Source: a virus. Taken from it: a DNA stretch of 64,000 nt. The position numbers and the translations under genes are program-made. The notes beneath the pieces are model-generated. The model worked only from the letters and a program-made list of their open reading frames with translations, was not told the DNA's origin and made no database searches. Shown piece after piece: positions 1-64,000 of this stretch. The stretch lies in the IMG/VR virus record IMGVR_UViG_3300008266_000015; one strand, 5' to 3'. How positions within the stretch are numbered: the first letter of the stretch is position 1; every line of letters starts with the position of its first letter.

Positions 1-1
1 A

Positions 2-97
2 AAAGCAATTCAGAGTCCAGTTATTTTAATTCCAACTTGGTTTATTACCATTTATTATGTTGGATTAGTATTAAGTATTATTTTTACTCAAAGTTAG
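2..97 (+). CDS. 3' end of small membrane protein (partial)
   Basis: Frame-2 read KAIQSPVILIPTWFITIYYVGLVLSIIFTQS*; hydrophobic; its TAG stop (95-97) is the start of the next promoter motif. Confidence 0.55.
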   Translation, partial: KAIQSPVILIPTWFITIYYVGLVLSIIFTQS

Positions 98-130
98 GAT
101 TCCAGAATTTTAGTTCGTATATTAATTAAA

Positions 131-345
131 TAAGTAACCGGCCCCAGTAACGGGGGATAAGTTAAAGTGAAAAGGACGGTTCAAACAGGGGAGCCATTTA
201 GGGACAAGAGGATGAAATAAGCCCGCCCTCGGCTCACCCGATTTAAAGGTGGACATAATAGCCACCACGCGAAGGCCGGCCAACTCATAGAGTCGTCGAG
301 CCACTTAAACCATGGAGGTCCACAACGTTGGGCCTCCATTTATTT
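131..345 (+). ncRNA. Candidate structured non-coding RNA
   Basis: GC-rich island between the promoter at 95-123 and the terminator at 312-345; no + strand ORF; several complementary segments. Confidence 0.5.
312..345 (+). terminator. Intrinsic terminator-like hairpin
   Basis: ATGGAGGTCC-loop-GGGCCTCCAT followed by TTATTT. Confidence 0.65.
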
Positions 346-400
346 ATTAGGATTACACGTTTTATAATTGTATATTTAATTAACCTAAAAAATTAAAAAT

Positions 401-664
401 ATGAAAACTAAAATAAATTGCTTCGGTCAAACAATTAAGATTAATTCCCAACAAGAACTAGTTGAGTTTCTGACTAATAATCCATTCAAAACAGAGAAAC
501 AAATATGTGCTGAACTATGGAATTCAGAACGAGAAAAAAAACATGCCGACCTGATTAGACGTGCTTTATTTAAGGGTACAATTGGTAGGGTTAGAGTTAA
601 AACAGGAACTAGAAATAGAATTCATTACTATGTTTCGTCTGAGAGACAAACATATAATTTTTAA
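401..664 (+). CDS. Small early protein, possible winged-helix DNA-binding protein
   Basis: Own promoter at 348; A-rich start; TEKQICAELW...IRRALFKGTIGR resembles wHTH. Confidence 0.65.
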   Translation: MKTKINCFGQTIKINSQQELVEFLTNNPFKTEKQICAELWNSEREKKHADLIRRALFKGTIGRVRVKTGTRNRIHYYVSSERQTYNF

Positions 665-722
665 AAATAATAGGATTACATATTAAATAACTGTATATTC
701 AAGTAACTTAAAAAACATAAAT

Positions 723-896
723 ATGAAAAAGATAGTTTTAATGATTATGACTGCATTGATGATATCTGCGGTTGCGAACGCAAATACAACAGATAGAAAC
801 AAGAAAAGAAAGAAACATAAAACACATAAAAGCAGCCATCATGGTTGGAAAAATGTTTCAATAGGGCGAACATGTAATAAGAAAAAACGTCATTAA
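723..896 (+). CDS. Unannotated 57-aa secreted cationic peptide
   Basis: MKKIVLMIMTALMISAVANA|NTTDRNKKRKKHKTHKSSHHGWKNVSIGRTCNKKKRH; signal peptide with A-N-A site; promoter at 671, terminator at 921. Confidence 0.75.
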   Translation: MKKIVLMIMTALMISAVANANTTDRNKKRKKHKTHKSSHHGWKNVSIGRTCNKKKRH

Positions 897-920
897 GATT
901 ATTTATTAGTAGTAGTTTAT

Positions 921-958
921 TAATGGGGCGGATGCTTAAGTCCGCCCATTATTATTTT
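921..958 (+). terminator. Intrinsic terminator-like hairpin
   Basis: AATGGGGCGGA-loop-TCCGCCCATT then T-rich tail. Confidence 0.6.
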
Positions 959-1139
959 CAGTTACAATATTAGGATTACAAGTTATATAGTTGTATATTT
1001 AAGTATAAGAAAAATAAATAATTCGTTCTTTAAATAAAAATAAGTAAAATAAATTAATTAGGATTACAAGATATACAGTTGTATATTTAAAACATAATAA
1101 AAATAAATAATTAAAAACTAAAAACAAAAAATAAAGGTT

Positions 1140-1478
1140 ATGAAAAACGAAAATCAAAACATCGAAACAAAACAATTAGGTAGACCTGTTAATCCGAATT
1201 CAGTTCGTCAACAACGATTAGCAGAGTTAGAAGCAAAACGTAATAACGGAGAGTTAAAACGAGGACGTCCGGTAAACGGGACATCAGTACGTCAAGCTAG
1301 ATTAGCTGAGTTAGCAGCGAAAGCTGAATTAAACGGAGGCGTTATTAAAAGAGGTCGTCCCTCAAATGGCGAATCAGAACGTCAAAAACGATTAGCTGAG
1401 CGTGCTGCTAAAGCAGCGAGTGGAATTGAAATTAAACGCGGTCGACCAGCAATGGTTAAAGCAGAAGTTAGTAAGTAA
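1140..1478 (+). CDS. AT-hook repeat DNA-binding protein
   Basis: Four (KR)GRP motifs in ~29-aa repeats GRPxNxxSxRQxRLAE; two tandem promoters upstream. Confidence 0.8.
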   Translation: MKNENQNIETKQLGRPVNPNSVRQQRLAELEAKRNNGELKRGRPVNGTSVRQARLAELAAKAELNGGVIKRGRPSNGESERQKRLAERAAKAASGIEIKRGRPAMVKAEVSK

Positions 1479-1496
1479 GTTGTGTATGTTTTAAGT

Positions 1497-1530
1497 AATA
1501 GGGTAGTCCGTTAGGACTACCTTATTTTAT
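1497..1530 (+). terminator. Terminator hairpin overlapping the next promoter
   Basis: AATAGGGTAGTCC-GTTA-GGACTACCTTATT; TAGG at 1512 lies in the loop and 3' arm. Confidence 0.7.
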
Positions 1531-1587
1531 CTCATATATTTAAATATAATAAAAAAAGATAATTTAAACTTTTAAAAACTTAAAACT

Positions 1588-1836
1588 ATGATGAACTGGA
1601 CAGAATTAAGACCTAAATTAAGAGCTGAGTTTAAAGATAATTTTACTTTTTATAATGATACTTATAAAAGTGGAAATAAGAGAGTGAAAATATGTTGTAA
1701 TGTATTAGATGCGAATGTAGTAAAAGCATTTATTTTAGAACAAGATTCTGAATTAGATGTAAAAATCGAAACATTATACCCCCCGTTTATTAGTGTAGGA
1801 ATTGATTATGTAATGATTAGATATAACAAGATATAA
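1588..1836 (+). CDS. Small early hypothetical protein
   Basis: ORF with own promoter (1512). Confidence 0.7.
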   Translation: MMNWTELRPKLRAEFKDNFTFYNDTYKSGNKRVKICCNVLDANVVKAFILEQDSELDVKIETLYPPFISVGIDYVMIRYNKI

Positions 1837-1847
1837 ATTAGTTAAAT

Positions 1848-1875
1848 GGGTAGGTCATTAGGCCTACCCTATTAT
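1848..1875 (+). terminator. Hairpin overlapping the next promoter
   Basis: GGGTAGGTC-ATTA-GGCCTACCC; TAGG at 1859. Confidence 0.6.
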
Positions 1876-1911
1876 ATTTAGTATATTTAATTAACTTAAA
1901 AAACGAAACAT

Positions 1912-2094
1912 ATGAAATCAAAGCAAATATTATTAAACATGTTAGCCGTTGTTATAACGTTTGAATACATTGGAGTAACCGCAGCATGTGTTATGTACCC
2001 GAGCTGGGGAGCATTGGTAATGAATATTGCTTGTGCTGTAGCATGTGTTGTAACTGTACATAATGCCCATTTCTATAAATACCAAACGCGTTAG
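1912..2094 (+). CDS. Small two-TM membrane protein
   Basis: Two hydrophobic segments; promoter at 1859. Confidence 0.7.
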   Translation: MKSKQILLNMLAVVITFEYIGVTAACVMYPSWGALVMNIACAVACVVTVHNAHFYKYQTR

Positions 2095-2145
2095 GACTAC
2101 ACATTAGTATATTGTATATTCAATCAACCAATAAAACATAAACAT

Positions 2146-2340
2146 ATGAGTACTCAAATTACATTCCCTAAACCATTTCAGTGGTTCATTAAAATAGGAA
2201 TATCAATAGCTGGTATAGTGGGTTTAATAAATGTGGAGATTGCCTCACATAAGAGTGGATGTGAGTTTTTCATAATGGTGGGTATTGAATTGGTTACCTT
2301 ATGTTATGGCTTGTGGCTTACTAGATTTATCGATGAATAG
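2146..2340 (+). CDS. Small two-TM membrane protein
   Basis: Two hydrophobic segments; promoter at 2092. Confidence 0.7.
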   Translation: MSTQITFPKPFQWFIKIGISIAGIVGLINVEIASHKSGCEFFIMVGIELVTLCYGLWLTRFIDE

Positions 2341-2392
2341 GACTACATAGTATATGCTCGTATATTAAATTAACTTAAAAAACGTAAAATAT

Positions 2393-2698
2393 ATGAAAAT
2401 CGAATTAAGAAAATTAAACGTACTCGAGTATTTACAATTTGAACGCGATGAACGTATTCCTGAGTTAATCGAATCGTATGATGGCGATGTAGAATATGTC
2501 ATTAATGAGATATGGGGTCCATTAACTACAGTATTGGACGGGAAAACAGATAATGACTTAATGGACATTATTAATTCCATCATGGATAAAGATACGTATG
2601 AGGACGAGTTTAATGCGTTTAAATTACATATAGGATCCGACGATATAGAAGAGATAGACTGCTGGCTTGTATGGGAAATGATTTGTAACCCATTATAA
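2393..2698 (+). CDS. Small acidic early protein (possible DNA mimic)
   Basis: Very D/E-rich 101 aa; promoter at 2338. Confidence 0.7.
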   Translation: MKIELRKLNVLEYLQFERDERIPELIESYDGDVEYVINEIWGPLTTVLDGKTDNDLMDIINSIMDKDTYEDEFNAFKLHIGSDDIEEIDCWLVWEMICNPL

Positions 2699-2712
2699 GA
2701 TTTACTTATATA

Positions 2713-2978
2713 TGCGTACGTACGTATGCAATTATAAATACTGGCCCATGCGCGCCGTCGTCCATATAGCGGGCGGGCGCGTCGGGACAGGATATGCCAC
2801 CAATTCCCACATCTTATACAACTTTTACGCCTCGACTTGTATATACGTATATACATATATACCCATAAACATATCTAAATTTTCAAACTAACCCTTTTTG
2901 CCAAACCTTAAAAGGAACGCACCCAACCAAAAAAACGATCTTTTCATTATCGACAAAGTATATACGTATATTTATAAT
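2713..2978. other. Palindrome/hairpin-rich non-coding element
   Basis: Perfect 18-bp palindrome TGTATATACGTATATACA (2838-2855); near-palindrome at 2713-2730; GC-rich hairpin at 2746-2787; further TATACGTATA at 2961-2970. Confidence 0.6.
2969..2976 (+). promoter_or_regulatory. Late promoter motif TATTTATA
   Basis: Recurrent motif upstream of structural genes. Confidence 0.65.
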
Positions 2979-2992
2979 AAACCATTTATCTA

Positions 2993-3610
2993 ATGAATTT
3001 AACAGAGATCTACATTAACGTATTTTTTGAGAATTTTTTTAAAGAACTACAAGAAGAATACCCATTAAATGAGGAATCAAATCCAGCTCTTCAAGAATTG
3101 CTCACTAAAGCAAACGAGCTTGTTTTTAAAAAGTTTGGTATCAATCCAAGTAATAAAGTTTATTTTATAGCAGGTTCGGCAGCCCTATATCTTTTCCCAG
3201 TTTTAAGAGACAAATTGGATTTACGTAGTACAGTAGGTGATTTAGATATTATTATTCCAGAAGCTAAATATTGGAAACAAGCAGGTCTCGAGGGACAAAC
3301 CATCTATCGTCCTAAAGAAGACAAGCGTATTGAGGTGTTTACTGAGTGGGATCCTGCTAAAGCAGGGGGTGATTATGAAAATATAAAAGTAAGAAGTACC
3401 TCAGATATTCTAAAAGATTCATTTCAATCTCAAGGCTATTGGTTCATGAGTTTAATAGATATTTTTGATTATAAAATGAAGTTAGGTCGTCCTAAAGAAA
3501 AGGATATTCTTGATAAAATTAAAGCATATCAAGACGGAACTATTACCGATAAAATTAGTTTATTAAGACAATTACTTTCTTATTATAAAAAAGAAGATAT
3601 TAAAAACTAG
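2993..3610 (+). CDS. Pol-beta-superfamily nucleotidyltransferase-like protein with N-terminal head-targeting-like peptide
   Basis: FIAGSAALYL...VGDLDIII (GS...DxD) motif; N-terminus MNLTEIY...PLNEE. Confidence 0.65.
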   Translation: MNLTEIYINVFFENFFKELQEEYPLNEESNPALQELLTKANELVFKKFGINPSNKVYFIAGSAALYLFPVLRDKLDLRSTVGDLDIIIPEAKYWKQAGLEGQTIYRPKEDKRIEVFTEWDPAKAGGDYENIKVRSTSDILKDSFQSQGYWFMSLIDIFDYKMKLGRPKEKDILDKIKAYQDGTITDKISLLRQLLSYYKKEDIKN

Positions 3611-3637
3611 GATTTCAAAATTTCATTTTATATATTC
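3608..3637 (+). promoter_or_regulatory. Early-type promoter
   Basis: TAGG-N19-TATATTC; the TAG is the upstream stop codon. Confidence 0.75.
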
Positions 3638-3650
3638 CAGAAAAAAATAT

Positions 3651-3809
3651 ATGAAAAATTTTATAAAAATAATCCTTGTAATTATTATGTATTACCTTAT
3701 TGGTAGTTTTATTGCTTGGGACCTTGACATAGCCAATTGGAGTTGGGTAGGTAGAGTATTCTATATTATATTTAGTATTTGGGGGATATCTAAAGTAACA
3801 GAAGATTAA
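3651..3809 (+). CDS. Unannotated 52-aa two-TM membrane protein
   Basis: MKNFIKIILVIIMYYLIGSFIAWDLDIANWSWVGRVFYIIFSIWGISKVTED; follows promoter 3608. Confidence 0.7.
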   Translation: MKNFIKIILVIIMYYLIGSFIAWDLDIANWSWVGRVFYIIFSIWGISKVTED

Positions 3810-3835
3810 TATATACATATATACGTAGGAAGGTT

Positions 3836-4342
3836 ATGAATGGTAGGACATTATGGGTTAAAGAGGAAATTCTTGAGAGAGTTTCCTCCATTGTTGGGTA
3901 TTTTAATAATACTTATTCACCAAATGATCAAGTTTTATTTGCTCCTGTTTTACAAGGGGCAATTCCTTTTTTCTCAGATATTGCTAAAGGAGTTACATTT
4001 GATCCTTTTATTGAATATATTGGTATTAGTTCATATAAAGGTGAACAACAGAAAGAATTCAATCTATATCGTATGATTGATACCAAATATATTTCGGGTA
4101 AAATAGTATGGTTATTTGATGATATTGCTGATTCAGGAAATACGTTAAATTATTTATCTAAGTTGTTATACCAACGGGGAGCACAAGATGTAAAGACATG
4201 TGTGTTAATTAAAAAACAGCATTGTAAATGTAATATTGATCAATTTGGATTTGAAATGGGTGATGGTTGGTTATGGGGTTATGGTATGGATTCACCAAAT
4301 GGAAAAGGACGCTCATTAAATAATATATATTGTAAATTATGA
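3836..4342 (+). CDS. hpt: Hypoxanthine/guanine phosphoribosyltransferase
   Basis: VLQGAIPF, ISSY, LFDDIADSGNTL PRPP-binding loop, WGYGMD. Confidence 0.9.
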   Translation: MNGRTLWVKEEILERVSSIVGYFNNTYSPNDQVLFAPVLQGAIPFFSDIAKGVTFDPFIEYIGISSYKGEQQKEFNLYRMIDTKYISGKIVWLFDDIADSGNTLNYLSKLLYQRGAQDVKTCVLIKKQHCKCNIDQFGFEMGDGWLWGYGMDSPNGKGRSLNNIYCKL

Positions 4343-4827
4343 AAAAAATCCCTTCAATTAAATCTATTTCGCTTGAGGAAGCAGAACAATATATTTCTCA
4401 AGATGAGGATGTGCAAAATTCTTCTATTTATTATTTTACATTAACCCCACAAGAACCACCTCCGGGTGTTGATGGGAGTTGGGATGTAACTTATTATACT
4501 AGAAGACCAAAAAAGACTGTTCCAACTGATGGAATGGGGGATGATATTATTTATGTTTTATCAAATCCCTCAATTCCTGGTTTATTAAAAATAGGATACA
4601 CACGTAAGGAAATTGGTATCCGAATTAAGGATCTTTCTAAAGCAACAGGAGTTCCAACACCATTTAAATTGGAGTACGTGTTCAGATGTTATAATGGACT
4701 ACAGCTTGAGAGTGATATACACAAGCATTTAAAAGATTTTAGACCGAACAATTATCGCGAATTTTTTGATGTAACATTAAATCAAGCTATAGAAGCTGTC
4801 AAACATTTAGGAGAAAGTTATATTTAA
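4339..4827 (+). CDS. T5orf172-type GIY-YIG domain protein
   Basis: IYVLSNPSIPGLLKIGYT...R...ATGVPTPF...E...H...REFF. Confidence 0.85.
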   Translation: MKKIPSIKSISLEEAEQYISQDEDVQNSSIYYFTLTPQEPPPGVDGSWDVTYYTRRPKKTVPTDGMGDDIIYVLSNPSIPGLLKIGYTRKEIGIRIKDLSKATGVPTPFKLEYVFRCYNGLQLESDIHKHLKDFRPNNYREFFDVTLNQAIEAVKHLGESYI

Positions 4828-4828
4828 C

Positions 4829-4858
4829 TTGGGATATTGAATATTTATTATTATATTA
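4829..4858 (+). promoter_or_regulatory. Early-type promoter
   Basis: TTGG-N19-TATATTA. Confidence 0.6.
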
Positions 4859-4883
4859 AAATTAAAACAAATTAAAATTTATT

Positions 4884-5048
4884 ATGAAACAATTTATTAT
4901 TCTAGCTGCACTAATTACACTTTTAACTGCATGTGGTGGAACCAAAACCGAAACTATTTCTGTAACTGATTCTGTTACTATTGATACGGTTACTGTTGAT
5001 ACTACTATTATTGTTAAAGATTCAGTTAAAACTGATACTATAAAGTAA
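4884..5048 (+). CDS. Unannotated 54-aa lipoprotein rich in D-S/T-x sequons
   Basis: MKQFIILAALITLLTA-C-GGTKTETISVTDSVTIDTVTVDTTIIVKDSVKTDTIK; lipobox LTAC. Confidence 0.8.
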   Translation: MKQFIILAALITLLTACGGTKTETISVTDSVTIDTVTVDTTIIVKDSVKTDTIK

Positions 5049-5071
5049 TTAGTATACTAGTGTTTGATTTG

Positions 5072-5119
5072 AATTGCTTCATATTTATGGGAAACCATAT
5101 ATGAGGCAATTTTTGTTTT
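5072..5119 (+). terminator. Intrinsic terminator
   Basis: AATTGCTTCATAT..ATGG-GAAA-CCAT..ATGAGGCAATT followed by T-tract. Confidence 0.65.
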
Positions 5120-5135
5120 AAAATAATTAAGTAAA

Positions 5136-5642
5136 ATGTTTTTCAAAAATAAATTAACTTTAATTGATAAATCTATTAATTTAGTAGGTTATTTATTTAA
5201 AACGCTTTTTGATATTTTTAAAATGAATATAAATAACATATTTAACTTATTTAGCGATCAACCTCAAGATGATGAAAATGAATTATTAATAGATTTTTCA
5301 GAACATCCTTTTTATTGGATTGGAGGGTTTAATAAAATAATTTCTAATCATTCTTATTTTAAACAATATGCTGTTAAAATGTTTAAGGATGCTTCTCCAA
5401 GTTTAGATGAGGATGAAGTTGAACGAGCTGGGAACCATATAATGTTTGAAAAAGCTTGGGAGTATATAAAAGATATAAAATTAAATAACCAATTTCATAT
5501 TGAGTGTTTAAGGAAAAAAGCATCTTTTGGGTTTTGTAAAAACTTAGAGTATGCAGTACAACATTTTGAACAATTTGAAGAATATGAAAAATGTGCCTTA
5601 CTTAAAGGTATTGAAATTAAAGTTAAAGAATTTTTAAAGTAA
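5136..5642 (+). CDS. Hypothetical protein with C-terminal UVR-like motif (start may be 5223)
   Basis: FEQFEEYEKCALLK resembles the UvrB/C interaction motif. Confidence 0.65.
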   Translation: MFFKNKLTLIDKSINLVGYLFKTLFDIFKMNINNIFNLFSDQPQDDENELLIDFSEHPFYWIGGFNKIISNHSYFKQYAVKMFKDASPSLDEDEVERAGNHIMFEKAWEYIKDIKLNNQFHIECLRKKASFGFCKNLEYAVQHFEQFEEYEKCALLKGIEIKVKEFLK

Positions 5643-5644
5643 AC

Positions 5645-5674
5645 TTGATTGCTTATTCTTTTACCCGTATATTA
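5645..5674 (+). promoter_or_regulatory. Early-type promoter variant
   Basis: TTGA-N19-TATATTA; overlaps hairpin ACCCGTA...TACGGGT. Confidence 0.45.
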
Positions 5675-5722
5675 AAATTACGGGTTTTAAAAAACAGAAT
5701 AAGTAATTAAAGGAGATGGGGA

Positions 5723-6247
5723 TTAGTTATGAGTGGGATATTGGGAGAGTAGACGGGGGAAATATGTTTTATCTTTGATTGGAAAAACATATTTATTTTC
5801 TGTTACATAATTGTGGATCTTAATAGAATCTAAAGGATAAGTTTTAAGTAAAGCAGTTTGATATTTAGATATACTGAATATGGCTAGTATTTTGCAGCTC
5901 ATTCTTTTAGTACTTCCTATTATAATAGGTTGTTGTGTTTTAGGATATAATGTTATTATGGTAGAATCTGAGCAGTATGTTTCTAATGGTTCTCCTTTTT
6001 TAAATAAAATAGTATGAGACATTTTGTCTTTATAATATAATTTTATATTCTTTACAAATTCAAACCCACGTATATCTATATTTTCAACTATTGGTTGGAT
6101 TATAAAAACAGAATCATTATCCAGTACTAATGGAAAAGGCTGAGGAAGATCATTTTTGGTTTTTTTTATACTATCATCTATAGTTGTTAGATTCATAAAT
6201 AATCCAAAACATATTATTACCAGAAAAGTTGAGATGGAGAATTTCAT
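5723..6247 (-). CDS. Membrane-anchored/secreted hypothetical protein
   Basis: N-terminal hydrophobic helix; the only credible minus-strand gene; late motif on the minus strand upstream. Confidence 0.7.
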   Translation of the reverse strand: MKFSISTFLVIICFGLFMNLTTIDDSIKKTKNDLPQPFPLVLDNDSVFIIQPIVENIDIRGFEFVKNIKLYYKDKMSHTILFKKGEPLETYCSDSTIITLYPKTQQPIIIGSTKRMSCKILAIFSISKYQTALLKTYPLDSIKIHNYVTENKYVFPIKDKTYFPRLLSQYPTHN

Positions 6248-6264
6248 GTATTGATGTGTTTAAA

Positions 6265-6272
6265 TATAAATA
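6265..6272 (-). promoter_or_regulatory. Late promoter motif TATTTATA (minus strand)
   Basis: Lies 18 nt upstream of the minus-strand ATG at 6247. Confidence 0.6.
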
Positions 6273-6292
6273 TAAGATCTTTTATTTTTAAC

Positions 6293-6322
6293 TTGGAATC
6301 CAAAAAATTATTTTATATATTA
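6293..6322 (+). promoter_or_regulatory. Early-type promoter
   Basis: TTGG-N19-TATATTA. Confidence 0.7.
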
Positions 6323-6348
6323 TTTCCTAAATAAAAATTTTATATATT

Positions 6349-6543
6349 ATGAGAAATAGAGAATCAGTATTACGCAAACTAGATAGTTTGGAGTCTAATA
6401 CTAACAAATTAGTTATGGCCTTAAATCAAGGTAACCGTGAATTATGTTATGAAGTTATTGAAGAATTCAGATCTCAAATTGAACAACTTAAAATGTATGT
6501 TGAATCTGAACCTATTTCAGGTAGTGAATTAAATCGAATCTAA
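6349..6543 (+). CDS. Small coiled-coil hypothetical protein
   Basis: ORF behind promoter 6293. Confidence 0.7.
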   Translation: MRNRESVLRKLDSLESNTNKLVMALNQGNRELCYEVIEEFRSQIEQLKMYVESEPISGSELNRI

Positions 6544-6559
6544 TTTAAAAATAAAAGTT

Positions 6560-7351
6560 ATGAAATTAACAGCCGAACAAATCCAAGATAATTGGGATAA
6601 ATTATTATCCAGAATTGATGCCTATATTACTGAGCCTCGTCGTTCAAATTTAAAAGCATTCTATGAAAAATACTCAGAACGTCTAATGTTGATGCCTGCT
6701 GCTCACAAGAAAGAATACCATAATGCATTCCCAGGAGGATATGTAGACCATGTTCTTCGTGTAATTGATTGTGCTCTTAAATTAAATAATATTTGGGTTG
6801 AAATGGGAGTAGATGATACTACATATACTATTGAAGAATTAGTATTTTCAGCATTAAACCATGATTTAGGTAAAATAGGAGATGAAGAAAATGAATCTTA
6901 TATCCCACAAACTGATCAATGGCGTAGAGATAAATTAGGTGAAGATTATATGTTTAATACTAAAGTACAATTTGCCTCAGTACCAGATCGTGGTTTATTT
7001 TTACTTCAATCTCATGGTATTCCTTATACATTTAATGAAATGATTGCAATCCAAACCCATGATGGATTATATGATGAAGGTAACAAAAAATATTTAATGA
7101 CATTCATGCCAGAACAAAGACCACGTACTTCATTACCATATATTGTACATCAAGCTGATTTAATGGCTGCAAGAATTGAATTTGAAAAAGAATGGTTACC
7201 AAAATTTAAAAGTAACTTGGCTCCAACAAAAAATAATTATACATTGACTGGCAAGCAGCCAGTTAACAAAGCTTCTATTAAAACTAAAGCCTTAGGTAAT
7301 ATTCAAAGTGAAGGTTTAAAAAATGTAATGAATGATTTTTTTAAAGCTTAA
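6560..7351 (+). CDS. HD-domain phosphohydrolase (YhaM-like)
   Basis: YHNAFPGGYVDH...HDLGK...HDG...HQAD. Confidence 0.85.
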   Translation: MKLTAEQIQDNWDKLLSRIDAYITEPRRSNLKAFYEKYSERLMLMPAAHKKEYHNAFPGGYVDHVLRVIDCALKLNNIWVEMGVDDTTYTIEELVFSALNHDLGKIGDEENESYIPQTDQWRRDKLGEDYMFNTKVQFASVPDRGLFLLQSHGIPYTFNEMIAIQTHDGLYDEGNKKYLMTFMPEQRPRTSLPYIVHQADLMAARIEFEKEWLPKFKSNLAPTKNNYTLTGKQPVNKASIKTKALGNIQSEGLKNVMNDFFKA

Positions 7352-7376
7352 GTTAATTTTTTAATTTTTTAACATT

Positions 7377-7407
7377 AAAGGTTGTGATTAAGTTCATAAC
7401 CTTTTTT
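7377..7407 (+). terminator. Terminator-like hairpin
   Basis: AAAGGTTGTGA-loop-TCATAACCTTT plus T-run. Confidence 0.55.
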
Positions 7408-7418
7408 AATTTAACAAC

Positions 7419-7688
7419 ATGGTAACAACAATTATTATTCTTTCTCTTATTATAGTAATATTAATTTTTACTACTTATAATTTACTTAAGAAAAACGAAA
7501 AATGTGAAGATGTAATTAAATCATATGAAAAATATATGATTAATTTATCTACTGCAATTGAACTCTCAGATGCAAAACTCAAAGAAATTGATTCTAAGGG
7601 TACATTTGAAGGAGATGATGAGGTAGGTTTTTTCTTTAAAACATTACAATTTATACAAGAACAATTAAATGATTTTAAAGTAAAATAA
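7419..7688 (+). CDS. Single-TM hypothetical protein
   Basis: N-terminal TM followed by coiled coil. Confidence 0.75.
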   Translation: MVTTIIILSLIIVILIFTTYNLLKKNEKCEDVIKSYEKYMINLSTAIELSDAKLKEIDSKGTFEGDDEVGFFFKTLQFIQEQLNDFKVK

Positions 7689-7691
7689 TAT

Positions 7692-8567
7692 ATGTCTAAA
7701 AATTACTTTACTCAGGAAACTGAAGACGCAATCGTAGCTTATAATTTAAGTGAAGATTTTAATGAAAAAAGTCGAATATATAATGATAGAATACATTATG
7801 CCTTTTTTAAACTTACTCAAAATATAATTCATACATTTAAGTTTTATTATACTGAGGTTGAAAATATTGAAGATTTACAACATGAAATAATGATATTTTT
7901 ATTATCCAAAATTCATTTATATCACCATAGTAGAAGTATCCAGGATAGATTAGAAAAAATTATTATAAAAGAATTTAAAGAAAAATATACTTTGAATTTT
8001 ACTAATTATACAAATGATTCACCTACTGTAACTCAATCTCAAATTGATCAGTTTATTTCAAAATTAAATGTATCTGAGAAATGTATGGATAAGCTAAAAA
8101 AACTTACCCCTCCTAAAGCATATTCATATTTTGGAACTATTACTAAACGATGGTTAATTTTATATAACGATAATAATTATAAAAAACGCGTAAATTCAGT
8201 CCCAGTATCCACAATAGAGGAAGATAATGGGCATTCTTATGTGATAGAAGAAAATAATTCACCAAGTGATAAATTGTCTCATAATGACAAAATATCTTTA
8301 TTTACAGATTTATATGTTGAGTATTGTACCAATAATATTTATACTCTATTTCCTAAGGAAGCGGATGCCAAAATAGCAGATGCTATATTAGAATTATTTA
8401 GAAAAAGAGATAATTTAGAAATTTTTAATAAAAAAGCATTATACATTTATATACGAGAAATGATAGATGCTAAAACACCTAAAATTACTAAAATAGCCGA
8501 TCGATTGTATATTATATTTAAAAAGGGCTATATCTTTTATTTAGAAAACGGATATATAAAATTTTAA
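7692..8567 (+). CDS. T4 gp55-like late sigma factor
   Basis: N-terminal NYF, region-2-like KAYSYFGTITKRWLI (compare gp55 AYFTQ); late genes start immediately downstream. Confidence 0.65.
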   Translation: MSKNYFTQETEDAIVAYNLSEDFNEKSRIYNDRIHYAFFKLTQNIIHTFKFYYTEVENIEDLQHEIMIFLLSKIHLYHHSRSIQDRLEKIIIKEFKEKYTLNFTNYTNDSPTVTQSQIDQFISKLNVSEKCMDKLKKLTPPKAYSYFGTITKRWLILYNDNNYKKRVNSVPVSTIEEDNGHSYVIEENNSPSDKLSHNDKISLFTDLYVEYCTNNIYTLFPKEADAKIADAILELFRKRDNLEIFNKKALYIYIREMIDAKTPKITKIADRLYIIFKKGYIFYLENGYIKF

Positions 8568-8576
8568 CACATCTCG

Positions 8577-8584
8577 TATTTATA
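8577..8584 (+). promoter_or_regulatory. Late promoter motif TATTTATA
   Basis: Recurrent motif. Confidence 0.7.
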
Positions 8585-8606
8585 ATAAATAAATATTGAT
8601 AAAAAT

Positions 8607-8954
8607 ATGGATAATTTAGATTCCAATATCTTTGGTGATAAAAAACTTAAAGATTTATTTCAAGAAATATATACCAACCAAAAGAAAAAAGAAAGACAAA
8701 TTTCTGCTTTGATTGAAGAATTAAAACCAATGGTTGAAAGTATTGGGGATGCTACTTTAATTGTTCCATTACTTAAAGAATATCTTGAAATAGGTGTTAA
8801 AAATGATGAACAATTAATTAAAATGGCCACAGTCATTCAGCGCTGTTTAAATGCTAATAGTACAGGAGGTGGTGATGGATTTGGTATATCTGAGGCTGAG
8901 AAAACACAACTTTTAAATGACATTAATAAATTGAATGATAATTCTAAAGAATAA
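8607..8954 (+). CDS. Helical hypothetical protein (possibly small-terminase-like)
   Basis: ORF with late promoter; coiled coil; function guessed only. Confidence 0.6.
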   Translation: MDNLDSNIFGDKKLKDLFQEIYTNQKKKERQISALIEELKPMVESIGDATLIVPLLKEYLEIGVKNDEQLIKMATVIQRCLNANSTGGGDGFGISEAEKTQLLNDINKLNDNSKE

Positions 8955-10234
8955 TGAATTACGGATTTAGCGGTTTAAATCAAAATTTAAACTCAAATAG
9001 AAACAATAATTTTACTACAAATACAGCTTTAGGTCTATCAAATCTAATTATTTCTGCTAGAGTACTTAGTATTGTATTAGATGAATCTCATCCCCGATTT
9101 AATGAATTAGGGGGGTGGAATGGATTAGGTACTATTGAATATGAATCTGTTAATACTCCTTTCCCAAGACCCCTTGCTGAAAATTTTGTTTTTCCTACAG
9201 CTACTACTCTTAATCCAAATATTAAAAACTATCCATTAATAAATGAAATAGTATATTTAATATCTCTTCCAAATACTGAAATAGGTGAAACAACAGTATC
9301 TACAAATTCATACTACATAAATATTACTAGTTTGTGGAATCATCCACATCATAATGCCTATCCAGCAACTCCTAATAATCTACCATCTTCCCAACAGAAA
9401 GATTATATTCAAACTCAAGCAGGAAGTATTAGACGAGTAACAGATCAATCTACAGAAATATTTTTAGGTAAAACATTTAAAGAACGCTCAAATATTCACC
9501 CACTTTTACCATTTGAAGGAGATGTAATCCATGAAGGTAGATGGGGAAATTCAATTCGTTTAGGAAGTACAGTTAATAATACTCCAAATGCTTGGTCAAG
9601 TACTGGAGAAAATGGAGATCCTATTGTTATAATTAGAAATGGACAAGGTCTCCAAACCCCAGAAGGTTGGATTCCTATTACTGAAAACCTATCTACAGAT
9701 AATTCTTCTATTTATTTAACTAGCACACAAAATATCCCTATACTTGCCTCAAGTGTTAGTTACATAAGTTATCCTGATGGTCAACAACCTACTTCTCCTA
9801 AAAATTATGCTGGTAAACAAATAATTTTAGATTCTGGTAGATTAGTATTTAATGCTTATGAAGATCATTTACTACTAAGTTCAGCTAAATCTATAAATTT
9901 AAATTCCAAAGAATCTGTTAATATAGATACTAAAAAATTCATTACTGATGCTGATAAAATATTTTTAGGAAAAGAAGATTTAGCAAAAGAACCATTATTA
10001 TTAGGTGATACAACTGTTAATTTATTAAGAGATTTAACCTCAGTTATTAAAGAGATAGCCCAATCTTTACAGAATTTAACATCTTTACCTGTTGCTCCAT
10101 ATACCCCTGCTCAATTTCCTGAATTGCTTTTACCTATGACTAATGCTATTACATATCTAGAATCTTTAGAAAAACAATTAGGAACAACTCCTGAGAATTG
10201 TACTTTAACCTCAAAACGTAATTTTACATTATAA
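8954..10234 (+). CDS. Baseplate hub/central spike protein (gp5/VgrG-like)
   Basis: OB-fold-like N-terminus (YPLINEIV), EGDVIHEGRWGNSIRLG, beta-helix-like C-terminal part; upstream of gp25/gp6. Confidence 0.65.
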   Translation: MNYGFSGLNQNLNSNRNNNFTTNTALGLSNLIISARVLSIVLDESHPRFNELGGWNGLGTIEYESVNTPFPRPLAENFVFPTATTLNPNIKNYPLINEIVYLISLPNTEIGETTVSTNSYYINITSLWNHPHHNAYPATPNNLPSSQQKDYIQTQAGSIRRVTDQSTEIFLGKTFKERSNIHPLLPFEGDVIHEGRWGNSIRLGSTVNNTPNAWSSTGENGDPIVIIRNGQGLQTPEGWIPITENLSTDNSSIYLTSTQNIPILASSVSYISYPDGQQPTSPKNYAGKQIILDSGRLVFNAYEDHLLLSSAKSINLNSKESVNIDTKKFITDADKIFLGKEDLAKEPLLLGDTTVNLLRDLTSVIKEIAQSLQNLTSLPVAPYTPAQFPELLLPMTNAITYLESLEKQLGTTPENCTLTSKRNFTL

Positions 10235-11052
10235 TGGCTGTCATAAACTATAAAGAAGAAGATAACCCATCAGAAAAAAATAGATTTGGAACAGTATCAG
10301 GTGTAGATTTAAAATCACCACCAATTCTAAATGAAAATCCATTAGATATAGAATATGTAAATGGACTTAATCCTGGAGAAGTTTATTTAAAATGGTTAGT
10401 ATTTGAAATATTTCTTAGAAATAAAAATATTACAACTGATATAAATTCTTTAGAAGGAAGAAGTAGAATAAGTTTAGAATTAATTAATGAATTTAATGAA
10501 AATGTTAAAAATAAAAATCCATATTTAGTTAATTTACCTCCTTTAAATAGAGCAGATATAGAGGCAATTCAAAAATTTACTAAAAAAACAGATCCAAATA
10601 TTCAAGTTGATGGTTGGGTAGGAACACAAACTGTTCAATTAAAATATCCACGACAAACAGTTTTAGATATAACATATAAACTTTGGAATAAACAAAACAA
10701 ACCCGATGAATACGGTATAAATAAATATCCTTCTAATACATTAGTTCCTATAATATGGGGAAATAAAAGATATGTAGTACCTGTATCTGATTATCTAAAT
10801 GGTGTAAGAGCCAATAAAATATCTTTTCCATTTTGGAGATTATATAATCCTTCCACTGATAAAAGTAGGCTTCCATATAATACTATAAATAATATGTTAA
10901 GAACAACGTTTGGTCCTGAAAAAATATGGGAACAAATGGATGATAATTTAATTATAGAAGATAAATTAAATATAAATCAAACTACTTTAAAAGAACAACA
11001 AAATAAGCTTCAATTGTCTGAACAAACTAAATTAGTTAATTCTTTAAGATAA
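10234..11052 (+). CDS. Baseplate-associated protein with peptidoglycan-binding-like motif
   Basis: AIQKF...VDGWVGTQT resembles a PG_binding_1 signature. Confidence 0.5.
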   Translation: MAVINYKEEDNPSEKNRFGTVSGVDLKSPPILNENPLDIEYVNGLNPGEVYLKWLVFEIFLRNKNITTDINSLEGRSRISLELINEFNENVKNKNPYLVNLPPLNRADIEAIQKFTKKTDPNIQVDGWVGTQTVQLKYPRQTVLDITYKLWNKQNKPDEYGINKYPSNTLVPIIWGNKRYVVPVSDYLNGVRANKISFPFWRLYNPSTDKSRLPYNTINNMLRTTFGPEKIWEQMDDNLIIEDKLNINQTTLKEQQNKLQLSEQTKLVNSLR

Positions 11053-11053
11053 A

Positions 11054-11869
11054 ATGGCTGGTAATAAACTTCCCTTATTAATAATTAATTCCTCCCAAAA
11101 ACTAATCAATCAATTAGTTCCAACTATTACTCAGATAATTACAGAGACAGGAATTAAAAATATAGGGCAACCTAATATGGAAATGCCTACTACGTGTTTA
11201 TCCAAAAATGAATTAAATTCAATCTTACAATTGAGAAATAATATGGTTGATCAATTAAATTCAATTTCTAGAACAATAGAAACTTTAAGTAAACCAATAG
11301 ATACATTAAATACAGTTGTTACAACAACTTCTACAATATTAGATGCTACTAAAACTGCACGTACTGCTGCTAATGTAGCTTTAAGTTTTATCCCTTTAGC
11401 CCCAGGAGCTGCTCCTGCAGCAATTAATGTTTTAGGAGATCTAATTAATGTTTTAGATCCAAATATCCAAACAGCAAAAAATAAGATATCTTCTATATCT
11501 GAAGCATTAGATTATGCTAATGATAAAATATTTAAATTACTTAATTTATTAAAATCAATAGATTTATATTTAACTAGATGTGGAATACCATCTTCAGATT
11601 TATCTAATACTAGTGAATATGTAAATAGAATAGATCAACAATATACTCAAGTTCAAGAATCTCCAACATCTTCACAAGTATATAATGGATTTACTTTAGA
11701 TATTGTTGAAGAACAATTTTCTCCTACTATAAAAAGAATAAAAGGAGTGGCTAGAAATTCTCAAGGTATTATATTATTACAAACACCACTTTCATTTACA
11801 ACATCCACTCAAGTATTAATTGCAGAACTTAAACTAATTATCGATAGAAGTAATTTAAAAGCCTATTGA
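11054..11869 (+). CDS. Putative virion structural protein
   Basis: Helical protein in the baseplate operon. Confidence 0.6.
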   Translation: MAGNKLPLLIINSSQKLINQLVPTITQIITETGIKNIGQPNMEMPTTCLSKNELNSILQLRNNMVDQLNSISRTIETLSKPIDTLNTVVTTTSTILDATKTARTAANVALSFIPLAPGAAPAAINVLGDLINVLDPNIQTAKNKISSISEALDYANDKIFKLLNLLKSIDLYLTRCGIPSSDLSNTSEYVNRIDQQYTQVQESPTSSQVYNGFTLDIVEEQFSPTIKRIKGVARNSQGIILLQTPLSFTTSTQVLIAELKLIIDRSNLKAY

Positions 11870-11874
11870 TTAAA

Positions 11875-11882
11875 TATTTATA
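11875..11882 (+). promoter_or_regulatory. Late promoter motif TATTTATA
   Basis: 4 nt before ATG 11887. Confidence 0.65.
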
Positions 11883-11886
11883 ACAA

Positions 11887-12234
11887 ATGAAAACAGACAT
11901 TTTTAAAAAACTTATTAAAGAAGCAGTCCGTGAAGCAATTCAAGAGGAAATGAAAGATCTTCTTTTAGAAGCAGTTAGATCAAATAAACAGCCTATAAAA
12001 GAATCTTTTGATTCTGAAACTCGTACTTTAAATTTTAATACTAATTCTTTACCACCTAGATCTCCTATTGATACTAAAAAAGCATATATGGATATTTTAG
12101 GAGAAATGGCTCAAGGGCCTAAATCTGGATTAGAAGGAGAATTCAAAATGCAAGGACCCATAGATCCAGTAAATGGAGCTCTACCTGATGGACAACTAAG
12201 TTTAGATCAAATAATGAATTTAACTAGAAAATAA
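11887..12234 (+). CDS. Hypothetical late protein with head-targeting-like N-terminal helix
   Basis: MKTDIFKKLIKEAVREAIQEE. Confidence 0.7.
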   Translation: MKTDIFKKLIKEAVREAIQEEMKDLLLEAVRSNKQPIKESFDSETRTLNFNTNSLPPRSPIDTKKAYMDILGEMAQGPKSGLEGEFKMQGPIDPVNGALPDGQLSLDQIMNLTRK

Positions 12235-12641
12235 TGGCATTTGGTGCAAAAAAAATATTTCCAATAGATCAAAAACCGGGTACCGCGGTAGGAATTTCTA
12301 TTCCTTTTAATGCACCTGCAGTATTTTTTTCAACTTATACCACTAAAGATGCTATTCGAAATAATTTATTAAATTTTTTCTTAACTAATAAAACAGAAAG
12401 ATATTTAAATAATAATTTTGGTGCTAATTTAAGAGCATTTATTTTTGAACAGATAACCTCTGGTAATTTAGATTTTTTAAAACAAGATATTCAGCAATTA
12501 ATCAGTCAATATTTTACTAATATAAATGTAGAAAAATTAGATATTTTAGAATATCCTGATGCTAATGAAATTAATGTACAATTAACATACAGTATTATTA
12601 ATACTGGAGTAACTGATCAAGTAGAAATAACGTTTGCATAA
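12234..12641 (+). CDS. Baseplate wedge subunit gp25-like
   Basis: AIRNNLLNFFLTNKTER...FGANLRAFIFE. Confidence 0.85.
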   Translation: MAFGAKKIFPIDQKPGTAVGISIPFNAPAVFFSTYTTKDAIRNNLLNFFLTNKTERYLNNNFGANLRAFIFEQITSGNLDFLKQDIQQLISQYFTNINVEKLDILEYPDANEINVQLTYSIINTGVTDQVEITFA

Positions 12642-14491
12642 TGGCCGCTAATAAAAATATAAAATACATAAATAAAGATTTTAATGAATATAGAGCAAGT
12701 CTAATTGACTATGCTAAAACTTATTTCCCAACCACATACAATGACTTTAGCCCAGCATCTCCAGGAATGATGTTTATGGAAATGGCAGCATATGTAGGTG
12801 ATGTTTTATCTTTTTATTTAGATAATCAAGTTCAAGAAAACTACTTACAATTTGCTCGTCAATCAAATAATTTATTTGAATTAGCATATATGTTTGGGTA
12901 TAAACCAAATGTAACAGGAGTAGCAACCACAAATATAGATTTTTATCAAAAAATACCATCTAAACTTTCAGGTTCAGTATATGTTCCCGATTTTGATTAT
13001 GCTTTGTTTATTGACGGAAATGCTACCGCTACTACATCAAATGGTATATCTTTCTTATTATCAGATCCAGTAGATTTTTCAGTATCAAGTTCTGGGAATC
13101 CAACCGAAGTTACTGTTTATGAAATATCAGGTGGGAATCCTGTGTATTTTTTATTGAAAAAAACACGTAAATCAATTTCCTCAACTATCAATACTACTAC
13201 CTTTTCATTTGGTTCACCTGTTAAATTTTCAACAGTTGAAATAAATGCTTCAAATATGGTAGGTATTTTAGATATTGTTGATAGTGAAGGAAATGAATGG
13301 TATGAGGTAGATTATTTAGGTCAAGAAATGGTTTATGATTCTATTAAAAATACAAATGTTAATGATCCTAATTTATCTCAATATAGTGAAGATACTCCAT
13401 ATCTTTTAAAATTAAAAAAAGTACAATATAGGTTTGCTACTCGTTTTAGAAATTCAACAACATTACAAATTCAATTTGGAGCAGGTACAACAGCTGATGT
13501 AGATGAAAACATAGTTCCAAATCCTGATAATGTAGGTATTGGTTTACCATTTGAACAAACCAAACTTACTACAGCATATGCTCCTTCAAACTTTTTATTT
13601 ACTGATACTTATGGTATTGCACCATCAAATACAACATTAACAGTTAGGTATTTAACAGGTGGAGGAGTAACAGCAAATGTATCATCAAACACTTTAACTA
13701 AGTTAAATGGAACTGTTAAGTTTTTAAATTCAAATTTAAATCCAACTACAGCAAATGATATTTTTGCCTCATTAGCAATTACAAATCCTGAAGCAGCAAA
13801 TGGTGGAGGAGATGGAGATACAATTGAAGAAATTAGACAAAATTCTTCTGCAAATTTTGCTACTCAATTACGTAACGTAACTCAAGATGATTACTTAGTA
13901 AGAGCATTAAGTATGCCTGCTAAATATGGAAATATTTCAAAAGCATATATTGAACCAACTAAAGCTCAAAGCGCAGCATCAGGTGAATCTGCTGGTATTT
14001 TAGATTTATATGTTTTAACAACTGATTTAAATGGTAAATTAAATACTGCTTCGGTTGCTTTAAAACAAAATCTAATTACATATCTTTCTCAATATAGAAT
14101 GATTAATGATGCTATCAATATTAAAGATGGATTTATTATCAATATAGGAATAGATTTTGATATTATTATACTTCCTAACTATAATAGTAATGAAGTATTA
14201 ACAGCATGTATTTCAGCTTTACAATCATATTTTGCTATTTCAAAATGGCAGATAAACCAACCAATTATATTAAGAGAAATTTATATTCTTTTAGATAAAA
14301 TTGAAGGTGTCCAAACCGTTAAAACTATTAATATTTCAAATAAAGTAGGAACAAATTTAGGATACTCAGAATATGCATACGATATTTCTGGAGCAACTAA
14401 AAATAATGTAGTTTATCCTTCATTAGATCCTATGATTTTTGAAATAAAATATCCACAAACAGACATTCAGGGTAGAGTAGTATCCTTATAA
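12641..14491 (+). CDS. Baseplate wedge subunit gp6-like
   Basis: KDFNEYRASL, LSFYLDNQVQE, GGGDGDTIEEIR, QLRNVTQDDY. Confidence 0.85.
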   Translation: MAANKNIKYINKDFNEYRASLIDYAKTYFPTTYNDFSPASPGMMFMEMAAYVGDVLSFYLDNQVQENYLQFARQSNNLFELAYMFGYKPNVTGVATTNIDFYQKIPSKLSGSVYVPDFDYALFIDGNATATTSNGISFLLSDPVDFSVSSSGNPTEVTVYEISGGNPVYFLLKKTRKSISSTINTTTFSFGSPVKFSTVEINASNMVGILDIVDSEGNEWYEVDYLGQEMVYDSIKNTNVNDPNLSQYSEDTPYLLKLKKVQYRFATRFRNSTTLQIQFGAGTTADVDENIVPNPDNVGIGLPFEQTKLTTAYAPSNFLFTDTYGIAPSNTTLTVRYLTGGGVTANVSSNTLTKLNGTVKFLNSNLNPTTANDIFASLAITNPEAANGGGDGDTIEEIRQNSSANFATQLRNVTQDDYLVRALSMPAKYGNISKAYIEPTKAQSAASGESAGILDLYVLTTDLNGKLNTASVALKQNLITYLSQYRMINDAINIKDGFIINIGIDFDIIILPNYNSNEVLTACISALQSYFAISKWQINQPIILREIYILLDKIEGVQTVKTINISNKVGTNLGYSEYAYDISGATKNNVVYPSLDPMIFEIKYPQTDIQGRVVSL

Positions 14492-14499
14492 AATAAACC

Positions 14500-15612
14500 A
14501 TGGCAGTATATAAAATATTCCCGACTCAAGATACAACATTGTATTCTCTATATCCTGAAATGAATACAGGATTAGATGAAATTTTAGAATCTTCTTTAGA
14601 AGTAGGAAATTATGGAACACCTTCTCCTCAAGCAAGTCGTTTTTTAATTCAATTTGATTCAAATGAAATAATAAATATCATTAATGATAAAATTTCTGGA
14701 TCTCAATGGCAATCTAATTTAAAATGTTTTGTTGCTAATGTTACTGCTTTAAATTCAGACACTACAATAGAAGTATACCCAATTTCTCAATCTTGGAATA
14801 TGGGTACAGGAAGATATGAATATTCTCCAGAAGTACAAAATGGAGCAAGCTGGATTTGGAGAGATTATAAAGGTGGTATTCGGTGGACTACTAGTTCATT
14901 TGCCCCGGGTTCAACTGGTTCATATTCTTCATCAGTAGATCCAGGAGGAGCTACATGGTATGTAACTCAATCATTAAGTGGTTCTCAAACATTTGGATAT
15001 TACACAGATAAAGATATTAATGTTGATACTACAAATATAGTTAATGCTTGGTATAGTTCTTCTATTGAAAATAATGGTTTTATAGTTAAACAAGAAACTG
15101 AATTTATTGATAGTGAAGATGTTCAACCTAAAATGAAATATTTTTCTATTGATACTCATACTATTTATCCTCCATGTTTAGAATTTAAATGGATAGATAC
15201 TACTTTTAATACAGGTTCTTCAACTTTATCTACAATCAATATTCAACCATTTGTAGTTACAATCGGTGAAAACTCAGGATATTTTTATCCTGATAGTATC
15301 AATGAATTTAGAGTATATTCAAGACCTGAATACCCAGCTCGAGTATTTTCAACTTCTTCTTATTTCACTCAAAATTTCTATTTACCTGATAATTCATATT
15401 ATGCTATAAAAGATTTAGATACAGATGAATATGTGGTTGATTTTGATGTAACATATACTCAATTAAGTAAAGATGAAACAAGTAGTTTTTTTACTTTATA
15501 TATGAAAGGATTACAACCTGAAAGATATTATAAGATCTTAATTAAAACTACAATAGATGGAAGTACAGTAGTATTAGATAACTATTATTATTTTAAAATT
15601 ATTAATGGATAA
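14500..15612 (+). CDS. Virion structural protein (beta-sandwich, DNRLRE-like)
   Basis: DTTLY...N.G...SRFLIQFD...NNGFIVK...P.LEF pattern; baseplate operon. Confidence 0.6.
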   Translation: MAVYKIFPTQDTTLYSLYPEMNTGLDEILESSLEVGNYGTPSPQASRFLIQFDSNEIINIINDKISGSQWQSNLKCFVANVTALNSDTTIEVYPISQSWNMGTGRYEYSPEVQNGASWIWRDYKGGIRWTTSSFAPGSTGSYSSSVDPGGATWYVTQSLSGSQTFGYYTDKDINVDTTNIVNAWYSSSIENNGFIVKQETEFIDSEDVQPKMKYFSIDTHTIYPPCLEFKWIDTTFNTGSSTLSTINIQPFVVTIGENSGYFYPDSINEFRVYSRPEYPARVFSTSSYFTQNFYLPDNSYYAIKDLDTDEYVVDFDVTYTQLSKDETSSFFTLYMKGLQPERYYKILIKTTIDGSTVVLDNYYYFKIING

Positions 15613-15968
15613 TGGAGAAGTTAAATCTAAATAAAAAAGTATATGCTAAAAACCAATATGAGAAAGTTATAGATACTAAATTTTCTCAATTAGCTACTTC
15701 TCCTCCTCCAAATGCACCCCCACCACCTTCTATTTCTATAGATGAATTTTTTCAAAATTATAATGATATATTTTTCCAAATACCTAAACTTGGAGCTACC
15801 AATTCTCATGAATATCTTATAAGAACAAGCTCTGAGTATATTGATGCTGATACTGTAAATAATGATCTCCAGGCTCTAATTGATGAAATTAATGTACTTC
15901 AACAACAAAATTTAGAACTTAACCAACAAATAGCTAACCTAGCAATTTCAAGCTCACAACAAGTCTAA
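15612..15968 (+). CDS. Structural hypothetical protein with C-terminal coiled coil
   Basis: Coupled ORF in baseplate operon. Confidence 0.7.
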   Translation: MEKLNLNKKVYAKNQYEKVIDTKFSQLATSPPPNAPPPPSISIDEFFQNYNDIFFQIPKLGATNSHEYLIRTSSEYIDADTVNNDLQALIDEINVLQQQNLELNQQIANLAISSSQQV

Positions 15969-18283
15969 TGGAAAAAATAGTTAATATACAAAATGTAGAC
16001 CCAAATACACTCCAGCTGCAAGGTTACTCCCCAACAGATGAATCTCTTATATCTAATTTTACAACAGATATTACCTTCAATCCATCAGAAGACTATTTAG
16101 AATATTTTATTTTAGATTTAAACCAAAATATTTTATTTGGTAATACTGCTGGATATCCTGGTTATCAAATTCAAGATAATAATATAGTAATTGATCCTCA
16201 AACAGATTTAGAATCACAAGGATTTGAAGAGGGACAATATTATACAATATATAATTTTTTAAAACGAAAATTATCTTCTTCCCCAAATAGTACCTTATAT
16301 ATACAAAGTATAAGTACTGATAGAACAGAATTAAGATTAAATACTACCACTATATCTGATATAGATATAGTAGATTTAACAGTCCAATTTGCAGCCCAAA
16401 TTGCTAATGCTACAGGTTCATATCTTGATTTTTATTTAAACTTTGGAGATAATAAATTAATAATAGCAAACAATATAGCTTTAGATAATACTAATCCAAG
16501 TGATCCTACGGTATTAATCAAACTATACGAACCTTTACCTGACGAATTTACACTCCAATCACAATGTTGGGTAGTTGAACAAATCGCTGAATCTCAAGCT
16601 TATCAAATTGAATTAACAACAGTATTTACTGTTAATGAACAATTAAATTATATTGGTGGTCCAAATTTTAATTTAAATGTTCAAGACCAAATTAATAATA
16701 CTACAACATATCAAAATCAAAATACTTTAAAACAAACAAACTCTACTCAGGGTTCAGGAAGTTTAATGTATCAGATTAATAGTATATTGGCTGAAAAAGG
16801 AATTGAAATTAATATAGATTACTCAGACTATTCTCAATTTGTGCATTTTTCATCAGCACAAACCCGATTAGAAAATTTTTACTATAAATTAGCATTAATT
16901 GAAGAATATACCTCCAATAGTAGTCTTTCATCTGGTTCTTCTGAATCATATACTTCGGCTAGTGGAGAGATATGGAATAATAAGATAAATGAAATTATAA
17001 CTAATTTTGATGGTTATGAATATTATCTTTATTATGAATCAGGTAGTCATGCTTGGCCAAAAATAAATTCTGTAGCCCCATATATAAATTATTCTACTAA
17101 TGATATAGTATCAATTAACTGGCTTAATCCCCAAATTTCATCTGCTTCGTTTTTCGATTCTGAAAATAATGATGCTTTAGTAAATACTATACCTACATAT
17201 TTAAGAGAAGATTCTACAAACGATCAATATTTGTTGTTCATTCAAATGATAGGACAACATTTTGATAATGTATGGGTATATCTAAAAGATATTACTAATA
17301 AATTTGATGCGGATAATAGATTAAATTTTGGTATTTCAAAAGATATTGTTGCACAAGCTATTAGAGATTTAGGTGTAAGAATTTATCAAAATAATTTTTC
17401 ATCTACAGATATATATTCAGCATTATTAGGTTTAACTCCTTCTGGAAGCAATTTAAACATCCCATATATTACTGGATCCTTACCTACGCCCACAGGATGG
17501 GAGTACATAAATCTATTTGTAACAGCGTCTGATCCAAATGTTCTCGAGCCATTAGATGACGTTAATAAAGAAATTTATAAACGCATTTATCACAACTTAC
17601 CTTACTTATTGAAGAAAAAAGGTACACCTGAAAGTTTAAGAATACTTTCCACTATATATGGTGTTCCTGATACTATTTTTCGTATAAATGAATTTAGTGG
17701 TAAAACTACAGCAATTTCAAATAATTATGACAATTTTCAAAATCAATTTAACTATGAATTTTTTACTACAAGTTCAGGATATGTTGAAGTCCCATTATTA
17801 ATTGATACTGGGTCAGGAAATGGTGTATATGGTGCTGCTCATTATGGTCAAGATTATTATAATGGAGATTCATTTAACGAAGGTTCATCTTCATTTACAG
17901 TAGAATTTAGATTTAAAACAACAGGTATTCCTACCGATCCAAATGCATATAACCAGATACTAGCTTATTCCCCAGAAAACAACTTTGCATTAGTTTTAGA
18001 ATACACAGGAACAGGATATACTAGTGGTTCATATAATGGTTCGATTCCTGATCCATATAATGAATATGGGTTTTTAAAATTTATAGATTTATCTACAGGT
18101 TTAGTTGAAATATTATATTTACCATTTTTCGATGGTGGATGGTGGTCAGTAATGTATACTTTAGGAGATGAAATAACTCCTATAACAGATTGGATATTGG
18201 ATTACCTACCTACCCCGGGTAGAGGAGTTTGGGAAGATTTAGGAAAATGGTATGATACTGAAACTTGGTATGATAATCCTTAA
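15968..18283 (+). CDS. Baseplate wedge (gp7-like) protein, N-terminal part
   Basis: YLLKKKGTPESLRIL motif typical of P2-gpI/gp7-type baseplate proteins; LamG-like C-terminal part. Confidence 0.6.
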   Translation: MEKIVNIQNVDPNTLQLQGYSPTDESLISNFTTDITFNPSEDYLEYFILDLNQNILFGNTAGYPGYQIQDNNIVIDPQTDLESQGFEEGQYYTIYNFLKRKLSSSPNSTLYIQSISTDRTELRLNTTTISDIDIVDLTVQFAAQIANATGSYLDFYLNFGDNKLIIANNIALDNTNPSDPTVLIKLYEPLPDEFTLQSQCWVVEQIAESQAYQIELTTVFTVNEQLNYIGGPNFNLNVQDQINNTTTYQNQNTLKQTNSTQGSGSLMYQINSILAEKGIEINIDYSDYSQFVHFSSAQTRLENFYYKLALIEEYTSNSSLSSGSSESYTSASGEIWNNKINEIITNFDGYEYYLYYESGSHAWPKINSVAPYINYSTNDIVSINWLNPQISSASFFDSENNDALVNTIPTYLREDSTNDQYLLFIQMIGQHFDNVWVYLKDITNKFDADNRLNFGISKDIVAQAIRDLGVRIYQNNFSSTDIYSALLGLTPSGSNLNIPYITGSLPTPTGWEYINLFVTASDPNVLEPLDDVNKEIYKRIYHNLPYLLKKKGTPESLRILSTIYGVPDTIFRINEFSGKTTAISNNYDNFQNQFNYEFFTTSSGYVEVPLLIDTGSGNGVYGAAHYGQDYYNGDSFNEGSSSFTVEFRFKTTGIPTDPNAYNQILAYSPENNFALVLEYTGTGYTSGSYNGSIPDPYNEYGFLKFIDLSTGLVEILYLPFFDGGWWSVMYTLGDEITPITDWILDYLPTPGRGVWEDLGKWYDTETWYDNP

Positions 18284-18290
18284 TTTAAAA

Positions 18291-18298
18291 TATTTATA
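18291..18298 (+). promoter_or_regulatory. Late promoter motif TATTTATA
   Basis: Recurrent motif. Confidence 0.65.
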
Positions 18299-18305
18299 AC
18301 AAAAA

Positions 18306-19340
18306 ATGGGGAGTTTATACGCTAAAAATAAAATTTATACTGGATATGATGGAAATAAGATAGGATTTCAAGCATCATCTAGTGTATCTTCTTCTGTATT
18401 TGCTATGGTAAGAAGTGGAAGTTTTTTTCTTTCTTATCCTACTAATTTAACATTAGAAGGAACAACATATATTCCCTTTTCTGGTTCATTTCAAGAATTA
18501 CGTTTTTATAAAACCAATTTAAGTGAAAGTAAGTTTGATGATTATGTAATGAATCCATATTCAATTGAAGGAAACCAATTAATTGGAAATCAAAGTTCTT
18601 TAAAAGCATTAGTATTTAGAGCCCCATTAGGAACAATGTTGGATAGTGGATCTGATACCATAAGAACCTCAATCCATCCGGGAATATCTACTATTCCACC
18701 CCGCCCAACATTTAGAACTATAGCTGCTACAAGTAGCTTATATACATTAAATGGTATATATTCATTCCCTTCTCAAACTGAAATCATATATCAAGATCAA
18801 TTCTCCTCAGGTGTTAAAAATGCAGTAACTGAAAAAATTAGGATAATAGATCAAACACTTCCAACTGGAAGTACATTATCTCAATATATTTCTATTCAAC
18901 AGGATTTCTTAATGGATGAAAACTTCAGTAAAGATATTAATTATGTTGAAGCAGGTTTTTCACCACAAGATGAAATTAACGATGATATTATAGAACAGCT
19001 TGGCTCATTCAATATAGGTAATTATATTGGTGATCCAAGACAAATATCTTCATCATTAACATATTATCCTGATTTTAACATATTAAGAGATAGTTATTTT
19101 TCTAAGTATATCCACAATTATGATATATGGGATTATATAAGATTAATTAAATTTTATGATAATTCATTATTTAAGATGATTCAAGATTTTACACCTTCAC
19201 GCGCTGGTTTAGCAACAGGAATTATTATTAAACAGACATTATTAGAAAGAAATAGATATCCATTACCTCAAGCTACAACAAATAGCGAAATAACATTTGT
19301 AGGTAGCCCAACAACAAAAACATTAAATATACCGTATTAA
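18306..19340 (+). CDS. Baseplate/tail structural protein
   Basis: FSGSFQELRFY (LamG-like C-terminal strand), LLERNR. Confidence 0.65.
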   Translation: MGSLYAKNKIYTGYDGNKIGFQASSSVSSSVFAMVRSGSFFLSYPTNLTLEGTTYIPFSGSFQELRFYKTNLSESKFDDYVMNPYSIEGNQLIGNQSSLKALVFRAPLGTMLDSGSDTIRTSIHPGISTIPPRPTFRTIAATSSLYTLNGIYSFPSQTEIIYQDQFSSGVKNAVTEKIRIIDQTLPTGSTLSQYISIQQDFLMDENFSKDINYVEAGFSPQDEINDDIIEQLGSFNIGNYIGDPRQISSSLTYYPDFNILRDSYFSKYIHNYDIWDYIRLIKFYDNSLFKMIQDFTPSRAGLATGIIIKQTLLERNRYPLPQATTNSEITFVGSPTTKTLNIPY

Positions 19341-22126
19341 TGGCTTTAAAAGATATTACAATAACAGGTTCAATAGGTAGCTATCCTACTCTATCATACG
19401 GGCAAAAAACTTATATTTCATCAACAGATGAAGAATCATTTCCGATAGAACATTTTACTGGAAGCGCTGGGGGAGCAACTCCTAATTTTAATGGTCAATA
19501 TTCAACAACAGATTTATTTGTTAACATTACTCAATCATGGAGTGGTTCAACAAATACTCAAGTTGGCATTGTTGATTTTGTTCATGATACTCAAGAAGAA
19601 TTCATTAATGGAGAATATAGTGGTTCAGGTATAGAGGTAACTCATCAAAGATTAATTGGGGAGGATTGTATTCAACTCTTAAATGTTAGTACTGTTCCTG
19701 TAAATTATAAACCTTTCTTTTATGTAGCTATAAACACTAACCCATTTAATCCTCCTGATCCTAGTTATGGAACTACAATAAATAATTTTTTAAATTTTAA
19801 CACATCTCCAAACTCGGGGGAAGTATACTTACTTAGCATACAATATGTAATACAAAAACCTGGAGGAGGATTTTCTAATATTAGAAAAGTTACTCATATT
19901 AAAGTTAATAGATTTGATGATCAAGGAGATGATAATACTTTATCTTTACAAGAATTAAATTCATTAAGAATATTATTTAGTGATTTAGGACCAGTTGATT
20001 TTCCAATACTATCAATTACCGAATATCCAACATATTATTTATATACAACTGATAAAACATTACCTTATAGTGCTACTAGCTCAATAGATAATAATGTATT
20101 AGATTTTAGTTTTAGTGCATCTGTAGCTTCATTAGTTGTAATTGATGGGCCTGCGATTCAATATGTAAATAATTATAATTTAAATACTGATCCACAAAAC
20201 GCCTTCGATCCAATTTCAGGTATATATATTACTAAAAATACACCTAATGTTGTATTAACATATACTGCTTCATTCACTGCTAGTTACTCAACTGGAGGAA
20301 CTTTTGCAGAAAAATTATTTGTTATAAGTAATCTTATAAATCCAGGTTTTAGTACAAGTAATATAAATTTAGGAGCAAATACTTTTAGTGGAACATTTAA
20401 TGCAATAGAAAATATATCACAATGTCAAGCTGCATTTTCATTTGAAAGAGTAACAGGAGCAGGTAATCTTACAATTACTGATTTTCAATGGCAGTTCACC
20501 CAATCCGTAGCTCCTAGTTCTTCAACTAATCTAACAGTTTTAAGTCCATATTTATTTGAAAATTTTGAATATAGTGATTGTAATGCTTTATTTAATAATG
20601 CTACTACTTTAGAATTAGACCCAAATTTTTATAAAGTAAATTATGATACTGGATTATTGGTACCTACAAATCAACAACAGATTTTAGATGGAACCGCAGA
20701 ATTCGCACCTGTAAAACCATATAATTATTCACTAAATGCTCAGATTCTTCCAAGATATAATGGTGTAAAAGTAGTTCAACAAAACAAAAATATCTGGACT
20801 TCGGGTGATATTGCTCCTTCAAAAACACCTTCTTTACAATCATTAAGTACATATTTTGCTTATTTTGAATGGATGGGGGGAACCACACCTGAATTAAAAG
20901 ATAAATTTGCTGCTAGTCTTAAATATTTAATCAATGAAGACGGGGATGTTTTGACCCCAAATATCTCAAGTTCATATTATTACAATCTAATAGACAATTT
21001 TGAAACAGGCCAAAAAGTAAATGTATCCTTATACTCAGATGTTGGGAGTGTAACAAATGTAGGTGGTCCCAAATCCATACTAAGAGCAGGAGCTATACCA
21101 TGGGGTATAATTGCTTCCCAAACAGGAAGTAACCAAAATGTTCAAACTACAATGTCATTTGGAAATGAAACCATACCATCAATCCCCGATTACTATTCAG
21201 TATTCGGAAAATCAAGTCCCCAACCAATACTAACTGGTGGTACAGAATATATAAGTATAAATACAGATATTGTTAATTCCCCAAATACTTCTATTTCTTC
21301 TAGTAATTCTATAAAAATAGATTTAAATTCAAATTTAACTACAGTATCATTTAAAGTTACATTAAGAGCTACTCTTAGCGCGGCTGAACCTAATCCACCA
21401 TCAACAGCACAGGCATATGTATATCTACAAAAATCTACAGATAGCGGCATAACCTGGACTAATGTAGCTTCATCTCTGTGGAATTTATCTCCTGGAACTA
21501 ATAATTCTAAAACATTAAGTTCTCCATTTTCTACTCCATATAGTTCGGATAGATATAGATGTATGGTAGAAAATGATTCTAATTTTTATGATATAGAAAT
21601 TAAACATATATCCCCAAATAATACTACATTTACTATAGACCAGAATCCAAGAAATGCTGCAACTACTGCATCTTCCGCTCAAGATTACTGGCGTACAGGA
21701 TCATTATCTAAAAATGTATTGACAGGATCTCAATTTTATACTCTATATAATTCTTCACCACCATTAGTTCAAAAGAACTATTCTGCTTCTGGATATTTTG
21801 ATTTCTTACCCTTTACACTACAAATTGGGGATCAAATTAGATTTGAAGGAGATGAAAACCAAACATATGAAATTTATAATATAGATAATAGTGATGTAAG
21901 TCAATCTCTTTACTTAACAATAGATAGAAATATTCCTGATGGTACAAATTTAAATTCATTTTTAATCCGACGTTATCATCCACATCCTAATTTTATAACA
22001 TTAGATTGGAATGGTAGTGGATTTACAGGTGGTCCTGGATTTTTATTCCCTGAATATGCTAATAATAATCTTACTAAAAACTTTAACAATATAATTGTGA
22101 AACTTAAAGAAAAAAACTTAATTTAA
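19340..22126 (+). CDS. Large tail/baseplate structural protein
   Basis: S/T/N-rich beta protein, 928 aa, coupled to the previous gene. Confidence 0.7.
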   Translation: MALKDITITGSIGSYPTLSYGQKTYISSTDEESFPIEHFTGSAGGATPNFNGQYSTTDLFVNITQSWSGSTNTQVGIVDFVHDTQEEFINGEYSGSGIEVTHQRLIGEDCIQLLNVSTVPVNYKPFFYVAINTNPFNPPDPSYGTTINNFLNFNTSPNSGEVYLLSIQYVIQKPGGGFSNIRKVTHIKVNRFDDQGDDNTLSLQELNSLRILFSDLGPVDFPILSITEYPTYYLYTTDKTLPYSATSSIDNNVLDFSFSASVASLVVIDGPAIQYVNNYNLNTDPQNAFDPISGIYITKNTPNVVLTYTASFTASYSTGGTFAEKLFVISNLINPGFSTSNINLGANTFSGTFNAIENISQCQAAFSFERVTGAGNLTITDFQWQFTQSVAPSSSTNLTVLSPYLFENFEYSDCNALFNNATTLELDPNFYKVNYDTGLLVPTNQQQILDGTAEFAPVKPYNYSLNAQILPRYNGVKVVQQNKNIWTSGDIAPSKTPSLQSLSTYFAYFEWMGGTTPELKDKFAASLKYLINEDGDVLTPNISSSYYYNLIDNFETGQKVNVSLYSDVGSVTNVGGPKSILRAGAIPWGIIASQTGSNQNVQTTMSFGNETIPSIPDYYSVFGKSSPQPILTGGTEYISINTDIVNSPNTSISSSNSIKIDLNSNLTTVSFKVTLRATLSAAEPNPPSTAQAYVYLQKSTDSGITWTNVASSLWNLSPGTNNSKTLSSPFSTPYSSDRYRCMVENDSNFYDIEIKHISPNNTTFTIDQNPRNAATTASSAQDYWRTGSLSKNVLTGSQFYTLYNSSPPLVQKNYSASGYFDFLPFTLQIGDQIRFEGDENQTYEIYNIDNSDVSQSLYLTIDRNIPDGTNLNSFLIRRYHPHPNFITLDWNGSGFTGGPGFLFPEYANNNLTKNFNNIIVKLKEKNLI

Positions 22127-22146
22127 ATAAAAATATAACTTAATAA

Positions 22147-22154
22147 TATTTATA
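22147..22154 (+). promoter_or_regulatory. Late promoter motif TATTTATA
   Basis: Recurrent motif. Confidence 0.7.
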
Positions 22155-22164
22155 ATAAAAAATA

Positions 22165-22815
22165 ATGGGATATTTAAATAATAGCGTTATAACAGTAGAC
22201 GCAATTTTGACTACAAAAGGAAGACAGTTATTAGCACAAAATGACGGTTCTTTTAGAATTACTCAATTCGCACTAGCAGATGATGAAATTGACTATACAA
22301 TGTATAATCCAATCCATCCATCTGGGTCTTCATATTATGGTGAAGCAATTTTAAACATGCCTTTATTAGAAGCATTTCCTTCCGAAACCCAAATTATGAA
22401 GTACAAATTAGTTACTTTACCTAGAGGAACAGCTAGATTACCTGTATTATCAATTCCACCAACTATTGTTCAAGCTCAAGGTTCATCATTATCTATTACT
22501 CCTCAAACATTAAATTATTTTGGAGGAAACACATTTGAAACAGCAGGATATACTTATACAATCTCGGATGTGCGTTTATTTAGTACGTTTGAAGGAGTAG
22601 GTATTAATACACCATCTGCTCAAGCATTAAATACTACAACTACATTGGGTACTAATGTTTCTAAAACAGTTGTAGGTACATCTTTAAATATGAGATTTAC
22701 TACTGTTAATACATTATTTGGAGCTAATAATAAACTATATGCTACATTAACTGTAGAAGGTAGAGATAGCGGAGCAAGAATAACAATACCTGTAACTGTA
22801 ACAAAAGCATCATAA
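22165..22815 (+). CDS. Tail/baseplate structural protein (tail-collar-fibre-like N-terminus)
   Basis: ILTTKGRQLLA...ITQFALAD motif. Confidence 0.65.
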   Translation: MGYLNNSVITVDAILTTKGRQLLAQNDGSFRITQFALADDEIDYTMYNPIHPSGSSYYGEAILNMPLLEAFPSETQIMKYKLVTLPRGTARLPVLSIPPTIVQAQGSSLSITPQTLNYFGGNTFETAGYTYTISDVRLFSTFEGVGINTPSAQALNTTTTLGTNVSKTVVGTSLNMRFTTVNTLFGANNKLYATLTVEGRDSGARITIPVTVTKAS

Positions 22816-22831
22816 AAAATAATACAAAAAT

Positions 22832-23854
22832 ATGTCAACATTTAATCGTTTAATACCTGAAGATTTTGTAGTAAGTTCTGATTCAATCACGGCTACATTA
22901 TGGTCAGGTGGAGCAGTAGCTTTAACAAATTTTTATACCTCATCAAATCAAGAAGCTGGATCATCAGGAGATTTTTATTTAAATATTTATCAATCTGATC
23001 CTATTTCTGCTACGGATGCGGAAGTACAATTTGCTATTGCTTATGGAAATAAACAGGGTAGTGGAAGTTCATGGTATAATGGGGCTGTACCTGGTGCTTC
23101 TCCAACTAGAACTACTTATGGTCAGTACAGAACATTAATTTTAGGAGATGAAAACTCAGATTTTGTTTTTGGAAATATTACATCATCTGATTTTTGGGCA
23201 CTTTCAATTGATAGAACTCGTTATAAACAATCTCTATTCCCAGGCTCAATGACATTATTACTTTCAGGATCAGGAGGAGTAATATCATTAACTGACAATA
23301 GTAATTATGTTAGTTCTATTGTATTTAATGATGCAGGAAGAGTTTACCAATTAGTTAGTGGTTCAGCAGGAACTCTTTATTCAGGTTCAGGAACAGATGC
23401 AAATGGGTTTAGCCCTTCATCTGGTTCATACGGATATTTTCTTCCAGATATTGGAACAATTTTATTAAATCCATTAGCTTTATCTCAATCTATTAATTTA
23501 GAACCTAGTAGATCTTCAAATTCAGATGGATTAAATTATCAAAGATTATATAATGCTATTAGTTCATCAGCTACTTCATCTTTTAGATTAAACAGTCAAG
23601 AAACAATATCCTCAGATTATATATTCATTAGAGCTAGGAATGCTGAATTTAACTACTCAGAAAATCCAAGTTACATCTCAGGAAGTACAGGTGAGGTAAT
23701 TTATAATTCATTTATAAACAATCCACAAACATTTCCTACAACAATTGGTTTATATAACGATAATAATGAATTATTGGCTGTTGCTAAACTTTCAAGACCA
23801 CTATTAAAAGATTTTACAAAAGAAGCATTAGTGAGAGTTAAATTAGATTTCTAA
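22832..23854 (+). CDS. Tail/baseplate structural protein
   Basis: C-terminal TTIGLYNDNNELLAVAKL. Confidence 0.7.
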   Translation: MSTFNRLIPEDFVVSSDSITATLWSGGAVALTNFYTSSNQEAGSSGDFYLNIYQSDPISATDAEVQFAIAYGNKQGSGSSWYNGAVPGASPTRTTYGQYRTLILGDENSDFVFGNITSSDFWALSIDRTRYKQSLFPGSMTLLLSGSGGVISLTDNSNYVSSIVFNDAGRVYQLVSGSAGTLYSGSGTDANGFSPSSGSYGYFLPDIGTILLNPLALSQSINLEPSRSSNSDGLNYQRLYNAISSSATSSFRLNSQETISSDYIFIRARNAEFNYSENPSYISGSTGEVIYNSFINNPQTFPTTIGLYNDNNELLAVAKLSRPLLKDFTKEALVRVKLDF

Positions 23855-23859
23855 AATCA

Positions 23860-24780
23860 ATGAGCGCTTACAAGCAACTTCTAACTTCTGATATAATTGT
23901 TACTCCATTTGAGGTAAATAAAGAATTTACCTTTTATGGGGGTAATTCTCTAATTAATCCAAACGTAGGAATAGATAGATTATTAGGTCAAAACATAGTT
24001 GGAACTTTATTTAATCCATTATCAGATCCTACTACAGGAAATTTAGGAACCCAATATCAAAGATTAGTTTACAATTCAATTAAAGAGCTCTATTATTCAA
24101 ATTATTTGAGTTCTAGTTATGGAGATGCAGTCAATCAACCAGTTTTGATTCCTGGTAGAGATGAGGAAGGAAATCGATTTGTGGGTTCTACAATGAACCC
24201 ACAATTCGATAACTACTTACAAACCACTCTTACTTATCCAAAATTCTTTCCTACCTCATCAGGTAATTATATAGGAGTTATTTCTATTCCTGCTCGTTTG
24301 TTTGGAGATTACATTAAACCAAATACATTTAGATTTAATGCAGGAGCAAATTATTTAATAGATGATGGAGAAGGAAATGTATTAACCAATGGAGGAGAAA
24401 TAATAGGAAATATATTTTATCCTCATGGGATTATTACTATAACTTCTGCTTCTTTTGGTACTATAAATTCATTTGTATCAAATACTGATATAACTTGTTC
24501 ATTTAGTAGTTCATATAAAATATATGAAACACAATATAAATGTACAATTAGAGAAAATGAATATAATTTATCCTTAAACCCAAGTTTAATATCAGGTAGT
24601 AATTCAGCTAGTTTAGGTATCCCATATGGATTTATAACTGAATCATATTTTTCTCCTTATATCACCACAGTTGGATTATATGATGAAGCACAAAACCTAT
24701 TAGCAATAGGTAAATTGGCTCAACCATTACCTTCTTCACCAACAACAGATACAACAATATTGATTAATATAGATAGATAA
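23860..24780 (+). CDS. Tail/baseplate structural protein, paralog of 22832
   Basis: C-terminal TTVGLYDEAQNLLAIGKL; IDDGEGN. Confidence 0.7.
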   Translation: MSAYKQLLTSDIIVTPFEVNKEFTFYGGNSLINPNVGIDRLLGQNIVGTLFNPLSDPTTGNLGTQYQRLVYNSIKELYYSNYLSSSYGDAVNQPVLIPGRDEEGNRFVGSTMNPQFDNYLQTTLTYPKFFPTSSGNYIGVISIPARLFGDYIKPNTFRFNAGANYLIDDGEGNVLTNGGEIIGNIFYPHGIITITSASFGTINSFVSNTDITCSFSSSYKIYETQYKCTIRENEYNLSLNPSLISGSNSASLGIPYGFITESYFSPYITTVGLYDEAQNLLAIGKLAQPLPSSPTTDTTILINIDR

Positions 24781-25224
24781 ATGTGGTTATATAAAGACAA
24801 AGTTATAGAAAATACAGAAGACATTCCTGAAAACACATTTGGTTTTATATATGTAACAACCCATATACCAACAGGTATATCTTATATAGGTAAGAAATCT
24901 TTAATTCACAATGTAAAGAAAAAACTTACTAAAAAAGAATTAATCGAACAAACAGGTCCTGGTCGTAAACCAACTAGTAAAGTTGTCCAAAAGGAATCAG
25001 ATTGGAAAACATATTATGGTTCCGCAAAACCAATACTCGAGCTGTTAAAAGCAGGAAAGCACTCAGAATTTACACGCGAAATACTACAGTTTGTTCCTAA
25101 TAAAAAGTTATTAACATATTATGAGTGCAAGTATTTATTTAAATATAGCGTGTTAGAACATTCCAATAAATATTTTAATGACAACATTTTAGGAAAATTT
25201 TTCACAAAAGACTTTTTAAACTAG
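24781..25224 (+). CDS. GIY-YIG family nuclease
   Basis: GFIY...SYIGKK...WKTYYGS. Confidence 0.8.
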   Translation: MWLYKDKVIENTEDIPENTFGFIYVTTHIPTGISYIGKKSLIHNVKKKLTKKELIEQTGPGRKPTSKVVQKESDWKTYYGSAKPILELLKAGKHSEFTREILQFVPNKKLLTYYECKYLFKYSVLEHSNKYFNDNILGKFFTKDFLN

Positions 25225-25251
25225 GATATCCAAGATGTCTTTCATATATTA
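25222..25251 (+). promoter_or_regulatory. Early-type promoter for primase
   Basis: TAGG-N19-TATATTA; the TAG is the upstream stop codon. Confidence 0.75.
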
Positions 25252-25259
25252 AATAAGTT

Positions 25260-26195
25260 ATGGGAAATAATGCGTTAACATATTTGATTGATTCAATTTT
25301 AGGTAAAAGTAAATCCACATCTAAAGGTAATAGAGCATATCATTGCCCTGAATGTAAACATCATAAGTTAAAACTTGAAATTAATTTAGATGAAACCTCC
25401 CCACACTTTCAATCATACAATTGTTGGACGTGTGGTTTTAAAGGTAAAAAATTAACAACCCTGTTTAAAAAAATAGAGGCGGATTTCGATAAAGTAAATC
25501 AATTAAAATTATTAGTTAAATCCATTCCAAAAGATTTTGAAGGAAAAATAATTGAAACTAAAAAAATAACACTACCTAAAGAATTTATTTCATTGATTAA
25601 TCCTCCAAGTAGTTTAACAGCTAAACATGCTTTACATTATTTAAAAACTCGAAATATAACTCAAGAAGATATTATTAAGTATAATATAGGGTATTGTGAG
25701 TTTGGGAATTATTCAAACATGATCATTATCCCATCATATGATTCGGAAGGAAATTTAAATTATTTCACTTCCAGAAATTTTAATAAAAATTCCTCAATTA
25801 AATACAAAAACCCAGATATATCAAGAGATATAATTGGGTTAGAACTTTTTATAAATTGGAATACACCTATTACATTGTGTGAGGGAATGTTTGATGCTAT
25901 TGCTATTAAACGGAATGTTATTCCATTACTTGGAAAAACTATTCAAAATAGTTTAATGAAAAAACTAATCAATTCCTCAGTACAAAAAATATATATTGCA
26001 TTAGATAAAGACGCCATTAAACAAGCGTTAAATTTTTGTGAAACATTAATGAATGAAGGTAAAGAAGTTTATTTAGTTAATATTGACGATAAGGATCCAA
26101 GTGATATGGGATTTGTTAAGTTTACTAACCTAATTCAAAACACGTTTCCTTTAACCTTCTCAAACTTACTTGAGAAAAAATTACAAATTATATGA
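25260..26195 (+). CDS. DNA primase (DnaG/gp61-like)
   Basis: Zn finger CPEC...CWTC, KYKNP, TOPRIM LCEGMFDA and ALDKD. Confidence 0.9.
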   Translation: MGNNALTYLIDSILGKSKSTSKGNRAYHCPECKHHKLKLEINLDETSPHFQSYNCWTCGFKGKKLTTLFKKIEADFDKVNQLKLLVKSIPKDFEGKIIETKKITLPKEFISLINPPSSLTAKHALHYLKTRNITQEDIIKYNIGYCEFGNYSNMIIIPSYDSEGNLNYFTSRNFNKNSSIKYKNPDISRDIIGLELFINWNTPITLCEGMFDAIAIKRNVIPLLGKTIQNSLMKKLINSSVQKIYIALDKDAIKQALNFCETLMNEGKEVYLVNIDDKDPSDMGFVKFTNLIQNTFPLTFSNLLEKKLQII

Positions 26196-26962
26196 GCAAA
26201 ATTAAGCATTCATATGATCGAATTTTAGAAATATCTGACGACCATAAACAAATTACATTGCCTGATTCCAGGTATTACAGACGAAATGGTGAATATTACC
26301 CTTCAGTAACATATGTATTAAACTTATATCCTAAAGGGAAATTTTTTGAAGACTGGTTAAAAAAAGTAGGTTATGCTTCTGAATATATCGTTAAAAAAGC
26401 ATCTGAAGAAGGTACTCAAGTACATGAATTATGTGAAGCATATTTAAATGGTGAAGAATTATATTTTCTATCTCACTCAGGAAAACCCCAACATCATCCA
26501 GATGTATGGCAAATGTTTTTACGTTTTGTAGATTTTTGGGAAGAATTCACTCCAAAATTAATTGAAACCGAAGTACATTTATTTTCAGATGAACTTAAAG
26601 TAGCAGGAACCTGCGATTTAATTGTTGAAATAAACGATAAATTATGGTTGTTAGACATTAAAACATCTAACCAAATGCATTCAACTTATGAACTTCAAAC
26701 CGCGGTTTATGGTCAATGTTATCAAGAATGCTATAATAAAAAGGTAGATCATTATGGAATATTATGGTTGAAATCATCCAAACGTAAATCATCAAAAGGT
26801 AAAATGCAAGGCAAAGGATGGGAAATTTTAGAATCAGAAAGAACATTTGAAGAAAACATTGATATCTTCAAAACTATTAAAAAACTATTTGATTTAGAAA
26901 ATCCTACAGCCTCTCCATCATTCGAGTCATTTAGAACTACTGTAAAACGAAAAGATCTATAA
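26192..26962 (+). CDS. PD-(D/E)XK exonuclease
   Basis: YPSVT, GTQVH, AGTCDL, LLDIKTS, QTAVY. Confidence 0.85.
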   Translation: MSKIKHSYDRILEISDDHKQITLPDSRYYRRNGEYYPSVTYVLNLYPKGKFFEDWLKKVGYASEYIVKKASEEGTQVHELCEAYLNGEELYFLSHSGKPQHHPDVWQMFLRFVDFWEEFTPKLIETEVHLFSDELKVAGTCDLIVEINDKLWLLDIKTSNQMHSTYELQTAVYGQCYQECYNKKVDHYGILWLKSSKRKSSKGKMQGKGWEILESERTFEENIDIFKTIKKLFDLENPTASPSFESFRTTVKRKDL

Positions 26963-26970
26963 TATTTATA
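26963..26970 (+). promoter_or_regulatory. Late promoter motif TATTTATA
   Basis: Tandem with the early promoter at 26983. Confidence 0.65.
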
Positions 26971-26982
26971 ATGAGAGAGAAT

Positions 26983-27012
26983 TGGGATTCCTAAATTCTT
27001 TTTTGTATATTA
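26983..27012 (+). promoter_or_regulatory. Early-type promoter
   Basis: TGGG-N19-TATATTA. Confidence 0.65.
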
Positions 27013-27017
27013 ATATT

Positions 27018-27815
27018 ATGATAAAACTTACTCAACTATTACAAGAAGCACTTTCTAAACCCAAAGCCATAATCATGGCGGGAGGTGCTTCAGTAGGTAA
27101 ATCCACGGTACTTAAATCTATTGATCCTATAGTTAAAGATTTTGACAATCTAAACGCAGATAAATATGTTGAAGATAAAGATTCTCCAATGTATAGAAAT
27201 TTATCTGCTGCATCTACTCAAATTAGAAAAAAAGATTTACCAAACGCTATAAAAAATCAAAAAAATCTTATTTACGACACTACGGCCTCTAATTTATCTA
27301 CTTTACAACCAATTCTAGATGAATTAAATAGTAATGGGTATGAAACCATGATGATTATGGTTTATGCCCATCCTGTTGTTTCATTTCTAAGAAATTTTAA
27401 ACGTGAACGTAAAGTACCAGCTGTAGGTGTTTTAGGAACATGGGCTAATGTGTATAACTTATTAGACGAATATAAAAATATATTTGGTGATAAATTTATA
27501 TTGGTAAATTCTCCATCTGGACCTGAAGAACAAAAAGAAATAGCCAATTTTGAAAAAGCATACCAAGATGGCAAACTATCAGAATACTTTAATAGTTTAT
27601 TATCTACAGGAGAATTCGCTTCTACTTTTAAAAAAGATGATACAACTCTATCTCCTGAAGAAAAAGAAAAAAGAGAAAAACAAAGAGAAAATACTCGTAA
27701 AACATTAGAAAAAAATATTGAAAAAATTTCTACCACATATGGAGATATTCAATCTAAATTAGACCCAATTGATAGTAAAGAGTTGCCTAATATTGTTAAA
27801 AACTTTGTTAAATGA
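27018..27815 (+). CDS. Zeta-toxin/AAA_33-like P-loop kinase with N-terminal head-targeting-like peptide
   Basis: MIKLTQLLQE|...AIIMAGGASVGKST...NAD...YDTT...RNFKRERKVP; start moved to the ATG at 27018, downstream of the promoter. Confidence 0.75.
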   Translation: MIKLTQLLQEALSKPKAIIMAGGASVGKSTVLKSIDPIVKDFDNLNADKYVEDKDSPMYRNLSAASTQIRKKDLPNAIKNQKNLIYDTTASNLSTLQPILDELNSNGYETMMIMVYAHPVVSFLRNFKRERKVPAVGVLGTWANVYNLLDEYKNIFGDKFILVNSPSGPEEQKEIANFEKAYQDGKLSEYFNSLLSTGEFASTFKKDDTTLSPEEKEKREKQRENTRKTLEKNIEKISTTYGDIQSKLDPIDSKELPNIVKNFVK

Positions 27816-29755
27816 ATTTTTTAGTTAGAGAACTTATACAACCTATATTAGAGGACTTTCAAATTGAAATGCCCCAATCTAATGAGGTAGTAGCTTTGTT
27901 TGGTGGTGGATTTAAACCACCCACAAAAGGACATTTTGATGTTGTTAAACAAACACTTGAAAACCACCCAAATATAACTGAATTTCAAATAGCAATAGGA
28001 GGAGGTACTCGAGACGGTATCACTCCTGAAATGTCTATGAAAATCTGGGAAATATACAAACCATTACTTTCAGATAAAGTAAAGTTAATTTCAACTTCAT
28101 CTCCACTTACATATATTAAAGACTATATCAAGGAAAACTCAGATACAGAAATATATGCTGTGGTGGGTGCTAGAGAGGGAGATGAACAAGATGCTAAAGA
28201 TTTTGAACAACGTAAAACTCTATATAAAAAATACGGAAATAAAGTTACTGTTTTAAAATCAGAAGCCGAAAACAGCATTAGTGGAACTAAAGCACGTAAG
28301 GCACTATCTGATAATAATTTTGAGGAATTTATAAAATATTTACCTAGTGAATTAGATTCTGATACCCAACAACAAGTATGGAGCATTTTAGGTAAAGAAA
28401 AAATAGAGGAAATGTCTCAAATGGCTATCCAATCAGTTGAAGATTTTGCGGATAAAGAATTAAACCCACTAGACATAGAATTTACCAGTCATTTCTTTGA
28501 TAGATTAGTAGATCCTAGAAACATTAAGCCTATTTCATCAGCTGAACTTATTGGGTTTTTTAAACGCTTAGCTAAAAAGAAAAAACAATTATTTGATTTT
28601 CTTTCTAAATATAAAGAAATAGTAGCCACAGATAATCGTACAGATATTAATATACCACTGGTTAAGCAAGCAAATACTGCTATTGCTAAAACTATAATGC
28701 GTAAAAAAGATTTCAAAACACCTGATCCTAAAATTGAATTTAGTGAGAGTTTAAATGAAAGTGTAAACGATTCATTTGATGATTCTTTAAATTCATTAAT
28801 CAGATATATGGTTGATCAAGGTATGGATATTCAACCATTACCTACATTAAAAATCATAGACAACGATGTAGAAAACGCTAATAACGTTTTAGGTAAAACA
28901 GCGTACTACGATCCAAATAATTGTTCTATAACGCTTTATACGCTGAATAGACATCCAAAAGATATATTACGTTCATTTTCTCATGAAATGATTCATCGTA
29001 TTCAAGATAATGAAGGTAGATTAAATAATGTAACTACTAATGATACTAATGAAGATGGAGATTTACCTGAATTAGAAAGAGAAGCATATTTAAAAGGAAA
29101 CATGACATTTAGAAATTGGGAAGATTCAATTAAAAATCAAAAATATATTAGAGAATATAAAGAGTATGCTTTAAATGAACTATTTGAAAAAGACTTACCT
29201 AATATAGAAAAATTAAATAGTGTAGAGTATTTAGTAAGCAATGGAGATGATATTGAAGCAAAATATTATTTTAGATTAGATGAACCTGATTTAAATAAAT
29301 GGTCAATACATTGGAATTTTACAAATAATAACAAAAATACATCTCCTGAGGCTTGGAAACAAATAACTACTACCTCATTTAAAATATTAAAAGATTTTAT
29401 AAATAATAAAAAACCAAACTACATTTCTCTCTCAGGGAATGAAAATAAAAGTGGTAAAAATGCTAAACTAAACATATATAAATCTAAATCATTTTTAGAA
29501 AAACTTGAAAATATATTTAATAATCAATATTTAATTAAAAATGATGATGAATCTATGGTTTTAATGAAATCAATAGAAGAAGCATATAAGTATGCCATAA
29601 ATGAAAGTGTTAAGTATGGTGGAGAAAAATATGAAGATGTTTTATATTATTGGCAAAATTTAGATATAAATTCTAAAAGTAAAATAGAACGTTGGAATGC
29701 CACTAAACGTAAAGTGAAAAGAGAAGTTTTACAAGAAATTTACCAAATTAAATGA
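27812..29755 (+). CDS. Multidomain protein: HxGH nucleotidyltransferase, HFFDR domain, HExxH zincin-like domain and C-terminal domain
   Basis: FGGGFKPPTKGH...ISGTKAR; FTSHFFDRLVDPRN; RSFSHEMIH...EREAY. Confidence 0.75.
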   Translation: MNFLVRELIQPILEDFQIEMPQSNEVVALFGGGFKPPTKGHFDVVKQTLENHPNITEFQIAIGGGTRDGITPEMSMKIWEIYKPLLSDKVKLISTSSPLTYIKDYIKENSDTEIYAVVGAREGDEQDAKDFEQRKTLYKKYGNKVTVLKSEAENSISGTKARKALSDNNFEEFIKYLPSELDSDTQQQVWSILGKEKIEEMSQMAIQSVEDFADKELNPLDIEFTSHFFDRLVDPRNIKPISSAELIGFFKRLAKKKKQLFDFLSKYKEIVATDNRTDINIPLVKQANTAIAKTIMRKKDFKTPDPKIEFSESLNESVNDSFDDSLNSLIRYMVDQGMDIQPLPTLKIIDNDVENANNVLGKTAYYDPNNCSITLYTLNRHPKDILRSFSHEMIHRIQDNEGRLNNVTTNDTNEDGDLPELEREAYLKGNMTFRNWEDSIKNQKYIREYKEYALNELFEKDLPNIEKLNSVEYLVSNGDDIEAKYYFRLDEPDLNKWSIHWNFTNNNKNTSPEAWKQITTTSFKILKDFINNKKPNYISLSGNENKSGKNAKLNIYKSKSFLEKLENIFNNQYLIKNDDESMVLMKSIEEAYKYAINESVKYGGEKYEDVLYYWQNLDINSKSKIERWNATKRKVKREVLQEIYQIK

Positions 29756-30288
29756 AATATAAATTAACAGACATATATAAGCAAATTAGGGAAGAGGAAA
29801 CAGCTGCCCAAGTAGCACAATATAAAATATTTTGTGATATGGATGGCGTGTTATGTGATTTTGATAGACGATTTGAACAATTTGGAGGAATGTCTCCTAA
29901 AGAATACGAATCAAAATATGGCATTAAAGAATTTTGGGAACTTATAGATAAAAAAATAGGTGTTCAATTTTGGTCTAAAATGCCATGGATGTCTGATGGT
30001 AAACAACTTTGGGACTATATTAAAAAATATAACCCATCTTTACTCTCAGCTCCTTCTAGAGAAGCATCTTCTCGCTATGGAAAACATTTGTGGGTAAAAG
30101 AAAATATACCTGGGACTAAATTAATTTTAGCAAATAGAGAAAAGAAAAAAAATTATTCTGGAAAAAATCGAATACTTATCGACGATCGCCCTGATAATAT
30201 TAATGAATGGAAGGCCACAGGAGGTATAGGTATTTTACATACTTCAACATCAAATACAATTAACGAATTAAAGCAACTAGGATTATGA
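29752..30288 (+). CDS. HAD 5'(3')-deoxyribonucleotidase (NT5C-like)
   Basis: CDMDGVLCDF, LSAP, LIDDRPDN. Confidence 0.85.
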   Translation: MKYKLTDIYKQIREEETAAQVAQYKIFCDMDGVLCDFDRRFEQFGGMSPKEYESKYGIKEFWELIDKKIGVQFWSKMPWMSDGKQLWDYIKKYNPSLLSAPSREASSRYGKHLWVKENIPGTKLILANREKKKNYSGKNRILIDDRPDNINEWKATGGIGILHTSTSNTINELKQLGL

Positions 30289-30935
30289 AATATCAGTACA
30301 AATTGGTAAAAGAAAATGAAGGTGAAGAAGAAGTTAGTGGGTTAAAAGGTATACAATCTCAAAATGAATTAGTATTAACAGCCTTAGAAGGACGTACTGC
30401 TAAAGAACTTCTTGATATTATCAATGATCCTGCTAACCTGGATAAAGTATATGCTAAAGAAGCTTCTGGACTAAAAGATATCAAAATTAAAGTATTTGGT
30501 GATATGCCTAATGCTCGTTATAAATTAAGTGATAACATTGCTATATATAAGGAAAATGGTACTTCTCTTTATTCTAAAATAGAAAATGCAGTTGGTGCAA
30601 AATTTGATAGAAAAGGAGCCGAAATTAACAAAGACAAAGCCGGTAACATTCGGTTTATTTTTCCTAAAAATAGTAAATATAATGTAGATTTAGTAGAAAA
30701 ATATTTTAACAGTATGGATAGTGGTGAAAAATCTAGAAAAGCAGATTTACGACCTAAAGAAATAGATGAACTTACATTAAGATTTCCATTAAGTGATGGT
30801 CCAACTCTTAGAAAAATATTAGATAATGCAAATTTAGAATCAGGTAAAGATTATAAATTAAGTAAACAAGAAGCAATACAAGAAAATTTACGTACTTTAG
30901 TTAAAAAAGAAATATTAAAGTTTTATAAAAAATAA
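30285..30935 (+). CDS. Hypothetical, putative internal head protein
   Basis: N-terminal KLVKE, C-terminal IQENLRTLVKKEI. Confidence 0.7.
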   Translation: MKYQYKLVKENEGEEEVSGLKGIQSQNELVLTALEGRTAKELLDIINDPANLDKVYAKEASGLKDIKIKVFGDMPNARYKLSDNIAIYKENGTSLYSKIENAVGAKFDRKGAEINKDKAGNIRFIFPKNSKYNVDLVEKYFNSMDSGEKSRKADLRPKEIDELTLRFPLSDGPTLRKILDNANLESGKDYKLSKQEAIQENLRTLVKKEILKFYKK

Positions 30936-30938
30936 TTT

Positions 30939-31508
30939 ATGTCAGAAAACGTTTTAAAAAAAGATTTCAAACAAAAGGATGTTCAACGTCTTCGTAATCT
31001 TGTTCAAGGCAAGTACGGAGAAAGGACTACTGTGGGGATTGGTTATGAAAAGAAAAAAAGTTTTCATGATGAGGGAGATGTGTGGGAAGAAGATGGTAGG
31101 CAATGGACTATCAAAAATGGCATTAAACAAAATCTTACTAAATTAGACAAAGCAAAGCACTCAGTGACTTTGCCACTTTTCTGCCCTTGTTGCTCTAATT
31201 TAATGAAAAATAAATTCGATAAATTATTTTACATTCAATATAATAGATGCTTTAATTGTCAAATTGACTTTGAAACAGATATTCGCAAAATGGGATTATG
31301 GGAAGAATATGAAAAAAATATCATCAATTCAGATGTAGATCATCTTATTAAAGATTATAATACATGGATGGATGAAGTTATCAATGGTTCAAATGAAAGT
31401 TTTATTACTGAAGCCGGAGATATTGAAAAATGGGATGGCTCAGCAAAGAAAAAGTTGTTAGAAAGTAAAGAAGAAACAATTAAATATTTGCAAACCTTAA
31501 AACGATGA
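30939..31508 (+). CDS. Zn-finger hypothetical protein
   Basis: CPCC...CFNC. Confidence 0.75.
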   Translation: MSENVLKKDFKQKDVQRLRNLVQGKYGERTTVGIGYEKKKSFHDEGDVWEEDGRQWTIKNGIKQNLTKLDKAKHSVTLPLFCPCCSNLMKNKFDKLFYIQYNRCFNCQIDFETDIRKMGLWEEYEKNIINSDVDHLIKDYNTWMDEVINGSNESFITEAGDIEKWDGSAKKKLLESKEETIKYLQTLKR

Positions 31509-31512
31509 AGTC

Positions 31513-32133
31513 ATGCCTCCAATTCCAATTTACATAACAGTTGTAACAGCGCTAATAACAGCGATTTTTGGTCCTATTATTGTAGAATGGGTAAAATCTA
31601 AATTTATTTTTCCCCATAAAGACGCATTAGGAGAATCTATTAATACAGATGAAAAAGTTGATCATCAACTAGAAATATTAATAAAAGAACTAAAAAGTGA
31701 TAGAATATGTATTGCTCAATTCCATAATGGAGGACATTTCTACCCTACAGGAAAATCAATTAAGAAGTTTAGTATTTTTTATGAACGAACTACAGACAAA
31801 ACATCTTCTATAAAAGATACTTTCCAAAATATTCCTGTATCTTTATTTCCTAAAGCATTTTCTTTAATATATAAAGATGGAGAAATAATAATTCCTGATA
31901 CTAAAGAAAATTATTTGGATTGTGGTTTATTTCAAATTCAAGGAAAAAATTATAAAACTAAATCATTCTATGTTTTTTCAATAAAAGATATAAATAATAA
32001 TTTTATAGGTTCTTTAACTATTTCATATTATACTAGAAAACATTCTTTTACTCAAGAGGAATGGATATTAATAAGACAAAAAATAGGTGTAATAGGAGCA
32101 ATTTTAACTGACTACTTGCACGGAAAAAGATAA
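31513..32133 (+). CDS. Single-TM plus GAF-like domain protein, putative T4 T-type holin
   Basis: N-terminal TM then DRICIAQFHNG...E...IGSLTISY GAF-like pattern. Confidence 0.5.
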   Translation: MPPIPIYITVVTALITAIFGPIIVEWVKSKFIFPHKDALGESINTDEKVDHQLEILIKELKSDRICIAQFHNGGHFYPTGKSIKKFSIFYERTTDKTSSIKDTFQNIPVSLFPKAFSLIYKDGEIIIPDTKENYLDCGLFQIQGKNYKTKSFYVFSIKDINNNFIGSLTISYYTRKHSFTQEEWILIRQKIGVIGAILTDYLHGKR

Positions 32134-32139
32134 ACACAA

Positions 32140-32147
32140 TATTTATA
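32140..32147 (+). promoter_or_regulatory. Late promoter motif TATTTATA
   Basis: Recurrent motif. Confidence 0.7.
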
Positions 32148-32160
32148 ATAAAATACAAAG

Positions 32161-32679
32161 ATGAAAGAATTTGAAAGAATGCAGAAGTTAGCTTTTGGCA
32201 ACACAATTCCAGCATTAAAACATATTGAAAATCAACCAGTTTCTTTAACTGAAAATGCACTTAAAGCTAAAATTAAAGAACTAGTACATTCATCTTTAGG
32301 TGAAGCTAAGAAAAAGAAAAAAGAAGAAGATGTAGCTCCCCAAGAAGATGTAAATATAGAAATGGATGCTACTGAAGAAATACCTGGAGATACTATGGCA
32401 CCTGAATCAGTAGATGGAGCAGATATTGATCCAACAGTTAAATCAATCCAGGATTCATTACAAAAAGCATTTGCTCAAGCTAAAACATTGGGTGATGAAA
32501 AACTTATCGCTCAAATTGGTAATACAATTACTATGCTTGTTAGAACACAAGTATTAGGTGGGCAACAAGTAGCTGAATCATTAAATGAAGAAGAAACAGA
32601 TTATCAAGAAGGATACAGACATGGATACAATAACGGATATAGAGATGGTGTAGAAGGAGAAGAAAAAGAAAAATTTTAA
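32161..32679 (+). CDS. Putative internal head protein with scaffold-like peptide
   Basis: N-terminal FERMQKLAFG; SLTE, SLGE and SLNE sites. Confidence 0.75.
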   Translation: MKEFERMQKLAFGNTIPALKHIENQPVSLTENALKAKIKELVHSSLGEAKKKKKEEDVAPQEDVNIEMDATEEIPGDTMAPESVDGADIDPTVKSIQDSLQKAFAQAKTLGDEKLIAQIGNTITMLVRTQVLGGQQVAESLNEEETDYQEGYRHGYNNGYRDGVEGEEKEKF

Positions 32680-32705
32680 TAAAAACAAATAAAAACAAAC
32701 AATTT

Positions 32706-32879
32706 ATGAATTCACAAGAACTATTTGAACAAATTAGTGGGTTATTCGAAACAGCAAAAGAAAATCACGCTGAAACAACTAAAGCCGCTAAAGGTAGAGC
32801 ACGCAAAGCACTTTCTGAAATAAAAAAACTCATTGCAGCCTACAACAAAGCTTCTGTTGCTGAAGTAAAAGCAAAGTAA
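32706..32879 (+). CDS. Unannotated 57-aa histone H1-like (Hc1-family) protein
   Basis: MNSQELFEQISGLFETAKENHAETTKAAKGRARKALSEIKKLIAAYNKASVAEVKAK; KAAxxRARKA signature. Confidence 0.75.
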   Translation: MNSQELFEQISGLFETAKENHAETTKAAKGRARKALSEIKKLIAAYNKASVAEVKAK

Positions 32880-32880
32880 A

Positions 32881-33342
32881 ATGGCACAGCTTACCCCAAG
32901 AGAAATAGCAATCAAAAATCAACTCTACAATCAATATAAACAAAATAAAGATGAGTTTATAAAAGATTATGGATCTGATGCTGAGCGAGTTATGTTGGGG
33001 AGAGCAATTAAATTAGCAAAATCAATGGCTGCAAAAGACGACAAGCAAAAAATTAAGGAAATGATTAAAAAGGCCCTTCAAGGGCCTATTTCTGAAACTG
33101 AAGAAATCAATTCAATTGAATACGTACAAAATCGTAGACCAGTTGAAAGTAATCCTGAAGATGTAGTTAAGTTGGATGTTCCACTACTAATTCGTATAAT
33201 GGAATATGCTAGAGAAGATGCTAAAACAGACATGGATTTACATTTTGCAGCAGAAAACATGATTCAGTTATCAAAACCAAACAGAATTCTCAATATGGGG
33301 GATTATGAAAGTATTGTTTCTCCATACGTAAAAATTGATTAA
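32881..33342 (+). CDS. Hypothetical, putative internal head protein
   Basis: Two modules separated by KIKEMIKKALQGPISE. Confidence 0.7.
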   Translation: MAQLTPREIAIKNQLYNQYKQNKDEFIKDYGSDAERVMLGRAIKLAKSMAAKDDKQKIKEMIKKALQGPISETEEINSIEYVQNRRPVESNPEDVVKLDVPLLIRIMEYAREDAKTDMDLHFAAENMIQLSKPNRILNMGDYESIVSPYVKID

Positions 33343-33829
33343 AATGACTAAAAGCGAGTTTAGAGATAGAATTAAATCTTTAGTTAAACAAGTATACTCA
33401 GGTGCAACTAAATCCACAGAAGTAGATTTAGATACAGTATCAGCTGTATCTTTAGATACAACTCGTTTTCCAGTTCTAGCTAAATTCCCAACACTTAGAG
33501 ATACCATTATTAAATTGCTAACAGATCAATATGATTTGTTTTTAAAAGACATTGAATGGGTAGCACCCCGTCCTACTACATTTCGTATTGTATTAGCAAA
33601 TGATCAAATATTTTATTTGATATTTACTGATAGAACATGGATTGGTAAAGTAGAAGGTAAAAAATATTACCTATTGAACATAAGTGAAGAACAAAATTGT
33701 GTTGAATCAATAGCTAGAATTTTATCTTATGGTGCTAAAACTGAAGTTAAAAAAGAAGAAGTAGCACCTGAAGCACCAGTAGAAACACCAGCAGAAACTC
33801 CTGTTGAAGAAACACCACCAACAGTATAA
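33335..33829 (+). CDS. Hypothetical protein
   Basis: Coupled ORF; N-terminal helix EFRDRIKSLVKQV; Pro/Glu tail. Confidence 0.7.
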   Translation: MIKMTKSEFRDRIKSLVKQVYSGATKSTEVDLDTVSAVSLDTTRFPVLAKFPTLRDTIIKLLTDQYDLFLKDIEWVAPRPTTFRIVLANDQIFYLIFTDRTWIGKVEGKKYYLLNISEEQNCVESIARILSYGAKTEVKKEEVAPEAPVETPAETPVEETPPTV

Positions 33830-34965
33830 TGGACGCATTAGATTTATTTTTTAAAAAATACTCTTACAAATTTCCTAAAGGATATCCTGACATGAATAAT
33901 GAGCAGGATATCAATATTTTAGCTAATTTGTTAGAAGGATTAGGAATTGACTTAAGTGAAGACAAATCCTCAGATAGACAAGAAGCTAAAGAAATTTTAA
34001 AAAGAGAATTGGATTTAACTGATCAAGATTTTAAAGATAGTGGATTGCAATTTTATGTTTTAGTACCTGGAAATCAAAGACTATCATTTATAGACAAAAT
34101 TGAAAACATAGATACAGGAACAGATAAAAAGTTTAACTACAATTCCACTCCATCTGCATTCTCATCTTTAGGTTATTTTATGTATGGTGGTGTAAAATTT
34201 GGAATTAAACCTAGTGAAAAACAAGGTGGAAAATCTGCAGGTTTAGATAATGAAAATATCTTTTATAATACTGTTACTTCATTATTAAAAAATGGTCCCA
34301 AAGATATAAAAATTACAGATGGTGAAAAAGAAGTAGTATTTAAAGATATTACTGAAATTGAAGAAACAGGTAGAAAAACATCAGGATACTCTAAATCAGA
34401 TATTGATTTTTATAGTAATGGAACAAATAAAGGTGGCTTATCTTTGAAAAAAGAAAATGCAATATATTGGGAATCTTCCGATGTTAGATTTAAAAATGAA
34501 GTAAACAACTTAGTTAAAGCTATTACTAGTGGTAAATTAGGTGATGAAATATCATATGTTCCATATACTGATGCTCGAGGAAATACAGATCCCGGCATTA
34601 TTAAAATGTATAATAAGAAAGAAAATAAACCGATTGCTGGTATTATAATAAAAGATCTACCTCAACAAGATATACAACAAGTTATTTTTGGTAATGACAA
34701 TGTACCAGTGGCTGTTGCTACTTGGAGATCAAGTGATTTTACTATTGATGGAGATACAATTATAGCTAAAGCTAAAAAATTATATACTACATTAAAAGAT
34801 ATTGAAAAGGATAAATCACTCCCCATATTGAATGTTAGACATGATAAAACAAGAAGATCATCAAAAGGATTAAGAGCTTTATTACAAACTGAAAAATCTT
34901 TATATAAAGATGAATCTTTAAAAGGCAACAATGTTGAACTTTCATATAACGAAATAATGTCATAA
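33829..34965 (+). CDS. Putative PD-(D/E)XK restriction-like nuclease, internal head protein
   Basis: E...KSDI...GLSLKK catalytic-like pattern after an N-terminal YSYKFPKGYPD leader ending DLSE. Confidence 0.55.
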   Translation: MDALDLFFKKYSYKFPKGYPDMNNEQDINILANLLEGLGIDLSEDKSSDRQEAKEILKRELDLTDQDFKDSGLQFYVLVPGNQRLSFIDKIENIDTGTDKKFNYNSTPSAFSSLGYFMYGGVKFGIKPSEKQGGKSAGLDNENIFYNTVTSLLKNGPKDIKITDGEKEVVFKDITEIEETGRKTSGYSKSDIDFYSNGTNKGGLSLKKENAIYWESSDVRFKNEVNNLVKAITSGKLGDEISYVPYTDARGNTDPGIIKMYNKKENKPIAGIIIKDLPQQDIQQVIFGNDNVPVAVATWRSSDFTIDGDTIIAKAKKLYTTLKDIEKDKSLPILNVRHDKTRRSSKGLRALLQTEKSLYKDESLKGNNVELSYNEIMS

Positions 34966-34973
34966 TATTTATA
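34966..34973 (+). promoter_or_regulatory. Late promoter motif TATTTATA
   Basis: 3 nt before ATG 34977. Confidence 0.65.
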
Positions 34974-34976
34974 GGT

Positions 34977-35684
34977 ATGGAACGTATTAAACAACTTATT
35001 CGAGAAGTACTTTCTACTCCACCCAAGAAAGAATCATGTAACTGTGGTTGCCATTCTTGTGAAAACGTAGGAAATAAAGGTCCAGTTCTAAACGAAAGCT
35101 TAAATGCTAAAATCGTAATGACTGAAAACATGAAATATCATGTTGACAACAGATTACCACTTACAGAAAACACATTTCGTTATGGCTCACAAGCATTCTT
35201 AGATTTATGGGCTGAAGCTCGTTATCTATATTCTCGTAATGCTATTCATGTAAATGATGACGATAAAGAAATTTTACTTGAAACTAATTTAGGTGAATAC
35301 GGAATGTATGAAGGTAAAAAAGTGCCTTTAGATTTACCTATGTTAGAAGATGATTCATTAGCGGCTGATGAAGAGGAAATAGCTGACGAACCTATATCTG
35401 AAACTGATAAAAAGAAAAACCCACCAATTGGAAAACCAAAACGTGGTGGTTCTAAAAAGTTTTATGTATATGTTAGAGACAAAGGTAAAATTAAAAAAGT
35501 ATCATTCGGGGGAACTACCGGATTGTCTGTTAAAATAAATGATCCTAAAGCAAGACAAGCTTTTGCCGCTCGCCATAGATGTGCTCAAAAAACAGATAGG
35601 ACAAAACCTAGTTATTGGTCATGTAGAATCGGTCGTTATTGGAAGCAATTAGGAGGAGCAAAAAACTTTAGCGGATATTGGTAG
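34977..35684 (+). CDS. Putative internal head protein with basic C-terminal domain (DUF5754-like)
   Basis: KKFYVYV...KKVSFG...FAARHRC...YWSC; N-terminus MERIKQLIRE. Confidence 0.7.
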   Translation: MERIKQLIREVLSTPPKKESCNCGCHSCENVGNKGPVLNESLNAKIVMTENMKYHVDNRLPLTENTFRYGSQAFLDLWAEARYLYSRNAIHVNDDDKEILLETNLGEYGMYEGKKVPLDLPMLEDDSLAADEEEIADEPISETDKKKNPPIGKPKRGGSKKFYVYVRDKGKIKKVSFGGTTGLSVKINDPKARQAFAARHRCAQKTDRTKPSYWSCRIGRYWKQLGGAKNFSGYW

Positions 35685-35701
35685 GAAATCGGCCTTACCA
35701 A

Positions 35702-35709
35702 TATTTATA
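35702..35709 (+). promoter_or_regulatory. Late promoter motif TATTTATA
   Basis: Upstream of the homing endonuclease. Confidence 0.65.
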
Positions 35710-35721
35710 ATAAAATAAAAT

Positions 35722-36348
35722 ATGGCGTATGTTTATATTGTAATCAATAAAGTTAATGGGAAAAAATATATTGGTTCCTCTCGAAAATCCCAAATAGATG
35801 AAAATTATTATGGTAGCGGCAAAGCAGTAAAAGATGCTCTAAAGAAATATGGTAAAGAAAATTTTATAAGAGAAATACTGTGGGAGGGTGAAGGAAATGC
35901 TCGCGATATAGAAACATGTTATTTAATAAAATTTAATGCTTCTAAGAATCCAATGTTTTATAATATGACTAATGATGCTAGAGGAAATGATCTTCATAAA
36001 GAAGAAACAAAACTCACTGTTAGTGAAAAACTAATTGGGAGAAAATTTACGAAAGAGAGATGTGACAAAATATCTAAAGCTAAGAAAGGATCCACAACCT
36101 CTAAAAAAGGCAAACCTGATGGCCCCAAACCAGGAGTATCAGAAGCTCATAAAGGTAGAATTAGTCCTAATAAAGGAAAAGGAAATCAAGTAGCTTTATA
36201 TACAATATCTGAAGAATATATCAGAACTTATTCTAGTTACTATGACCTAGCTATTGATCTCCAAATAAATCCAGAAACAGTAAGATGTCAACTTATTGGA
36301 AAATCTCAAACTATTAAAAATAAGCAATATAAAGCGCAATATGTATGA
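35722..36348 (+). mobile_element. Free-standing GIY-YIG homing endonuclease with NUMOD-type DNA-binding repeats
   Basis: AYVYIVINKVNGKKYIGS...YYGSG...FYN; KISKAKKG and SEAHKG repeats; C-terminal HTH. Confidence 0.8.
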
Positions 36349-36363
36349 TAGAAATGTGGTAAT

Positions 36364-36741
36364 ATGAAACTATTAGAACTTAAAAAACTTATTCAAGAAG
36401 AACTACGTATAATACGTGAAAGTTCTGCTTCAAAACTTTATAAAGTAGAAGGACTATTAGTAACAAATACTGATAAAAAAACACAATCCCAAATACTTTC
36501 AGATATTAGATCAATCCCAGGTATCACAACAGTAGATGCTCAAGAATATACTCCTCGTTTACCTAAAAAAGGATACACATACGATAGATTAACCATCAAG
36601 GTTGATCCATACCCATACATTAAAAAAGACGGTAAATTTGATATAGAAACGATTAATCAAGTAATCGCAAGTATTGGTGGGATTAAAGGAATAGTTAAAT
36701 TTAGAGTTGATAACCCCCAATTAATTAATATTGGGATATGA
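36364..36741 (+). CDS. Putative internal head protein
   Basis: MKLLELKKLIQEELRIIRE leader; ferredoxin-like/ACT-like body. Confidence 0.7.
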   Translation: MKLLELKKLIQEELRIIRESSASKLYKVEGLLVTNTDKKTQSQILSDIRSIPGITTVDAQEYTPRLPKKGYTYDRLTIKVDPYPYIKKDGKFDIETINQVIASIGGIKGIVKFRVDNPQLINIGI

Positions 36742-37121
36742 TTAAGTTAATTAATCTTCTAGAACAAATTCTTCAAGAGAAAGCTGATCGCTGTAAGCGT
36801 ATTGCTGATCGTAAGTACGATAAACCATCTGCTTACAAATCAGGTGCTATCGTTAGATGTCGTAAAGGTAATATTTGGAAGGATTTAAAAGAAGAAGAAT
36901 TAAATGAAAAAGTAAAAGAAACACTTCGTACTTGGTTTAAACGTAAAGGTGCACCAGGTAAAGAAGGCGGATGGGTTGATTGTAATACTTGTAGAGACGG
37001 AAAATGTAAATCATGTGGTAGAAAAGAAGGTGAAAAACGTTCTAAATATCCTTCATGTCGTCCTACACCAGCTCAATGTAAAACACCTGGTAAAGGTAAA
37101 AAATGGGGGAAAACAAAATGA
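36738..37121 (+). CDS. Basic Cys-rich putative internal head protein
   Basis: MIKLINLLEQILQE leader; SAYKSG, WVDC, CGR and YPSCRP modules. Confidence 0.75.
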   Translation: MIKLINLLEQILQEKADRCKRIADRKYDKPSAYKSGAIVRCRKGNIWKDLKEEELNEKVKETLRTWFKRKGAPGKEGGWVDCNTCRDGKCKSCGRKEGEKRSKYPSCRPTPAQCKTPGKGKKWGKTK

Positions 37122-37387
37122 AAAAAGAATTTAATATAACTGAGTGGGCACTCAAAAATAGACTAAAAGAACATGAAGGTGAAGAATATCCTCCTTACAT
37201 GTATTCACCTGTAGGTTTTAGCTGCGCAGTATGTAAATATCATTATATAAAAGATGATAAACATATGTGTAAAAATAAACAATACCAAGAGTATAAAGGT
37301 ACTGCTGAATTGGTTGATGATGAAGGAAATCAAATTAAAGATCCTTCAAAATGGTGTTCAAATTGGTTTTTACCTAAAGGAGAATGA
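37118..37387 (+). CDS. HiPIP-like Cys protein
   Basis: Y...CAVCKY...C...WCSNW; ATGA-coupled start at 37118. Confidence 0.55.
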   Translation: MKKEFNITEWALKNRLKEHEGEEYPPYMYSPVGFSCAVCKYHYIKDDKHMCKNKQYQEYKGTAELVDDEGNQIKDPSKWCSNWFLPKGE

Positions 37388-37641
37388 AGCCATACACAGA
37401 CATAGAAGTTACAGACAAATATGTTATTCGTGAATTTAACGAAAATATAGATCCAATTGAGCTTCTTTGGCATCGCGATAATGAAGATCGCACATTAGAA
37501 ATAGTTGGTGAAACAGATTGGAAAATACAATTAGATAATAAATTACCAATCTTACTAGAAAGTCATATATTTATACCAAGACACGCATGGCATCGTGTTA
37601 TTAAAGGAACAGGAACATTAAAATTAAAAATATACAAATGA
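37384..37641 (+). CDS. Small cupin-fold protein
   Basis: WHRDNEDR...FIPRHAWHRVIKG. Confidence 0.7.
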   Translation: MKPYTDIEVTDKYVIREFNENIDPIELLWHRDNEDRTLEIVGETDWKIQLDNKLPILLESHIFIPRHAWHRVIKGTGTLKLKIYK

Positions 37642-38171
37642 AATCAACTGAATTAAGACAACTTATCCGCGAATCAATCAATGAATATATTCGTGAAATC
37701 GATGAAGCAGGAACAAAAGCTGGATTACAAGCTAAAATAGAAGCAACTGAAGGTGCTATTAGCAAACGTGAAAAAATGGCTAATATGGAAGGCATTGATG
37801 AAGCTTATCATGAAATGCTTGATAAAGGCAAAATGAAAGAAATTGGTAATGAAGTTAAGGCATTAAAAAAAAGTTTAGATAAATTGAAAAAACAATTAGA
37901 TAAACTTAATTCAAAAGGTACTAAAACTGAAAAACCTGAATCTGAAGAAAAAGAAATTGTTGATGAAGTAAATATTGATGAAACATTTCCTGAATCTGGT
38001 GCTCAACTAGAAGAAGATAATAATGAGGATTTACCCCCTGCACCATCAGAAGAGGAAATAGCAGCTAATCAAATATACGAAATGCTCCATATGCAAAAAC
38101 TAGCAGGTATTATTTCAGAATCTGAATATGTTGCTAAAGTAAAAGAAGTAGAAAAAGCATCTAAAAAATAA
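37638..38171 (+). CDS. Putative internal head protein
   Basis: MKSTELRQLIRESINE leader; C-terminal MLHMQKLAGIISE. Confidence 0.75.
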   Translation: MKSTELRQLIRESINEYIREIDEAGTKAGLQAKIEATEGAISKREKMANMEGIDEAYHEMLDKGKMKEIGNEVKALKKSLDKLKKQLDKLNSKGTKTEKPESEEKEIVDEVNIDETFPESGAQLEEDNNEDLPPAPSEEEIAANQIYEMLHMQKLAGIISESEYVAKVKEVEKASKK

Positions 38172-38177
38172 CATATA

Positions 38178-38257
38178 GACTGATTCATAGCCGGTCGCTC
38201 GAAAGAGACAAAACATCCTGGATCTGTGGCCCATTTTTCGAAAGAAAGGTGGGCCAC
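38178..38257 (+). other. Structured intergenic element (three hairpins)
   Basis: GACTG/CGGTC stem, CTC-GAAA-GAG, and a 14-bp stem with GAAA loop at 38226-38257. Confidence 0.55.
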
Positions 38258-38263
38258 TCTAAT

Positions 38264-38294
38264 TGGGATTTCAAAATAAAAAATTTTATATTTA
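38264..38294 (+). promoter_or_regulatory. Early-type promoter
   Basis: TGGG-N19-TATATTTA. Confidence 0.65.
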
Positions 38295-38298
38295 GCAC

Positions 38299-39660
38299 AT
38301 GAAAAAAATCGTAATCGTAGGAGCAGGTGTAGCAGGTATTAACGCTGCTACCAAATTAGTAGACAATGGATATCCAGGACATCTAATTACAGTTATAGAT
38401 AAAGGTAGCGATCCATATAATCGCTTACCTGAACAGGTAATGGAAGGCATGTTAGGAGCTGGAGGTTGGAGTGATGGTAAATTAACATACCATACTGCAA
38501 TTGGAGGAGTATTATCAAAATACTGTGGTGAAGAAAAAGCTATGGAATTAATGGATCAAGTAATTAAAAACTTTACTCGTTTCCACCCTAAACCAGAAGA
38601 AATATTTATGTCTGATCCTCAAGAGGAACCAGATTTTATTAAACCACATTTTGGACTAAGACTATTTCCAGTGTGGCATATTGGTTCAAATTATCTACAT
38701 GAAATTGCTATTAATTGGTATGCTTACTTAGCTGATAAAGGTATTAACTTTATGTGGGAAACGGAAGTTACATATATTGATTTTGATAATCCTCATGGAT
38801 ATGTGTTAATAGAAGGATTTAAAAACCAAGGTGGAGGAGAAAAAACACATTACATGACTACTGGAGATAAATTAATATTCGCAGTGGGGAAGAGTGGTAT
38901 CGACTTTGGTAAAGCACTAGCAGATGAATACAAATTACCAACTGAACCTAAATCAGTGCAAATAGGTGTACGTTTTGAAGCACCACAAAAATATTTTCAA
39001 AAATTAATTGATGTATCATACGATTTTAAATTATATCAAAAATTCGATAACGTATCTCTACGTTCATTTTGTACAAATAATAATGCAGCTTATGTGGCTG
39101 TTGAGAACACTTATGGGGATGTAAGTTATAATGGACATGCTAAGAAAGGCGAAGAATATCGTAACGATATGACTAACTTTGGTATCCTAATGGAAATTAA
39201 AGGTATTGAAAATCCATTTGAATGGAGTAGAGAATTAGTTTCTAAAATCCAAATTGATAGTAAAGGACTATATTATTCTCCTTCCCGTAAACCAGGACAA
39301 ACATCAGAAGGAAATATAGTAACAGCTACTCCAATAAGTTTAGATGGGTTAACTCATTTAATTGAACCTTCATTTAATGGTTATTTCAAATATGTATGGG
39401 ATTTTATACAAAATATGAATGAAGTATTTGAATTTGGTGATGATTGGGGAATGTATATTCCTGAGGTAAAATATTTATCTCCTGAACCATTAGTTGATTA
39501 CAAGAATTTAGCATTAGTAGACTATCCAAATGTACACTTTGTAGGTGATGCTTTATCTGCTCGTGGTATTACAGTAAGTGGAGCACATGGAATTTATGTT
39601 GCAGAAAATTTACTACAACATAAACTTGATGAATATCCAGATTTTGTAGAACATTATTAA
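38299..39660 (+). CDS. FAD-dependent oxidoreductase (COG2509-like)
   Basis: IVGAGVAG Rossmann motif, GAGGWSDGKL, GVRFE, RSFC, FVGD. Confidence 0.85.
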   Translation: MKKIVIVGAGVAGINAATKLVDNGYPGHLITVIDKGSDPYNRLPEQVMEGMLGAGGWSDGKLTYHTAIGGVLSKYCGEEKAMELMDQVIKNFTRFHPKPEEIFMSDPQEEPDFIKPHFGLRLFPVWHIGSNYLHEIAINWYAYLADKGINFMWETEVTYIDFDNPHGYVLIEGFKNQGGGEKTHYMTTGDKLIFAVGKSGIDFGKALADEYKLPTEPKSVQIGVRFEAPQKYFQKLIDVSYDFKLYQKFDNVSLRSFCTNNNAAYVAVENTYGDVSYNGHAKKGEEYRNDMTNFGILMEIKGIENPFEWSRELVSKIQIDSKGLYYSPSRKPGQTSEGNIVTATPISLDGLTHLIEPSFNGYFKYVWDFIQNMNEVFEFGDDWGMYIPEVKYLSPEPLVDYKNLALVDYPNVHFVGDALSARGITVSGAHGIYVAENLLQHKLDEYPDFVEHY

Positions 39661-39679
39661 ACTTTACTATAATTCATTA

Positions 39680-39687
39680 TATGTATA
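39680..39687 (+). promoter_or_regulatory. Late promoter variant TATGTATA
   Basis: One mismatch to the motif, in the expected position. Confidence 0.5.
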
Positions 39688-39709
39688 ATAAAAACATATT
39701 TAAAACAAA

Positions 39710-40375
39710 ATGGAATTAAGAAAATACATCCGCGAAATGGTTGAGACTGAGCTTGATGAAATGGCTCGTATCTCTACTAACATCAAAATTGGTGATCCTG
39801 AAAAAGCATCCATTGCAAAAGAGCTATATGCTGGAACTTGGTATGGTGATATGATTGATTATGTAGAGGAAGCAGGAGACGTTGGTATTCCTCAACCTGA
39901 ACTAGCAAGAATGTTAGGTAAATCAGGCCAACAAGCAATCAATCCCAAAGTTAGAGATTTCCTTGAATCAAACATCTTCACTAAAGGTGAGTTATCAGTA
40001 GCTAAAAAAGAAAAACCAGAAGCTAGTGGTATTAAAGGTCGCCCAACCTCAGAAAAAACATTAATGGCTAAAGATGTTAATTCTAAAATGGAAGCAGATG
40101 CTAACTATAAACCATCAGAAGATGAATTAGCAATATTGGGGGCTGAGTTTATTGAAAAACTTAGAGCACGTGTTAAAGGTACTTTAAGACGTGGTCGTCC
40201 TGCACTTCCTTCTAAAGCAAAAGATGGCATGATAGCAGCTATGAAAAAAATAGGAGATGAAGATATAGACATGGATGGGGATATTGATGATGAGGATTTG
40301 GAAGATATTGCTGAATCAACTTCAATTAATGAATCGTTTACTCGTATGCAGAAATTAGCAGGAATTATTAAATAA
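39710..40375 (+). CDS. Putative internal head DNA-binding protein (wHTH plus AT-hooks)
   Basis: Leader MELRKYIRE; GIPQPELARMLG; KGRP and RRGRP; C-terminal FTRMQKLAGIIK. Confidence 0.75.
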   Translation: MELRKYIREMVETELDEMARISTNIKIGDPEKASIAKELYAGTWYGDMIDYVEEAGDVGIPQPELARMLGKSGQQAINPKVRDFLESNIFTKGELSVAKKEKPEASGIKGRPTSEKTLMAKDVNSKMEADANYKPSEDELAILGAEFIEKLRARVKGTLRRGRPALPSKAKDGMIAAMKKIGDEDIDMDGDIDDEDLEDIAESTSINESFTRMQKLAGIIK

Positions 40376-40399
40376 ATTATATTAAACAAATTTTAAATT

Positions 40400-40429
40400 G
40401 AGGACTTGGATTACCAAGTCCTCTTTTTT
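40400..40429 (+). terminator. Intrinsic terminator overlapping an early promoter
   Basis: GAGGACTTGG-ATTA-CCAAGTCCTC-TTTTTT. Confidence 0.75.
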
Positions 40430-40435
40430 ATATTC
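40406..40435 (+). promoter_or_regulatory. Early-type promoter
   Basis: TTGG-N19-TATATTC. Confidence 0.65.
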
Positions 40436-40455
40436 AAGTAAAAAATTAAAGTTCT

Positions 40456-40689
40456 ATGAGTAATAAAAAAACAGACATTAGACGTATTAAATCCCCAGAT
40501 GGGATTGTTCGTTATATTAAAGATGGAAAATTACATAATGCAGAAGGTCCTGCGGTAATTCATCCTGATGGTAGAGAAGAATATCATTTAAATGGTTTTC
40601 AATATTCAAAGGATGAATTTAAAACAATTAAAAAAGATAGTAATGGATTACCATTCTATAAACAATCAGGAACTAAAATGCGCCATTAA
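40456..40689 (+). CDS. Small protein with MORN-like GKLHxxxGPA unit
   Basis: DGKLHNAEGPAVIHPDG...YHLNG. Confidence 0.7.
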   Translation: MSNKKTDIRRIKSPDGIVRYIKDGKLHNAEGPAVIHPDGREEYHLNGFQYSKDEFKTIKKDSNGLPFYKQSGTKMRH

Positions 40690-40690
40690 G

Positions 40691-41221
40691 ATGAAGATTG
40701 GATTCACAGGTACAGTAAGTGTGGGAAAAACTACATTAGTTAATTCACTAAAAGAATTACCAGAATTTAAACACTATGATTTTGCAACTGAACGTTCAAA
40801 ATATTTACGTGATTTAGGTATTCCCCTAAATACAGATAGTACATTAAAAGGACAAACAATTTTTCTATCAGAGAGATGTTCTGAGTTAATTAGACATAAT
40901 ATTATAACTGATCGAACAGTTATAGATGTTATAGCATTTACATTAAATGCCGATTCGATTGATTATTTAAATAAAGATGCGTTTGAAAAATATGCTTCTA
41001 AATTTATAGAGGAATATGATTGGATATTTTATGTATCACCAGCTGGAGTATCTATTGAAGATAATAATGTGCGTACTACAGATGGAGAATATAGAAAACA
41101 GATTGATCAAACAATCAAACATCTATGCTCAGAATATTTATGGAAAATTAAAAACTTTGGTATCATCGCTGGTACTAATGAAGACAGAATTACTCAAATA
41201 AAATCTTACTTGAATTTATAA
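40691..41221 (+). CDS. P-loop nucleotide kinase (NadR/AAA_28-like)
   Basis: MKIGFTGTVSVGKTT, TDRTVID, EDNNVR; true start is the ATG at 40691. Confidence 0.8.
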   Translation: MKIGFTGTVSVGKTTLVNSLKELPEFKHYDFATERSKYLRDLGIPLNTDSTLKGQTIFLSERCSELIRHNIITDRTVIDVIAFTLNADSIDYLNKDAFEKYASKFIEEYDWIFYVSPAGVSIEDNNVRTTDGEYRKQIDQTIKHLCSEYLWKIKNFGIIAGTNEDRITQIKSYLNL

Positions 41222-41229
41222 TATTTATA
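41222..41229 (+). promoter_or_regulatory. Late promoter motif TATTTATA
   Basis: Recurrent motif. Confidence 0.7.
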
Positions 41230-41244
41230 ACAAAATCTTACTAA

Positions 41245-42075
41245 ATGAAACGCAAAGAACTATATAACTATATTCGTGAAGAAATTGTAAATGAGTTAAC
41301 TACTGTTACTAAAAATACTGATCAAAGTGAAGTTTCAACAATTTCTAAAGCAGAAAATGTACCTACAACTACCGTTTCTAATGCTATTAAGAAAGCCAAA
41401 TCATCCGGTCAAGATGTAAATATAGCTGAGATGGCTCGTACTGCAAATAATATTAAAATTGGAGACCCAGCTAAAGTAACTCTACTTAGAAAATTATATG
41501 GTGGAACATGGAAAGGAAATATGTTAGATGCAGTAGAAAAAGCAGGTGAAGCAGGTATTTCTCAACTTGAATTAGCTTTAGCAGTTGGTAAAAAAAGTCA
41601 ACCCGAAATTAATCCTGCCGTAAACGAATTTCTTAAAGTAGGTGCGTTTGCATTATCTAAAATTGCAGGTGCAGCCGCAGAACCAACTATTGCTCCTTCA
41701 TCTGAAGAAGAAGAATGGATGGCGGACGCTGATGTACAAGATGATTGGGAAAAAGTTGAAGATGAAGATGAAGATATAATGGATAAAGGTCCATCAGCCG
41801 CAGATATCAAAGCAGCTGAAAAATCAGTTAAGAAAGTAGCAGGTGGTAAAGGATACGCTAAACAATTACCTCCTGAAGATGAAGAAAAATATGAACGATT
41901 GAAAAAGGGAATTGAAACTAAAATCTCCAAAATTAAGGCTCTTCAAAAACCCAAAAGAGCATCATCAAATGATATGCAGGTACTTAAAGCTTTAATTAAT
42001 CGAGATGATGTTAAAAAACTATTTAAAGCTAAAGGTGTTAGTATAACTGACTTAGTAGCAGATATCATATCATGA
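41245..42075 (+). CDS. Putative internal head wHTH protein, paralog of 39710
   Basis: MKRKELYNYIREEIVNE leader; EMARxxxNIKIGDP domain shared with 39710. Confidence 0.75.
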   Translation: MKRKELYNYIREEIVNELTTVTKNTDQSEVSTISKAENVPTTTVSNAIKKAKSSGQDVNIAEMARTANNIKIGDPAKVTLLRKLYGGTWKGNMLDAVEKAGEAGISQLELALAVGKKSQPEINPAVNEFLKVGAFALSKIAGAAAEPTIAPSSEEEEWMADADVQDDWEKVEDEDEDIMDKGPSAADIKAAEKSVKKVAGGKGYAKQLPPEDEEKYERLKKGIETKISKIKALQKPKRASSNDMQVLKALINRDDVKKLFKAKGVSITDLVADIIS

Positions 42076-42656
42076 TAAATCAAAACCGATTTTATTTAAT
42101 TATCATAGGAATACTAACTATAATTCTGTTAATGCAAAAATGTGGAGGGGGATGTAATTTTATTCCCGTTCTTCCACCTCCTGTAACCATTAGAATAGTA
42201 GATACTGTTTATACAGTAACTACAAAGGAGATTCCTACTTATGTCCCAAAATGGAAAACAATTACTAAATACGTTCATGATACAATTGAAACCGTGGATA
42301 CTACATATGTTATTGGGGACTACTACTCTACTTATTTTTATCAAGATTCATTAATTAATGATACATTATGTTTTTACATTAATGATTCAATCTCAGAAAA
42401 CAAAATCAAATCAAGAGATTTAAAATATATAATGTCATTTCCAACTATAAAAATACACGATATAGTAATTCAAAATAAAAACGAATATTATGTTGGTTTA
42501 GGATTAATTGGAAATCAAAAAGGAATTAATTATTTTGGTCCTGAATTTTTATTGAAAACTAAGAAAAAAGATGTTTATGGAATAGGAATAGGAATGGATG
42601 GAAATCTAAAACCTAACCTAAGTCTAAGAACATATTGGAAAATAGGCAAAAAATGA
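42072..42656 (+). CDS. Membrane-anchored protein with C-terminal amphipathic beta strands (spanin-like candidate)
   Basis: N-terminal TM/lipobox-like segment, multiple D-T/S-x sequons, ends in beta strands YWKI. Confidence 0.55.
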   Translation: MINQNRFYLIIIGILTIILLMQKCGGGCNFIPVLPPPVTIRIVDTVYTVTTKEIPTYVPKWKTITKYVHDTIETVDTTYVIGDYYSTYFYQDSLINDTLCFYINDSISENKIKSRDLKYIMSFPTIKIHDIVIQNKNEYYVGLGLIGNQKGINYFGPEFLLKTKKKDVYGIGIGMDGNLKPNLSLRTYWKIGKK

Positions 42657-44227
42657 GTCAACCAGATCTTAAACAAATTATAAGGGATGAATATATTAAG
42701 TGTGCAAAAGATCCAGCACACTTTATGCGTAAATACTGTTATATACAACATCCACAACGTGGGCGAGTTATATTTAATTTATATCCGTTTCAAGGTAAAG
42801 TACTAAATTTATGGAAAGACAATCCATATTCAATGGTACTTAAATCTAGACAGTTAGGTATATCAACATTAGCAGCAGGATATTCTTTATGGTTAATGAC
42901 ATTCCATAAGGATAAAAATATTCTTTGTATAGCTACTAAGCAGGATACTGCTAAAAATATGGTTACTAAAACCAAGTTTATGTATGATAATTTACCATCA
43001 TGGCTTAAAGTAGAATCTGAAGAAAATAATAAATTAACATTACGATTAATTAATGGTTCTCAAATCAAAGCAACCTCAGCAGCAAGTGATGCTGGTCGAT
43101 CAGAAGCCGTTTCGCTTCTAATTATAGATGAGGCTGCATTTATTGAAGGTATTGAGCCAATTTGGGCTTCAGCTCAACAAACCCTAGCAACAGGTGGTGG
43201 TGCAATTGTATTATCAACACCTTTTGGTACAGGTAACTGGTTCCATAAAACATGGGTTAAAGCAGAAGCACAAGATAATAACTTCTTACCTATTAAATTA
43301 CCTTGGTATGTTCATCCTGAACGTGATCAAGCTTGGAGAGATAAACAAGATGTAGAATTAGGTGATCCTAGATTAGCAGCACAGGAATGTGATTGCGATT
43401 TTACTACATCTGGGGATGTAGTTTATTATCCAGAACACATTGAATATATGATGTCTACTCACGTAGTAGAACCATTAGAGCGTCGTGGGGTAGATGGAAA
43501 TTTATGGGTTTGGGAATCACCAGATTATACTAGAAGTTATATAGTAATAGCAGATGTTGCTAGAGGAGATGGAAAAGATTTTTCTGCATTTCACGTATTT
43601 GATATAGAAACAAATGCCCAAGTAGCAGAATTTAGAAGTCAACTTCCACCTAAAGAATTTGGATATCTATTAGTAGCCATTGCTACAGAATATAATGAAG
43701 CACTATTAGTAATTGAAAACGCAAATATTGGCTGGTCAGCTATAGATTCAGTAATAGAAAGAGGATATAGAAATCTATATTATTCACCTAAAAGTGATGT
43801 TGCAACTTCTGATTCGTATATTAACAGATACGAAGATACATCCAAAATGACCCCAGGTTTTACTACATCATTAAAAACACGTCCTTTAGTAATTAACAAA
43901 GGTCGTGAATATTTTGGAGATCATAGTGTAATTATTCGATCAAAACGTTTGATTGAAGAAATGAAAGTATTCATTTGGAAAAATGGTCGAGCAGAAGCCC
44001 AATCTGGATATAATGATGACTTAGTTATGGCTTATAGTATAGGAATGTACTTAAGAGATACAGCATTAAAAAACAAACAGCAAGGATTAGAATTAACAAG
44101 AGCAACATTAAATAATATATCAAGAATATCTCCACAACAAGGTGCTTATTTTGCAACGGGAATGGACAATCCATATTCTATGAAGGTAAATGGAGAAGGA
44201 AATGAGGATATTAGTTGGCTTTTATGA
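42653..44227 (+). CDS. terL: Terminase large subunit (gp17-like)
   Basis: LYPFQ, KSRQLGIST Walker A, IIDEAAF Walker B, STP, ADVARG, DDLVMA. Confidence 0.95.
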   Translation: MSQPDLKQIIRDEYIKCAKDPAHFMRKYCYIQHPQRGRVIFNLYPFQGKVLNLWKDNPYSMVLKSRQLGISTLAAGYSLWLMTFHKDKNILCIATKQDTAKNMVTKTKFMYDNLPSWLKVESEENNKLTLRLINGSQIKATSAASDAGRSEAVSLLIIDEAAFIEGIEPIWASAQQTLATGGGAIVLSTPFGTGNWFHKTWVKAEAQDNNFLPIKLPWYVHPERDQAWRDKQDVELGDPRLAAQECDCDFTTSGDVVYYPEHIEYMMSTHVVEPLERRGVDGNLWVWESPDYTRSYIVIADVARGDGKDFSAFHVFDIETNAQVAEFRSQLPPKEFGYLLVAIATEYNEALLVIENANIGWSAIDSVIERGYRNLYYSPKSDVATSDSYINRYEDTSKMTPGFTTSLKTRPLVINKGREYFGDHSVIIRSKRLIEEMKVFIWKNGRAEAQSGYNDDLVMAYSIGMYLRDTALKNKQQGLELTRATLNNISRISPQQGAYFATGMDNPYSMKVNGEGNEDISWLL

Positions 44228-44244
44228 CTTTAAATAAATAAATA

Positions 44245-46110
44245 ATGGCAGATACAAGTATTTTTACTAGATTAAAAAGATTATTTTCAACTGATGTCAT
44301 CATCCGTAATGAGGGTGGGAATCAAATTAAAGTAATGGATGTTGATTCAATTCAACAAAGTGGACAATATAAAAACAATTCATTAATTGATAGATATAGT
44401 AGGATATATTCCGCGAATGCTACCTCACTTTATGGTCAACAATTAAATGTTAACTATCAATATTTAAGAGCCCAATTATACTCAGATTACGATGTAATGG
44501 ATAATGATGCAATTGTTGCTTCTGCTCTAGATATAATCTCAGATGAATGTACATTAAAAAATGAGATGGGTGAGGTACTTCAAATTCGTAGTTCAGATGA
44601 AGATGTACAAAAAATTCTTTATAACTTATTCTACGATGTTTTGAACATAGAATTTAATATGTGGTCGTGGATTCGTCAAATGAATAAATATGGTGATTTC
44701 TTTTTAAAATTAGAAATCGCTGAAAAATTTGGAGTATACAATGTTATTCCTTATACCGCATATCATATCATGCGCCAGGAGAATTATGATAAAGAAAACC
44801 CTTCAGCAGTAAGGTTCGCATTTTCTCCTGATGGATATGTTGGTGGAACTGCAGGTCAATATCCTGTCCCTAACCAGAGGCAAGATGAAGCAAATGGGAT
44901 TTATTTTGATAATTATGAAATGGCTCATTTTAGATTATTAACTGATGTTAACTATCTTCCTTATGGTCGTTCATATATTGAACCAGCTCGTAAATTATTT
45001 AAACAATATGTGTTAATGGAAGATGCTATGTTGATTCATAGAATCTCTCGTGCCCCAGAAAAACGTATTTTTTATATCAATGTTGGTGCTATTCCTCCTA
45101 ATGAAGTAGAAAACTTCATGAAGAAGACTATTACCACAATGAAAAAAACACCATATATAGACGAAAAAACAGGTGAATATAATTTAAAATATAACATGCA
45201 AAACATGTTGGAAGATTTTTATATTCCTGTTCGCGGTAATGATCAAACAACTAAAATTGATACCACTAAAGGTTTAGAATATAATGGTATTGAAGATGTA
45301 GCTTATTTAAGAGATAAATTGTTTGCTGCTTTAAAAGTACCTAAAGCATTTATGGGTTATGAGAAAGACTTAACTGGTAAAGCAACATTAGCGGCTGAAG
45401 ATATTCGTTTTGCTCGTACAATTGATAGATTACAACGTATTGTACTTTCTGAATTATATAAAATAGCATTAGTGCATTTATATACTCAAGGGTATAGAGG
45501 CGAAACATTAACTAATTTCGAACTTTCGTTAACTACCCCATCAATTATATACGATCAAGAACGTATTGCATTAATGAAAGAAAAAGTAGATTTAGCTAAA
45601 AATATCATGGAAGCCCAACTACTGCCTACAGATTGGATCTACCATAATGTATTCCACTTTAGTGAAGATCAATTTGATGAATATAGAGATCTTATTATAC
45701 AAGATGCTAAGCGTAAGTTTAGATTAGGTCAAATTACTGAAGAAGGAAATGATCCATTAGAAACAGGAAAATCATATGGTACACCACATGATTTAGCTTC
45801 ACTTTATGGTAAAGGCAGGACAATGACAGATCCAGGAAATGTACCTGATGGATATGCTACTGATGTAGAATTAGGTCGTCCTAAAGAAAAAGTTACAAAT
45901 ATCAATACTCAAGATAATACTTTAGGAAAAGATAGATTAGGTAGACAATCAATGAAAGTAGATGATCAGCCTGATTTCAATAACAAACCTATCAATGAGA
46001 TTACATATCTAAAAAATAAACAGTTTTTAAATGAAATAGAAAAAAAATTAGTTTTCCAAATAGATAAAGCAAAAGAATCATTACTTGATGAAAATCAATT
46101 GCGAGATTAA
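44245..46110 (+). CDS. Portal protein (T4 gp20-like)
   Basis: LMEDAMLIHRISRAPEKRIFYINVG, EDFYIPVR, ALKVPK. Confidence 0.95.
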   Translation: MADTSIFTRLKRLFSTDVIIRNEGGNQIKVMDVDSIQQSGQYKNNSLIDRYSRIYSANATSLYGQQLNVNYQYLRAQLYSDYDVMDNDAIVASALDIISDECTLKNEMGEVLQIRSSDEDVQKILYNLFYDVLNIEFNMWSWIRQMNKYGDFFLKLEIAEKFGVYNVIPYTAYHIMRQENYDKENPSAVRFAFSPDGYVGGTAGQYPVPNQRQDEANGIYFDNYEMAHFRLLTDVNYLPYGRSYIEPARKLFKQYVLMEDAMLIHRISRAPEKRIFYINVGAIPPNEVENFMKKTITTMKKTPYIDEKTGEYNLKYNMQNMLEDFYIPVRGNDQTTKIDTTKGLEYNGIEDVAYLRDKLFAALKVPKAFMGYEKDLTGKATLAAEDIRFARTIDRLQRIVLSELYKIALVHLYTQGYRGETLTNFELSLTTPSIIYDQERIALMKEKVDLAKNIMEAQLLPTDWIYHNVFHFSEDQFDEYRDLIIQDAKRKFRLGQITEEGNDPLETGKSYGTPHDLASLYGKGRTMTDPGNVPDGYATDVELGRPKEKVTNINTQDNTLGKDRLGRQSMKVDDQPDFNNKPINEITYLKNKQFLNEIEKKLVFQIDKAKESLLDENQLRD

Positions 46111-46122
46111 TATTTTTTCATA

Positions 46123-46130
46123 TATTTATA
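46123..46130 (+). promoter_or_regulatory. Late promoter motif TATTTATA
   Basis: Recurrent motif. Confidence 0.7.
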
Positions 46131-46148
46131 ATTAAAATAAACATTTAG

Positions 46149-47009
46149 ATGTTAATTAAACATTCGAAATTTAAAAACACAGGTATTTTATTCGAGCTTT
46201 TAGTACGACAAATTACCTCAGATACTCTATCTGGCAAAACATCAGAGGCTACTAATATTCTAAAAAAATACTTTAGTAAAACTGAGCTAGGAAGAGAGTA
46301 TAAATTGTATGATAGTTTACTTAAACGCACCAACTTAACCGAAGGTAAAGCTGAAGTTGTCATTAGTACAATTTTAGAAAGTGCAAAACAGCTAAATCGC
46401 TCAGCTCTTAAGAGACAAAAATATAATTTAATTAATGAGATTAAAGATCACTATAGTTTAGAGGAATTTTTTAAAACAAAACTCCCTCATTATAAATCTC
46501 AAGCCGCTATTTATACATTAATAGAATCAACGGGTAGTGATAAAAAACAATCTCACGAGCAGATTATTACTAATAGATTAGTACTGTTGGAACATTTAAC
46601 TTCCTCTACAAAAAAGACAAACAAGCCTAAAGATAGTATTATGGAAGAGTTTTCTCAATATGATAGAGATACTCGTATTTTAACATATAGAATTTTATTA
46701 GAAAAATTCAATACCAAATACTCAGATTTCAGCACTAATAAAAAATTAATACTTAAAGAATTCATCAATAGTGTAGATAACACAGATAAATTAAAAATAT
46801 TCTACAATTCTAAAATTGGTGAAATGAAAAATGAATTAGTTTCGTTAAATAAAAAAACTAAAAACCAAGTTACTAAAATTAAAATAAATGAAGTAGCAAC
46901 GTTTTTAGTTGGGTTGGGAAAAAACGATAAAGTAAATAACGAACATATAGTAAATCTACTTCAATATTGTGATTTGCTAGAAGAACTTCAACAAGCTAAT
47001 GGAAAGTAA
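46149..47009 (+). CDS. Head-module hypothetical protein
   Basis: Helical 286 aa between portal and protease. Confidence 0.75.
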   Translation: MLIKHSKFKNTGILFELLVRQITSDTLSGKTSEATNILKKYFSKTELGREYKLYDSLLKRTNLTEGKAEVVISTILESAKQLNRSALKRQKYNLINEIKDHYSLEEFFKTKLPHYKSQAAIYTLIESTGSDKKQSHEQIITNRLVLLEHLTSSTKKTNKPKDSIMEEFSQYDRDTRILTYRILLEKFNTKYSDFSTNKKLILKEFINSVDNTDKLKIFYNSKIGEMKNELVSLNKKTKNQVTKIKINEVATFLVGLGKNDKVNNEHIVNLLQYCDLLEELQQANGK

Positions 47010-47808
47010 CGACCCAAAAAAATCATTCGAATTAACACCATCAGAAACAGATCCTGAAACAGGTAGAGTTACTTTTGATGTTAAATACAATGCTGACTTC
47101 CCAGGAATATATAAAGCATTTAAAAAGCTTAACGAAGAATATAAGAAATTTTTATTATTTGATGAAGTAAAAAAAGATCCTAAATTTAAAGAGATATATA
47201 AAGGATTTAATTACTTATTCAATCAATATAAATCTCACATGAGGGAAAATTATCCTAAACAATATAGTCTTTTAAAAGCAGCAAACGAGGAAATGTTAAA
47301 GGAACTCGTTCAAAATTATTTAAAAGAAATGAGTGCCACAGGAGCAGGAGTAAATGCAGCTACTTATACATCAGGACAAAGTGAAAACACAGCTCAGAAA
47401 TATGCTTTTAATCCAAATAAAAAAGCAAAAGGAGCCCAAAATATCTATTACTATAAATTAGGATGGAAACCAGTTGATGCTGAAAAACTTCATAAGCAAG
47501 CCAAAGGTTTAGAACATAAAGATCTATGGACTAAAAAATTAGAAGAAAACGAATCAACTGACTCATACATAAATTCATTAAACATACAAGATCCGTCGTT
47601 AAAACAATTTATTGACACCAGAATGACCGATTTTGATAAGATTGAGGACAAATTAAATACATTACTTCCGTTGCTTAAAAGTGCTAAAACCGATACAATG
47701 GAATATTACAAAACCAATCCTGATTTTAAAATCAAATACGGTACCGATTTGGCAGTAGATTATTTAGATGATTTAATAACTTTATTTAAAGAAAAAAAAA
47801 TAACATGA
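46999..47808 (+). CDS. Putative internal head/prohead core protein
   Basis: Modules separated by YLKE|MSATG and KLEE. Confidence 0.7.
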   Translation: MESNDPKKSFELTPSETDPETGRVTFDVKYNADFPGIYKAFKKLNEEYKKFLLFDEVKKDPKFKEIYKGFNYLFNQYKSHMRENYPKQYSLLKAANEEMLKELVQNYLKEMSATGAGVNAATYTSGQSENTAQKYAFNPNKKAKGAQNIYYYKLGWKPVDAEKLHKQAKGLEHKDLWTKKLEENESTDSYINSLNIQDPSLKQFIDTRMTDFDKIEDKLNTLLPLLKSAKTDTMEYYKTNPDFKIKYGTDLAVDYLDDLITLFKEKKIT

Positions 47809-49814
47809 CACTTCAAGAACAATATAACTCAATTAAGAGTGGCAACGGAAATAAAGACCAATTCTTAAAACACGCTCGTAGCTTATTTCCAGAATACTTT
47901 AATCAATATACTGACTTTAATACAGCAACTAATGTATTGAAATCAAAACAAATCATTAGCGAAGCAGCAGGTGGTGTTGTAGCTAAAGGATTTGATATCT
48001 ACGATTGGAAGAAAATTTTAGCTGAAGAGGTTAAAGCCGAAGAAAAAGAAACTTCAAAAGAAGTTAAAGATAAACAAGCACACGCCTACGATAATTCAGA
48101 CACTAAAAATGCTGACAATATTAATTTCAATGAAATCATGAAAGGCTTTTATGCTGAAATGAGAGATGAGAAAAATGCTGGAAAAACAGGTGATGAAATT
48201 AAAGCTATGGTTGTTAAAAACTTAGCTAAGGATCCTTTATTCTATACTAAAGACGGAATGTTTGGAGTTAAAGGTGTAGGATATACAACTGAAGCTCCTG
48301 GTTTAGGTGAACCTAAAGAACCAAAAGGCAAACATAAAGCATCAGGATATGGTGATTTAGATACTGAAGTAAAAATTAAAGAGCCAAAATCAAATGTTCA
48401 AGACTCATTAGGTGATCAAGAAGCAGAAACTACAATGCCTAAAAAAGTAAAAGAAATGCCTGACAAAGGTGTTACTGGTGTAGAAAAGAGAATCAAATTA
48501 AAAGAAAATATCCAAGATAGAGCAGATGCAATTAATGATTTTGCTCGTTTAGTAAAAACAGGAACAAATGATGAGATAGCTAATACTTTTGAAAATAATA
48601 GAGATTACGAAACAACTATTAAAGTTTCCGAAATGATAAAAATCCTAAAAAAATATGGAAAATATGATGATATAATGAGCATGATAGATGATGATTTCAC
48701 CGATCCTGCTGGTGGAAGAGGTTTATCTAGTCATTTAGAAGAAAAAATTGGTATGTTCAATGATCCTATAGGATATAAAAAATCTGGATTAAGTGATATA
48801 GATAAAATGTTTACTAAGGAATTACAAAAAGACAATACATATACCATATATAAGAATGGAAAGATAGTAAAAACTGGAATTGAAGGTACTGGTAATGCTA
48901 ATGCATGGATAAATGATGAAATGAGAAAATTAAAAGAAGCAATGGATCAAGGTCCTGTATCTATTAAAGGAAAAACAGGTCCAACTGGTGGAACACAAAA
49001 GATTCCCCGTGCTTTATTTTTAGATAAAGAAGTAATTAGTACGATAAATGATGCTCAACCTGGAAGTATTAAATTAATTTCCAAACCAGGAGATAAACGT
49101 GTGTATATGTATGTTTCTTCATTTGTTAAAAATGCTTTAGATGAATTAGAGAGAGGTCGTTCTAGTAGAGAAAAACTTAAAAAACAATCTAAATTAGCAG
49201 ATGTACTTGCTGATAAACTTCCATCTGCTATTAGAGGTAAAATTAAAAAAGAAATTAATCCTAAAATGGATTCTGGTTTAAAAATGCATTATGTTGATTT
49301 AAATATATCTCCTAAAAAAGATAAAACAGGATATTGGGTTTTAGCTAAAGGTGAAAGTGCACCATTGGTAGCAGAACAAAAACTTCGTTCATTGATTCGT
49401 AATCTTATTAAGGAAGAATTAGTAAACGAAATATCACCTGAACTCTTTAAAAGAGCAACTGATGTATCTCGCGAACGAGGTCAAGATCGTAGAACAATGA
49501 ATATGGGTGAAACATTTTTTAACAAATTCAAAGGTAGACCTTTAATGGGTAGTACTATTGCAGATGTATCTTATGCTAAACCACAATCCGGTGATTATGA
49601 AGAAGTTATTGTAAAAATTGAAGTACCTTCATCTGTTGTTCCTGGCGAGACAAAATTTAGATTTATTTACTATGATGTTAGAAAAGACCAATGGGGTGTA
49701 GATAAAGAAATAACTAGAGCAGACGCTCGTATATTATCACTTATAGCTCAACATATCAATCCTGACACTCGATACAAATCAGGTGGTGAAGGATTCCAAA
49801 TTAAAGGATACTAA
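47805..49814 (+). CDS. Large modular putative internal head protein
   Basis: Many [LI]xE-bounded modules; EQKLRSLIRNLIKEELVNE; NLAKDPLFYTK. Confidence 0.7.
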   Translation: MTLQEQYNSIKSGNGNKDQFLKHARSLFPEYFNQYTDFNTATNVLKSKQIISEAAGGVVAKGFDIYDWKKILAEEVKAEEKETSKEVKDKQAHAYDNSDTKNADNINFNEIMKGFYAEMRDEKNAGKTGDEIKAMVVKNLAKDPLFYTKDGMFGVKGVGYTTEAPGLGEPKEPKGKHKASGYGDLDTEVKIKEPKSNVQDSLGDQEAETTMPKKVKEMPDKGVTGVEKRIKLKENIQDRADAINDFARLVKTGTNDEIANTFENNRDYETTIKVSEMIKILKKYGKYDDIMSMIDDDFTDPAGGRGLSSHLEEKIGMFNDPIGYKKSGLSDIDKMFTKELQKDNTYTIYKNGKIVKTGIEGTGNANAWINDEMRKLKEAMDQGPVSIKGKTGPTGGTQKIPRALFLDKEVISTINDAQPGSIKLISKPGDKRVYMYVSSFVKNALDELERGRSSREKLKKQSKLADVLADKLPSAIRGKIKKEINPKMDSGLKMHYVDLNISPKKDKTGYWVLAKGESAPLVAEQKLRSLIRNLIKEELVNEISPELFKRATDVSRERGQDRRTMNMGETFFNKFKGRPLMGSTIADVSYAKPQSGDYEEVIVKIEVPSSVVPGETKFRFIYYDVRKDQWGVDKEITRADARILSLIAQHINPDTRYKSGGEGFQIKGY

Positions 49815-49818
49815 AATT

Positions 49819-50436
49819 ATGAAGCCATTACTTATAGAAGTCACCCCATTCAATGTATCACCTAAATCACTTACTGAGTCTCGTGATAGGATATCTGGCA
49901 ACCCAATAGTTGAAGGGATATTAGCTACCTGTGAAGTAAAAAATGGTAATGGTAGATATTATGCTAAAGAGTTATGGGAACGTGAGATAGATAAGTATAT
50001 GGATATGGTTAGAGAAAATAGAGCTCTAGGTGAACTAGACCATCCAGATTCTCAAATCATTAACTTAAAAAATGTCTCCCACAATATTAAAAAAATATGG
50101 TGGAAAGGAGATATGGTAATGGGTGCAATTGAAATTCTACCTACACCATCAGGAAATATCCTTAAAGCATTAATTGAATCAGGTATTAAGGTAGGTGTTT
50201 CATCTCGTGGAATGGGTAGTTTAAAACAAGTAGGTGAAGTATTAGAAGTACAAGATGACTTTGAACTACTATGTTTTGATTTTGTTTCCACACCTTCAAA
50301 TCCAGGTTCATGGATGCATCCTGTAGGACAAATACATGAGGGATTATCTACATCAATTAATTCAAACCCCTATTCTAAAGTTAATTCTATACTTACTGAA
50401 ATACTTTGTTCAAACGGTACTTGTCCAATATTTTAA
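49819..50436 (+). CDS. Prohead core protease (T4 gp21-like)
   Basis: KNGNGRYY, ALGELDHP, GVSSRGMGS, DFVSTPS; start at MKPLLIE. Confidence 0.95.
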   Translation: MKPLLIEVTPFNVSPKSLTESRDRISGNPIVEGILATCEVKNGNGRYYAKELWEREIDKYMDMVRENRALGELDHPDSQIINLKNVSHNIKKIWWKGDMVMGAIEILPTPSGNILKALIESGIKVGVSSRGMGSLKQVGEVLEVQDDFELLCFDFVSTPSNPGSWMHPVGQIHEGLSTSINSNPYSKVNSILTEILCSNGTCPIF

Positions 50437-50438
50437 CT

Positions 50439-50612
50439 ATGGAACAACAACAATCAAATGAAGAATTTCTCCATATGCAAAAACTTGCAGGTTTAATTAC
50501 TGAAGAAGAATATAAAGCTCATTTATGGTATGATCAATATCTTAAAAATATATCTAAATCTTTTGAAAAATTAAAACAAACATTAAAAGATGAAGGTCAT
50601 GATATTAAATGA
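50439..50612 (+). CDS. Small head protein with scaffold-like peptide
   Basis: MEQQQSNEEFLHMQKLAGLITEEEY; start moved to 50439. Confidence 0.7.
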   Translation: MEQQQSNEEFLHMQKLAGLITEEEYKAHLWYDQYLKNISKSFEKLKQTLKDEGHDIK

Positions 50613-50721
50613 AGATAATAAATCAATTTTAGATTTAGTAAATTATATAGATTCTAAGATTATATCTCTTCGTAAAGAAAATAAACTTTTAGAAATAATT
50701 AATTTTTTAAATAAACTTTAA
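50599..50721 (+). CDS. Possible 40-aa protein
   Basis: MILNEDNKSILDLVNYIDSKIISLRKENKLLEIINFLNKL fills the gap before the terminator. Confidence 0.35.
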   Translation: MILNEDNKSILDLVNYIDSKIISLRKENKLLEIINFLNKL

Positions 50722-50749
50722 CCCCTCCTAAAATAGTCTTTTAGGACCG

Positions 50750-50779
50750 AGGCGCAGAAATGCGCCTTTCTTTTTTTTT
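50750..50779 (+). terminator. Intrinsic terminator
   Basis: AGGCGCA-GAAA-TGCGCCT plus long T-tract. Confidence 0.85.
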
Positions 50780-50805
50780 CTCTGCATTTTTGAATAATTT
50801 TTATA

Positions 50806-50813
50806 TATGTATA
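50806..50813 (+). promoter_or_regulatory. Late promoter variant TATGTATA for scaffold/capsid
   Basis: One mismatch to the motif; follows the terminator. Confidence 0.55.
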
Positions 50814-50918
50814 TTAGAATGTGCCCAATTTATGAGGCATTGCTTATAATAATTTTATTACGTTTCGAGGATTCTCCTCACATTAAACGTATTTCCAACA
50901 AACAAATTTAAGGAAAAA

Positions 50919-51893
50919 ATGGCAACAAACAGAGATTTGCTTAAAGAAGCAATCGCGGACGCTAAATCTGTTAAAGAAACAGCAATAGCAAACGCAAAAG
51001 CTGCTCTCGAAGAAGCATTCACTCCGTATCTTAAGGAAAAACTCTCCGCTAAACTCCAGGAAATGGAAAACGAAGAGGAAATTAAGATGGAGGAAATGTA
51101 TGAAGATGAGACAGAAGAAATGAAAGAAGAAAAAGAATCTATGGATGAAATTTCATTAGATGAACTTCTTGCTGAACTTGAAGATGAAGAAATAGAGGAA
51201 TCTATTTTCGAAGCTAAAGAGGAAGAAGAAGAATCCGAAGAAGAGGAATCTGAAGAGGAAATGTCTATTGAAGACATGGATGAAGATGATTTGAAATCTT
51301 TCATTGAAGATGTTATTAAAGACATGGTAGCTGCAGGTGAACTTGAAGCTGGTCATGAAGGTATGGAAAATGAAGAAGGTGCTGAAGAAGAAATAGATGC
51401 TGAAGAAGAAGAAATTGATGAAGAAGTTAATCTTGATGAACTTTTAGCTGAAGAAGAATTAGACGAAGAAATTGGTCTTGATGAACTTTTAGCTGAACTT
51501 GAAAGTGAAGAAGTTTATGAAGAAAAAGACAAGATGCAAGAGGAACTTGAAGAAGCTTATGAGGCAATCAAAACTCTTAAATCAGAACTTAACGAAATCA
51601 ATTTGTTGAATGCTAAACTTCTTTACACTAACAAAATCTTCCGTAATAAGTCTTTAACCGAGTCACAAAAAGTAAAGGTTTTAACAGCATTTGATAAAGC
51701 TACGTCTAAAAAAGAAGCACAATTAGTATATGAAACTCTATTAGAGAATTTGAAAACACCAGTTAAAAAATCTCCAATTCAAGAGTCATTAGGTTCCGCT
51801 TCTAAAGCATTAGGTACAGCTAAATCAACACCAATTATCGAAAACGATGCTTTCTCACGTATGCGTGAATTAGCATTCGGAAACAAAAAGTAA
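50919..51893 (+). CDS. Prohead scaffolding protein (gp22-like)
   Basis: Very acidic coiled coil between protease and MCP; C-terminal FSRMRELAFG. Confidence 0.85.
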   Translation: MATNRDLLKEAIADAKSVKETAIANAKAALEEAFTPYLKEKLSAKLQEMENEEEIKMEEMYEDETEEMKEEKESMDEISLDELLAELEDEEIEESIFEAKEEEEESEEEESEEEMSIEDMDEDDLKSFIEDVIKDMVAAGELEAGHEGMENEEGAEEEIDAEEEEIDEEVNLDELLAEEELDEEIGLDELLAELESEEVYEEKDKMQEELEEAYEAIKTLKSELNEINLLNAKLLYTNKIFRNKSLTESQKVKVLTAFDKATSKKEAQLVYETLLENLKTPVKKSPIQESLGSASKALGTAKSTPIIENDAFSRMRELAFGNKK

Positions 51894-51933
51894 AATTAAA
51901 CTAAAAACAAACTAAAAACAAATTTTAAAAACG

Positions 51934-53619
51934 ATGAGTTCAATCAATCAATTACTCGAATCCGCTAATCCGTGGAAATCACTTCAAAGTGATGCCGCTA
52001 GATTAGCAACCAAGTGGTCTAAAACAGGCTTACTTGAAGGCTTCGGTTCAGAGGTAGAAAAAAACAACATGGCTCTTATCCTCGAGAACCAAGCAAAACA
52101 ATTAGTAGTAGAAACTAGTCAAACTGGTGCTTCTCCAACTGCTGGTACATTTACTGTTGGTCAGTCTGAAAACTGGGCAGGTATCGCTCTTCCATTAGTA
52201 CGTAAAGTATTCGGATCGATTGCTGCTAAAGAATTCGTTTCTGTACAACCAATGAATTTACCTTCTGGACTAGTATTCTTTCTAGATTTCCAATACGGAA
52301 CTGATAAAAATCCATTCACATCAGGTAACTCACTTTATGGTGCTCGTAATGCAACTGGTCAATTCCCATTCCAAACAACTGGCACAACTGGTGGTTTATA
52401 TGGTGAAGGTCGTTTTACTTATTCTACTAACCAATTTTCATCATCTTTTTCAAGTTCATTAGCAGGTTACTCTGCTAATTCAGCTTCTTGGGCAGAAGTA
52501 AATTTTGATTCTGCTCTATCAGCATCAGCAGCAGCTTCAAGAATTATTAAAGTAACAGTTCCTACATCAGCTTCAATTTTAAGTAATTTTGATCCAGATG
52601 CAGTTAGAGGATTTGTATTAACTTCAGGTTCAAATTTCCCATTAGCTGGTACTTTACCTGCCTTTACTTCTTATAACTACACAGCTAACACTATTGCATT
52701 CTTTTTCACAGCCTCTGGAATTCCAGCAGCTGGTTCAACTTGGTTGATAGAATACAATAAAATTACAGCTGATAATAATCGTGGTGATTTTGAAGATACA
52801 ACTTCTCCTTCATTCTCAGTTCCAAATGCTGAAAGTGCATCTACAATTGTTATTCCAGAAATCAACATCAAGATGCAATCACAAGCGATTGTTGCTAAAA
52901 CTAAAAAGTTGAAAGCAGTATGGACACCTGAATTTGCTCAGGATCTTAACGCTTACCAGAACATCGATGCTGAAGCTGAATTGACTAACGTAATGAGTGA
53001 ATACATTTCAATGGAAATTGATTTAGAAATTCTTGATATGTTGATCGAAGATGCTGCAGCTGGAACAGAAGTATGGTCAGCTGTAAACAATCAATTTATT
53101 GATTTTGCTACAGGTACAATTACTAATGCTGCTGTAAGTAATAATGGATTCTACAACACTCAAGGTGGATGGTTCCAAACTCTTGGTACTAAAATGCAGA
53201 AAATTTCTAACAAGATTCACCAATTAACACTTCGTGGTGGTGCTAACTTCTTAGTATGTTCTCCAACAGTAGCAACAGTTCTTGAATCAATCCCAGGATT
53301 TGCTGCAAATACTAATGGTGATGCTGCAAACATGGAATACGCAATGGGTGTTCAGAAAGTAGGTGCTATCAATAACCGTTATACAGTTTATAAGAACCCT
53401 TATATGACTGAAAACGTTATCTTGATGGGATTCCGTGGTAAACAATTCCTAGAAACAGGTGCTGTGTTTGCTCCATATATTCCATTGATCATGACACCAC
53501 TTGTGTACGATCCAGCAACCTTCACTCCACGTAAAGGTTTAATGACTCGTTATGCTAAGAAAATGTTACGTCCTGAATTCTACGGTAAGATCTATGTTAG
53601 TGGTTTGAATACCCTATAA
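51934..53619 (+). CDS. Major capsid protein (T4 gp23-like)
   Basis: VQPMNLPSGLVF, KLKAVWTPEFAQDL, FAPYIPL, GLMTRY. Confidence 0.95.
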   Translation: MSSINQLLESANPWKSLQSDAARLATKWSKTGLLEGFGSEVEKNNMALILENQAKQLVVETSQTGASPTAGTFTVGQSENWAGIALPLVRKVFGSIAAKEFVSVQPMNLPSGLVFFLDFQYGTDKNPFTSGNSLYGARNATGQFPFQTTGTTGGLYGEGRFTYSTNQFSSSFSSSLAGYSANSASWAEVNFDSALSASAAASRIIKVTVPTSASILSNFDPDAVRGFVLTSGSNFPLAGTLPAFTSYNYTANTIAFFFTASGIPAAGSTWLIEYNKITADNNRGDFEDTTSPSFSVPNAESASTIVIPEINIKMQSQAIVAKTKKLKAVWTPEFAQDLNAYQNIDAEAELTNVMSEYISMEIDLEILDMLIEDAAAGTEVWSAVNNQFIDFATGTITNAAVSNNGFYNTQGGWFQTLGTKMQKISNKIHQLTLRGGANFLVCSPTVATVLESIPGFAANTNGDAANMEYAMGVQKVGAINNRYTVYKNPYMTENVILMGFRGKQFLETGAVFAPYIPLIMTPLVYDPATFTPRKGLMTRYAKKMLRPEFYGKIYVSGLNTL

Positions 53620-53644
53620 TATGATTTAATATAGAATCAAAATT

Positions 53645-53678
53645 GAGAAGCCGGACTAAGTCCGGCTTTTCTTTTTTT
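53645..53678 (+). terminator. Intrinsic terminator
   Basis: GAAGCCGGAC-TAA-GTCCGGCTTT plus T-tract. Confidence 0.85.
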
Positions 53679-53710
53679 CCCAATATTCATAATATTTATC
53701 AATAAAACAT

Positions 53711-54394
53711 ATGTCTCAAAATTCAAACGACGATATTTTCTTAGAGAAAAGAAAACCAAAAGGAGATATTAAATTTAAATTATCCCTAAATGAAGAACAA
53801 AAGGAAGCCAAACAAATAATTCTAGATAATCCAGTTGTATTAATAAAAGGAATGGCAGGTTCAGGTAAAACCTTAGTAGCCTGTCAGGTGGCCTTAGATA
53901 TGATTTTTAAAAAAGAAATGAATAAAATTATTATCACTAGAGCCACAGTATCAAAAGAAGATATTGGTTTTTTACCTGGTGATTTAAAAGAAAAAATGGA
54001 TCCATGGTTAGCTCCTATATATGCTAACTTATATTTACTATATGATAAGGAAAAAATCGATAAAATGATTTCAGAAAATCAAATCGAAGTAGTACCATTT
54101 GCGTTCATGCGTGGTAGAACATTTCCTAATGCGTTTGTAATCGTTGATGAATGTCAAAACATTACTCATAGCCAAACAGAAATGATGTTAGGACGTTTAG
54201 GTAAAGGTGGTAAAATTGTTTTTTGTGGTGATATAGCACAGGTGGATTTAAAAAGTAAAAAAGACTCTGGTATTGGATTTTTTCCACGACTTGAGGAACG
54301 AATTAAAGGCGTTAGAATTATTACTTTAAAGAAAAATCATCGTCATGAGATTGTAGAAGAAATTCTTAAAACATACGAAGAATTTAGGGATTAA
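53711..54394 (+). CDS. phoH: PhoH-like ATPase
   Basis: GMAGSGKT, IGFLPGDLKEK, FMRGRTF, DECQN, GDIAQVDL. Confidence 0.92.
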   Translation: MSQNSNDDIFLEKRKPKGDIKFKLSLNEEQKEAKQIILDNPVVLIKGMAGSGKTLVACQVALDMIFKKEMNKIIITRATVSKEDIGFLPGDLKEKMDPWLAPIYANLYLLYDKEKIDKMISENQIEVVPFAFMRGRTFPNAFVIVDECQNITHSQTEMMLGRLGKGGKIVFCGDIAQVDLKSKKDSGIGFFPRLEERIKGVRIITLKKNHRHEIVEEILKTYEEFRD

Positions 54395-54397
54395 CCA

Positions 54398-54405
54398 TAT
54401 TTATA
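54398..54405 (+). promoter_or_regulatory. Late promoter motif TATTTATA
   Basis: Recurrent motif. Confidence 0.65.
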
Positions 54406-54429
54406 TAGGACAAATTCTAATCAATAACA

Positions 54430-54918
54430 ATGGCTTCAACCCTTACTGTTAATATTGCTGAATCTATTACCCTAGAAAATGGTAATCAGATGAATACTTT
54501 TAATACAGTATCCATACCTAATATTAGTCAAATAATAAGACGTATAGATACAATAGCAACCACATTTTCGGGCTCAGGTATTGAAATTATAAAATTTGTT
54601 GATAGTGAAGAACAACAAACCGCAGGTTCATTTGTAAAATCAGATGTTAAATATTTAAGATTTACAAATATTTCCTCTACAGGTTCAGCAGAAATATATT
54701 TAATATCCACAGGAAATGAAAGTTCAATTTTTACATTAAATGCTGGAAAATCATTAATGTTTGACAACTCAGAATTTAATTCAACATCAACAAATGATTA
54801 TGTTGTTGAAGATTATGTTGATGAAACTTATTATTCTAGTTTTATATACTATGATACTATAAAAGCCAAAGCATTATCTTCATCAATCAAATTAGAATAC
54901 GTTGTTGCTTCTCTCTAA
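54430..54918 (+). CDS. Putative virion (decoration) protein
   Basis: Beta-rich; VKYLRFTN; late promoter. Confidence 0.65.
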   Translation: MASTLTVNIAESITLENGNQMNTFNTVSIPNISQIIRRIDTIATTFSGSGIEIIKFVDSEEQQTAGSFVKSDVKYLRFTNISSTGSAEIYLISTGNESSIFTLNAGKSLMFDNSEFNSTSTNDYVVEDYVDETYYSSFIYYDTIKAKALSSSIKLEYVVASL

Positions 54919-54939
54919 TATTAAAAATAACTTTATAAC

Positions 54940-55191
54940 ATGGCATTAACTTACAGACAAACTAAAGGTACAGCATTAACAATTGAAGAATTAGATGCTA
55001 ACTTCCAGTATTTTACTGGATCACATTCAATAACAGGATCATTAACAATATCAGGTTCAGTCACATCTTCACTTACATTATTTAATGTTCCCGAATATAT
55101 AGACCAATCGGCCGCTGTAGCCGCAGGGTTAACAACAGGAATGGTTTTTAGAAATGAGAATTTTCTCATGATAGTAACAGGTAGTATCTAA
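54940..55191 (+). CDS. Small virion fibre-type protein
   Basis: RQTKGTALTIEELDANF fibre N-terminal motif; TGS repeats. Confidence 0.65.
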   Translation: MALTYRQTKGTALTIEELDANFQYFTGSHSITGSLTISGSVTSSLTLFNVPEYIDQSAAVAAGLTTGMVFRNENFLMIVTGSI

Positions 55192-55210
55192 CTTAAAAAC
55201 CATATATAAA

Positions 55211-57352
55211 ATGCCCAGAATTAAAGGAATACTCTCAGTAATATCAGGCTCTATCATTATTTCAGGTAGTGGAGGAACCACAACTATAGGATCAAATTCT
55301 ATTACCATTTCCGGTAGTGAAGGAACTACATCTATAGGAGGATCAGGTTCAAATGATGTAGTTGGTAATTCAACTATCACCGGTTCCCTTAATGTTAGTG
55401 GTTCAATTGTAGTAATTGGATCACTTTATATTTCAAGTTCAGACACACTTATTAATCAAGGACCTACAGAACTTATAGGTAATTTAAGATTAGGAGCAGG
55501 TATAGGAACAATTGGTAACCCAGCTATCATGAATAATTTTGCTGGTCTTTACTCTTTTGCTATGGGAGCATCTACCTCTGCTTCTGGTCTATATTCACAT
55601 ACTGAAGGAAATTTTACATTAGCATCAGGCCGATGGTCTCATGCTGAAGGTCAATTAACAACAGCCTCAGGAATTTATTCACATGCTGAAGGAGTTTCAA
55701 CAGTAGCTTCTAATACCGGTTCACACTCAGCAGGTGCATTCACATTAGCTTCAGGACGATATGCACATGCTGAAGGATTTTTAACAACAGCCTCTGGAGA
55801 TTATAGTCGAGCTATAGGTAGATCTACTCAGGCAACAGGAAATTATTCATACGCTGAAGGAACTGCTTCAATAGCAACAGGAAATTATTCACACGCTGAA
55901 GGTAGACAAACAATTGTATCAGGAGATTACTCACATGCTGAAGGATATTTAACACAGGCCATTGGGGATTACGCACATGCTGAAGGAAATAGCACAACCG
56001 CCTCAGGTCAAGTAGCTCACTCTGAAGGTCTCCTCACCGAAGCAGTAGGATGGTATTCACATGCTGAGGGAAGATCAACACAATCTTCAGGCTCATATTC
56101 ACATGCTGAAGGATTTGGTACTGTTGCCAAAGGAGACTATTCACATGCTGAAGGATCTGGTTCAATAGCAACAGGATTTAGTTCACATACTGAAGGCCGA
56201 TCTACAGAAGCTTCAGGAGATTACGCACACGCTGAAGGTCAATCAACTATAGCTGAAGGTGATTATCAACATGTTCAAGGTAAATTCAATTTACCACTTA
56301 CAACAAATGCCGCATTCATTATAGGAAATGGAACTTCAGATATAGTAAGAAAAAACTTAGTATTTGCAGCAGGTAATGATTTTCAAATAAGTGGTTCACT
56401 ATATGTAAGCGGAGCAGCCCAATCAGGTGGAAATGGACAAGTTTTAACATATCATACATCAACCGGGTTAGTTACTTATACCGCTTCTTCCGCTCTTGGA
56501 AATAATACAATTATTAATAACAATTATACAAGTAGTTTTATTACTCAATCGTATAGTTCTAGTGTAATAAATAATACATACATTAGTAGTTCTGTAACTA
56601 ATATTGGAGTAGAAACATATCCTGATGAACCACTATATGGCATTCAATACTATAGTGGTTCTTTTCCTGGAGTATTCGGAGCTGAAGAATATTTTTTATA
56701 TAACTATGAATCACATAGTTTAGAACAAGGTCAATATGTTATAGCATCTGGTATACATTCACATGCTCAAGGACAAAATGCTATAGCATCAGGAAGTTTT
56801 TCACATGCTGAAGGTTCTAGTTCATTAGCATTAGGTATTGCTTCACATGCTGAAGGATTTAGAACATTAGCCTCAGGAATTTATTCACATGCTGAAGGAT
56901 ATCTAACATCAGCATCAGGTATTGCTTCACACGCTGAAGGAGTAGATACTAAAGCAAGAGGGAATTATTCACACGTGGAGGGATTTGATTCTGAAGCAAA
57001 TGGAGACTTCTCACATGCTGAAGGATTTTTTGCAATAGCCTCAGGTTCATATTCACATGCCGGAGGAGAAGGCACAATAGCCTCAGGCTCATACCAAACA
57101 GTAGTAGGTTCGTGGAATGTTCAAAATAATACTGCTTCCAAGTTTATAGTTGGTATTGGAATTTCTTCAAATAGAAAAGACGGATTTACAGTAGATGTTG
57201 ATGCATCAGCAAGAGGTTCGGTTATGATTCCAACAAATAGTAATGGAAATCCAAATAATCCAAAAGCTGGTTCAATGTATTTTAATCCTACTACAAATAT
57301 ATTGTCTATCTATAATGGTACAGATTGGAAAACGTTTTCTCCAACTAACTAA
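55211..57352 (+). CDS. Fibre protein with YadA-head-like (SHAEG) 14-aa repeats
   Basis: Two blocks of about 18 and about 9 xSHAEGxxTxASG repeats. Confidence 0.8.
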   Translation: MPRIKGILSVISGSIIISGSGGTTTIGSNSITISGSEGTTSIGGSGSNDVVGNSTITGSLNVSGSIVVIGSLYISSSDTLINQGPTELIGNLRLGAGIGTIGNPAIMNNFAGLYSFAMGASTSASGLYSHTEGNFTLASGRWSHAEGQLTTASGIYSHAEGVSTVASNTGSHSAGAFTLASGRYAHAEGFLTTASGDYSRAIGRSTQATGNYSYAEGTASIATGNYSHAEGRQTIVSGDYSHAEGYLTQAIGDYAHAEGNSTTASGQVAHSEGLLTEAVGWYSHAEGRSTQSSGSYSHAEGFGTVAKGDYSHAEGSGSIATGFSSHTEGRSTEASGDYAHAEGQSTIAEGDYQHVQGKFNLPLTTNAAFIIGNGTSDIVRKNLVFAAGNDFQISGSLYVSGAAQSGGNGQVLTYHTSTGLVTYTASSALGNNTIINNNYTSSFITQSYSSSVINNTYISSSVTNIGVETYPDEPLYGIQYYSGSFPGVFGAEEYFLYNYESHSLEQGQYVIASGIHSHAQGQNAIASGSFSHAEGSSSLALGIASHAEGFRTLASGIYSHAEGYLTSASGIASHAEGVDTKARGNYSHVEGFDSEANGDFSHAEGFFAIASGSYSHAGGEGTIASGSYQTVVGSWNVQNNTASKFIVGIGISSNRKDGFTVDVDASARGSVMIPTNSNGNPNNPKAGSMYFNPTTNILSIYNGTDWKTFSPTN

Positions 57353-57378
57353 ATATTTAAAGATTAAATACTTTAATT

Positions 57379-57406
57379 GGGTTTGTCATTTGGCAAACCC
57401 TTTTTT
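57379..57406 (+). terminator. Intrinsic terminator
   Basis: GGGTTTGTCA-TT-TGGCAAACCC-TTTTTT. Confidence 0.75.
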
Positions 57407-57444
57407 ATATTAACATAATTTTGAGTATTTTTAAAATTTTTATA

Positions 57445-57452
57445 TATTTATA
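57445..57452 (+). promoter_or_regulatory. Late promoter motif TATTTATA
   Basis: 4 nt before ATG 57457. Confidence 0.65.
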
Positions 57453-57456
57453 ACAT

Positions 57457-57777
57457 ATGGTAACTAGAGTTCCCTTTAGATGGGGAAATGCGAATTTTGC
57501 TTGGAACACGAATCCATTTCCAAACCAAAGTAAAAATCCATTTACTTGGAACGATGTTGCTCTATTAATTGAAATAATATCTGGAGGGCCAGGCGGAGCA
57601 GCTGAAACTTTAAAAGATAAAAAAAAGAAAAAACGATTTATTACTCTTTGGTGTAAAGTAAATGGATACGATGAAACAAAGCAAACTAAAGAAATAAAAG
57701 ATATCAAAATAACTGCCCAAGATGTTGAAATGGTAATTAAAGAAGTATTAGGAATAAATGTTAAAATTGATCTATAA
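57457..57777 (+). CDS. Hypothetical late protein
   Basis: Trp-repeat N-terminus FRWGNANFAWN...FTWND. Confidence 0.7.
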   Translation: MVTRVPFRWGNANFAWNTNPFPNQSKNPFTWNDVALLIEIISGGPGGAAETLKDKKKKKRFITLWCKVNGYDETKQTKEIKDIKITAQDVEMVIKEVLGINVKIDL

Positions 57778-58385
57778 TGTATAAATTATATACGGATAAA
57801 ACAGAAATATTTGAATGTAAAGTTAAAATTGATGGTGCTTCACTTTCAAATTCTAAAGCCCGTTTAATCATAGAATCGGAAGATTTAAATTTACTATTTA
57901 ATGGTAAAATAGATGAATACGGTAATTGCAAAATTCCAATTAAACGACTAAAAGGTATTTTACCTGAAAGTATGAAAGGAGAAATTAAGTTAGAAGTCAT
58001 AGCAGACGACACATATTTTATTCCTTGGAAATCAGAATTTTCAGTAGATGCATCTAAAAAAGTAGTTGTTGAAGTAAAATCACAGGACGCTGATTTGATT
58101 ATAGAAAGCGCTCCTAAAGTATCAGTGACGGATGTGAAGAACACAGAGTCCATTGTTACAATCGCTGCTCCAGCTGAATCTACGCCTGATATTAATAAAG
58201 TCATTAAGGAACACGTTGTTAATTTAATGAGATTATTATTAAGAGAAGACATAAGTATAGATAACATTGTATTTAAGAAAACCAAAGCAAATTCAATCAT
58301 TTCAACATATCTTAATTCACAAAAAGTTGAATTAACAGAATCAACTAAAAACCAGATTGTTGAAGGTTTATTAAGCAAACTTTGA
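57777..58385 (+). CDS. Hypothetical virion protein (Ig-like N-terminus)
   Basis: Coupled ORF; LEVIADDTYFIPW. Confidence 0.7.
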   Translation: MYKLYTDKTEIFECKVKIDGASLSNSKARLIIESEDLNLLFNGKIDEYGNCKIPIKRLKGILPESMKGEIKLEVIADDTYFIPWKSEFSVDASKKVVVEVKSQDADLIIESAPKVSVTDVKNTESIVTIAAPAESTPDINKVIKEHVVNLMRLLLREDISIDNIVFKKTKANSIISTYLNSQKVELTESTKNQIVEGLLSKL

Positions 58386-58410
58386 TTTTAGTAAAATCTT
58401 TGTTATATTA
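58381..58410 (+). promoter_or_regulatory. Early-type promoter variant
   Basis: TTTG-N19-TATATTA. Confidence 0.45.
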
Positions 58411-58418
58411 TACTTGTT

Positions 58419-61400
58419 ATGTCAGGACCATTAGATTTTACTAACCAAAATATAGAAGACACATATCCGCGAGTTTTACAAACCGATGGTACTAATGTTT
58501 ATGATGGAACAGGTTCATTGTTTACAGTTACAGCTGTAGCAGCCCCAGCGGGTCCAAATCAATCAGTTCAGTTTAATGATGCCGGTGTCACTAGTGGTAG
58601 TGGAAATTTTACATTTGATAAAACTACTAATGTTGTATCATTAACTGGTTCTATAAGCGCTGTAAACGGTTTTACAGGCAGTTTACTCGGAACTGCAGCA
58701 ACTGCATCGAATACTCCTAATGCGCTTGTAACAGGTTCTATAAACGCCAATATATTAACATTTACCAAAGGTGATGGTTCCTCGTTTAATTTAACTGTTG
58801 ACACAGGTTCAGGTGGAACCCCCACAGATACAGGTAGTTTATTGGTTACTGCTTCGGCAATATTAAACCAAGTTACTTTCACCAAGGGAGATACTTCTCA
58901 ATTCACCATAACAATTGATACTGGCTCGGGTGGTGGATCTTTCACAGATACAGGTAGTTTATTGGTTACTGCTTCGGCAACATTAAATCAAATCACTTTT
59001 ACCAAGGGTGACACCTCTCAATTTACTATAACTGTTGATACTGGTTCAGTAACCTCTATAGATACAGGTTCATTTGTAACTACATCTTCTTTTAATAGTT
59101 TTACTAGTTCATTTAACAGTTTTACCTCCTCATATAATACAGGTAGTTTTACTGGTTCGTTTACTGGTAGTTTTTATGGGACTGCTTCTTGGGCAAATTC
59201 AGCATCTCAATCTATTTCAGCTTCTTATGTTCTAAGTTCATCATATGCAACTAGTGCATCTTTTGTTGAATCAAGTTCATATGCTACAACTGCATCCTTT
59301 GTTATAAGTAGTTCTTATGCATTATCCAGTTCGTATGCTCTATCATCAAGTTATGCTTTATCAGCATCATTTGTAGAGTCAAGTAGTTATGCTTTATCTT
59401 CTTCATTTGCCTCAACATCTTCATACACCCCCAATGCTGTAATTACTGCATCTGCATTATCAGCAAATACAATCAGATTTCAAAAAGGAAATGGAGATGT
59501 ATTTGATGTTTCTATTTCTGGTGGGACTGGGGGAGGAGTAGATAATATAGCTTTGTATAGTGCAAATAATGATCAGATCATATTAAAATCAGGTAGTGCT
59601 GAGATTGGATCTCCATTAACTGTAAAATTTGCAACATCATCATCAGTTTCAGTTTCATCAAGTTTTGCATCAACAAGTTCATTTTCTATATCAGCTTCGT
59701 ATGCTTTATCAGCATCAAACGCCCAAAGTGCAAGTTATGCATTATCTAGTTCTTATGCGTTAAGTGCATCTTTTGTAGAAAGTGCAAGTTATGCATTGTC
59801 TAGCTCATATGCTTTATCTAGTTCTTTTGCAACATCAGCTTCATTTACTATATCATCTTCTTTTGCTTTATCAGCGAGTTATTCATTGAGTTCATCATAT
59901 GCACTATCGGCATCTCATGCTGAATCAAGTTCATATGCTTTATCAAGTAGTTATGCTTTAAGTAGTTCATTTGCTACTACAGCTAGTTGGGCAGCAAATG
60001 GAGGTGTAACTAGATTAATAGCAGGATCAAATATATCATTATCTCCAACAAATGGTTTAGGTCAAGTTACTATTAGTTCAACTGGGGGAGGAGGTGGGTT
60101 TAATACCGCAACTGGATCTTATGGAAGTTTTTATGATACCACCACTCAAACAAATCCAGTAGCTAATATTCCTCGTTCAATGTCTTTTAATACAACAGAC
60201 ATTTCAAATGGGGTATCTATATCTGGATCAACATCTCCATTTAACACCTACATAAAGGTAGAAAATGCTGGAGTTTATGATATACAATTTTCAGCTCAAC
60301 TTGATAAAACTGATTCTGGAACAGATGAAATATTAATTTGGCTTAGAAAAAACGGTATCGATCTTACTGATACTGCAACAACTATTAGTTTAGTTGGTAA
60401 TAATGCTAAAAATGTAGCAGCTTGGAATTTCTTTGTTAATGCTGCAGCAAACGATTATTATCAATTAATATGGTACTCACCAGATACTTCTGTAAGATTA
60501 TTAGCTGAAGTTGCTGGAGGAGGACATCCCGGTATTCCTTCTGTAATATTAACAGTAAATAGAGTAGATCAATTTTTAAGTAATACAGGTTCATTTACTG
60601 GTTCATTTACAGGAGAATTAATTGGTACTGCAAGTTGGGCCAACTCAGCTTCAAACGCATTAATATCTCAAACAGCATCCTTTGTAACAGCTTCAAATGT
60701 ATACGGCCCCTATGGATCTAATTCAATACTAAGTGCTTCATATGCATTAAGTAGTTCTTTTGCAAATTCTTCATCTTATAGCTTATCAAGTAGCTATGCA
60801 TTAAGTTCAAGTCAGGCAATATCTTCTTCATATGCATTTTCATCAAGCTATACTTTATCAAGTTCATATAGTTTAAGTAGTTCTTACGCTGAAAGTTCTT
60901 CATATAGTTTATCTTCAAGTTATGCTTTATCGAGTAGTTATGCTTTGAGCTCAAGCCACGCTAATTCAGCATCATATGCTTTATCGAGTAGTTATGCATT
61001 AAGTTCATCTTATGCTTTAAGTTCTAGTTTTGCAACTAGTGCCTCATACGCATTGAGTAGTTCATATGCATTATCTAGTAGTTATGCATTAAGTTCATCA
61101 TATGCTGAGAGTGCTTCGTATGCTCTAAGTAGCTCATATAGTATAAGTAGTTCATATGCCCTATCATCAAGTTATGCTCTTAGTGCTTCATATGTCTTAA
61201 GTAGTTCATATGCCCTATCATCAAGTTATGCTCTTAGTGCTTCATATGTCTTAAGTAGTTCATATGCCTTATCAAGTAGCTATGCTTTATCATCCTCATA
61301 TTCTTTAAGTAGTTCATATGCTGATTCGTCTTCACATGCCACAAGTGCAAGCTATGCAGCTACAGCATCTAATATATTAGGTGGAAAGACCCCACATATC

Positions 61401-62543
61401 CCATATTTTGATACAGATACTACTTTAGCAACTAGCTCAATATACCAATCAGGTTCAACAAGTATTATTATTAACTTAGATGTTAATACAACAGCTAATC
61501 CTGAGGCACTATATGTTTATCAACCACACCCAACCTCATTCAACGTAATAAGTGGTAAAGGTGATTTAAACAACTACTTACAGCTTAATATACATAATAC
61601 AAATGCTGGTACAGATGCATCCTCAGACGTTGTAGCAACAGCTGATAATGGTGATGAAGATGGTAATTATATTAATATGGGCATCAACAGTAAAAACTTC
61701 ACAGGTTTACTAGGAGGTCCAAATGATGCTTACTTATATACTACTGGAAGTCATCTTCATATAGGTAATGCAACACCTAATATGCCAATACAGTTCTTTG
61801 CAGGCGGTTTTGATACAGATGCTAATAGAAAGTTTGAATTAAATCCAAACAACCAACACCAAATGACTGGTTCGTTGGATATTAGTGGTAGTTTAGCTGT
61901 AAGAGATTTAACATCAACACTTCAACCTAATGTTGTAACATATGATACTGTAAGTGGTCAATTTTATTATACTGCTTCATCAGCATTTGGTGGAGGTAGT
62001 TCAGGTGTAACACAAATTGTAACAGGTAGTGGAATATCAATTTCACCATCAAGTGGGGTAGGAGTTGTTACTATTAGCGCAACGGGAGGAGGTCCGAGTG
62101 GTGATTTTGTAACAACATCTTCATTTAATAGTTATACTGGTTCCAATTCATCTACATTCGCAGGTACAGCTGCTACTGCTTCTTATAGTAATAATTTTAT
62201 AATAGGAAGTACTTTAACACTAAATACAACACTAACAGATTATTCAGCAATATCACCAAGTACAAGTCCAGGACCAAATAACTTATTTACACGAAACACA
62301 AGTTCATACACTTCATTATTTGGTAAATATACAATATTTAGTGGTTCTAATTCTAGAGCAGGTGAATTTGTAACTTCATGGAATGGTACAACAACATCCT
62401 ACTACGATAATTCAACAGTAGACATAGGCAATACTTCCGCAATTACATTTATTTCATCTATAGTATCAGGTCAAATACAAATAAATACTGGAGCTTCTAC
62501 CCCATCAGGGTGGCAAGTAAAAATGCTAGCAACTTTTATGTAA
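58419..62543 (+). CDS. Long Ser-rich tail fibre-like protein with SSSYAL hexapeptide arrays
   Basis: Three arrays of [ST][SA]S[YFH]Ax; 40-aa TFTKGD repeats; C1q/TNF-like domain (AGVYDIQFSAQ). Confidence 0.8.
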   Translation: MSGPLDFTNQNIEDTYPRVLQTDGTNVYDGTGSLFTVTAVAAPAGPNQSVQFNDAGVTSGSGNFTFDKTTNVVSLTGSISAVNGFTGSLLGTAATASNTPNALVTGSINANILTFTKGDGSSFNLTVDTGSGGTPTDTGSLLVTASAILNQVTFTKGDTSQFTITIDTGSGGGSFTDTGSLLVTASATLNQITFTKGDTSQFTITVDTGSVTSIDTGSFVTTSSFNSFTSSFNSFTSSYNTGSFTGSFTGSFYGTASWANSASQSISASYVLSSSYATSASFVESSSYATTASFVISSSYALSSSYALSSSYALSASFVESSSYALSSSFASTSSYTPNAVITASALSANTIRFQKGNGDVFDVSISGGTGGGVDNIALYSANNDQIILKSGSAEIGSPLTVKFATSSSVSVSSSFASTSSFSISASYALSASNAQSASYALSSSYALSASFVESASYALSSSYALSSSFATSASFTISSSFALSASYSLSSSYALSASHAESSSYALSSSYALSSSFATTASWAANGGVTRLIAGSNISLSPTNGLGQVTISSTGGGGGFNTATGSYGSFYDTTTQTNPVANIPRSMSFNTTDISNGVSISGSTSPFNTYIKVENAGVYDIQFSAQLDKTDSGTDEILIWLRKNGIDLTDTATTISLVGNNAKNVAAWNFFVNAAANDYYQLIWYSPDTSVRLLAEVAGGGHPGIPSVILTVNRVDQFLSNTGSFTGSFTGELIGTASWANSASNALISQTASFVTASNVYGPYGSNSILSASYALSSSFANSSSYSLSSSYALSSSQAISSSYAFSSSYTLSSSYSLSSSYAESSSYSLSSSYALSSSYALSSSHANSASYALSSSYALSSSYALSSSFATSASYALSSSYALSSSYALSSSYAESASYALSSSYSISSSYALSSSYALSASYVLSSSYALSSSYALSASYVLSSSYALSSSYALSSSYSLSSSYADSSSHATSASYAATASNILGGKTPHIPYFDTDTTLATSSIYQSGSTSIIINLDVNTTANPEALYVYQPHPTSFNVISGKGDLNNYLQLNIHNTNAGTDASSDVVATADNGDEDGNYINMGINSKNFTGLLGGPNDAYLYTTGSHLHIGNATPNMPIQFFAGGFDTDANRKFELNPNNQHQMTGSLDISGSLAVRDLTSTLQPNVVTYDTVSGQFYYTASSAFGGGSSGVTQIVTGSGISISPSSGVGVVTISATGGGPSGDFVTTSSFNSYTGSNSSTFAGTAATASYSNNFIIGSTLTLNTTLTDYSAISPSTSPGPNNLFTRNTSSYTSLFGKYTIFSGSNSRAGEFVTSWNGTTTSYYDNSTVDIGNTSAITFISSIVSGQIQINTGASTPSGWQVKMLATFM
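61144..61268 (+). repeat. Perfect 54-bp tandem repeat (~2.3 copies) inside the fibre gene
   Basis: TAAGTAGTTCATATGCCCTATC... recurs at 61144, 61198 and 61252. Confidence 0.85.
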
Positions 62544-62549
62544 TTAGTA

Positions 62550-62557
62550 TATTTATA
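62550..62557 (+). promoter_or_regulatory. Late promoter motif TATTTATA
   Basis: Recurrent motif. Confidence 0.7.
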
Positions 62558-62592
62558 ATAGAAATTAGTTGGATAGGGAAAACTAAAAAATT

Positions 62593-63123
62593 ATGGCAAA
62601 CGAATTTGTAGCTCGTAACGGAGTCATAGCACAAAATAACTCAATTATATCTGGTTCACTTTCAGTAACCGGATCAACTAATTCAACTGGTTCAGGCCAT
62701 ATTGTAACATACAATACTGCTTCTGGTTTATATTCTCATACTCTTCCTGATACCTTTATTTCCAATATTAAAAGTGGAAGCTTTGGAATTACAATTGATG
62801 GAAATGGTGGTGTAATAACAGTAGGTCAAAGAGGATACATTACCGTCCCATATAATGGAACAATAACAGATTGGGAACTACTTGCTGATCAGGCAGGAAC
62901 ATGTAATATAGATGTGAGAAAATCAACATATGCTGGATTTCCAACTCAAACATCAATTACTGGTTCAGCCCCCATTACTATGTCTGCTGCCCAAAAAGCA
63001 TCTTCATCTATATTAACTGGATGGACATCCTCTATTTCAGCAGGTGATGTGTTTGGATTTACTCTAGTTAGTGCATCCTTAATAACAAGATTAAATTTAA
63101 TAATAAATACAATTAAATCATGA
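62593..63123 (+). CDS. Virion fibre-associated protein
   Basis: MANEFVARNG start; C-terminal jelly-roll ITIDGNGGVIT...AGDV. Confidence 0.7.
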   Translation: MANEFVARNGVIAQNNSIISGSLSVTGSTNSTGSGHIVTYNTASGLYSHTLPDTFISNIKSGSFGITIDGNGGVITVGQRGYITVPYNGTITDWELLADQAGTCNIDVRKSTYAGFPTQTSITGSAPITMSAAQKASSSILTGWTSSISAGDVFGFTLVSASLITRLNLIINTIKS

Positions 63124-63362
63124 CATATAAAATTTTATCTACAAGACAAGCTGGTGAAACATTAATTACAGCAGTTGAATATAACTTTGATGATAATATT
63201 GTTATTACTGAGGTAGCTCATTTTATGCCTAAAACGGAGGAGGAAATAACTCAAAATATCATTAATAGAGCATCATCAGAGATAGCTAGAATAGAAGCAT
63301 CTAATACCATTGCTGCATTAATTGAAGGCATTGTTATTGGAGAAGAAAAATCTATTGAATAA
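63120..63362 (+). CDS. Small hypothetical protein (possible fibre chaperone)
   Basis: Coupled ORF between fibre genes. Confidence 0.65.
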   Translation: MTYKILSTRQAGETLITAVEYNFDDNIVITEVAHFMPKTEEEITQNIINRASSEIARIEASNTIAALIEGIVIGEEKSIE

Positions 63363-64000
63363 TGGCATTAAGGTATTGGGTAGGAGGTACAGGTAATTGG
63401 GATTCAACAACTACAGCTAATTGGTCTGCAACTTCTGGTGGTGCAAGTGGAGCATCTGTTCCTACAGCAGCAGATGATGTTTTTATTGATGCTAATTCTG
63501 GAGTAGTAACAGTTACAAAAACAACAAGTACAAGTTGTCTTACATTAACATTTACAGGATTCACAGGAACTTGGACAATTGCTGATGGTATTACATTAAC
63601 TGTTGTTGGAACTGCAATTACTCTTGGTAGTGGAATGACTTATACCACAGGAACTACTGGTATTTTGAGTACTATAAGCAACACAGCTTCTGTAGCCATT
63701 GCATTTGCAGGAATAATAATTCCAAGATTAACATTAGGCAGAATTACTGCTGGACAAGTTCAGACTATAACAATAAGCGGTACTGCTCCTACAGTTCAAA
63801 ACTTAATAATAAATAACACAGCATCATCTGCACAGACAACTTTAGCAGGAACAGCTTTAACAATAACTTCAAGTTTTAGTTTAGCATCTGGTTTATCAAC
63901 TGGAACTCTTTTAACTTTTTCAGGGACTTGTACTATTTCTAATGCAGGTTCTAATTTATCTAATAGTATAACTGTAGCTTCGGGTAGTTTACAAATGTTA
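63362..64000 (+). CDS. Beta-helix/G8-like virion protein (partial, runs off the window)
   Basis: MALRYWVGGTGNWDSTTTANWSATSGGASGASVPTAADDVFIDANSG...; TAATG coupling; open to the end. Confidence 0.75.
   Translation, partial: MALRYWVGGTGNWDSTTTANWSATSGGASGASVPTAADDVFIDANSGVVTVTKTTSTSCLTLTFTGFTGTWTIADGITLTVVGTAITLGSGMTYTTGTTGILSTISNTASVAIAFAGIIIPRLTLGRITAGQVQTITISGTAPTVQNLIINNTASSAQTTLAGTALTITSSFSLASGLSTGTLLTFSGTCTISNAGSNLSNSITVASGSLQML

Follow-up and report, generated by a model that had tools for sequence, protein, structure and literature searches.

A structured small RNA with covarying helices, encoded beside a short peptide gene in uncultured T4-like phages

Structured RNAs of phages, beyond their tRNAs, are poorly understood, and two small RNAs of phage T4 have been without a known role for decades. 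[quoted passage not shown] A screen for structured RNAs in phages has yielded 10,006 candidates (Fremin, Bhatt and Kyrpides 2023, PMC10690425). The RNA described here, about 215 nt long, resembles those candidates and the Weinberg-type motifs of Rfam in having been found by covariation in intergenic phage sequence; unlike the motifs listed in Rfam, it matches no Rfam 15 model. Like RNAC and RNAD it is a small RNA of a T4-type phage that lies near a tRNA-like gene (about 640 nt upstream), a likeness in kind; unlike them, since they are processed from a tRNA precursor, it has a promoter and a terminator of its own.

RNAIII of Staphylococcus aureus is a dual-function transcript with delta-haemolysin, and the mRNAs of type I toxins fold back. 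The present locus is like RNAIII in placing a short peptide ORF and a multi-hairpin RNA on one transcript, with unpaired loops on GC-rich hairpins; the analogy is one of layout and implies no homology, and here a promoter inside the transcript serves the RNA domain as well. The likeness to type I toxin-antitoxin systems lies in a hydrophobic peptide gene of about 33 aa beside a small RNA gene and in a long structured 3' region of the mRNA, and the difference in that the RNA is encoded on the same strand and its complementarity to the peptide message is no better than chance. With CsrB/RsmZ, 6S RNA and the Y RNAs it shares a logic only, the display of short single-stranded motifs between stable hairpins; it has no GGA motifs, no 6S-like bubbled long helix, no Ro-binding stem, no tRNA-like domain and no match to these families in Rfam.

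The stretch of DNA that was analyzed (64 kb, hereafter the window) is part of a 93.8-kb JGI metagenome contig, to which the sequence just before the window (in locus L001) also belongs; the genes of the contig include a T4-type large terminase, a portal protein and a Gp23 capsid protein. Among cultured phages the best match of the Gp23 protein is found in Flavobacterium phage vB_FspM_immuto, with 58% identity. Positions 1–2700 of the window hold an array of very small genes, each preceded by a TAGG-N19-TATATT box. The window contains this box 11 times in exact form, always on the + strand; the number expected by chance is 0.62 (0/100 shuffles). It is presumed to mark a family of early phage promoters. 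The RNA occupies positions 131–346 of the + strand, from its inferred start to the end of the terminator U tail, and is supported by homologs found with nhmmer and a covariance model and by covariation. An initial annotation, made from the window alone, had described this segment as a GC-rich island in an AT-rich genome, bracketed by a promoter (95–123) and a terminator and lacking a + strand ORF. Each of these observations holds. The GC content is 0.50–0.56 across positions of about 150–300 and 0.15–0.30 in the flanks, and the + strand has no ORF inside 131–327 that opens with a start codon and reaches 20 aa.

Other features of the same region were recorded alongside the RNA. The tRNA-like gene lies at L001:9017–9086, about 515–585 nt before the start of the window; it scores 36.8 bits with the Rfam tRNA model, was not called by ARAGORN, and is followed on its 3' side by about 450 nt (L001:9090–9540) with no convincing ORF. 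A second GC-rich island (GC 0.52–0.53) is found at 2700–2860, at the end of the small-gene array, and contains TACGTACGTA together with GC-rich palindromes; unlike the element at 131–346, it has no bracketing promoter box and terminator. Positions 1140–1478 encode a 112-aa protein with three to four repeats, built of RGRP cores and xRQxRLAE units, that has an AT-hook-like look.

The promoter-like box upstream of the RNA reads TAGGATTCCA-N-GTATATT (95–123, + strand), from which we infer a start of the RNA at about 130–132; it is retained in six of the seven clear members of the family introduced below. The 3' end is formed by an intrinsic terminator (312–346, + strand; stem 312–321/330–339, loop 322–329, U-rich tail), in which the hairpin at 312–339 has 11 pairs and is followed by a T-rich tail. 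The next copy of the TAGG-N19-TATATT box (348–376, + strand) lies outside the RNA and belongs to an 87-aa gene at 401–664. Directly 5' of the RNA lies the gene of a 33-aa hydrophobic peptide with one predicted helix, which starts at L001:9596, 5 nt before the window, and whose 3' part occupies positions 1–97 of the + strand; within the window the peptide reads MKKAIQSPVILIPTWFITIYYVGLVLSIIFTQS. The gene is called as 33 aa in L002–L008, shows conservative substitutions among relatives, and a hydrophobic peptide gene of about this length is found directly 5' of the RNA in all eight loci, where the downstream gene varies. The TAG stop codon of the peptide (95–97) provides the first three bases of the promoter box of the RNA. 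The same double use of the TAG, by which promoter and gene end are fused, is seen in the window, L010, L072 and L078.

No terminator was found between the peptide gene and the RNA, the first one being that of the RNA itself (312–346), and transcripts from the peptide promoter should therefore run through the RNA to position 346. In L072, about 22 nt that include the -10 part of the box of the RNA are deleted (L072:3430–3452) and the RNA itself is intact, so that in this phage it could be produced only as a 3' extension of the peptide transcript. The RNA is thus probably made in two ways, from its own box at 95–123 or by transcription of the 33-aa peptide gene, whose message would end in it. 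The initial annotation had taken it for a stand-alone structured non-coding RNA filling a single cassette; covariation among homologs and the RNA's own promoter and terminator bear out the first part of that description, and the missing terminator after the 33-aa gene together with the L072 deletion shows that it is not only a solitary cassette. Of the sequence words sampled, two metatranscriptome runs contained small fractions, 0.18 and 0.13.

Homologs were reached along two routes, since the eight contigs with an identical downstream protein are identical in the RNA region too and give no variation. Through the neighboring 205-aa protein, IMG/VR yielded L009/L010, two contigs with one and the same variant, which is about 77% identical to the window (blastn; nhmmer E 3e-38). 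Variants of the downstream 87-aa protein, followed by an exact look-up, led to L072, L073, L074, L075 and L078/L079. In this way six clear homologs were obtained from contigs of related phages (nhmmer E 3e-38 to 7e-06; covariance model), and with the window they make seven distinct sequences of 150–215 nt. The gene on the 3' side of the RNA differs among the members, being the 87-aa gene in the window and an 83-aa gene in L072; an 89-aa gene is located there in five of the seven clear members, and in this phage it is found 2.8 kb upstream. The RNA is retained as a unit while the neighboring genes shuffle. An eighth contig, L070, carries an RNA-like element at the corresponding position, preceded by a homolog of the small peptide gene and by the same promoter box. 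The element forms the same five hairpins and has blocks in common with L073, but it reaches only 11 bits with the covariance model R1 and is not reached by the seven-sequence model R2. By synteny, architecture and local identity to L073, L070 is a probable remote member.

The + strand of the window segment folds better than its shuffles (z -3.24, 0/200), and the - strand does so less well (z -2.34, 7/200 shuffles). When the seven sequences were folded singly, the same order of hairpins was obtained in each. A covariance model was built from the two most similar sequences, with the helices entered by hand, and was then used to align all seven. In this model-fitted alignment 98.7% of 237 cells form standard pairs. 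Changes on both sides were found in 14 of 40 pairs, against 3.6 ± 1.4 in shuffles (0/500), in a small sample of seven sequences from close relatives and on an alignment that was fitted to the structure, which favors the fold. Sliding the 3' partner by 1–3 columns leaves both-side changes in only one to four pairs. For helix P1 an unfitted MAFFT alignment of three sequences was available, in which four of the nine pairs are changed on both sides (3/500) and 92.6% of the cells pair, against 19–48% with the partner slid.

The comparison between the window and its nearest variant, L072, is simpler. Fifteen substitutions separate the two in 160 aligned bases, and six of them make up three exact compensatory pairs (G193-C233 to A-U, A200-U229 to G-C and G252-C262 to A-U), with no pair broken; by random placement each of these two outcomes has P of about 3e-4. 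The helices concerned, P2a, P2b and P4, were already present in the single-sequence minimum free energy fold of the window, before the homologs were known. The alignment contains 16 G.U or U.G cells, where the other strand would have A.C mismatches, and the wobble G279.U296 in helix P5b is kept in all six scorable sequences; this marks the + strand as the folded one and favors an RNA over a DNA hairpin. Taken together, the comparisons among homologs demonstrate a non-coding structured RNA, read from the + strand, whose helices are under selection, and there is little doubt that 131–346 is a real, selected, structured RNA.

The fold is a row of separate hairpins joined by short single strands. 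The first domain (P1, 136–181) consists of a helix, 136–144/173–181, that closes a purine-rich loop of about 28 nt, and in the window the helix contains two mismatches, G141.A176 and C144.A173. In L075, L074 and L073 it is replaced by a short unrelated hairpin, and in L078 nothing takes its place. The second domain (P2, 188–239) is built of P2a (188–195/231–239, with A236 bulged), P2b (200–203/226–229) and P2c (210–211/222–223), and is capped by the loop AUGAAAUAAG (212–221), of which AAAUAA is invariant in the seven clear members. Seven pairs in P2a–c, helices 1–3 of the model, show both-side changes, and 96–100% of their cells pair. P2a is missing in L078 and L073, and L078 begins directly at P2b. 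According to these variants P1 and P2a are dispensable, and the core as read from the alignment extends from P2b to the terminator.

P2 is followed by the single-stranded linker GAUUUAAA (240–247), with the consensus UUWAAA; UU.AA is invariant in the seven-sequence alignment, and the linker is also present in L070. The hairpin P4 (GGUGG/CCACC, 248–252/262–266) displays a 9-nt loop, ACAUAAUAG. All of its cells pair, two of its five pairs are changed on both sides, and its counterpart is GACGGG/CCCGUC in L070 and GAUGGG/CCCAUC in L073. The next linker, ACGCGAA (267–273), belongs to an invariant stretch, GCG.AGG, that includes the first two bases of P5. The P5 hairpin (274–302) comprises P5a (274–276/300–302), P5b (277–280/295–298) and P5c (283–286/290–293). 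A bulged A is found in its 3' strand in the window and L072, and in its 5' strand in L010, L075, L074 and L078, and the P5a pair C276-G300 is G-C in L073. The last linker, ACUUAAACC (303–311), is conserved and is absent from L010; possible pairing partners are the 5' end (P0) and 242–246, segments that are A/U palindromes with hardly any variation. The terminator helix closes the row with all of its cells paired in the model-fitted alignment, and L073 and L070 have a different, unrelated terminator sequence at the same place.

The helices are thus variable, and the linkers and the P2 loop nearly constant. The near-invariant A/U-rich single strands are UUCAAAC, UUUAAAG, ACGCGAA and CUUAAAC, to which the near-invariant GAAAUAA of the P2 loop is added; three of the five conserved single-stranded segments are variants of UUNAAA. 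Given the narrow distribution of the family, part of this invariance may reflect recent common descent alone.

The architecture that the initial annotation had drawn was mostly wrong, with two of its six pairings right, one possible, and three rejected together with a pseudoknot. GGTGG/CCACC is P4, where compensatory changes confirm it, and ACTC-ATA-GAGT corresponds to P5c, which is kept wherever the model aligns but shows no covariation. The pairings CCGGCC/GGCCGG (138–143/274–279), GGTTC/GAGCC (178–195) and GGCTC/GAGCC (231–235/298–302), the last of which would have crossed another helix as a pseudoknot, are discarded because they clash with the covarying helices P1 (136–144/173–181), P2a (188–195/231–239) and P5a (274–276/300–302) and are not kept in homologs. 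TAAGT/ACTTA (131–135/303–307), the P0 mentioned above, is possible. Its G134-C304 pair becomes A-U in L072 and G.U in L073, and its two segments are jointly absent in L010; against it, the helix has only 3–5 bp and is unpaired in L078.

The RNA was also proposed to belong to no recognized family, and this is confirmed for the collections searched. None of the 4227 models of Rfam 15 matches the window at its gathering threshold; at E<=10 over positions 1–700, the sole overlap is Xoo2, with 17.9 bits against a gathering threshold of 45 and covering the terminator only. Four homolog loci gave no Rfam match overlapping the RNA. ARAGORN finds no tRNA or tmRNA in the window, the Rfam tRNA model has no match to 131–346, and among the known ribozyme models none fits either the window or its homologs. 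The RNA constitutes a new family within the phage-encoded structured small RNAs, newness being measured against the Rfam 15 models.

As candidate roles the initial annotation had named a decoy, an antitoxin mimic and a ribozyme, and individual systems were compared with the locus as well. ToxI-like type III antitoxin RNAs are tandem direct repeats of about 36 nt with the gene of a ToxN/AbiQ-type endoribonuclease adjacent. Tandem Repeats Finder finds nothing in 60–420 (minimum score 30), which excludes a ToxI-like repeat antitoxin, and the neighbors of the RNA are the 33-aa peptide gene and the 87-aa protein gene, neither of them an evident nuclease. A PHROGs search with the neighboring small proteins, the 87-aa protein included, gave no match. 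A 6S RNA is at odds with a fold made of a row of separate hairpins and with the lack of an Rfam 6S match. For Y RNA/YrlA there is again no Rfam match, and a tblastn search with the L068 TROVE protein gave no match in the window or L001, which cover the contig beyond about its first 20 kb. A phi29-type pRNA has no Rfam match either, in a phage with a T4-type large terminase, portal and Gp23. Two short signals were set aside: L074 and L073 lack the mini-ORF AUG-AAA-UAA of the P2 loop, and the hammerhead-like GAUGA...GAAA and the twister-like AAGCCCG are resemblances by eye that no model supports.

With the RNA established, its action can be approached through the contrast between variable helices and constant single strands. 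Hairpins joined by near-invariant A/U-rich strands suggest that stiff helices display these segments to a protein; the RNA may bind a protein of the host or the phage early in infection, serving as a platform or as a decoy. This protein-binding or decoy reading, reached by elimination and from the conservation pattern, is tentative, and we consider it plausible rather than probable. The account as a whole, an RNA gene of about 215 nt with two production routes, a row of hairpins and protein display, is the best explanation and one we hold to be somewhat favored. Cleavage by an RNase, tertiary contacts or a seed function toward host mRNAs could explain the invariant A/U-rich linkers equally well. 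The last of these possibilities would make the element a trans-acting base-pairing sRNA, in which GAAAUAA of P2, ACAUAAUAG of P4 or the linkers pair with host messages during takeover. Regulatory sRNAs encoded by phages and prophages are known to act by base pairing, and the promoter, the terminator and conserved unpaired segments on stable hairpins would suit such a role. However, 73.6 kb of + strand sequence from this phage shows no excess of complements to the conserved unpaired segments, and antisense pairing with phage messages is not supported; the words are short and A/U-rich, with little specificity in an AT-rich host, and five segments exceed what a seed model needs. We regard a base-pairing sRNA as unlikely. 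A ligand-binding or catalytic RNA, be it an aptamer, a riboswitch governing terminator read-through or a self-cleaving ribozyme, would have the junctions as its pocket or active site. Variable helices with invariant junctions and loops, and dispensable outer helices, are typical of aptamers and ribozymes, and the position between promoter and terminator fits as well. It is nevertheless improbable: no Rfam riboswitch or ribozyme matches the window or its homologs at E<=10, and a transcription-terminating riboswitch in particular is disfavored because the sole anti-terminator-like pairing, 249–254/318–323, is broken in L072 (G252A, compensated inside P4), L073 and L070 have an unrelated terminator instead, and the gene that follows, which differs between homologs, is preceded here by a promoter box of its own.

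A further possibility joins the RNA to the peptide that precedes it, a predicted membrane peptide, as one functional unit. The RNA might then be a structured 3' part of the mRNA that controls stability or translation, part of a dual-function transcript, or an agent that neutralizes or partners the peptide. The presence of the gene 5' of the RNA in 8/8 loci, the lack of a terminator between them and the restriction of the L072 RNA to the peptide transcript speak for such a unit, and the small hydrophobic ORF next to the RNA is a feature of type I toxin-antitoxin systems. The antisense complementarity expected of a type I system is not seen, the RNA lying on the same strand and its duplex with the peptide mRNA having energies in the shuffle range in all four phages tested (-32.4 kcal/mol in the window against a shuffle mean of -33.8). 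Six of the seven clear members retain the internal promoter, which speaks for a free RNA; the linkage may be no more than synteny among close relatives, and the toxicity of the peptide is only putative. We judge such a unit less likely, if slightly, than base pairing with host messages. The same low weight is given to the idea that RNA and peptide form an undescribed early module, in which the RNA acts through its invariant junctions with or against the peptide, or that the RNA is a decoy or aptamer, a 'sponge', for a host defence protein or signaling nucleotide; phages use protein sponges against host defence signals. Two remaining readings deny the RNA altogether. A DNA-level site (protein-binding, origin-like or for recombination) or a functionless GC-rich remnant is suggested by the inverted repeats of the GC-rich island, set in an AT-rich genome where another palindrome cluster occurs at 2700–2860, but is very improbable given that wobble G.U pairs are kept on one strand only, that compensatory changes fall in five separate helices, that promoter box and terminator bracket the element in the right orientation, and that it is kept as a unit among shuffled genes. 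Hardly any credence is due to a small protein encoded by the minus-strand ORFs (122–304, 60 aa; 181–339, 52 aa), whose codon-periodic conservation the initial annotation had named as grounds for refuting the RNA. Both ORFs are open in the window, but they are not conserved. The 60-aa frame is cut to 45 aa by a 1-nt deletion in L072, and in the other homologs, which differ by indels of 1, 2 and 8 nt, the frame is broken by 1- and 2-nt indels and the longest open frames lie in other phases or on the other strand. The minus strand has no promoter box, and the substitutions track base pairs, not codons.

The family to which the RNA belongs appears restricted to a narrow clade of Flavobacterium-type T4-like phages, all uncultured and from fresh water. 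A blastn 'distant' search with 90–360 against 50,697 phage records gave no match, and an exact 18-mer scan of viral contigs returned 0 matches. A two-block pattern scan recovered the L009/L010 lineage only. Chance accounts for all 54 matches of a three-block pattern in metagenome contigs and for all nine matches of a looser core pattern in viral contigs; in bacterial genomes the looser core pattern gave at least 120 matches, and none among the 80 matches listed fits the model. The RNA was not detected in the relatives L068, L069, L071, L076 and L077, which have the same neighborhood, the upstream sequence of L069 and L071 being too short to inform. No RNA was found upstream of the distant homologs of the 89-aa neighbor gene (L213–L216), and Flavobacterium phage immuto, the closest cultured phage, gave no match. 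Within 73.6 kb of this phage, made up of the window and the preceding 9.6 kb, the RNA has no second copy.

On the present evidence the RNA is one more candidate among thousands, and a narrowly distributed one. It is a clean case for study, having its own promoter and terminator, a fold with compensatory mutations, deletion variants that define a minimal core, and a strict linkage to the peptide gene. The RNA biology of Bacteroidota differs from the Escherichia coli model, and should a host protein or a small molecule prove to be its binding partner, the RNA would represent an RNA-based tool for phage takeover or counter-defence in this phylum.

Several of the related contigs show further features of their own. 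In L068 a 531-aa gene, whose product has a weak Pfam match to TROVE (Ro60-like), is flanked by 20 tRNA genes, three upstream and 17 downstream; this TROVE/tRNA region lies at 3836–4382, 4763–6358 and 6439–8480 of the contig. A 316-nt stretch uncalled by the gene finder (L217:1198–1514) contains an apparent small membrane-protein ORF and is unrelated to the RNA. Unusually long Rfam tRNA matches (102–107 nt) occur within a few hundred bases of the RNA in L010 (4900–5001), L073 (1908–2012) and L078 (439–545).

Follow-up and report, generated by a model that had tools for sequence, protein, structure and literature searches.

Short N-terminal tags ending at a predicted prohead-protease site suggest T4-type head-cargo loading in an uncultured phage of Flavobacterium-type bacteria

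Background

The closest described counterpart of the leaders considered here is the capsid targeting sequence (CTS) of bacteriophage T4, for which the source study is reportedly that of Mullaney and Black in 1996. This stretch of 10 residues is found on IPI, IPII, IPIII and Alt (and gp24) and is removed by gp21 (PMC9026906, PMC3012670, PMC5694885); mutations assign its residues 4 and 7 to targeting and 8 and 10 to processing (PMC9026906). In the giant phages phiKZ, 201phi2-1 and SPN3US, head and ejection proteins carry propeptides that are cut by a gp21-related protease (PMC5694885, PMC7411985). Furthermore, virion-associated NMNAT-like cytidylyltransferases have been described from the T4-like cyanophages S-CREM2, S-SCSM1 and S-CBWM1, those of S-CREM2 and S-SCSM1 having been detected by mass spectrometry in CsCl-purified virions (PMC10665884, PMC9602691). 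The available portions of these two papers include their authors' caution that abundant enzymes could co-purify with virions, and draw no link between these proteins and a targeting leader or protease processing.

Here we analyze a 64-kb window (the whole stretch of 64,000 nucleotides under study) from an uncultured, T4-like phage of Flavobacterium-type bacteria, a distant relative of T4 whose closest isolate is Flavobacterium phage immuto. Based on sequence, we propose that about ten of its unrelated proteins, three enzymes among them, bear a short N-terminal tag ending at a predicted protease site. Genes are named by their start coordinates; the leaders and head-module features described below lie on the plus strand.

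Results and discussion

The nine N-terminal leaders cited in a first-pass annotation of this DNA were all found, on genes 11887, 27018, 29752, 34977, 36364, 36738, 37638, 39710 and 41245. Of the 76 proteins, 9 match a strict pattern, hydrophobic-x-x-hydrophobic-[LIV]-[KRQ]-E with its start among residues 1-20, which is nine times the rate at internal positions. The annotation had made its claim depend on a control for composition, and the enrichment survives this control: shuffles within each N-terminus gave a mean of 0.66 matches, and none of 5000 reached 9. With any residue allowed at P2, 12 proteins match against 2.6 expected (0/3000), as compared with 5 in an equal-sized window at residues 31-52 and 2 at residues 61-82. 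The pattern was picked after inspection of the data; the excess is nevertheless large. The P2 arginines of the leaders show five different codon choices, which argues for selection at the protein level. Across 819 non-redundant N-termini of the clade leader length is quantized: the position two residues beyond a hydrophobic i, i+3, i+4 triple is occupied by Glu in 65% of cases if it is residue 12, in 57% if it is residue 9 and in 32% if it is residue 10, versus 0-15% at residues 8, 11 and 13-15 and 11% internally. By itself the leader pattern is unspecific: in 100 kb of T4 a relaxed form picks out 5 true gp21 substrates together with some 9 further annotated proteins, and in the window it also matches TerL and probably 22832. 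TerL was rejected as a bearer, its N-terminus matching by chance and belonging to a conserved TerL region. The earlier figure of about 20 leaders stands only in part, with some 10 being firm and N-terminal; roughly 16-18 are reached only by counting class-D leaders, internal copies and head-module proteins.

The leaders fall into four interchangeable classes, which include 12-residue forms and one copying the scaffold C-terminus, and often have a second [LIV]-x-Glu site downstream of the first. Class B reads M-I-x-L-x-x-L-L-x-E (10 residues), class A has the hydrophobic/[LI]/Glu pattern moved two residues relative to the 10-residue T4 form, class C is of the M-D-N-F-D-L-K-K-F-L-K-E type, and class D is a copy of the scaffold C-terminal peptide. 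Comparison of sequences indicates that the tag is a module, because relatives put different classes, or none, on one protein body: class B or C in the C-P-x-P-T-Q-N family, class C or D in the 32161 family, and a leader carried or missing in the 34977 family.

Three tagged proteins are enzymes. A class-B leader of 10 residues (27018-27047) precedes a 265-aa zeta-toxin/PNK-like P-loop kinase (27018-27815), whose start is the first ATG inside an ORF opening at TTG 26982 and whose initial Met is shared by orthologues; a late motif lies ahead of it at 26962. In 8 orthologues of 28-92% identity M1, I2, L4, L7, L8 and E10 are invariant and residues 11-14 variable, such that the leader is constant at precisely the positions mapped in T4 (L4, L7, L8, E10). 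Mean pLDDT in the AlphaFold model is 50 for residues 1-10 and 85 overall, and the leader is predicted to be left unpacked on the kinase fold. Gene 27812-29755 codes for a 647-aa NMNAT-like cytidylyltransferase fusion, with a nucleotide-binding motif from near residue 30 and a weak leader (27812-27853; V-R-E ending at residue 7, I-L-E at 14; PSSM score only 8) that is degenerate in the window phage, while its L091 orthologue has a clean 10-residue form. The third enzyme, a 178-aa NT5C-type 5'-nucleotidase (29752-30288), has a 14-residue leader (29752-29793, PSSM 18.5), and its orthologues retain the extension preceding the D-M-D-G motif. As first suggested, recognizable domains begin after the Glu: the Zeta_toxin match starts at residue 11, DUF5872 (in 36738) at residue 15, and NT5C at residue 26 of the nucleotidase (profile position 4) or, in PHROGs, at residue 23 (position 6 of PHROG 2643).

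The first domain of 27812 belongs to the same enzyme family as the cyanophage NMNAT-like proteins, and those of S-CREM2 and S-SCSM1 begin with M-K-x-F-x-x-F-L-x-E (10 residues). This domain is too diverged for a direct BLAST link to the cyanophage proteins, and Melnitz served as a bridge. The cytidylyltransferase-like genes of HTVC008M and Melnitz have similar short N-terminal extensions, that of HTVC008M being without Glu at position 10; HTVC008M also retains the adjacent kinase, whose I-L-K-E aligns with the L-L-Q-E of the window kinase. Independent experimental support comes from homologues only.

The remaining bearers are diverse. A 10-residue leader (34977-35006, PSSM 21.4; late motif at 34965) opens a 235-aa Cys-motif protein (34977-35684), some orthologues of which begin directly at the C-x-C-G-C motif, so that leader presence varies. 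The 125-aa basic protein 36364-36741 has a two-site leader (36364-36420; Glu12 and Glu19; PSSM 21.7 and 6.1), retained in two relatives (L082 and L084), and a mature part of pI 9.5 with no additional [LI]-x-E site. In the very basic 127-aa DUF5872 protein (36738-37121) a 14-residue leader (36738-36779) is followed by the Pfam match from residue 15, and its orthologues have differing leaders, each ending in Glu immediately ahead of a conserved K-x-D-R-C body. The highest PSSM score, 24.5, belongs to the two-site leader (37638-37697; Glu12, Glu20) of a 177-aa acidic protein (37638-38171; late motif at 37567), which also includes a copy of the scaffold C-terminal peptide (38085-38120; the M-Q-K-L-A-G copy, residues 150-161). 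A FAD-type oxidoreductase gene (38299) sits among the tagged genes, with synteny kept in relatives. The 221-aa protein 39710-40375 has a leader with Glu9 and Glu17 (39710-39760, PSSM 22.8) and ends in a scaffold-C-terminus-like peptide (40337-40372). In its 276-aa paralogue 41245-42075 (late motif at 41221) the leader has Glu12 and Glu17 and is part of a longer putative propeptide that reaches I-A-E at residue 62 (41245-41430, PSSM 20.4). The domain common to the pair starts in 39710 directly after L-D-E at residue 17; BLAST aligns residues 71-146 of 41245 with 26-101 of 39710, and an M-A-R match pushes the alignment back to just after Glu62.

A 12-residue leader (11887-11922) on a 115-aa protein of the baseplate/tail region (11887-12234; late motif at 11874) scores 15.5, only 5.5 if excluded from the model; as an orthologue search recovered none, it is the least secure of the nine. 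The acidic protein 32161-32679 (late motif at 32139) combines a class-D-like N-terminus with an internal class-A-like site (32161-32280; L-K-A-K-I-K-E, ending at residue 40), and its orthologues have class-C leaders on the same body. A class-D leader ending in I-T-E at residue 22 (50439-50504) is found on a 57-aa protein (50439-50612), the same motif being N-terminal in immuto gp083 and several IMG/VR relatives. The tagged genes are members of late units: the late motif ATATTTATA, which precedes tail and head genes, has 16 copies (15 on the plus strand), and when its association with leaders was checked, as the annotation had advised, five of the nine firm leader genes proved to have it immediately in front of them (Fisher p = 0.009).

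The head module is T4-type, with a portal, a capsid protein and an S77 head protease having the catalytic His and Ser. The protease gene (49819-50436) indeed codes for a gp21 homologue (PF03420 at 1.2e-30; T4 gp21 structure 5JBL at 1.7e-16); its His75 and Ser128 align with T4 His85 and Ser140, and the enzyme is apparently active. It has L-I-E at residue 7, within an L-L-I-E that aligns with the L-L-I-E ending at residue 9 of T4 gp21, and L-T-E at residue 194. At the gp22 position lies an acidic protein (50919-51893; pI 4.1) with L-K-E at residue 10 and 20 [LI]-x-E sites in total, 6.1 per 100 residues versus 1.5 in the proteome. Family searches with this protein gave no match, and based on gene order and composition we regard it as a putative gp22-like scaffold. 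The protein ends in a 16-residue peptide (51843-51890), ahead of which stands a conserved P-I-x-E; 17 orthologues retain both the peptide and the I-x-E before it, and at least five leader proteins also have copies of the peptide. The Gp23-type major capsid protein (51934-53619; PF07068 at 3.3e-75) has L-L-E at residue 9 and a putative 60-residue propeptide (51934-52113), and its L-V-V-E was correctly placed at residue 60 in the annotation. Of 15 orthologues, 14 retain Q-L-V-x-E, the exception being immuto with Q-I-V-S-E; across this set the protein is conserved up to Glu60 and variable beyond it. Glu60 is the counterpart of T4 Glu65, with Val rather than Leu or Ile at P3; residue 28 of mature T4 gp23 aligns with residue 83.

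Three internal leader copies had also been put forward. That in the 669-aa head-module protein 47805-49814 is real: it spans residues 524-542 (49374-49430), is the top internal match in the window (PSSM 14.6), is kept in L004 and L005, and is followed by a 127-residue C-terminal part. The copy in 32161 has a similar counterpart in L087, while the near-C-terminal one in 30285 is weak. An internal leader-like site (47296-47328; L-K-E at residue 102, Y-L-K-E at 110) was also observed in the head-module protein 46999-47808, whose part beyond Glu110 resembles, by eye, immuto gp072, where the motif is N-terminal.

For comparison of the 10-residue CTS, T4 ipII and ipIII were translated; T4 gp24 begins with a near-identical 10-residue motif ending L-L-R-E, and T4 gp22 with a similar 9-residue motif ending I-A-E. 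As in T4, there is an S77 protease and a short, modular N-terminal tag on non-homologous proteins, in which positions 4 and 7 are hydrophobic, 8 is [LI] and 10 is Glu, and a cut is expected after [LI]-x-Glu; matching sites occur in the protease, scaffold and capsid protein (T4 gp21, gp22 and gp23), and the bearers include enzymes, as does the T4 cargo with Alt. In contrast, the whole of T4 has 4-5 bearers whereas the window phage has about 10 in 64 kb, in four leader classes with a frequent second site; its putative cargo, with a kinase, an NMNAT-like enzyme and a nucleotidase among it, has no relation to the T4 IPs, its host is of the Bacteroidota, and its leaders are predicted from sequence. 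The giant phages likewise process many head-internal proteins after Glu, with propeptides thought to target the prohead; however, their motif is [A/S/G]-x-Glu and most of their propeptides exceed 100 residues, while the window leaders are 9-20 residues long and, like those of T4, have Leu, Ile or Val at P3. We therefore consider it reasonably probable that the leaders are T4-type capsid-targeting propeptides of a cargo-loading system. What holds of the first-pass proposal of an expanded packaged set is the T4-like architecture, the S77 protease, the matching head sites, the modularity and the late units, though not its size.

It appears unlikely that the bearers enter the prohead and are cut there mostly as accessory core or scaffold parts, to be degraded and expelled, or as enzymes inactive until cut, which would imply little or no injected cargo. 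T4 gp67, gp68 and gp22 act in this way, and the acidic proteins 37638, 32161 and 11887 contain [LI]-x-E at 2.3-3.9 sites per 100 residues, versus 1.5 in the proteome and 6.1 in the scaffold; by analogy, 37638 and 32161 may be prohead-core parts degraded like gp67 and gp68 rather than delivered cargo. However, the enzymes and basic proteins have 0-2.2 internal sites per 100 residues against the same 1.5, and NMNAT-like homologues remain in mature cyanophage virions. Even less probable is docking of the tag to a partner other than the capsid, such as a membrane, a nucleotide-metabolism complex or, on the model of RiPP-like systems, a modifying enzyme. Such docking would suit the three nucleotide/NAD enzymes with adjacent genes and the syntenic FAD-type oxidoreductase; yet tailoring families, whether radical-SAM, RiPP-type or other, were absent from Pfam scans of genes 27018 to 53619. 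The same motif is also borne by the protease, the scaffold, the capsid protein and head-core proteins, it fits the mutationally mapped CTS positions, and homologous NMNAT-like proteins are present in virions. Least probable of all are generic, partnerless and uncut helix starts, the well-capped amphipathic first helices that many small, K/E/L/I-rich proteins encoded by an AT-rich phage would share by chance. Starts of the M-K-K-S-E-L type cap helices well and recur in small helical proteins, the HU/IHF family being one example; K, E, L and I are somewhat more frequent in the N-termini than in the protein bodies, the TerL motif belongs to its conserved fold region and the relaxed pattern has many false T4 matches. 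However, composition-keeping shuffles give 0.66 against 9, Glu is confined to residues 9, 10 or 12, family profiles of the tagged enzymes begin after the leaders, one body may have swapped or missing leaders, and an invariant leader is modeled as unpacked on its fold.

Conclusions

Under capsid targeting, we infer docking, cutting, head retention and delivery as follows. Tagged proteins would be synthesized late in infection with a 9-20-residue amphipathic N-terminal helix, in which P7 and P4 are hydrophobic, P3 is [LIV] and P1 is Glu, that would dock them onto the scaffolding core during prohead assembly. The S77 protease (49819-50436) would then cleave behind this Glu, in many cases using a second [LIV]-x-Glu that lies one or two turns of the helix further along, and so release the mature protein inside the head; its own chain, the scaffold and the capsid-protein propeptide of 60 residues would be trimmed concurrently. 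Site-rich acidic bearers would more likely be additional core parts that are then degraded. Folded or basic proteins with few internal sites would probably stay in the head as low-copy cargo, candidates being the kinase, the NMNAT-like enzyme, the 5'-nucleotidase, the DUF5872 protein, 36364, 34977 and the 39710/41245 pair. Because the leaders are built like the T4 head-loading signal and end at a predicted head-protease site, they probably represent cargo loading of the T4 type in a phage group new to such a system.

The head module and affinities of the phage

All long ORFs of the window are on the plus strand and its G+C content is about 30%. The head module, likewise entirely on the plus strand, begins with TerL (42653-44227) and continues through a T4-type portal (44245-46110; PF07230), three unassigned proteins (46149, 46999 and 47805, named like other genes here by their start positions), an S77 prohead protease (49819-50436), a 57-aa protein (50439), a very acidic scaffold-like protein (50919) and a Gp23-type capsid protein (51934-53619; PF07068), an order that is the same as the 20-67-68-21-22-23 order of the T4 head genes. 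The first-pass annotation had named a gp21 homologue in this region, and the protease bears this out, with a PF03420 match at 1.2e-30, a match to 5JBL and retention of the catalytic residues, His75 and Ser128 aligning to His85 and Ser140 of the T4 enzyme. The closest isolate is Flavobacterium phage vB_FspM_immuto (hereafter immuto; 58% identity in the capsid protein), a cultivable phage of Flavobacterium sp. LMO8, and TerL relatives are present on at least 598 IMG/VR contigs, the best 80 being 70-88% identical. These relatives were reached by protein searches and not by nucleotide megablast, which returned no match between the head module and GenBank phages. Based on the order of the head module, immuto as the nearest isolate and the TerL relatives in IMG/VR, we conclude that the phage is an uncultured distant relative of T4, most likely infecting a member of the Bacteroidota.

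N-terminal leaders ending in [LIV]-x-Glu

Several proteins of the window begin with a short amphipathic leader ending in [LIV]-x-Glu, the Glu being the P1 residue. About 20 such proteins had been proposed, and every leader cited starts where it was placed; within the 64-kb window about ten are firm N-terminal leaders, those of 27812 and 11887 being weak, and a figure near 20 is reached only by adding the class D leaders described below, internal copies and head proteins. A strict pattern, hydrophobic-x-x-hydrophobic-[LIV]-[KRQ]-Glu beginning no later than residue 20, is found in nine of 76 proteins, against a mean of 0.66 on shuffling within the N-termini, with none of 5000 shuffles reaching nine; the enrichment therefore persists once composition is controlled. 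The rate at N-termini is nine times the internal rate. With any residue allowed at P2 the pattern is found in 12 proteins against 2.6 expected (0/3000), and in five and two in equal windows deeper in the proteins. The P2 Arg residues are encoded by AGG, CGA, CGC and CGT, and Leu by CTT, CTA and TTA, so that the likeness reflects selection at the level of the protein rather than a repeated DNA element. As had also been noted, recognizable domains come after the Glu: the family profiles start at residue 11 for Zeta_toxin (27018 kinase), residue 15 for DUF5872 (36738) and residues 23-26 for NT5C (the 5'-nucleotidase 29752).

A relaxed form of the pattern is no classifier, for on 100 kb of T4 it recovers gp24, gp68, Alt, IPII and IPIII but fails to pick up IPI, gp67, gp22 and gp23, and about nine further annotated proteins also match. 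Among individual candidates, 22832 was rejected as probably a chance match, its P3 residue not being kept in orthologues, and 33344 was left out because its similar helix is without the Glu. The N-terminus of TerL (42653-42694) also fits the leader pattern, with Asp in the window and Glu in many relatives, and is conserved throughout the clade. TerL was nonetheless rejected as a bearer and its match taken as due to chance: judged by eye against the N-terminal region of T4 gp17, the helix in question falls in a stretch conserved among TerL proteins, and in immuto the orthologue is without the Glu.

Comparison with the T4 capsid targeting sequence and other systems

On translation, the N-termini of T4 IPII and IPIII are the published 10-residue capsid targeting sequence (CTS), which is removed by gp21. 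Mutants of the CTS assign targeting to residues 4 and 7 and processing to residues 8 and 10 (PMC9026906). In the class B leaders (see below) and that of 34977, positions 4, 7 and 8 are hydrophobic and position 10 is Glu, exactly as in the CTS, and class A displays the same spacing moved two residues later. Comparable sites are seen in the head proteins: the first 10 residues of T4 gp24, ending in L-L-R-E, are very like the leaders of the window; L-L-I-E ends at residue 9 of T4 gp21 and residue 7 of the window protease, the two being aligned; and a 9-residue start motif ending in I-A-E in T4 gp22 has as its counterpart a 10-residue one ending in L-K-E in the window scaffold. T4 gp23 is cut after Glu65, and the predicted counterpart of this site in the capsid protein is conserved: across 15 orthologues the sequence is kept through Q-L-V-x-Glu60 and variable thereafter, and HMM alignment to mature gp23 puts the mature N-terminus near residue 56-60. 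In light of these matching sites in the leaders, protease, scaffold and capsid protein, and of the retained His75 and Ser128, both the specificity of the protease and the layout of its substrates look conserved with T4.

Head proteins of the giant phages phiKZ and SPN3US also bear propeptides, mostly of more than 100 residues and with an [A/S/G]-x-Glu motif (PMC5694885), whereas the leaders of the window are only 9-20 residues long and have L, I or V at P3. The short precursor peptides and dedicated modifying enzymes of RiPP-like systems are likewise a poor comparison, as the bearers are 115-647 aa long, several with enzyme folds, and no RiPP-type tailoring enzyme (radical SAM, cyclodehydratase etc.) was recovered in a Pfam scan of genes 27018-53619 or in a PHROG scan of the leader-bearing and head-module proteins. 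We favor the T4-type comparison: a capsid-targeting and protease-release system of this type is probably present in this new phage clade, exceeding that of T4 in the number of both bearers and leader classes and with cargo that includes enzymes.

Leader classes and their modularity

The same kinds of leaders occur in immuto, which has about a dozen of them, and in the IMG/VR loci, both on orthologues and on other proteins, and fall into four classes: class A (12 residues; M-K-K-S-E-L-K-x-hydrophobic-I-K-E type), class B (10 residues; M-I-x-L-x-x-[IL]-L-x-E), class C (12 residues; M-x-N-F-D-L-K-K-Y-L-x-E) and class D (about 22 residues, containing a copy of the scaffold C-terminal peptide and ending in I-[TS]-E). 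All share the ending hydrophobic-[LI]-x-Glu. We scored the residue two places past a hydrophobic i, i+3, i+4 triple in 819 non-redundant N-termini of the clade, TerL excluded and gene starts in the related loci taken from a simple first-ATG caller. Where this place is residue 9, 10 or 12, Glu occupies it in 57%, 32% and 65% of cases, respectively, as against 0-15% at residues 8, 11 and 13-15 and 11% internally; fixed leader lengths are clearly preferred, with counts that are inflated by orthologues.

Leaders are also exchanged between orthologues. In the C-P-x-P-T-Q-N family the leader is of class C or class B depending on the phage, in the 32161 family it is of class D or C, and members of the 34977 family either have a class A/B leader or start directly at their C-x-C-G-C motif. 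DUF5872 orthologues have dissimilar leaders, each ending in Glu directly before the conserved body. In orthologues of the 27018 kinase down to 28% identity, M1, I2, L4, L7, L8 and E10 are invariant and residues 11-14 vary, and in the AlphaFold model the body is confident (mean pLDDT 85, pTM 0.81) and the invariant leader is at about 50. The occurrence of the same leader on unrelated proteins is a trait of the T4 CTS found here too: BLAST with the bodies of the window bearers alone relates only the pair 39710 and 41245, whose common domain starts right after L-D-E (residue 17) and I-A-E (residue 62), respectively. The leader is a module separable from the protein body. A single-linkage cluster of 134 uniting 33344, 39710, 41245 and 46999 was set aside as an artefact because the window-level BLAST supports only the pair 39710 and 41245. 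A tblastn search with 39710 recovered no homologue in isolates, and PHROGs gave no family assignment to most bearers or to the head-core proteins.

A putative late motif and the C-terminal peptide of the scaffold-like protein

The motif ATATTTATA occurs in 16 copies, 15 on the plus strand, against 7.4 in shuffled sequence, and lies 4-36 nt upstream of tail, baseplate and head-core genes; we infer that it is a late promoter. The suggested association of leaders with this putative promoter is upheld, as the motif directly precedes 11887, 27018, 34977, 37638 and 41245 (Fisher p = 0.009), with the remaining firm leader genes downstream within units headed by it. Copies include those at 11874, 18290, 22146, 26962, 32139, 34965, 35701, 37567, 41221, 46122, 54397, 57444 and 62549, and at these positions the end of the motif is often only 4-16 nt from the ATG; were it a -10-like element, many late transcripts would have little or no 5' leader. 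Genes of the early region (380-2400) have another recurring word upstream, of the A-C-T-T-A-A-A-A-A-A-C type, at a distance of 8-12 nt from the ATG. One copy of ATATTTATA belongs to a gene for a GIY-YIG (SegE-like) homing endonuclease (35722-36348) lying between two leader-bearing genes and missing at that position in two related loci (L082 and L084).

In 17 orthologues the scaffold-like protein 50919 keeps its C-terminus, which consists of P-I-x-Glu and, after it, a final peptide of some 16 residues (51843-51890). Near-copies of this peptide are found in four window proteins (32161-32205 in 32161, 38085-38120 in 37638, 40337-40372 in 39710 and 50469-50504 in 50439), situated N-terminally, internally or C-terminally, and in many more proteins of relatives; I-[TS]-Glu closes the copy wherever sequence continues beyond it. 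Several proteins combine the peptide with a leader of class A or B at the N-terminus. It may act as a further address for the capsid by imitating the coat-binding end of the scaffold.

Enzymes among the bearers and their homologues in other phages

The 27018 kinase matches PF06414 with 47.4 bits (cut-off 22.3). Its best fold matches are zeta/PezT toxins, with TM values no higher than 0.45-0.49, and the core is fitted equally by polynucleotide kinases. The zeta-toxin family combines UDP-GlcNAc kinase activity with a partner antitoxin; no antitoxin was seen.

PMC10665884 and PMC9602691 describe NMNAT-like cytidylyltransferases as frequent in CsCl-purified virions of T4-like cyanophages, while cautioning that proteins present in abundance may have co-purified; neither paper is known to link these proteins to the CTS. 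On translation, S-CREM2 ORF154, S-SCSM1 ORF91 and the Syn19 orthologue all start with M-K-x-F-x-x-F-L-x-E, the T4 CTS pattern, which a variable linker of about 25-95 residues separates from the enzyme domain. A further cyanophage virion protein, the 69-aa S-SCSM1 gp279 (L169:5308-5517), has a CTS-like word not at its N-terminus but at the other end, where it closes with T-F-K-E-F-L-E-Y-I-E. Our literature search found CTS-like leaders described only in T-evens and giant phages, and no paper on immuto virions.

Parts of the same enzyme set bear similar leaders elsewhere. In pelagiphage HTVC008M a kinase homologue (E = 8e-15), with I-L-K-E aligned to L-L-Q-E of the window protein, adjoins a cytidylyltransferase; in Methylophilales phage Melnitz, such leaders are on a cytidylyltransferase fusion and its neighbors, and an NT5C-like gene is also present; and in T4-like cyanophages the cytidylyltransferase is the part represented. 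The NMNAT domain of the window reaches only immuto in tblastn, and Melnitz provides the bridge to the cyanophages. Taken together, the HTVC008M kinase and cytidylyltransferase and the Melnitz leaders make the tagged enzyme set older than the split of these lineages.

The NMNAT-like protein 27812 (27812-29755) is a multi-domain fusion, with a weakly matching RegB-like stretch at residues ~207-266 and, at residue 391 (28982-28996), a motif of zincin type, H-E-M-I-H, that is conserved in immuto gp088. The latter has an extra N-terminal domain with G-D-L-D (Pol-beta-type nucleotidyltransferase-like, by eye), then a T-L-A-E site and the NMNAT part. The C-terminal domain of 34977 (34977-35684; residues 144-217), PHROG 7595, also stands alone in Pelagibacter and Roseobacter podoviruses without an S77 protease, forms a C-terminal fusion with the cytidylyltransferase in Melnitz and is encoded right after that enzyme in HTVC008M.

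Functional implications

Acidic, site-rich bearers may be parts of the core that get degraded, and those that are basic or folded and have few sites look like cargo that stays in the head. It is conceivable, though on present indications rather doubtful, that the kinase, NMNAT-like enzyme and 5'-nucleotidase encoded at 27018-30288 form a pre-made kit entering the head by way of its leaders and injected with the DNA. Such a kit would act before phage gene expression, for instance by restoring NAD+ or removing nucleotide signals of host defence, and virion delivery of metabolic or counter-defence enzymes would then be widespread in aquatic T4-like phages. NMNAT-like enzymes and kinases have been repeatedly detected in cyanophage virions, those workers leaving undecided whether they are cargo or contaminants; if our reading is right, these proteins bear an address tag of the T4 type, which opens the question to direct test. 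More generally, the CTS, known mainly from T-even coliphages and a few giant phages, would be a conserved modular loading system across distant aquatic relatives of T4, with cargo sets larger and more enzymatic than that of T4, and the tag would furnish a simple sequence rule for predicting packaged, and possibly injected, proteins in the genomes of uncultured phages.

Follow-up and report, generated by a model that had tools for sequence, protein, structure and literature searches.

Among the described systems that resemble the locus considered here, the internal proteins of phage T4 (IPI, IPII, IPIII and Alt) are processed by gp21 and begin with a tag of about ten residues, hydrophobic at positions 4 and 7, with Leu or Ile at position 8 and Glu at position 10. 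Residues 4 and 7 serve targeting, and residues 8 and 10 processing (PMC9026906). The same geometry was found in a T4-like phage with a host in Bacteroidota, of which a window of 64,000 nucleotides (genome IMGVR_UViG_3300008266_000015) was analyzed, and with it the sharing of the tag alone by unrelated cargo, late-type expression, an S77 protease, a candidate scaffold and a Gp23-type capsid gene (3e-75). The cargo differs from that of T4 in that it consists of three nucleotide-chemistry enzymes of one coupled operon, namely a P-loop kinase, a nucleotidyltransferase and a HAD nucleotidase, one of which is composed of four modules with candidate cut sites between them and a zincin domain of its own. 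The tag also differs in sequence (MIKLTDLLKE here, MKTYQEFIAE in T4), and packaging is a prediction in the present case. We lean towards a reading in which the trio would be made late and enter the prohead, where the T4-type protease would trim it, and would be ejected together with the DNA upon infection of the next host.

A second comparison is offered by the polyvalent proteins of Iyer et al. 2017 (PMC5512222), which likewise mix unrelated domains with a zincin-like peptidase in one polypeptide, vary in domain order between orthologues and are predicted to be delivered with DNA. The multi-domain build and the variable architecture by which they are recognized in the sections of that paper drawn on here are both found in the present nucleotidyltransferase, and a BECR/RegB-like module may be common to the two groups. 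In contrast to the polyvalent proteins, those encoded here are small (400–1100 aa), carry prohead-protease-type motifs at the junctions and match MPTase-PolyVal weakly; neither a HIGH-type nucleotidyltransferase nor a HAD domain is listed in the same sections of PMC5512222.

The nucleotidyltransferase itself has counterparts in the cyanophage virion "cytidylyltransferase" group (S-SZBM1_140, S-CREM2 ORF154, Syn9 gp184 and P-SSM4 T4-GC190), which share the PP(H/T)xGH transferase type and a T4-style tag, Syn9 gp184 and P-SSM4_155 beginning with the canonical MKKFSAFL(S/K)E. S-SZBM1_140 (PMC9146016) and S-CREM2 ORF154 (PMC10665884) were both detected by LC-MS in purified virions, the authors of the latter study cautioning that a protein may accompany virions through purification simply because it is abundant. 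The neighborhood is similar in pelagiphage HTVC008M, in which kinase and nucleotidyltransferase are followed, further on, by the HAD gene. Similarity of the source-phage protein to the cyanophage family is, however, remote (pairwise E 0.004; hhalign probability 93–94% for its profile against HTVC008M and S-SZBM1_140), and any HIGH enzyme might score similarly by profile. The cyanophage genes also differ in having a DUF6267 (KxDG) neighbor, no kinase or HAD gene seen beside them and no zincin module.

With regard to chemistry, T4 and bacterial Pnkp have a similar P-loop kinase fold and the DxDx(T/V) acid phosphatase mechanism, to which bacterial Pnkp adds an adenylyltransferase module. In the present locus, however, the phosphatase belongs to the capped NT5C group and the transferase to the HIGH and not to the ligase type; a consistent ligase partner is lacking, and the three activities reside on separate genes. 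A P-loop kinase is also paired with a nucleotidyltransferase of the HIGH class, or a related one, in NadR, in CoA synthase (PPAT plus dephospho-CoA kinase) and in PAPS synthase, and this combination provides the chemical logic for a phosphorylated ADP-linked cofactor. In contrast to these enzymes, the kinase here belongs to the zeta/Pnk clade, a nucleotidase is added, and the setting is that of a virus with tagged proteins and late-type expression.

Gene order and upstream sites

A preliminary description had proposed three ATGA-coupled genes for kinase, HxGH nucleotidyltransferase and HAD phosphatase, and this is borne out: the domains were matched, and ATGA overlaps at 27812, 29752 and 30285 couple the three genes and a fourth one translationally (Table 1). 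The fourth gene has homologues only in close relatives and gave no family match in family-profile searches, and the Zn-ribbon gene beyond it follows the HAD gene in nearly all of the relatives' loci and in immuto (39–98% identity). The succession of primase, exonuclease, kinase, nucleotidyltransferase, peptidase domain and HAD recurs in about 80 uncultured IMG/VR loci with kinase identity down to 41%, such that the trio, which is linked in HTVC008M as well, cannot be called unlinked in its relatives; in Melnitz the kinase adjoins the HAD gene. Fusions occur among the relatives, combining nucleotidyltransferase, peptidase and HAD in locus L065 and peptidase and HAD in L040-type loci, and the HAD forms the C-terminal part of the proteins P0066 and P0101. 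Judged by sequence, the catalytic motifs of kinase, nucleotidyltransferase and HAD are intact.

The late promoter claimed at 26963 coincides with a late-type motif at 26962. Eleven exact copies of ATATTTATAA are present in the window, all of them intergenic and in + orientation, where 2.9 would be expected, and none of 100 shuffled controls reached this number; AATATTTATA upstream of the kinase gene is invariant in relatives. With regard to the early promoter claimed at 26983, the sigma-70-like match was recovered with its TTGG and TATATT blocks kept in relatives, its function as a promoter being putative; a conserved hairpin, with 5 compensatory pairs in 12 relatives, overlaps the site. The kinase start was placed at ATG 27018 and not at TTG 26982, which is unused: the relatives consistently begin with MIKL.

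Table 1. Features of the locus and of two prohead genes, with positions in the 64,000-nucleotide window.
Feature	Position	Strand	Remarks
Late-type promoter motif ATATTTATAA	26962-26971	+	Directly 3' of exonuclease stop codon
Host-type promoter-like site TTGGGA-18-TATATT	26982-27011	+	Sigma-70 scan, 9/12 match
P-loop kinase, 265 aa	27018-27815	+	Zeta / polynucleotide-kinase clade
Kinase leader MIKLTQLLQE, residues 1-10	27018-27047	+	Candidate capsid-targeting propeptide
Four-module (T/H)xGH nucleotidyltransferase	27812-29755	+	HIGH-superfamily, PPAT/NMNAT-like
Nucleotidyltransferase leader MNFLVRELIQPILE, residues 1-14	27812-27853	+	ILE at residues 12-14
Module a, HIGH-superfamily adenylyltransferase-like domain, residues 26-192	27887-28387	+	TKGH + ISGTKAR
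Module b, small alpha/beta domain, HFxDRxxDxRN motif, residues 203-310	28418-28741	+	Weakly RegB/RelE-like
Module c, zincin-like metallopeptidase domain, HEMIH + downstream Glu, residues 322-456	28775-29179	+	
Module d, variable C-terminal domain, residues 464-643	29201-29740	+	Present only in close relatives
NT5C-type HAD nucleotidase, 178 aa, 14-residue leader MKYKLTDIYKQIRE	29752-30288	+	Pfam NT5C, phrog_2643
Fourth ATGA-coupled gene, 216 aa	30285-30935	+	Variable among relatives
Zn-ribbon protein, 189 aa, without leader	30939-31508	+	Conserved downstream of trio
Prohead protease, T4 gp21 type	49819-50436	+	Pfam Peptidase_S77 1e-30; phrog_207 3.7e-58
Candidate scaffold protein, N-terminus MATNRDLLKE	50919-51893	+	Between protease and Gp23-type capsid gene

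Kinase, nucleotidase and nucleotidyltransferase

The kinase matches Pfam Zeta_toxin at 2e-12 and 47.4 bits (cut-off 22.3), and 23 orthologues show no variation in its Walker A motif, D48, DTT motif and RERKVP, D48 aligning with the catalytic Asp of PezT. Searched by profile against the PDB, it found Pnkp1 (E 0.002) and PezT (E 0.0025). Fold comparison with VIA placed the C. thermocellum Pnkp kinase first (Z 14.5), followed by PSTK (13), zeta (11.8), AvrRxo1 (11.7) and T4 PNK (11); for the Pnkp kinases among the top VIA matches the rmsd was 3.0–3.2 over 161/171 residues, and the margin over other P-loop kinases was 1.5–3.5 Z. Foldseek ranks zeta first by E-value, such that the preference for polynucleotide kinases comes from one aligner, VIA. 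Three residues after the catalytic Asp the kinase has a Val, in contrast to the Arg of the aligned Pnkp1 and PezT (a GDxFR-type substrate Arg). Among the marks of the zeta/PezT kinases, the family match, Walker A and the catalytic Asp are present, and the closest fold and the substrate Arg are not. As modeled, the fold falls between polynucleotide kinases and zeta toxins; the earlier designation as a zeta/AAA_33-like P-loop kinase agrees with the above-cut-off Zeta_toxin match and Walker A, whereas by fold (14.5 versus 11.8) the enzyme is not clearly zeta-like.

The NT5C-like nature of the HAD phosphatase was upheld. The protein scores 26.7 bits against Pfam NT5C (cut-off 24.8) with the cap region covered, matches phrog_2643 at 4e-29 and is 43% identical to the 5' nucleotidase of immuto; its motifs DMDGV and IDDRPD are intact, DMDGV and DD aligning to the mitochondrial enzyme. 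By its sequence it is a capped, small-molecule NT5C type and not the capless Pnkp type. This distinction bears on the proposal that the locus serves to heal nucleic-acid ends in the manner of T4 Pnkp: 5' phosphorylation by the kinase and 3' dephosphorylation by the phosphatase, helped by the nucleotidyltransferase, would mend tRNA or DNA that host defenses have cleaved. The VIA ranking of the kinase and its Pnkp1 profile match speak for such a kit, as do a weak HAD_SAK_2 match of the HAD (0.035) and the KxDG-bearing DUF6267 gene that adjoins the nucleotidyltransferase in Kyanoviridae. A HAD of the capped NT5C type, however, acts on mononucleotides, and the substitution of Val for Arg near the kinase catalytic Asp is also unfavorable. 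Among 4 complete related genomes, an Rnl2-type RNA ligase was found in 1 and DUF6267 in none (positive control 3/3). To our knowledge, HIGH enzymes of the PPAT/NMNAT class have no end-sealing role. End healing is accordingly held to be unlikely, and the tRNA-repair target suggested at the outset is weakened because the related genomes mostly lack an RNA ligase and the HAD is of the capped NT5C type.

The model of the nucleotidyltransferase shows four modules with low-confidence linkers between them. Module a carries TKGH in the source phage and HKGH in relatives, together with ISGTKAR, such that the combination typical of NMN/NaMN adenylyltransferases, (H/T)xGH plus ISxTxxR on a HIGH fold, is present; G32, P37, G40, H41, W79, Y82, P98 and R162 are invariant. 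Its fold is matched by PPAT with Z 16.1 (rmsd 2.7, 154 aa) and by NMNAT and NaMNAT structures with 13–14.4, all below PPAT, and in the PDB profile search the archaeal NMNAT MJ0541 was the top match (5.5e-7), with PPAT at 2.5e-6. On the modeled fold, PPAT and NMNAT are the nearest relations of the transferase.

Such affinities invite a NadR-like route of NAD+ supply, with a nicotinamide riboside kinase, an NMN adenylyltransferase and a HAD interconverting NMN and the riboside, which would counter an NAD+-depleting defense. The immuto homologue is annotated as NMNAT/NadR, in line with the NMNAT matches above, and phage NAD+ synthesis is already established as a counter-defense (PMC9503650). The kinase, however, belongs to the Zeta_toxin family and not to the NadR kinase family, PPAT outscores every NMNAT, and a phosphatase directed at NMN would oppose the kinase. 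NADases release nicotinamide and ADP-ribose, not nicotinamide riboside, and Nampt was found in 0/4 complete related genomes. An NAD+ route thus appears quite unlikely, the NAD+-rebuilding target named earlier losing ground because of the missing Nampt and the Zeta_toxin-type kinase. As a guess, the substrates may rather be small adenine- or pyridine-type nucleotides or a dinucleotide cofactor, to be phosphorylated, adenylylated and dephosphorylated, which we regard as likelier than RNA or DNA ends. The NT5C match that spans the cap and the relation of Module a to PPAT and NMNAT favor small molecules; the leaning of the kinase fold towards polynucleotide kinases speaks against a purely small-molecule pathway.

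The remaining modules vary more. Module b is matched by Pfam REGB_T4 at 8e-4, under the cut-off, with 3/13 members matching, and no sequence match was found in the PDB; it occurs alone or otherwise fused in immuto, Melnitz and phiM12. In Module c the residues H76, E77, H80, Q83 and E107 (numbering of alignment A4) are invariant, and the Pfam matches are weak but consistent, namely DUF6782 for 8/18 members, Peptidase_M91 for 6/18 and MPTase-PolyVal for 2/18 (E 0.018). Module d is missing from forms of 418–444 aa, its place being taken elsewhere by DUF6934-type or other modules. Modules are gained, lost, reordered or differently fused among relatives and [LI]xE is kept at the junctions, as expected of the polyprotein that had been proposed.

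[quoted passage not shown] The HExxH+E domain is intact and, in relatives, never occurs apart from the nucleotidyltransferase or the HAD. Polyvalent proteins typically shuffle their domains, the sections of PMC5512222 used here report zeta-like kinases among them, and the kinase exceeds the Zeta_toxin cut-off. On the other hand, MPTase-PolyVal matched few members, HIGH nucleotidyltransferases are not among the domains listed in those sections, zeta and PezT rank below polynucleotide kinases by fold, and the conserved junction [LI]xE fits the S77 protease. Self-cleavage of this kind, together with a toxin role of the kinase, is distinctly improbable.

N-terminal leaders and probable packaging

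The claim of an [LI]xE leader on each of the three proteins was substantiated, with E10 in the kinase, ILE in the nucleotidyltransferase and IRE in the HAD. The kinase leader fits the T4 tag with L4, L7, L8 and E10, and across 23 orthologues E10 is invariant and position 8 always L or I; the 14-residue leaders of the other two proteins are variants of the tag of about ten residues. At the aligned site of the nucleotidyltransferase, [LI]xE is found in 40/45 homologues. In distant relatives (L073–L078) the nucleotidyltransferase begins at strand 1 without a leader, and the HAD of L062 lacks one as well. In many relatives the kinase decapeptide is also found at the start of the HAD, an unrelated enzyme: 10/33 distinct kinase/HAD pairs agree in 7 or more of their first 10 residues, the nucleotide differences being synonymous. 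In the window, [LI][RKQ]E ends at residues 7–16 in 10/78 ORFs against 1.8 expected (P = 1e-5), with kinase and HAD among the 10, and the looser [LI]xE, a short motif, occurs at 22/78 N-termini against 10 expected. The scaffold candidate shares the LLKE ending at residue 10.

It could be argued that the three are ordinary intracellular enzymes of nucleotide metabolism, unpackaged and adjusting pools during replication, whose N-terminal helices serve folding, oligomerization or translation start and whose [LI]xE is incidental. The cluster comes after the primase and exonuclease genes, i.e. beside replication genes, a host-type promoter-like site lies upstream, HAD homologues are widespread in phages without T4-type heads (that of Cr30 lies between NrdAB and dCMP deaminase, among nucleotide-metabolism genes), and [LI]xE is common by chance. 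This view is nevertheless improbable when set against one decapeptide on two unrelated enzymes with only synonymous differences in the DNA, the invariant Glu10 of the kinase, the conserved late-type motif and the presence of canonical-tag cyanophage homologues in virions. Moreover, HAD homologues in metabolic contexts lack the leader; no N-terminal extension is present in those of Cr30, Atu_ph07, phiCbK and Xoo-sp13.

Packaging, as foreseen in the preliminary description of a virion-delivered kit, is well though indirectly supported because of the tag geometry conserved on unrelated enzymes, the S77 protease, the late-type motif and the cyanophage virion detections, and by this analogy the proteins of the trio are probably injected with the DNA. 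Each carries a short amphipathic N-terminal stretch, a putative propeptide, that ends in [LI]xE and in the kinase takes the form of a candidate capsid-targeting sequence of 10 residues in T4 style. Through this tag the protein would attach to the scaffolding core, and the S77 protease would then cleave after Glu, probably also at the [LI]xE sites between the four modules of the nucleotidyltransferase; the built-in zincin peptidase may perform the junction cleavage instead or additionally. The mature enzymes would enter the next host cell together with the DNA. A much more tentative extension, which we consider rather doubtful, is that T4-like phages from several bacterial phyla deliver, fully formed, a pathway of three enzymes (kinase, adenylyltransferase and nucleotidase) that makes or destroys one specific nucleotide cofactor or defense signal within the first seconds of infection, before phage gene expression, with decapeptide and [LI]xE junctions as a general rule for loading many enzymes and releasing them from polyproteins. 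If true, the portable decapeptide and the junctions would let such phages load and release many different enzymes. The leaders are visible in the structural models: the kinase shows a low-pLDDT leader helix followed by a variable linker, and the nucleotidyltransferase a low-confidence leader helix at residues 2–15 and a disordered stretch at residues 17–22.

Gene order, expression signals and linkage

The source of the window is a low-GC (≈ 30%) T4-like phage, whose nearest cultured relative is Flavobacterium phage immuto and whose genes include a large terminase, a portal, a prohead protease of the Peptidase_S77 (T4 gp21-type) family and a Gp23-type capsid protein. The trio of coupled genes for a kinase, a nucleotidyltransferase (hereafter transferase) and a HAD phosphatase, put forward in the preliminary description, was confirmed by ATGA overlaps, family matches and motifs. 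A DnaG-type primase gene and a PD-(D/E)XK exonuclease gene precede it; the overlaps join its genes at 27812 and 29752, and a third ATGA, at 30285, couples a variable fourth gene to the trio. A SegE-type GIY-YIG homing endonuclease (24781-25224; Pfam 6.6e-25) separates the primase from a structural gene; its PHROG family carries the label 'NAD synthetase', copied in the immuto record, which looks like a mislabel.

Coordinates of the trio genes, the ATATTTATAA copies and the modelled parts of the gene 2 protein
Feature	Position	Strand	Basis
Gene 1, P-loop kinase	27018-27815		Pfam Zeta_toxin 2e-12, above cut-off
Gene 2, transferase, 647 aa	27812-29755		Weak Cytidylyltransferase-like match; phrog_3041 'cytidyltransferase' match
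Gene 3, NT5C-type HAD phosphatase	29752-30288		Above Pfam cut-off; phrog_2643 4e-29; DMDGV and DD motifs
ATATTTATAA, copy ahead of kinase gene	26962	+	
ATATTTATAA, other ten copies	2968, 11874, 18290, 22146, 32139, 35701, 41221, 46122, 57444, 62549	+	
Gene 2 leader helix	residues 2-15		Model
Gene 2 disordered stretch	residues 17-22		Model
Gene 2 transferase domain (module a)	residues 26-192		Model
Gene 2 small α/β module (b)	residues 203-310		Model
Gene 2 disordered linker	residues 311-320		Model
Gene 2 HExxH module (c), helical plus sheet	residues 322-456		Model
Gene 2 C-terminal module (d)	residues 464-643		Model

The window holds 11 exact copies of ATATTTATAA against 2.9 expected, all on the + strand and all intergenic, and one of them falls at the late promoter site proposed before the kinase gene. 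The other ten lie from a few to ≈ 25 bases 5′ of + strand gene starts (baseplate, tail and head genes), and jointly the copies are likely to map the late transcription units. Conserved 5′ of the kinase gene in 12 relatives (alignment A6) are an invariant AATATTTATA block, an invariant TATATT block and, between the two (window 26972-27011), a hairpin with five compensatory pairs, which could either terminate transcription of the replication genes or regulate the trio operon. The 'early' promoter proposed in tandem stands as a putative site, with a 9/12 sigma-70-like match at 26982-27011 and a conservation of TTGG and TATATT that fits a host-type promoter.

A query with the kinase against viral contigs gave 80 loci, in which the order of the trio is kept, in line with the linkage supposed at the outset; the series primase, exonuclease, kinase, transferase, zincin module, HAD and Zn-ribbon protein persists down to 41% kinase identity. 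In Pelagibacter phage HTVC008M the kinase is followed by a TxGH transferase of 596 aa and, four genes further along, by a 38%-identical HAD, and in Methylophilales phage Melnitz the kinase adjoins the HAD. By these occurrences, in the Bacteroidota-phage loci and beyond, the trio is a conserved unit in T4-like phages of different phyla.

Domains are shuffled within this unit. Modules b and d are variably present, and module b also occurs as a gene of its own (immuto, Melnitz), at the end of another protein (phiM12) or after the zincin module (locus L078). Loci of the L040 type encode the transferase alone and a zincin-HAD fusion, L065 has transferase, zincin and HAD as one protein, and the gene 2 homologues P0066 and P0101 carry the HAD fused at the C-terminus. 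In immuto, a transferase-zincin protein, extended by an extra Pol-beta-like domain at its N-terminus, is accompanied by a 43%-identical HAD, and no kinase homologue was found there; gene 182 and the N-terminal part of gene 183 were considered as kinase equivalents and rejected as unrelated to the kinase, the latter looking like a Pol-beta-type transferase. Such an extra domain (≈ 290 aa) precedes the HIGH transferase in L001 (6252-7120), P0021, P0070 and immuto gene 183, and by its GS...DxD pattern it resembles Pol-beta-type nucleotidyltransferases.

Enzyme folds, junctions and candidate substrates

Walker A, N-x-D-K-Y-V-E-D-K-D (with the catalytic Asp), D-T-T and R-E-R-K-V-P are invariant in 23 kinase orthologues. 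The best VIA match of the kinase model (pLDDT 90) is Clostridium thermocellum polynucleotide kinase (Z 14.5, rmsd ≈ 3, 161 of 171 residues), followed by phosphoseryl-tRNA kinase (Z 13), zeta toxin (11.8), AvrRxo1 (11.7) and T4 PNK (11). Foldseek E-values rank zeta and PezT on top, the sequence profile matches Pnkp1 (0.002) and PezT (0.0025) equally, and a single-sequence PDB search gave little (Pnkp1 at E 0.16). Taken together, the matches of sequence and model argue that the kinase belongs to the polynucleotide-kinase/zeta clade; the zeta-like label given earlier agrees with Pfam and Foldseek, but VIA puts polynucleotide kinase above zeta toxin. A search for fused kinase forms found one, uninformative, chimeric protein.

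Among 49 gene 2 homologues, (H/T)xGH (TKGH in the window) and the Arg of ISxTxxR are invariant, as are HExxH and the downstream Glu of the third module. Catalytically dead enzymes, which would have counted against the original proposal, were not seen: the motifs are kept in the kinase (23) and gene 2 (49) alignments and the HAD motifs are present, so that the three enzymes look intact, with nothing dead-looking. In the gene 2 model (pLDDT 83) the transferase domain is closest in fold to phosphopantetheine adenylyltransferase (PPAT; Z 16.1), and NMN and NaMN adenylyltransferases rank next (Z 13-14.4), with profile matches too. A single-sequence PDB search with the transferase gave no match, and Foldseek and VIA on the whole 647-residue model matched the transferase domain alone. 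Module b has RegB matches in Pfam only, below threshold, and a PDB profile search found neither RegB nor any other sequence match; module c shows weak yet consistent matches to small zincin families (MPTase-PolyVal in 2 of 18 members), and no peptidase was found in its PDB profile search. A Trp matched to the nicotinamide-binding residue of an archaeal NMNAT was dropped, since the segments in that alignment are not equivalent in structure.

An [LI]xE site is kept in position between modules a and b in 35 of 46 sequences (e.g. KIEE) and again ahead of the zincin module (LNE or ISE), both on low-confidence linkers of the model. These junctions fit cutting by the S77 protease, which would separate the modules at the [LI]xE sites. 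Conceivably the zincin module itself, with its invariant HExxH, cuts the protein, by analogy with the processing by a zincin peptidase proposed for polyvalent proteins in a survey (PMC5512222). Short motifs also recur in linkers between modules of P0045, P0066 and P0101 (alignment A2), namely PYGSGY/F and KDPFGINQYARELAQGLEE, which may be a second sort of junction or processing signal.

Gene content was compared across four complete genomes of relatives: Nampt was found in none (0/4) and an Rnl2-type ligase in a single one (1/4), and neither the countering of NAD+ depletion nor that of tRNA-cleaving defences, both suggested at first, was borne out. KxDG-bearing DUF6267 was likewise found in 0/4 of these immuto-like genomes, the Kyanoviridae positive control giving 3/3. 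HADs of the capped type are mononucleotide-handling enzymes. With a capped HAD and a transferase of PPAT/NMNAT class, two members of the trio suggest small nucleotides or dinucleotide cofactors as substrates, and a small-molecule pathway is therefore tentatively favoured; the kinase alone leaves polynucleotide ends possible.

Leaders and predicted packaging

The kinase begins with MIKLTQLLQE (L4, L7, L8, E10), and in its orthologues Glu10 is invariant, only L or I occurs at position 8 and residues 11-15 vary. In T4, the first 10 residues of IPIII form the capsid-targeting sequence, in which targeting depends on residues 4 and 7 and gp21 cleavage on 8 and 10 (PMC9026906), and the T4 internal proteins are diverse defence proteins with only the tag in common (PMC3012670); the kinase leader obeys the same 4/7/8/10 rule. 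Of 33 distinct kinase/HAD pairs, 10 have decapeptides that are at least 7/10 identical, and some pairs agree at 10/10 positions with synonymous nucleotide differences only. In the window, the HAD leader is a 14-residue variant, MKYKLTDIYKQIRE, and that of the transferase is MNFLVRELIQPILE, with [LI]xE at the aligned site in 40 of 45 homologues. The [LI]xE leader ascribed to each trio protein is thus present in the window; it is missing from the transferase in loci L073-L078 and from the HAD in L062. Because the HAD homologues of Cr30 (whose neighbours are genes for ribonucleotide reductase and dCMP deaminase), Atu_ph07, phiCbK and Xoo-sp13 begin right at the catalytic strand, the leader is, judged from sequence, an add-on specific to the trio context. 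Across the window, 10 of 78 ORFs have an [LI][RKQ]E that ends at residues 7-16, where 1.8 would be expected (P = 1e-5); among them are a scaffold candidate (MATNRDLLKE) and a gene run at 34977-41245.

With the profile of the transferase family, hhalign gives 93-94% probability for the HTVC008M transferase and S-SZBM1_140, which are 33% identical to each other. Homologues of the HTVC008M protein, annotated 'cytidyltransferase', number 565 phage records, mostly cyanomyophages; N-termini read MKKFSAFLSE (Syn9 gp184), MKKFSAFLKE (P-SSM4_155) and MRFRQFIIE (S-SZBM1_140). S-SZBM1_140 is the one enzyme detected in the virion proteome of its phage (PMC9146016), the S-CREM2 cytidylyltransferase was detected in virions, and kinases and cytidyltransferases are often seen in cyanophage virion proteomes, with a caution about co-purification (PMC10665884). 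Literature searches on virion proteomes with zeta-like kinases found nothing useful. On balance, the trio is probably packaged in the virion.

The T4 tag system, polyvalent proteins and virion-associated cyanophage cytidylyltransferases are already known. What appears to be new is the coupled, conserved kinase-transferase-nucleotidase unit as predicted tagged cargo, the decapeptide common to enzymes in Bacteroidota phages, and a modular transferase protein that combines protease-type junctions with a zincin module. The tagged cargo of T4 comprises three small internal proteins, one of them a restriction inhibitor, and the protein-modifying enzyme Alt, whereas the window phage would carry a linked nucleotide-handling enzyme set, an unusual cargo. 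In the polyvalent-protein survey (PMC5512222), HIGH transferases were not found by text search and no HAD domain occurs in the passages covered. If the tags act as they do in T4, sequence alone could tell which proteins uncultured T4-like phages inject; the trio as cargo would point to an unrecognised first-minute step of infection by abundant phages of fresh and marine waters, packaging would account for the recurrent 'cytidylyltransferases' and kinases in cyanophage virion proteomes, and tag and junction sites could serve to load foreign enzymes into phage heads.

Further observations concern neighbouring genes and the capsid. The protein at window 34977-35684 starts with MERIKQLIRE, an exact match to the 4/7/8/10 rule, and over its C-terminal part it shares 55% identity with the gene right after the HTVC008M transferase (L084:7438-7839), which hints at a wider common cargo set. 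The gene before the transferase in Kyanoviridae has a K-(W/Y)-D-G-A-P-A motif resembling ligase motif I (L086:4709-5902, L091:297-1259, L092:351-1277, L084:3245-4477), and the two copies run against Pfam gave DUF6267. In the 561-aa capsid protein (window 51934-53619) the Gp23 domain is confined to residues 302-552, which leaves a region of ≈ 300 residues ahead of it; the propeptide removed from T4 gp23 has 65 residues.

Follow-up and report, generated by a model that had tools for sequence, protein, structure and literature searches.

A peptide shared by a T4-like head scaffold and unrelated phage proteins as a probable portable capsid-targeting propeptide

The window, that is, the whole stretch of 64,000 nucleotides analysed here (IMG/VR virus record IMGVR_UViG_3300008266_000015), encodes a terminase, a portal protein, a protease and tail proteins, and the gene order of its head module is the same as that of T4 (Table 1). 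The protease is presumed to be the enzyme which cuts at [ILVM]xE. The scaffold ORF, which lies between the protease and capsid genes, gave no PHROG or Pfam match. Its best-conserved blocks are residues 1-40, residues 221-260 and a C-terminal tag, which begins 13 residues from the end of the ORF after a flexible linker rich in Ser, Ala, Gly and Lys. In the capsid protein residues 1-60 are conserved, together with [ILV]xE sites at residues 7-9, 33-35, 49-51 and 58-60; this region is a candidate propeptide and also a candidate receptor for the tag, the latter being a role that we infer.

Table 1. Head-module genes, tagged proteins and associated features of the window
Feature	Position	Strand	Match, tag or other property	Candidate cut site
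Promoter-like box ATATTTATA	32139..32147	+	22 nt upstream of tagged gene 32161	
Tagged protein 1, 172 aa	32161..32679	+	N-terminal tag, residues 4-13 (32170-32199)	LTE, 32245-32253
Tagged protein 2, 177 aa	37638..38171	+	internal tag near C-terminus, about 38082-38111	IYE, 38073-38081; ISE, 38112-38120
Tagged protein 3, 221 aa	39710..40375	+	C-terminal tag, 40337-40372	INE, 40325-40333
Portal protein, gp20-like	44245..46110	+	phrog_213, E = 9.5e-60	
Prohead maturation protease, T4 gp21 family	49783..50436	+	phrog_207, E = 1.1e-58	
Tagged protein 4, 57 aa	50439..50612	+	tag near N-terminus, about 50466-50495	ITE, 50496-50504
Head scaffold (core) protein, 324 aa	50919..51893	+	very acidic, pI 4.1; position matches T4 gene 22	
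Scaffold C-terminal tag F-S-R-M-R-E-L-A-F-G-N-K-K	51852..51890	+	motif core 51852-51881	P-I-I-E, 51831-51842
Major capsid protein, gp23-like, 561 aa	51934..53619	+	phrog_138, E = 2.7e-68	
Capsid protein residues 1-60	51934..52113	+	conserved	

Five copies of the motif F-x-[RH]-M-[QR]-[KE]-L-A-[GF] are found in the window, one at the scaffold end and four in mutually unrelated ORFs, and every one of the peptides lies in the ORF and at the position given in a preliminary description of this DNA. When the window was translated in six frames, the expression M[QR][KE]LA[GF] matched these five places and no others, all on the + strand and in real ORFs; the chance expectation is 0.005 by an analytical estimate and 0.01 by 200 shuffles. 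In addition, an HMM built from related tags scores the five at 21-29 bits and the next best match in the window at 8.5 bits, so that the scores are cleanly bimodal. The four non-scaffold proteins fall into four separate BLAST clusters, in agreement with the earlier statement that they are otherwise unrelated. The copies are not identical, because in the clade of the window the scaffold has M-R-E-L-A and the carriers have M-Q-K-L-A. Furthermore, the window copies differ in synonymous codons (Leu TTA, CTA or CTT; Gln CAG or CAA), so it is the peptide that is under selection, and the copies are not a DNA repeat. In aligned tags F, M, L and A never change, the polar positions do, and the tags usually close with I-I-K or L-K-K. 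Such a peptide would form an amphipathic helix that shows F, M, L, A and I on its hydrophobic face and is closed by a Gly cap and a short hook of Ile/Leu-Lys.

The four tagged proteins differ in layout. Tagged protein 1 is a member of a 20-member family of N-tagged proteins. Tagged protein 2 has an N-terminal amphipathic leader as well as its tag, and in its homologues the tag is either C-terminal (L131) or 179 residues before the end (L084). Tagged protein 3 starts with an N-terminal leader, which is followed by a small helical core, two AT-hook-like GRP motifs, an acidic linker and the tag. In 26 homologues the tag hardly varies at F, M, Q, K, A and G, and the AF2 model of the protein, of moderate confidence, predicts the tag as an isolated helix (residues 208-216) past a disordered linker. 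Tagged protein 4, whose gene comes directly after the protease gene, has conserved homologues in four related loci (L007, L051, L134 and L193). The other three genes neighbour nucleotide-metabolism genes and a homing endonuclease, with no obvious structural block. All four proteins are acidic (pI 4.6-4.8), in contrast to the internal proteins of T4, which are basic, so some of them may be accessory core proteins and not delivered cargo. A second, unlike N-terminal leader is present on many proteins of this phage and could be the true analogue of the T4 capsid-targeting sequence (CTS) instead of the tag.

Candidate cut sites lie on the protein-body side of the tag, as judged from the sequences. 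Among the tags collected from related phages, an [ILVM]xE follows the tag within 8 residues in 79 of the 85 N-terminal cases (93%) and 8 of the 9 internal ones and in 2 of the 87 C-terminal ones, while it stands ahead of the tag in 84 of these 87 (97%); the background frequency is 0.24-0.26. In the window, the adjacent xxE sites proposed earlier are real for the scaffold (IIE, just before the tag), for tagged protein 3 (INE, before the tag), for tagged protein 2 (IYE and ISE, one on each side) and for tagged protein 4 (ITE, directly past the tag). In tagged protein 1 the HIE suggested as a site has its Ile at P2 and not at P3, and the first canonical [ILVM]xE, LTE, comes 18 residues past the tag.

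The box ATATTTATA has 15 copies on the + strand of the window and one on the - strand, and 12 of the 15 + strand copies are situated 12-56 nt upstream of gene starts, those of tail and head genes included. In the relatives it is enriched upstream of N-tagged genes (36/85 versus 277/1798). The carriers had been described as late proteins, which fits gene 32161 by its box and gene 50439 and the scaffold gene by their place in the head operon; genes 37638 and 39710 have variant boxes only.

The scaffold tail itself is widespread. Of 80 related loci from IMG/VR, nearly all have it at the end of the ORF that precedes the capsid gene, and it still ends the scaffold in Flavobacterium phage immuto (with W replacing M) and Microcystis phage Mel-JY01, whose capsid identity is 50-58%. 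A weaker form is found in Rhodothermus phage RM378 (37% capsid identity) and in the 484-kb phage LR756508. The C-terminus of T4 gp22, when inspected, had a different ending without the tail motif. By these sequence comparisons, the tail motif is old. Non-scaffold proteins with a copy were seen only in the clade of the window and in a single case in immuto, which makes the scaffold copy older than the others.

In total, 181 unique tags were collected: 87 stand at the C-terminus, 81 of these in scaffolds, 85 stand at the N-terminus and 9 lie inside the protein. These raw counts overstate the independent events, because many instances, above all the scaffolds, share ancestry. Near-complete genomes of the clade have 3-5 copies each. 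The non-scaffold carrier bodies of the clade form at least 59 unrelated families (59 BLAST clusters), a lower bound as the sample is partial, and they are mostly ORFan and rapidly turning over. In one family the tag is C-terminal, or internal with extra domains after it; another has paralogues with the tag at opposite ends; an orphan tag ending in a stop codon was seen once. Moreover, when long contigs were recovered by the tag alone, 4 of 5 proved to have a capsid gene of the same lineage.

These observations are best explained if the tag is a portable capsid-targeting propeptide which copies the docking tail of the scaffold and is released by the gp21-type protease, and we consider this explanation probable. 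The peptide [DE]-x-F-x-[RH]-M-[QR]-[KE]-L-A-G-[IL]-[IL] would be the C-terminal docking tail of a T4-like head scaffold, which other proteins of this phage and its close relatives would have gained at either end or internally. Tagged proteins would then be drawn into the assembling prohead via the scaffold's own receptor, and the protease would cut [ILVM]xE between tag and body, freeing the mature protein in the head and setting loose a peptide of about 14 residues. A cut at P-I-I-E would likewise detach the scaffold from the receptor. The tagged proteins may end as internal or ejected proteins or as core components that are degraded. The at least 59 families, the three placements and the body-side cut sites strongly support the portable, position-independent and built-to-be-clipped element of the preliminary description. 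As for the receptor, the gp23-like capsid protein is the most likely candidate, through its inner face or its N-terminal propeptide of about 60 residues, with a chance that is about even. That the tag would dock there is suggested by analogy with 80alpha, P22 and the herpesviruses; in P22 and herpesvirus scaffolds, the extreme C-terminal tail contacts the capsid protein.

A more specific version, possible but doubtful in our estimation, is that the tag binds the capsid propeptide of about 60 residues and that the tag-coding stretch is a recombination joint at which ORFan payload modules are swapped, fused or split. A joint is suggested by the finding of the tag at either end, in fusion proteins and once as an orphan with a stop, often behind a promoter-like box; if the propeptide were the receptor, a single protease sweep would clear tag and receptor together.

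Alternatively, the tag may be a core-assembly element which binds the scaffold (residues 1-40 or 221-260) or the portal and not the shell, the scaffold polymerising head-to-tail and the tagged proteins co-polymerising with it. Packaging and clipping would be unchanged and the receptor alone would differ. The two further conserved scaffold blocks are possible receptors, the leaders of tagged proteins 2 and 3 resemble the scaffold N-terminus as if both ends had been copied, and the T4 CTS has been described as conferring affinity for the core, with an unknown receptor (PMC9026906, PMC9958956). In 80alpha, however, it is the capsid protein that is contacted by the extreme C-terminal tail past a flexible linker (PMC5644958), and we regard core binding as unlikely.

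The acidic and partly coiled or disordered, scaffold-like nature of the four carriers in the window, and the 57-aa gene between the protease and scaffold genes in the head operon, where T4 has its small core genes, would also suit proteins that compete with or modulate the contact between scaffold and capsid, as SaPI1 CpmB does, or gp67/gp68-like core proteins that are later degraded. The competitors would take up scaffold sites and in this way adjust capsid size, timing or stoichiometry, and CpmB is a precedent for competition through a shared scaffold tail (PMC5644958). This is nevertheless improbable, because at least 59 unrelated, mostly ORFan families with fast turnover suit variable cargo better and because a body-side cut would free the body intact, not merely degrade it.

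It is still less credible that the tag serves to dock the prohead protease or to be recognised by it, as an exosite or degron, and plays no part in localisation. Although [ILVM]xE stands beside the tag and a gp21-type protease is encoded nearby, the capsid protein has its four conserved sites and no tag, the scaffold has many further xxE sites distant from the tag, and T4 gp21 has been described as having very few cleavage determinants (PMC9026906). Finally, a motif unrelated to capsids, which would bind a host factor on which several phage proteins depend, such as a chaperone or a membrane component, would agree with the place of three non-scaffold carriers among metabolic genes. It can hardly be reconciled with the scaffold's extreme C-terminus bearing the oldest and best-conserved copy, with a cut-site orientation that fits propeptide logic or with the confinement of the motif to one capsid lineage.

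The addressing of proteins to the interior of T4-type heads is a long-standing open question. Here the address would be the scaffold's own docking tail, and whatever binds that tail would be the receptor. Immuto, a relative in culture, has a tagged scaffold and one N-tagged protein; a search for virion proteomes turned up none for any relative. If confirmed, a tag of about 14 residues that appears to work at either terminus and has a built-in release site would be of interest for loading phage capsids and capsid-derived cages. In abundant aquatic Bacteroidota phages, the ORFan carrier families, numbering at least 59 in this partial sample, become candidates for proteins that lie inside the head or are ejected. 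If the propeptide and recombination reading is true, this is a natural plug-and-play system by which a T4-type head is loaded with dozens of unrelated proteins, and the partner of a CTS-type address would be identified for the first time.

Among known systems the T4 CTS comes nearest, with mimicry of the scaffold tail as in 80alpha and CpmB added to it. In T4, CTS propeptides direct their proteins to the prohead, and gp21 cuts them off (PMC9026906); they occur on the internal proteins IPI-III and on Alt, and their receptor has been described as 'mysterious' (PMC9026906, PMC9958956). Both systems have a short terminal peptide common to unrelated proteins, a gp20/gp21/gp22/gp23-type head module, an [LI]xE site of gp21 type after the peptide, fast-evolving and variable carriers, and cassettes made of the peptide and a promoter-like box. 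Unlike the T4 CTS, with which it has no sequence similarity, the present tag is the scaffold's own C-terminal tail (gp22 ends otherwise) and is, by sequence logic, N-terminal, C-terminal or internal and not strictly N-terminal. Packaging and cleavage have been demonstrated for the T4 CTS and are predicted for the present tag. In 80alpha, the last 16 residues of the scaffold gp46, a helix and a hook (RIIK), bind the capsid N-arm, and CpmB copies them (PMC5644958). Here, too, about 16 C-terminal scaffold residues, with a putative amphipathic helix and Ile-Ile-Lys-type hook, follow a flexible linker and are copied by unrelated proteins, in the similar pattern hydrophobic-x-x-hydrophobic-Ala ... 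I-I-K. The tails are alike in pattern, and homology is not claimed; the present capsid lineage is T4-like with a gp21 protease, and the copies, in contrast to CpmB, are encoded by the phage and not by a parasite, numerous, sometimes N-terminal and accompanied by protease sites.

Herpesvirus pre-VP22a and the protease precursor have a common C-terminal tail which binds the major capsid protein and is cut at the M site. The likeness lies in a capsid-binding scaffold tail on two proteins and a maturation protease that cuts just upstream to release the core; the sharing in herpesviruses, however, comes from nested in-frame genes, with another protease family, and here from a portable peptide on unrelated proteins. 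Encapsulin cargo-loading peptides attach varied cargo to the inside of an HK97-fold shell, as is proposed here for another short terminal peptide, without sequence resemblance. To our knowledge, a portal, DNA, a scaffold and a maturation protease are all absent from encapsulins, and the peptide stays on the cargo. An encapsulin-type loading peptide does not fit the terminase, portal, protease and tail genes or the bracketing of the tag by protease sites; of the two comparisons, the T4 CTS is closer than the uncleaved encapsulin peptide to which the tag had at first been likened. Engineered P22 virus-like particles are loaded with enzymes fused to a C-terminal scaffold fragment (PMC9962691). 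Their scaffold fragment is over 100 residues long and there is no release by proteolysis, but the cargo is likewise placed on the capsid-binding end of the scaffold, and the system is a man-made counterpart of what appears to be the strategy of this phage.

The scaffold protein of this T4-like phage ends in a short peptide of the form F-x-[RH]-M-[QR]-[KE]-L-A-[GF], called the tag below, and four other proteins of the window (carriers, named by the start of their ORFs: 32161, 37638, 39710 and 50439) bear it as well. The preliminary description had placed the peptide at five positions, and all five were borne out: six-frame translation of the window gave exactly five matches to the core M-[QR]-[KE]-L-A-[GF], all in plus-strand ORFs and against a chance expectation of 0.005-0.01, and a profile made from related tags gave each of the five copies 21-29 bits and nothing else in the window more than 8.5 bits. 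For the source phage this count covers the 64-kb window. The carriers had also been called otherwise unrelated, and the four indeed have no other similarity detectable by BLAST, apart from an N-terminal leader common to 37638 and 39710. Carrier 32161 has the variant L-A-F-G, which also occurs in scaffolds; the other three carriers do not follow the scaffold variant, and relatedness would confound any link between the two. A DNA repeat or a recombination artefact as the source of the common peptide is ruled out, since the five copies differ at synonymous sites, that is, the peptide is conserved and not the DNA. All four carriers are acidic and one lies within the head operon. Neither they nor the scaffold gave a match in PHROGs or Pfam, and a literature search with the motif string found no paper describing it.

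The head genes form a T4-type module, listed in the table below, in which the protease gene is two genes upstream of the scaffold. Among cultured phages, Flavobacterium phage immuto is nearest in its capsid protein (58%), followed by Microcystis phage Mel-JY01 (50%) and Rhodothermus phage RM378 (37%). The oxidoreductase-like protein lies between two tagged genes and itself has neither tag nor leader.

Features of the window discussed in the text
Feature	Position	Strand	Remarks
Large terminase	42635-44227	+	T4-type head module
gp20-like portal	44245-46110	+	T4-type head module
Three ORFan genes	between portal and prohead protease	+	head module
Prohead protease, gp21 family	49783-50436	+	phrog_207, E = 1e-58
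57-aa ORF (carrier 50439)	between protease and scaffold	+	inside head operon
Scaffold, 324 aa, very acidic	50919-51893	+	head module
Capsid protein, gp23-like	51934-53619	+	head module
FAD/NAD(P)-binding oxidoreductase-like protein, 453 aa	38299-39660		Pyr_redox_2 N-terminus; phrog_12409 "dehydrogenase"
ATATTTATA(A) box, examples	11874, 18290, 22146, 26962, 32139, 34965, 35701, 41221, 46122, 57444, 62549	+	
Leader-bearing ORF starts	11887, 27018, 27812, 34977, 36364, 36738, 37638, 39710, 41245	+	

The scaffold copy of the tag is, on sequence comparison, ancient. In nearly all of 80 IMG/VR loci collected by capsid similarity (60-83% identity), the ORF immediately before the capsid gene has P-I-[IV]-E-[NS]-x-x-F-x-R-M-[RQ]-[EK]-L-A-G-[LI]-x-K as its ending, and the scaffold has three conserved blocks, of which this tail is one. 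The scaffold of Mel-JY01 has the same terminal motif, that of immuto has it with W replacing M, and those of RM378 and of the 484-kb phage LR756508 have R-I-K-R-L-A-G-L and R-M-Q-K-L-A-D, respectively, in its place; the end of T4 gp22 has no such motif. Because the distant relatives Mel-JY01 and RM378 have the motif on the scaffold only, the scaffold copy is concluded to be the original and the others mimics. As short-peptide BLAST is too insensitive (tblastn of a 27-residue tag stretch against cultured phages gave immuto alone, at E = 2), pattern scans were chosen. In immuto the scaffold, recognized by its position, composition and both termini, is immuto26A_204 (L001:18725-19966), which is annotated as a "DNA polymerase phi-like protein"; its acidic low-complexity region has probably misled the annotation. 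Immuto also encodes an N-tagged protein, immuto26A_188, which has an I-T-E site. The literature mentioning immuto deals with DNA modification and polymerases and has nothing on virion proteins, and a search for Mel-JY01 found no paper.

On other proteins the tag is frequent throughout the lineage. Near-complete relatives have 3-5 copies per genome in pattern and profile scans, all pattern-scan matches sharing the strand of the capsid gene, and a control pattern gave no matches in the same relatives. The collection-wide pattern scan matched more than 118 stretches, and together with the other loci this gave 181 distinct tag instances. Scaffolds account for 81 of the 87 C-terminal ones; 85 are N-terminal, usually as M-K-K-Q-I-L-S-E-E-F-x-R-M-Q-K-L-A-G-I-I-T-E, and 9 internal. 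Five long contigs turned up through the tag alone: four carry a capsid gene of the same lineage, and the other is a fragment with a completeness of 37%. The idea of a portable, position-independent tag is upheld by N-terminal, C-terminal and internal placements on 59 non-scaffold BLAST clusters, 48 of which are singletons; ten large tagged proteins from relatives gave no credible Pfam domain. One carrier family even has paralogues with tags on opposite ends, and in the 37638 family the tag is C-terminal or internal. Most members of the 39710 family have it at the C-terminus; in several, I-T-E and a further, variable domain come after it, which makes the tag internal. In six homologues of 39710 (P0044, P0061, P0065, P0076, P0081 and P0083) the tag is followed by I-T-E or N-E and an additional domain of 60-130 residues which differs between phages, as though fusion at the tag had joined an N-tagged gene from downstream. 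An orphan tag, M-N-K-K-Q-I-N-E-E-F-T-R-M-Q-K-L-A-G-L with a stop directly after it, ends a 95-aa open frame in a relative (L088/L100, G002:C1, about 119221-119262, minus strand); it may be what is left of a gene, or a cassette without content.

Sites of the kind cut by gp21-type prohead proteases, whose T4 consensus is [LI]xE (PMC9026906), accompany the tag. Within eight residues after it, [ILVM]xE is found in 79 of 85 N-terminal and 8 of 9 internal instances and in only 2 of 87 C-terminal ones, and it precedes 84 of the 87 C-terminal tags, against 24-26% in random windows of the same proteins. The site is therefore found on whichever side the protein body lies, the pattern expected of a removable propeptide. 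The xxE sites noted beforehand as adjacent to most copies are real, although for 32161 the first canonical site, L-T-E, is 18 residues downstream.

The invariant tag positions F, M, L and A, then I/L, fall on one helix face, the variable Q/R and K/E are polar, and after the helix come Gly and an Ile/Leu-Lys end of two to three residues. For the 39710 family, AF2 (mean pLDDT 69) models the tag as a separate helix, residues 208-216, behind a disordered acidic linker. A PDB profile search with this family gave no match, Foldseek of the model against PDB gave no significant match, and an Atlas feature search gave unnamed viral clusters only, all below 0.9; because the winged-helix match at Foldseek rank 11 (probability 0.47) amounts to no more than a hint, a DNA-binding fold is not claimed. 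The 39710-40375 protein has a small helical core and two conserved AT-hook-type G-R-P motifs (K-G-R-P-T-S-E-K and R-R-G-R-P), and ORF 1140-1478 has three R-G-R-P repeats; by these motifs both are possible binders of AT-rich DNA. The window itself is AT-rich (G+C 27-35%).

A ATATTTATA(A) box occurs 15 times on the plus strand and once on the minus strand, and 12 of the 15 plus-strand ATATTTATA copies are 12-56 nt upstream of gene starts, those of tail, head, homing-endonuclease and tagged genes among them. Comparable to T4 TATAAATA, the box may be a late promoter of the phage. In relatives, boxes of this type precede 36 of 85 N-tagged genes versus 15% of other ORFs, and this enrichment and the strand bias are compatible with late expression of tagged genes, short of proof. 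A GIY-YIG-type homing endonuclease (phrog_314, 35722-36348), with its own ATATTTATA box, lies among the tagged and leader-bearing genes. The leader, a second common peptide, is amphipathic, [LI]-x-x-[LI]-[IL]-[RQ]-E, and stands at many plus-strand ORF starts, often ending in [LI]xE; a P-loop kinase-like protein has it, as does a large nucleotidyltransferase-like protein, and the N-termini of the scaffold and capsid protein resemble it. Carriers 37638 and 39710 have both tag and leader.

The best reading of these sequences is that the tag is a capsid-targeting propeptide of the kind of the T4 capsid targeting sequence (CTS), borrowed from the docking tail of the scaffold. We infer binding, cleavage and packaging from sequence anatomy and comparative statistics, by which targeting plus clipping seems fairly probable. 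Given both, the capsid protein has about an even chance of being the receptor, and the core itself is the less likely candidate, to be named tentatively. A prediction of the capsid protein with the last 40 scaffold residues, made from alignments, scored 0.00 with the partner poorly folded, an outcome that weighs neither for nor against binding. Some of the window carriers, instead of being delivered to the host, may serve as accessory proteins of the core.

Among known systems, the tag would work like the T4 CTS (PMC9026906) and differs from it in sequence and position, and the N-terminal leader may be its closer analogue. The conserved N-terminal 60 residues of the capsid protein, with four conserved sites of the [ILVM]xE kind, are similar to the 65-residue propeptide of T4 gp23 (PMC9958956). 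The last 16 residues of the 80alpha scaffold, an 11-residue amphipathic helix and a 5-residue hook with R-I-I-K, bind the N-arm and A/P cleft of the capsid protein, and SaPI1 CpmB copies this tail (PMC5644958). The tag is predicted to have the same layout, a helix then a short Ile/Leu-Lys end, but here it is the phage itself that encodes the mimics, which are many and predicted to be removable. The likeness to encapsulin cargo loading proposed earlier is more distant than those to the T4 CTS and 80alpha/CpmB. The interest of the finding is that the tag offers a handle on the receptor of the CTS.
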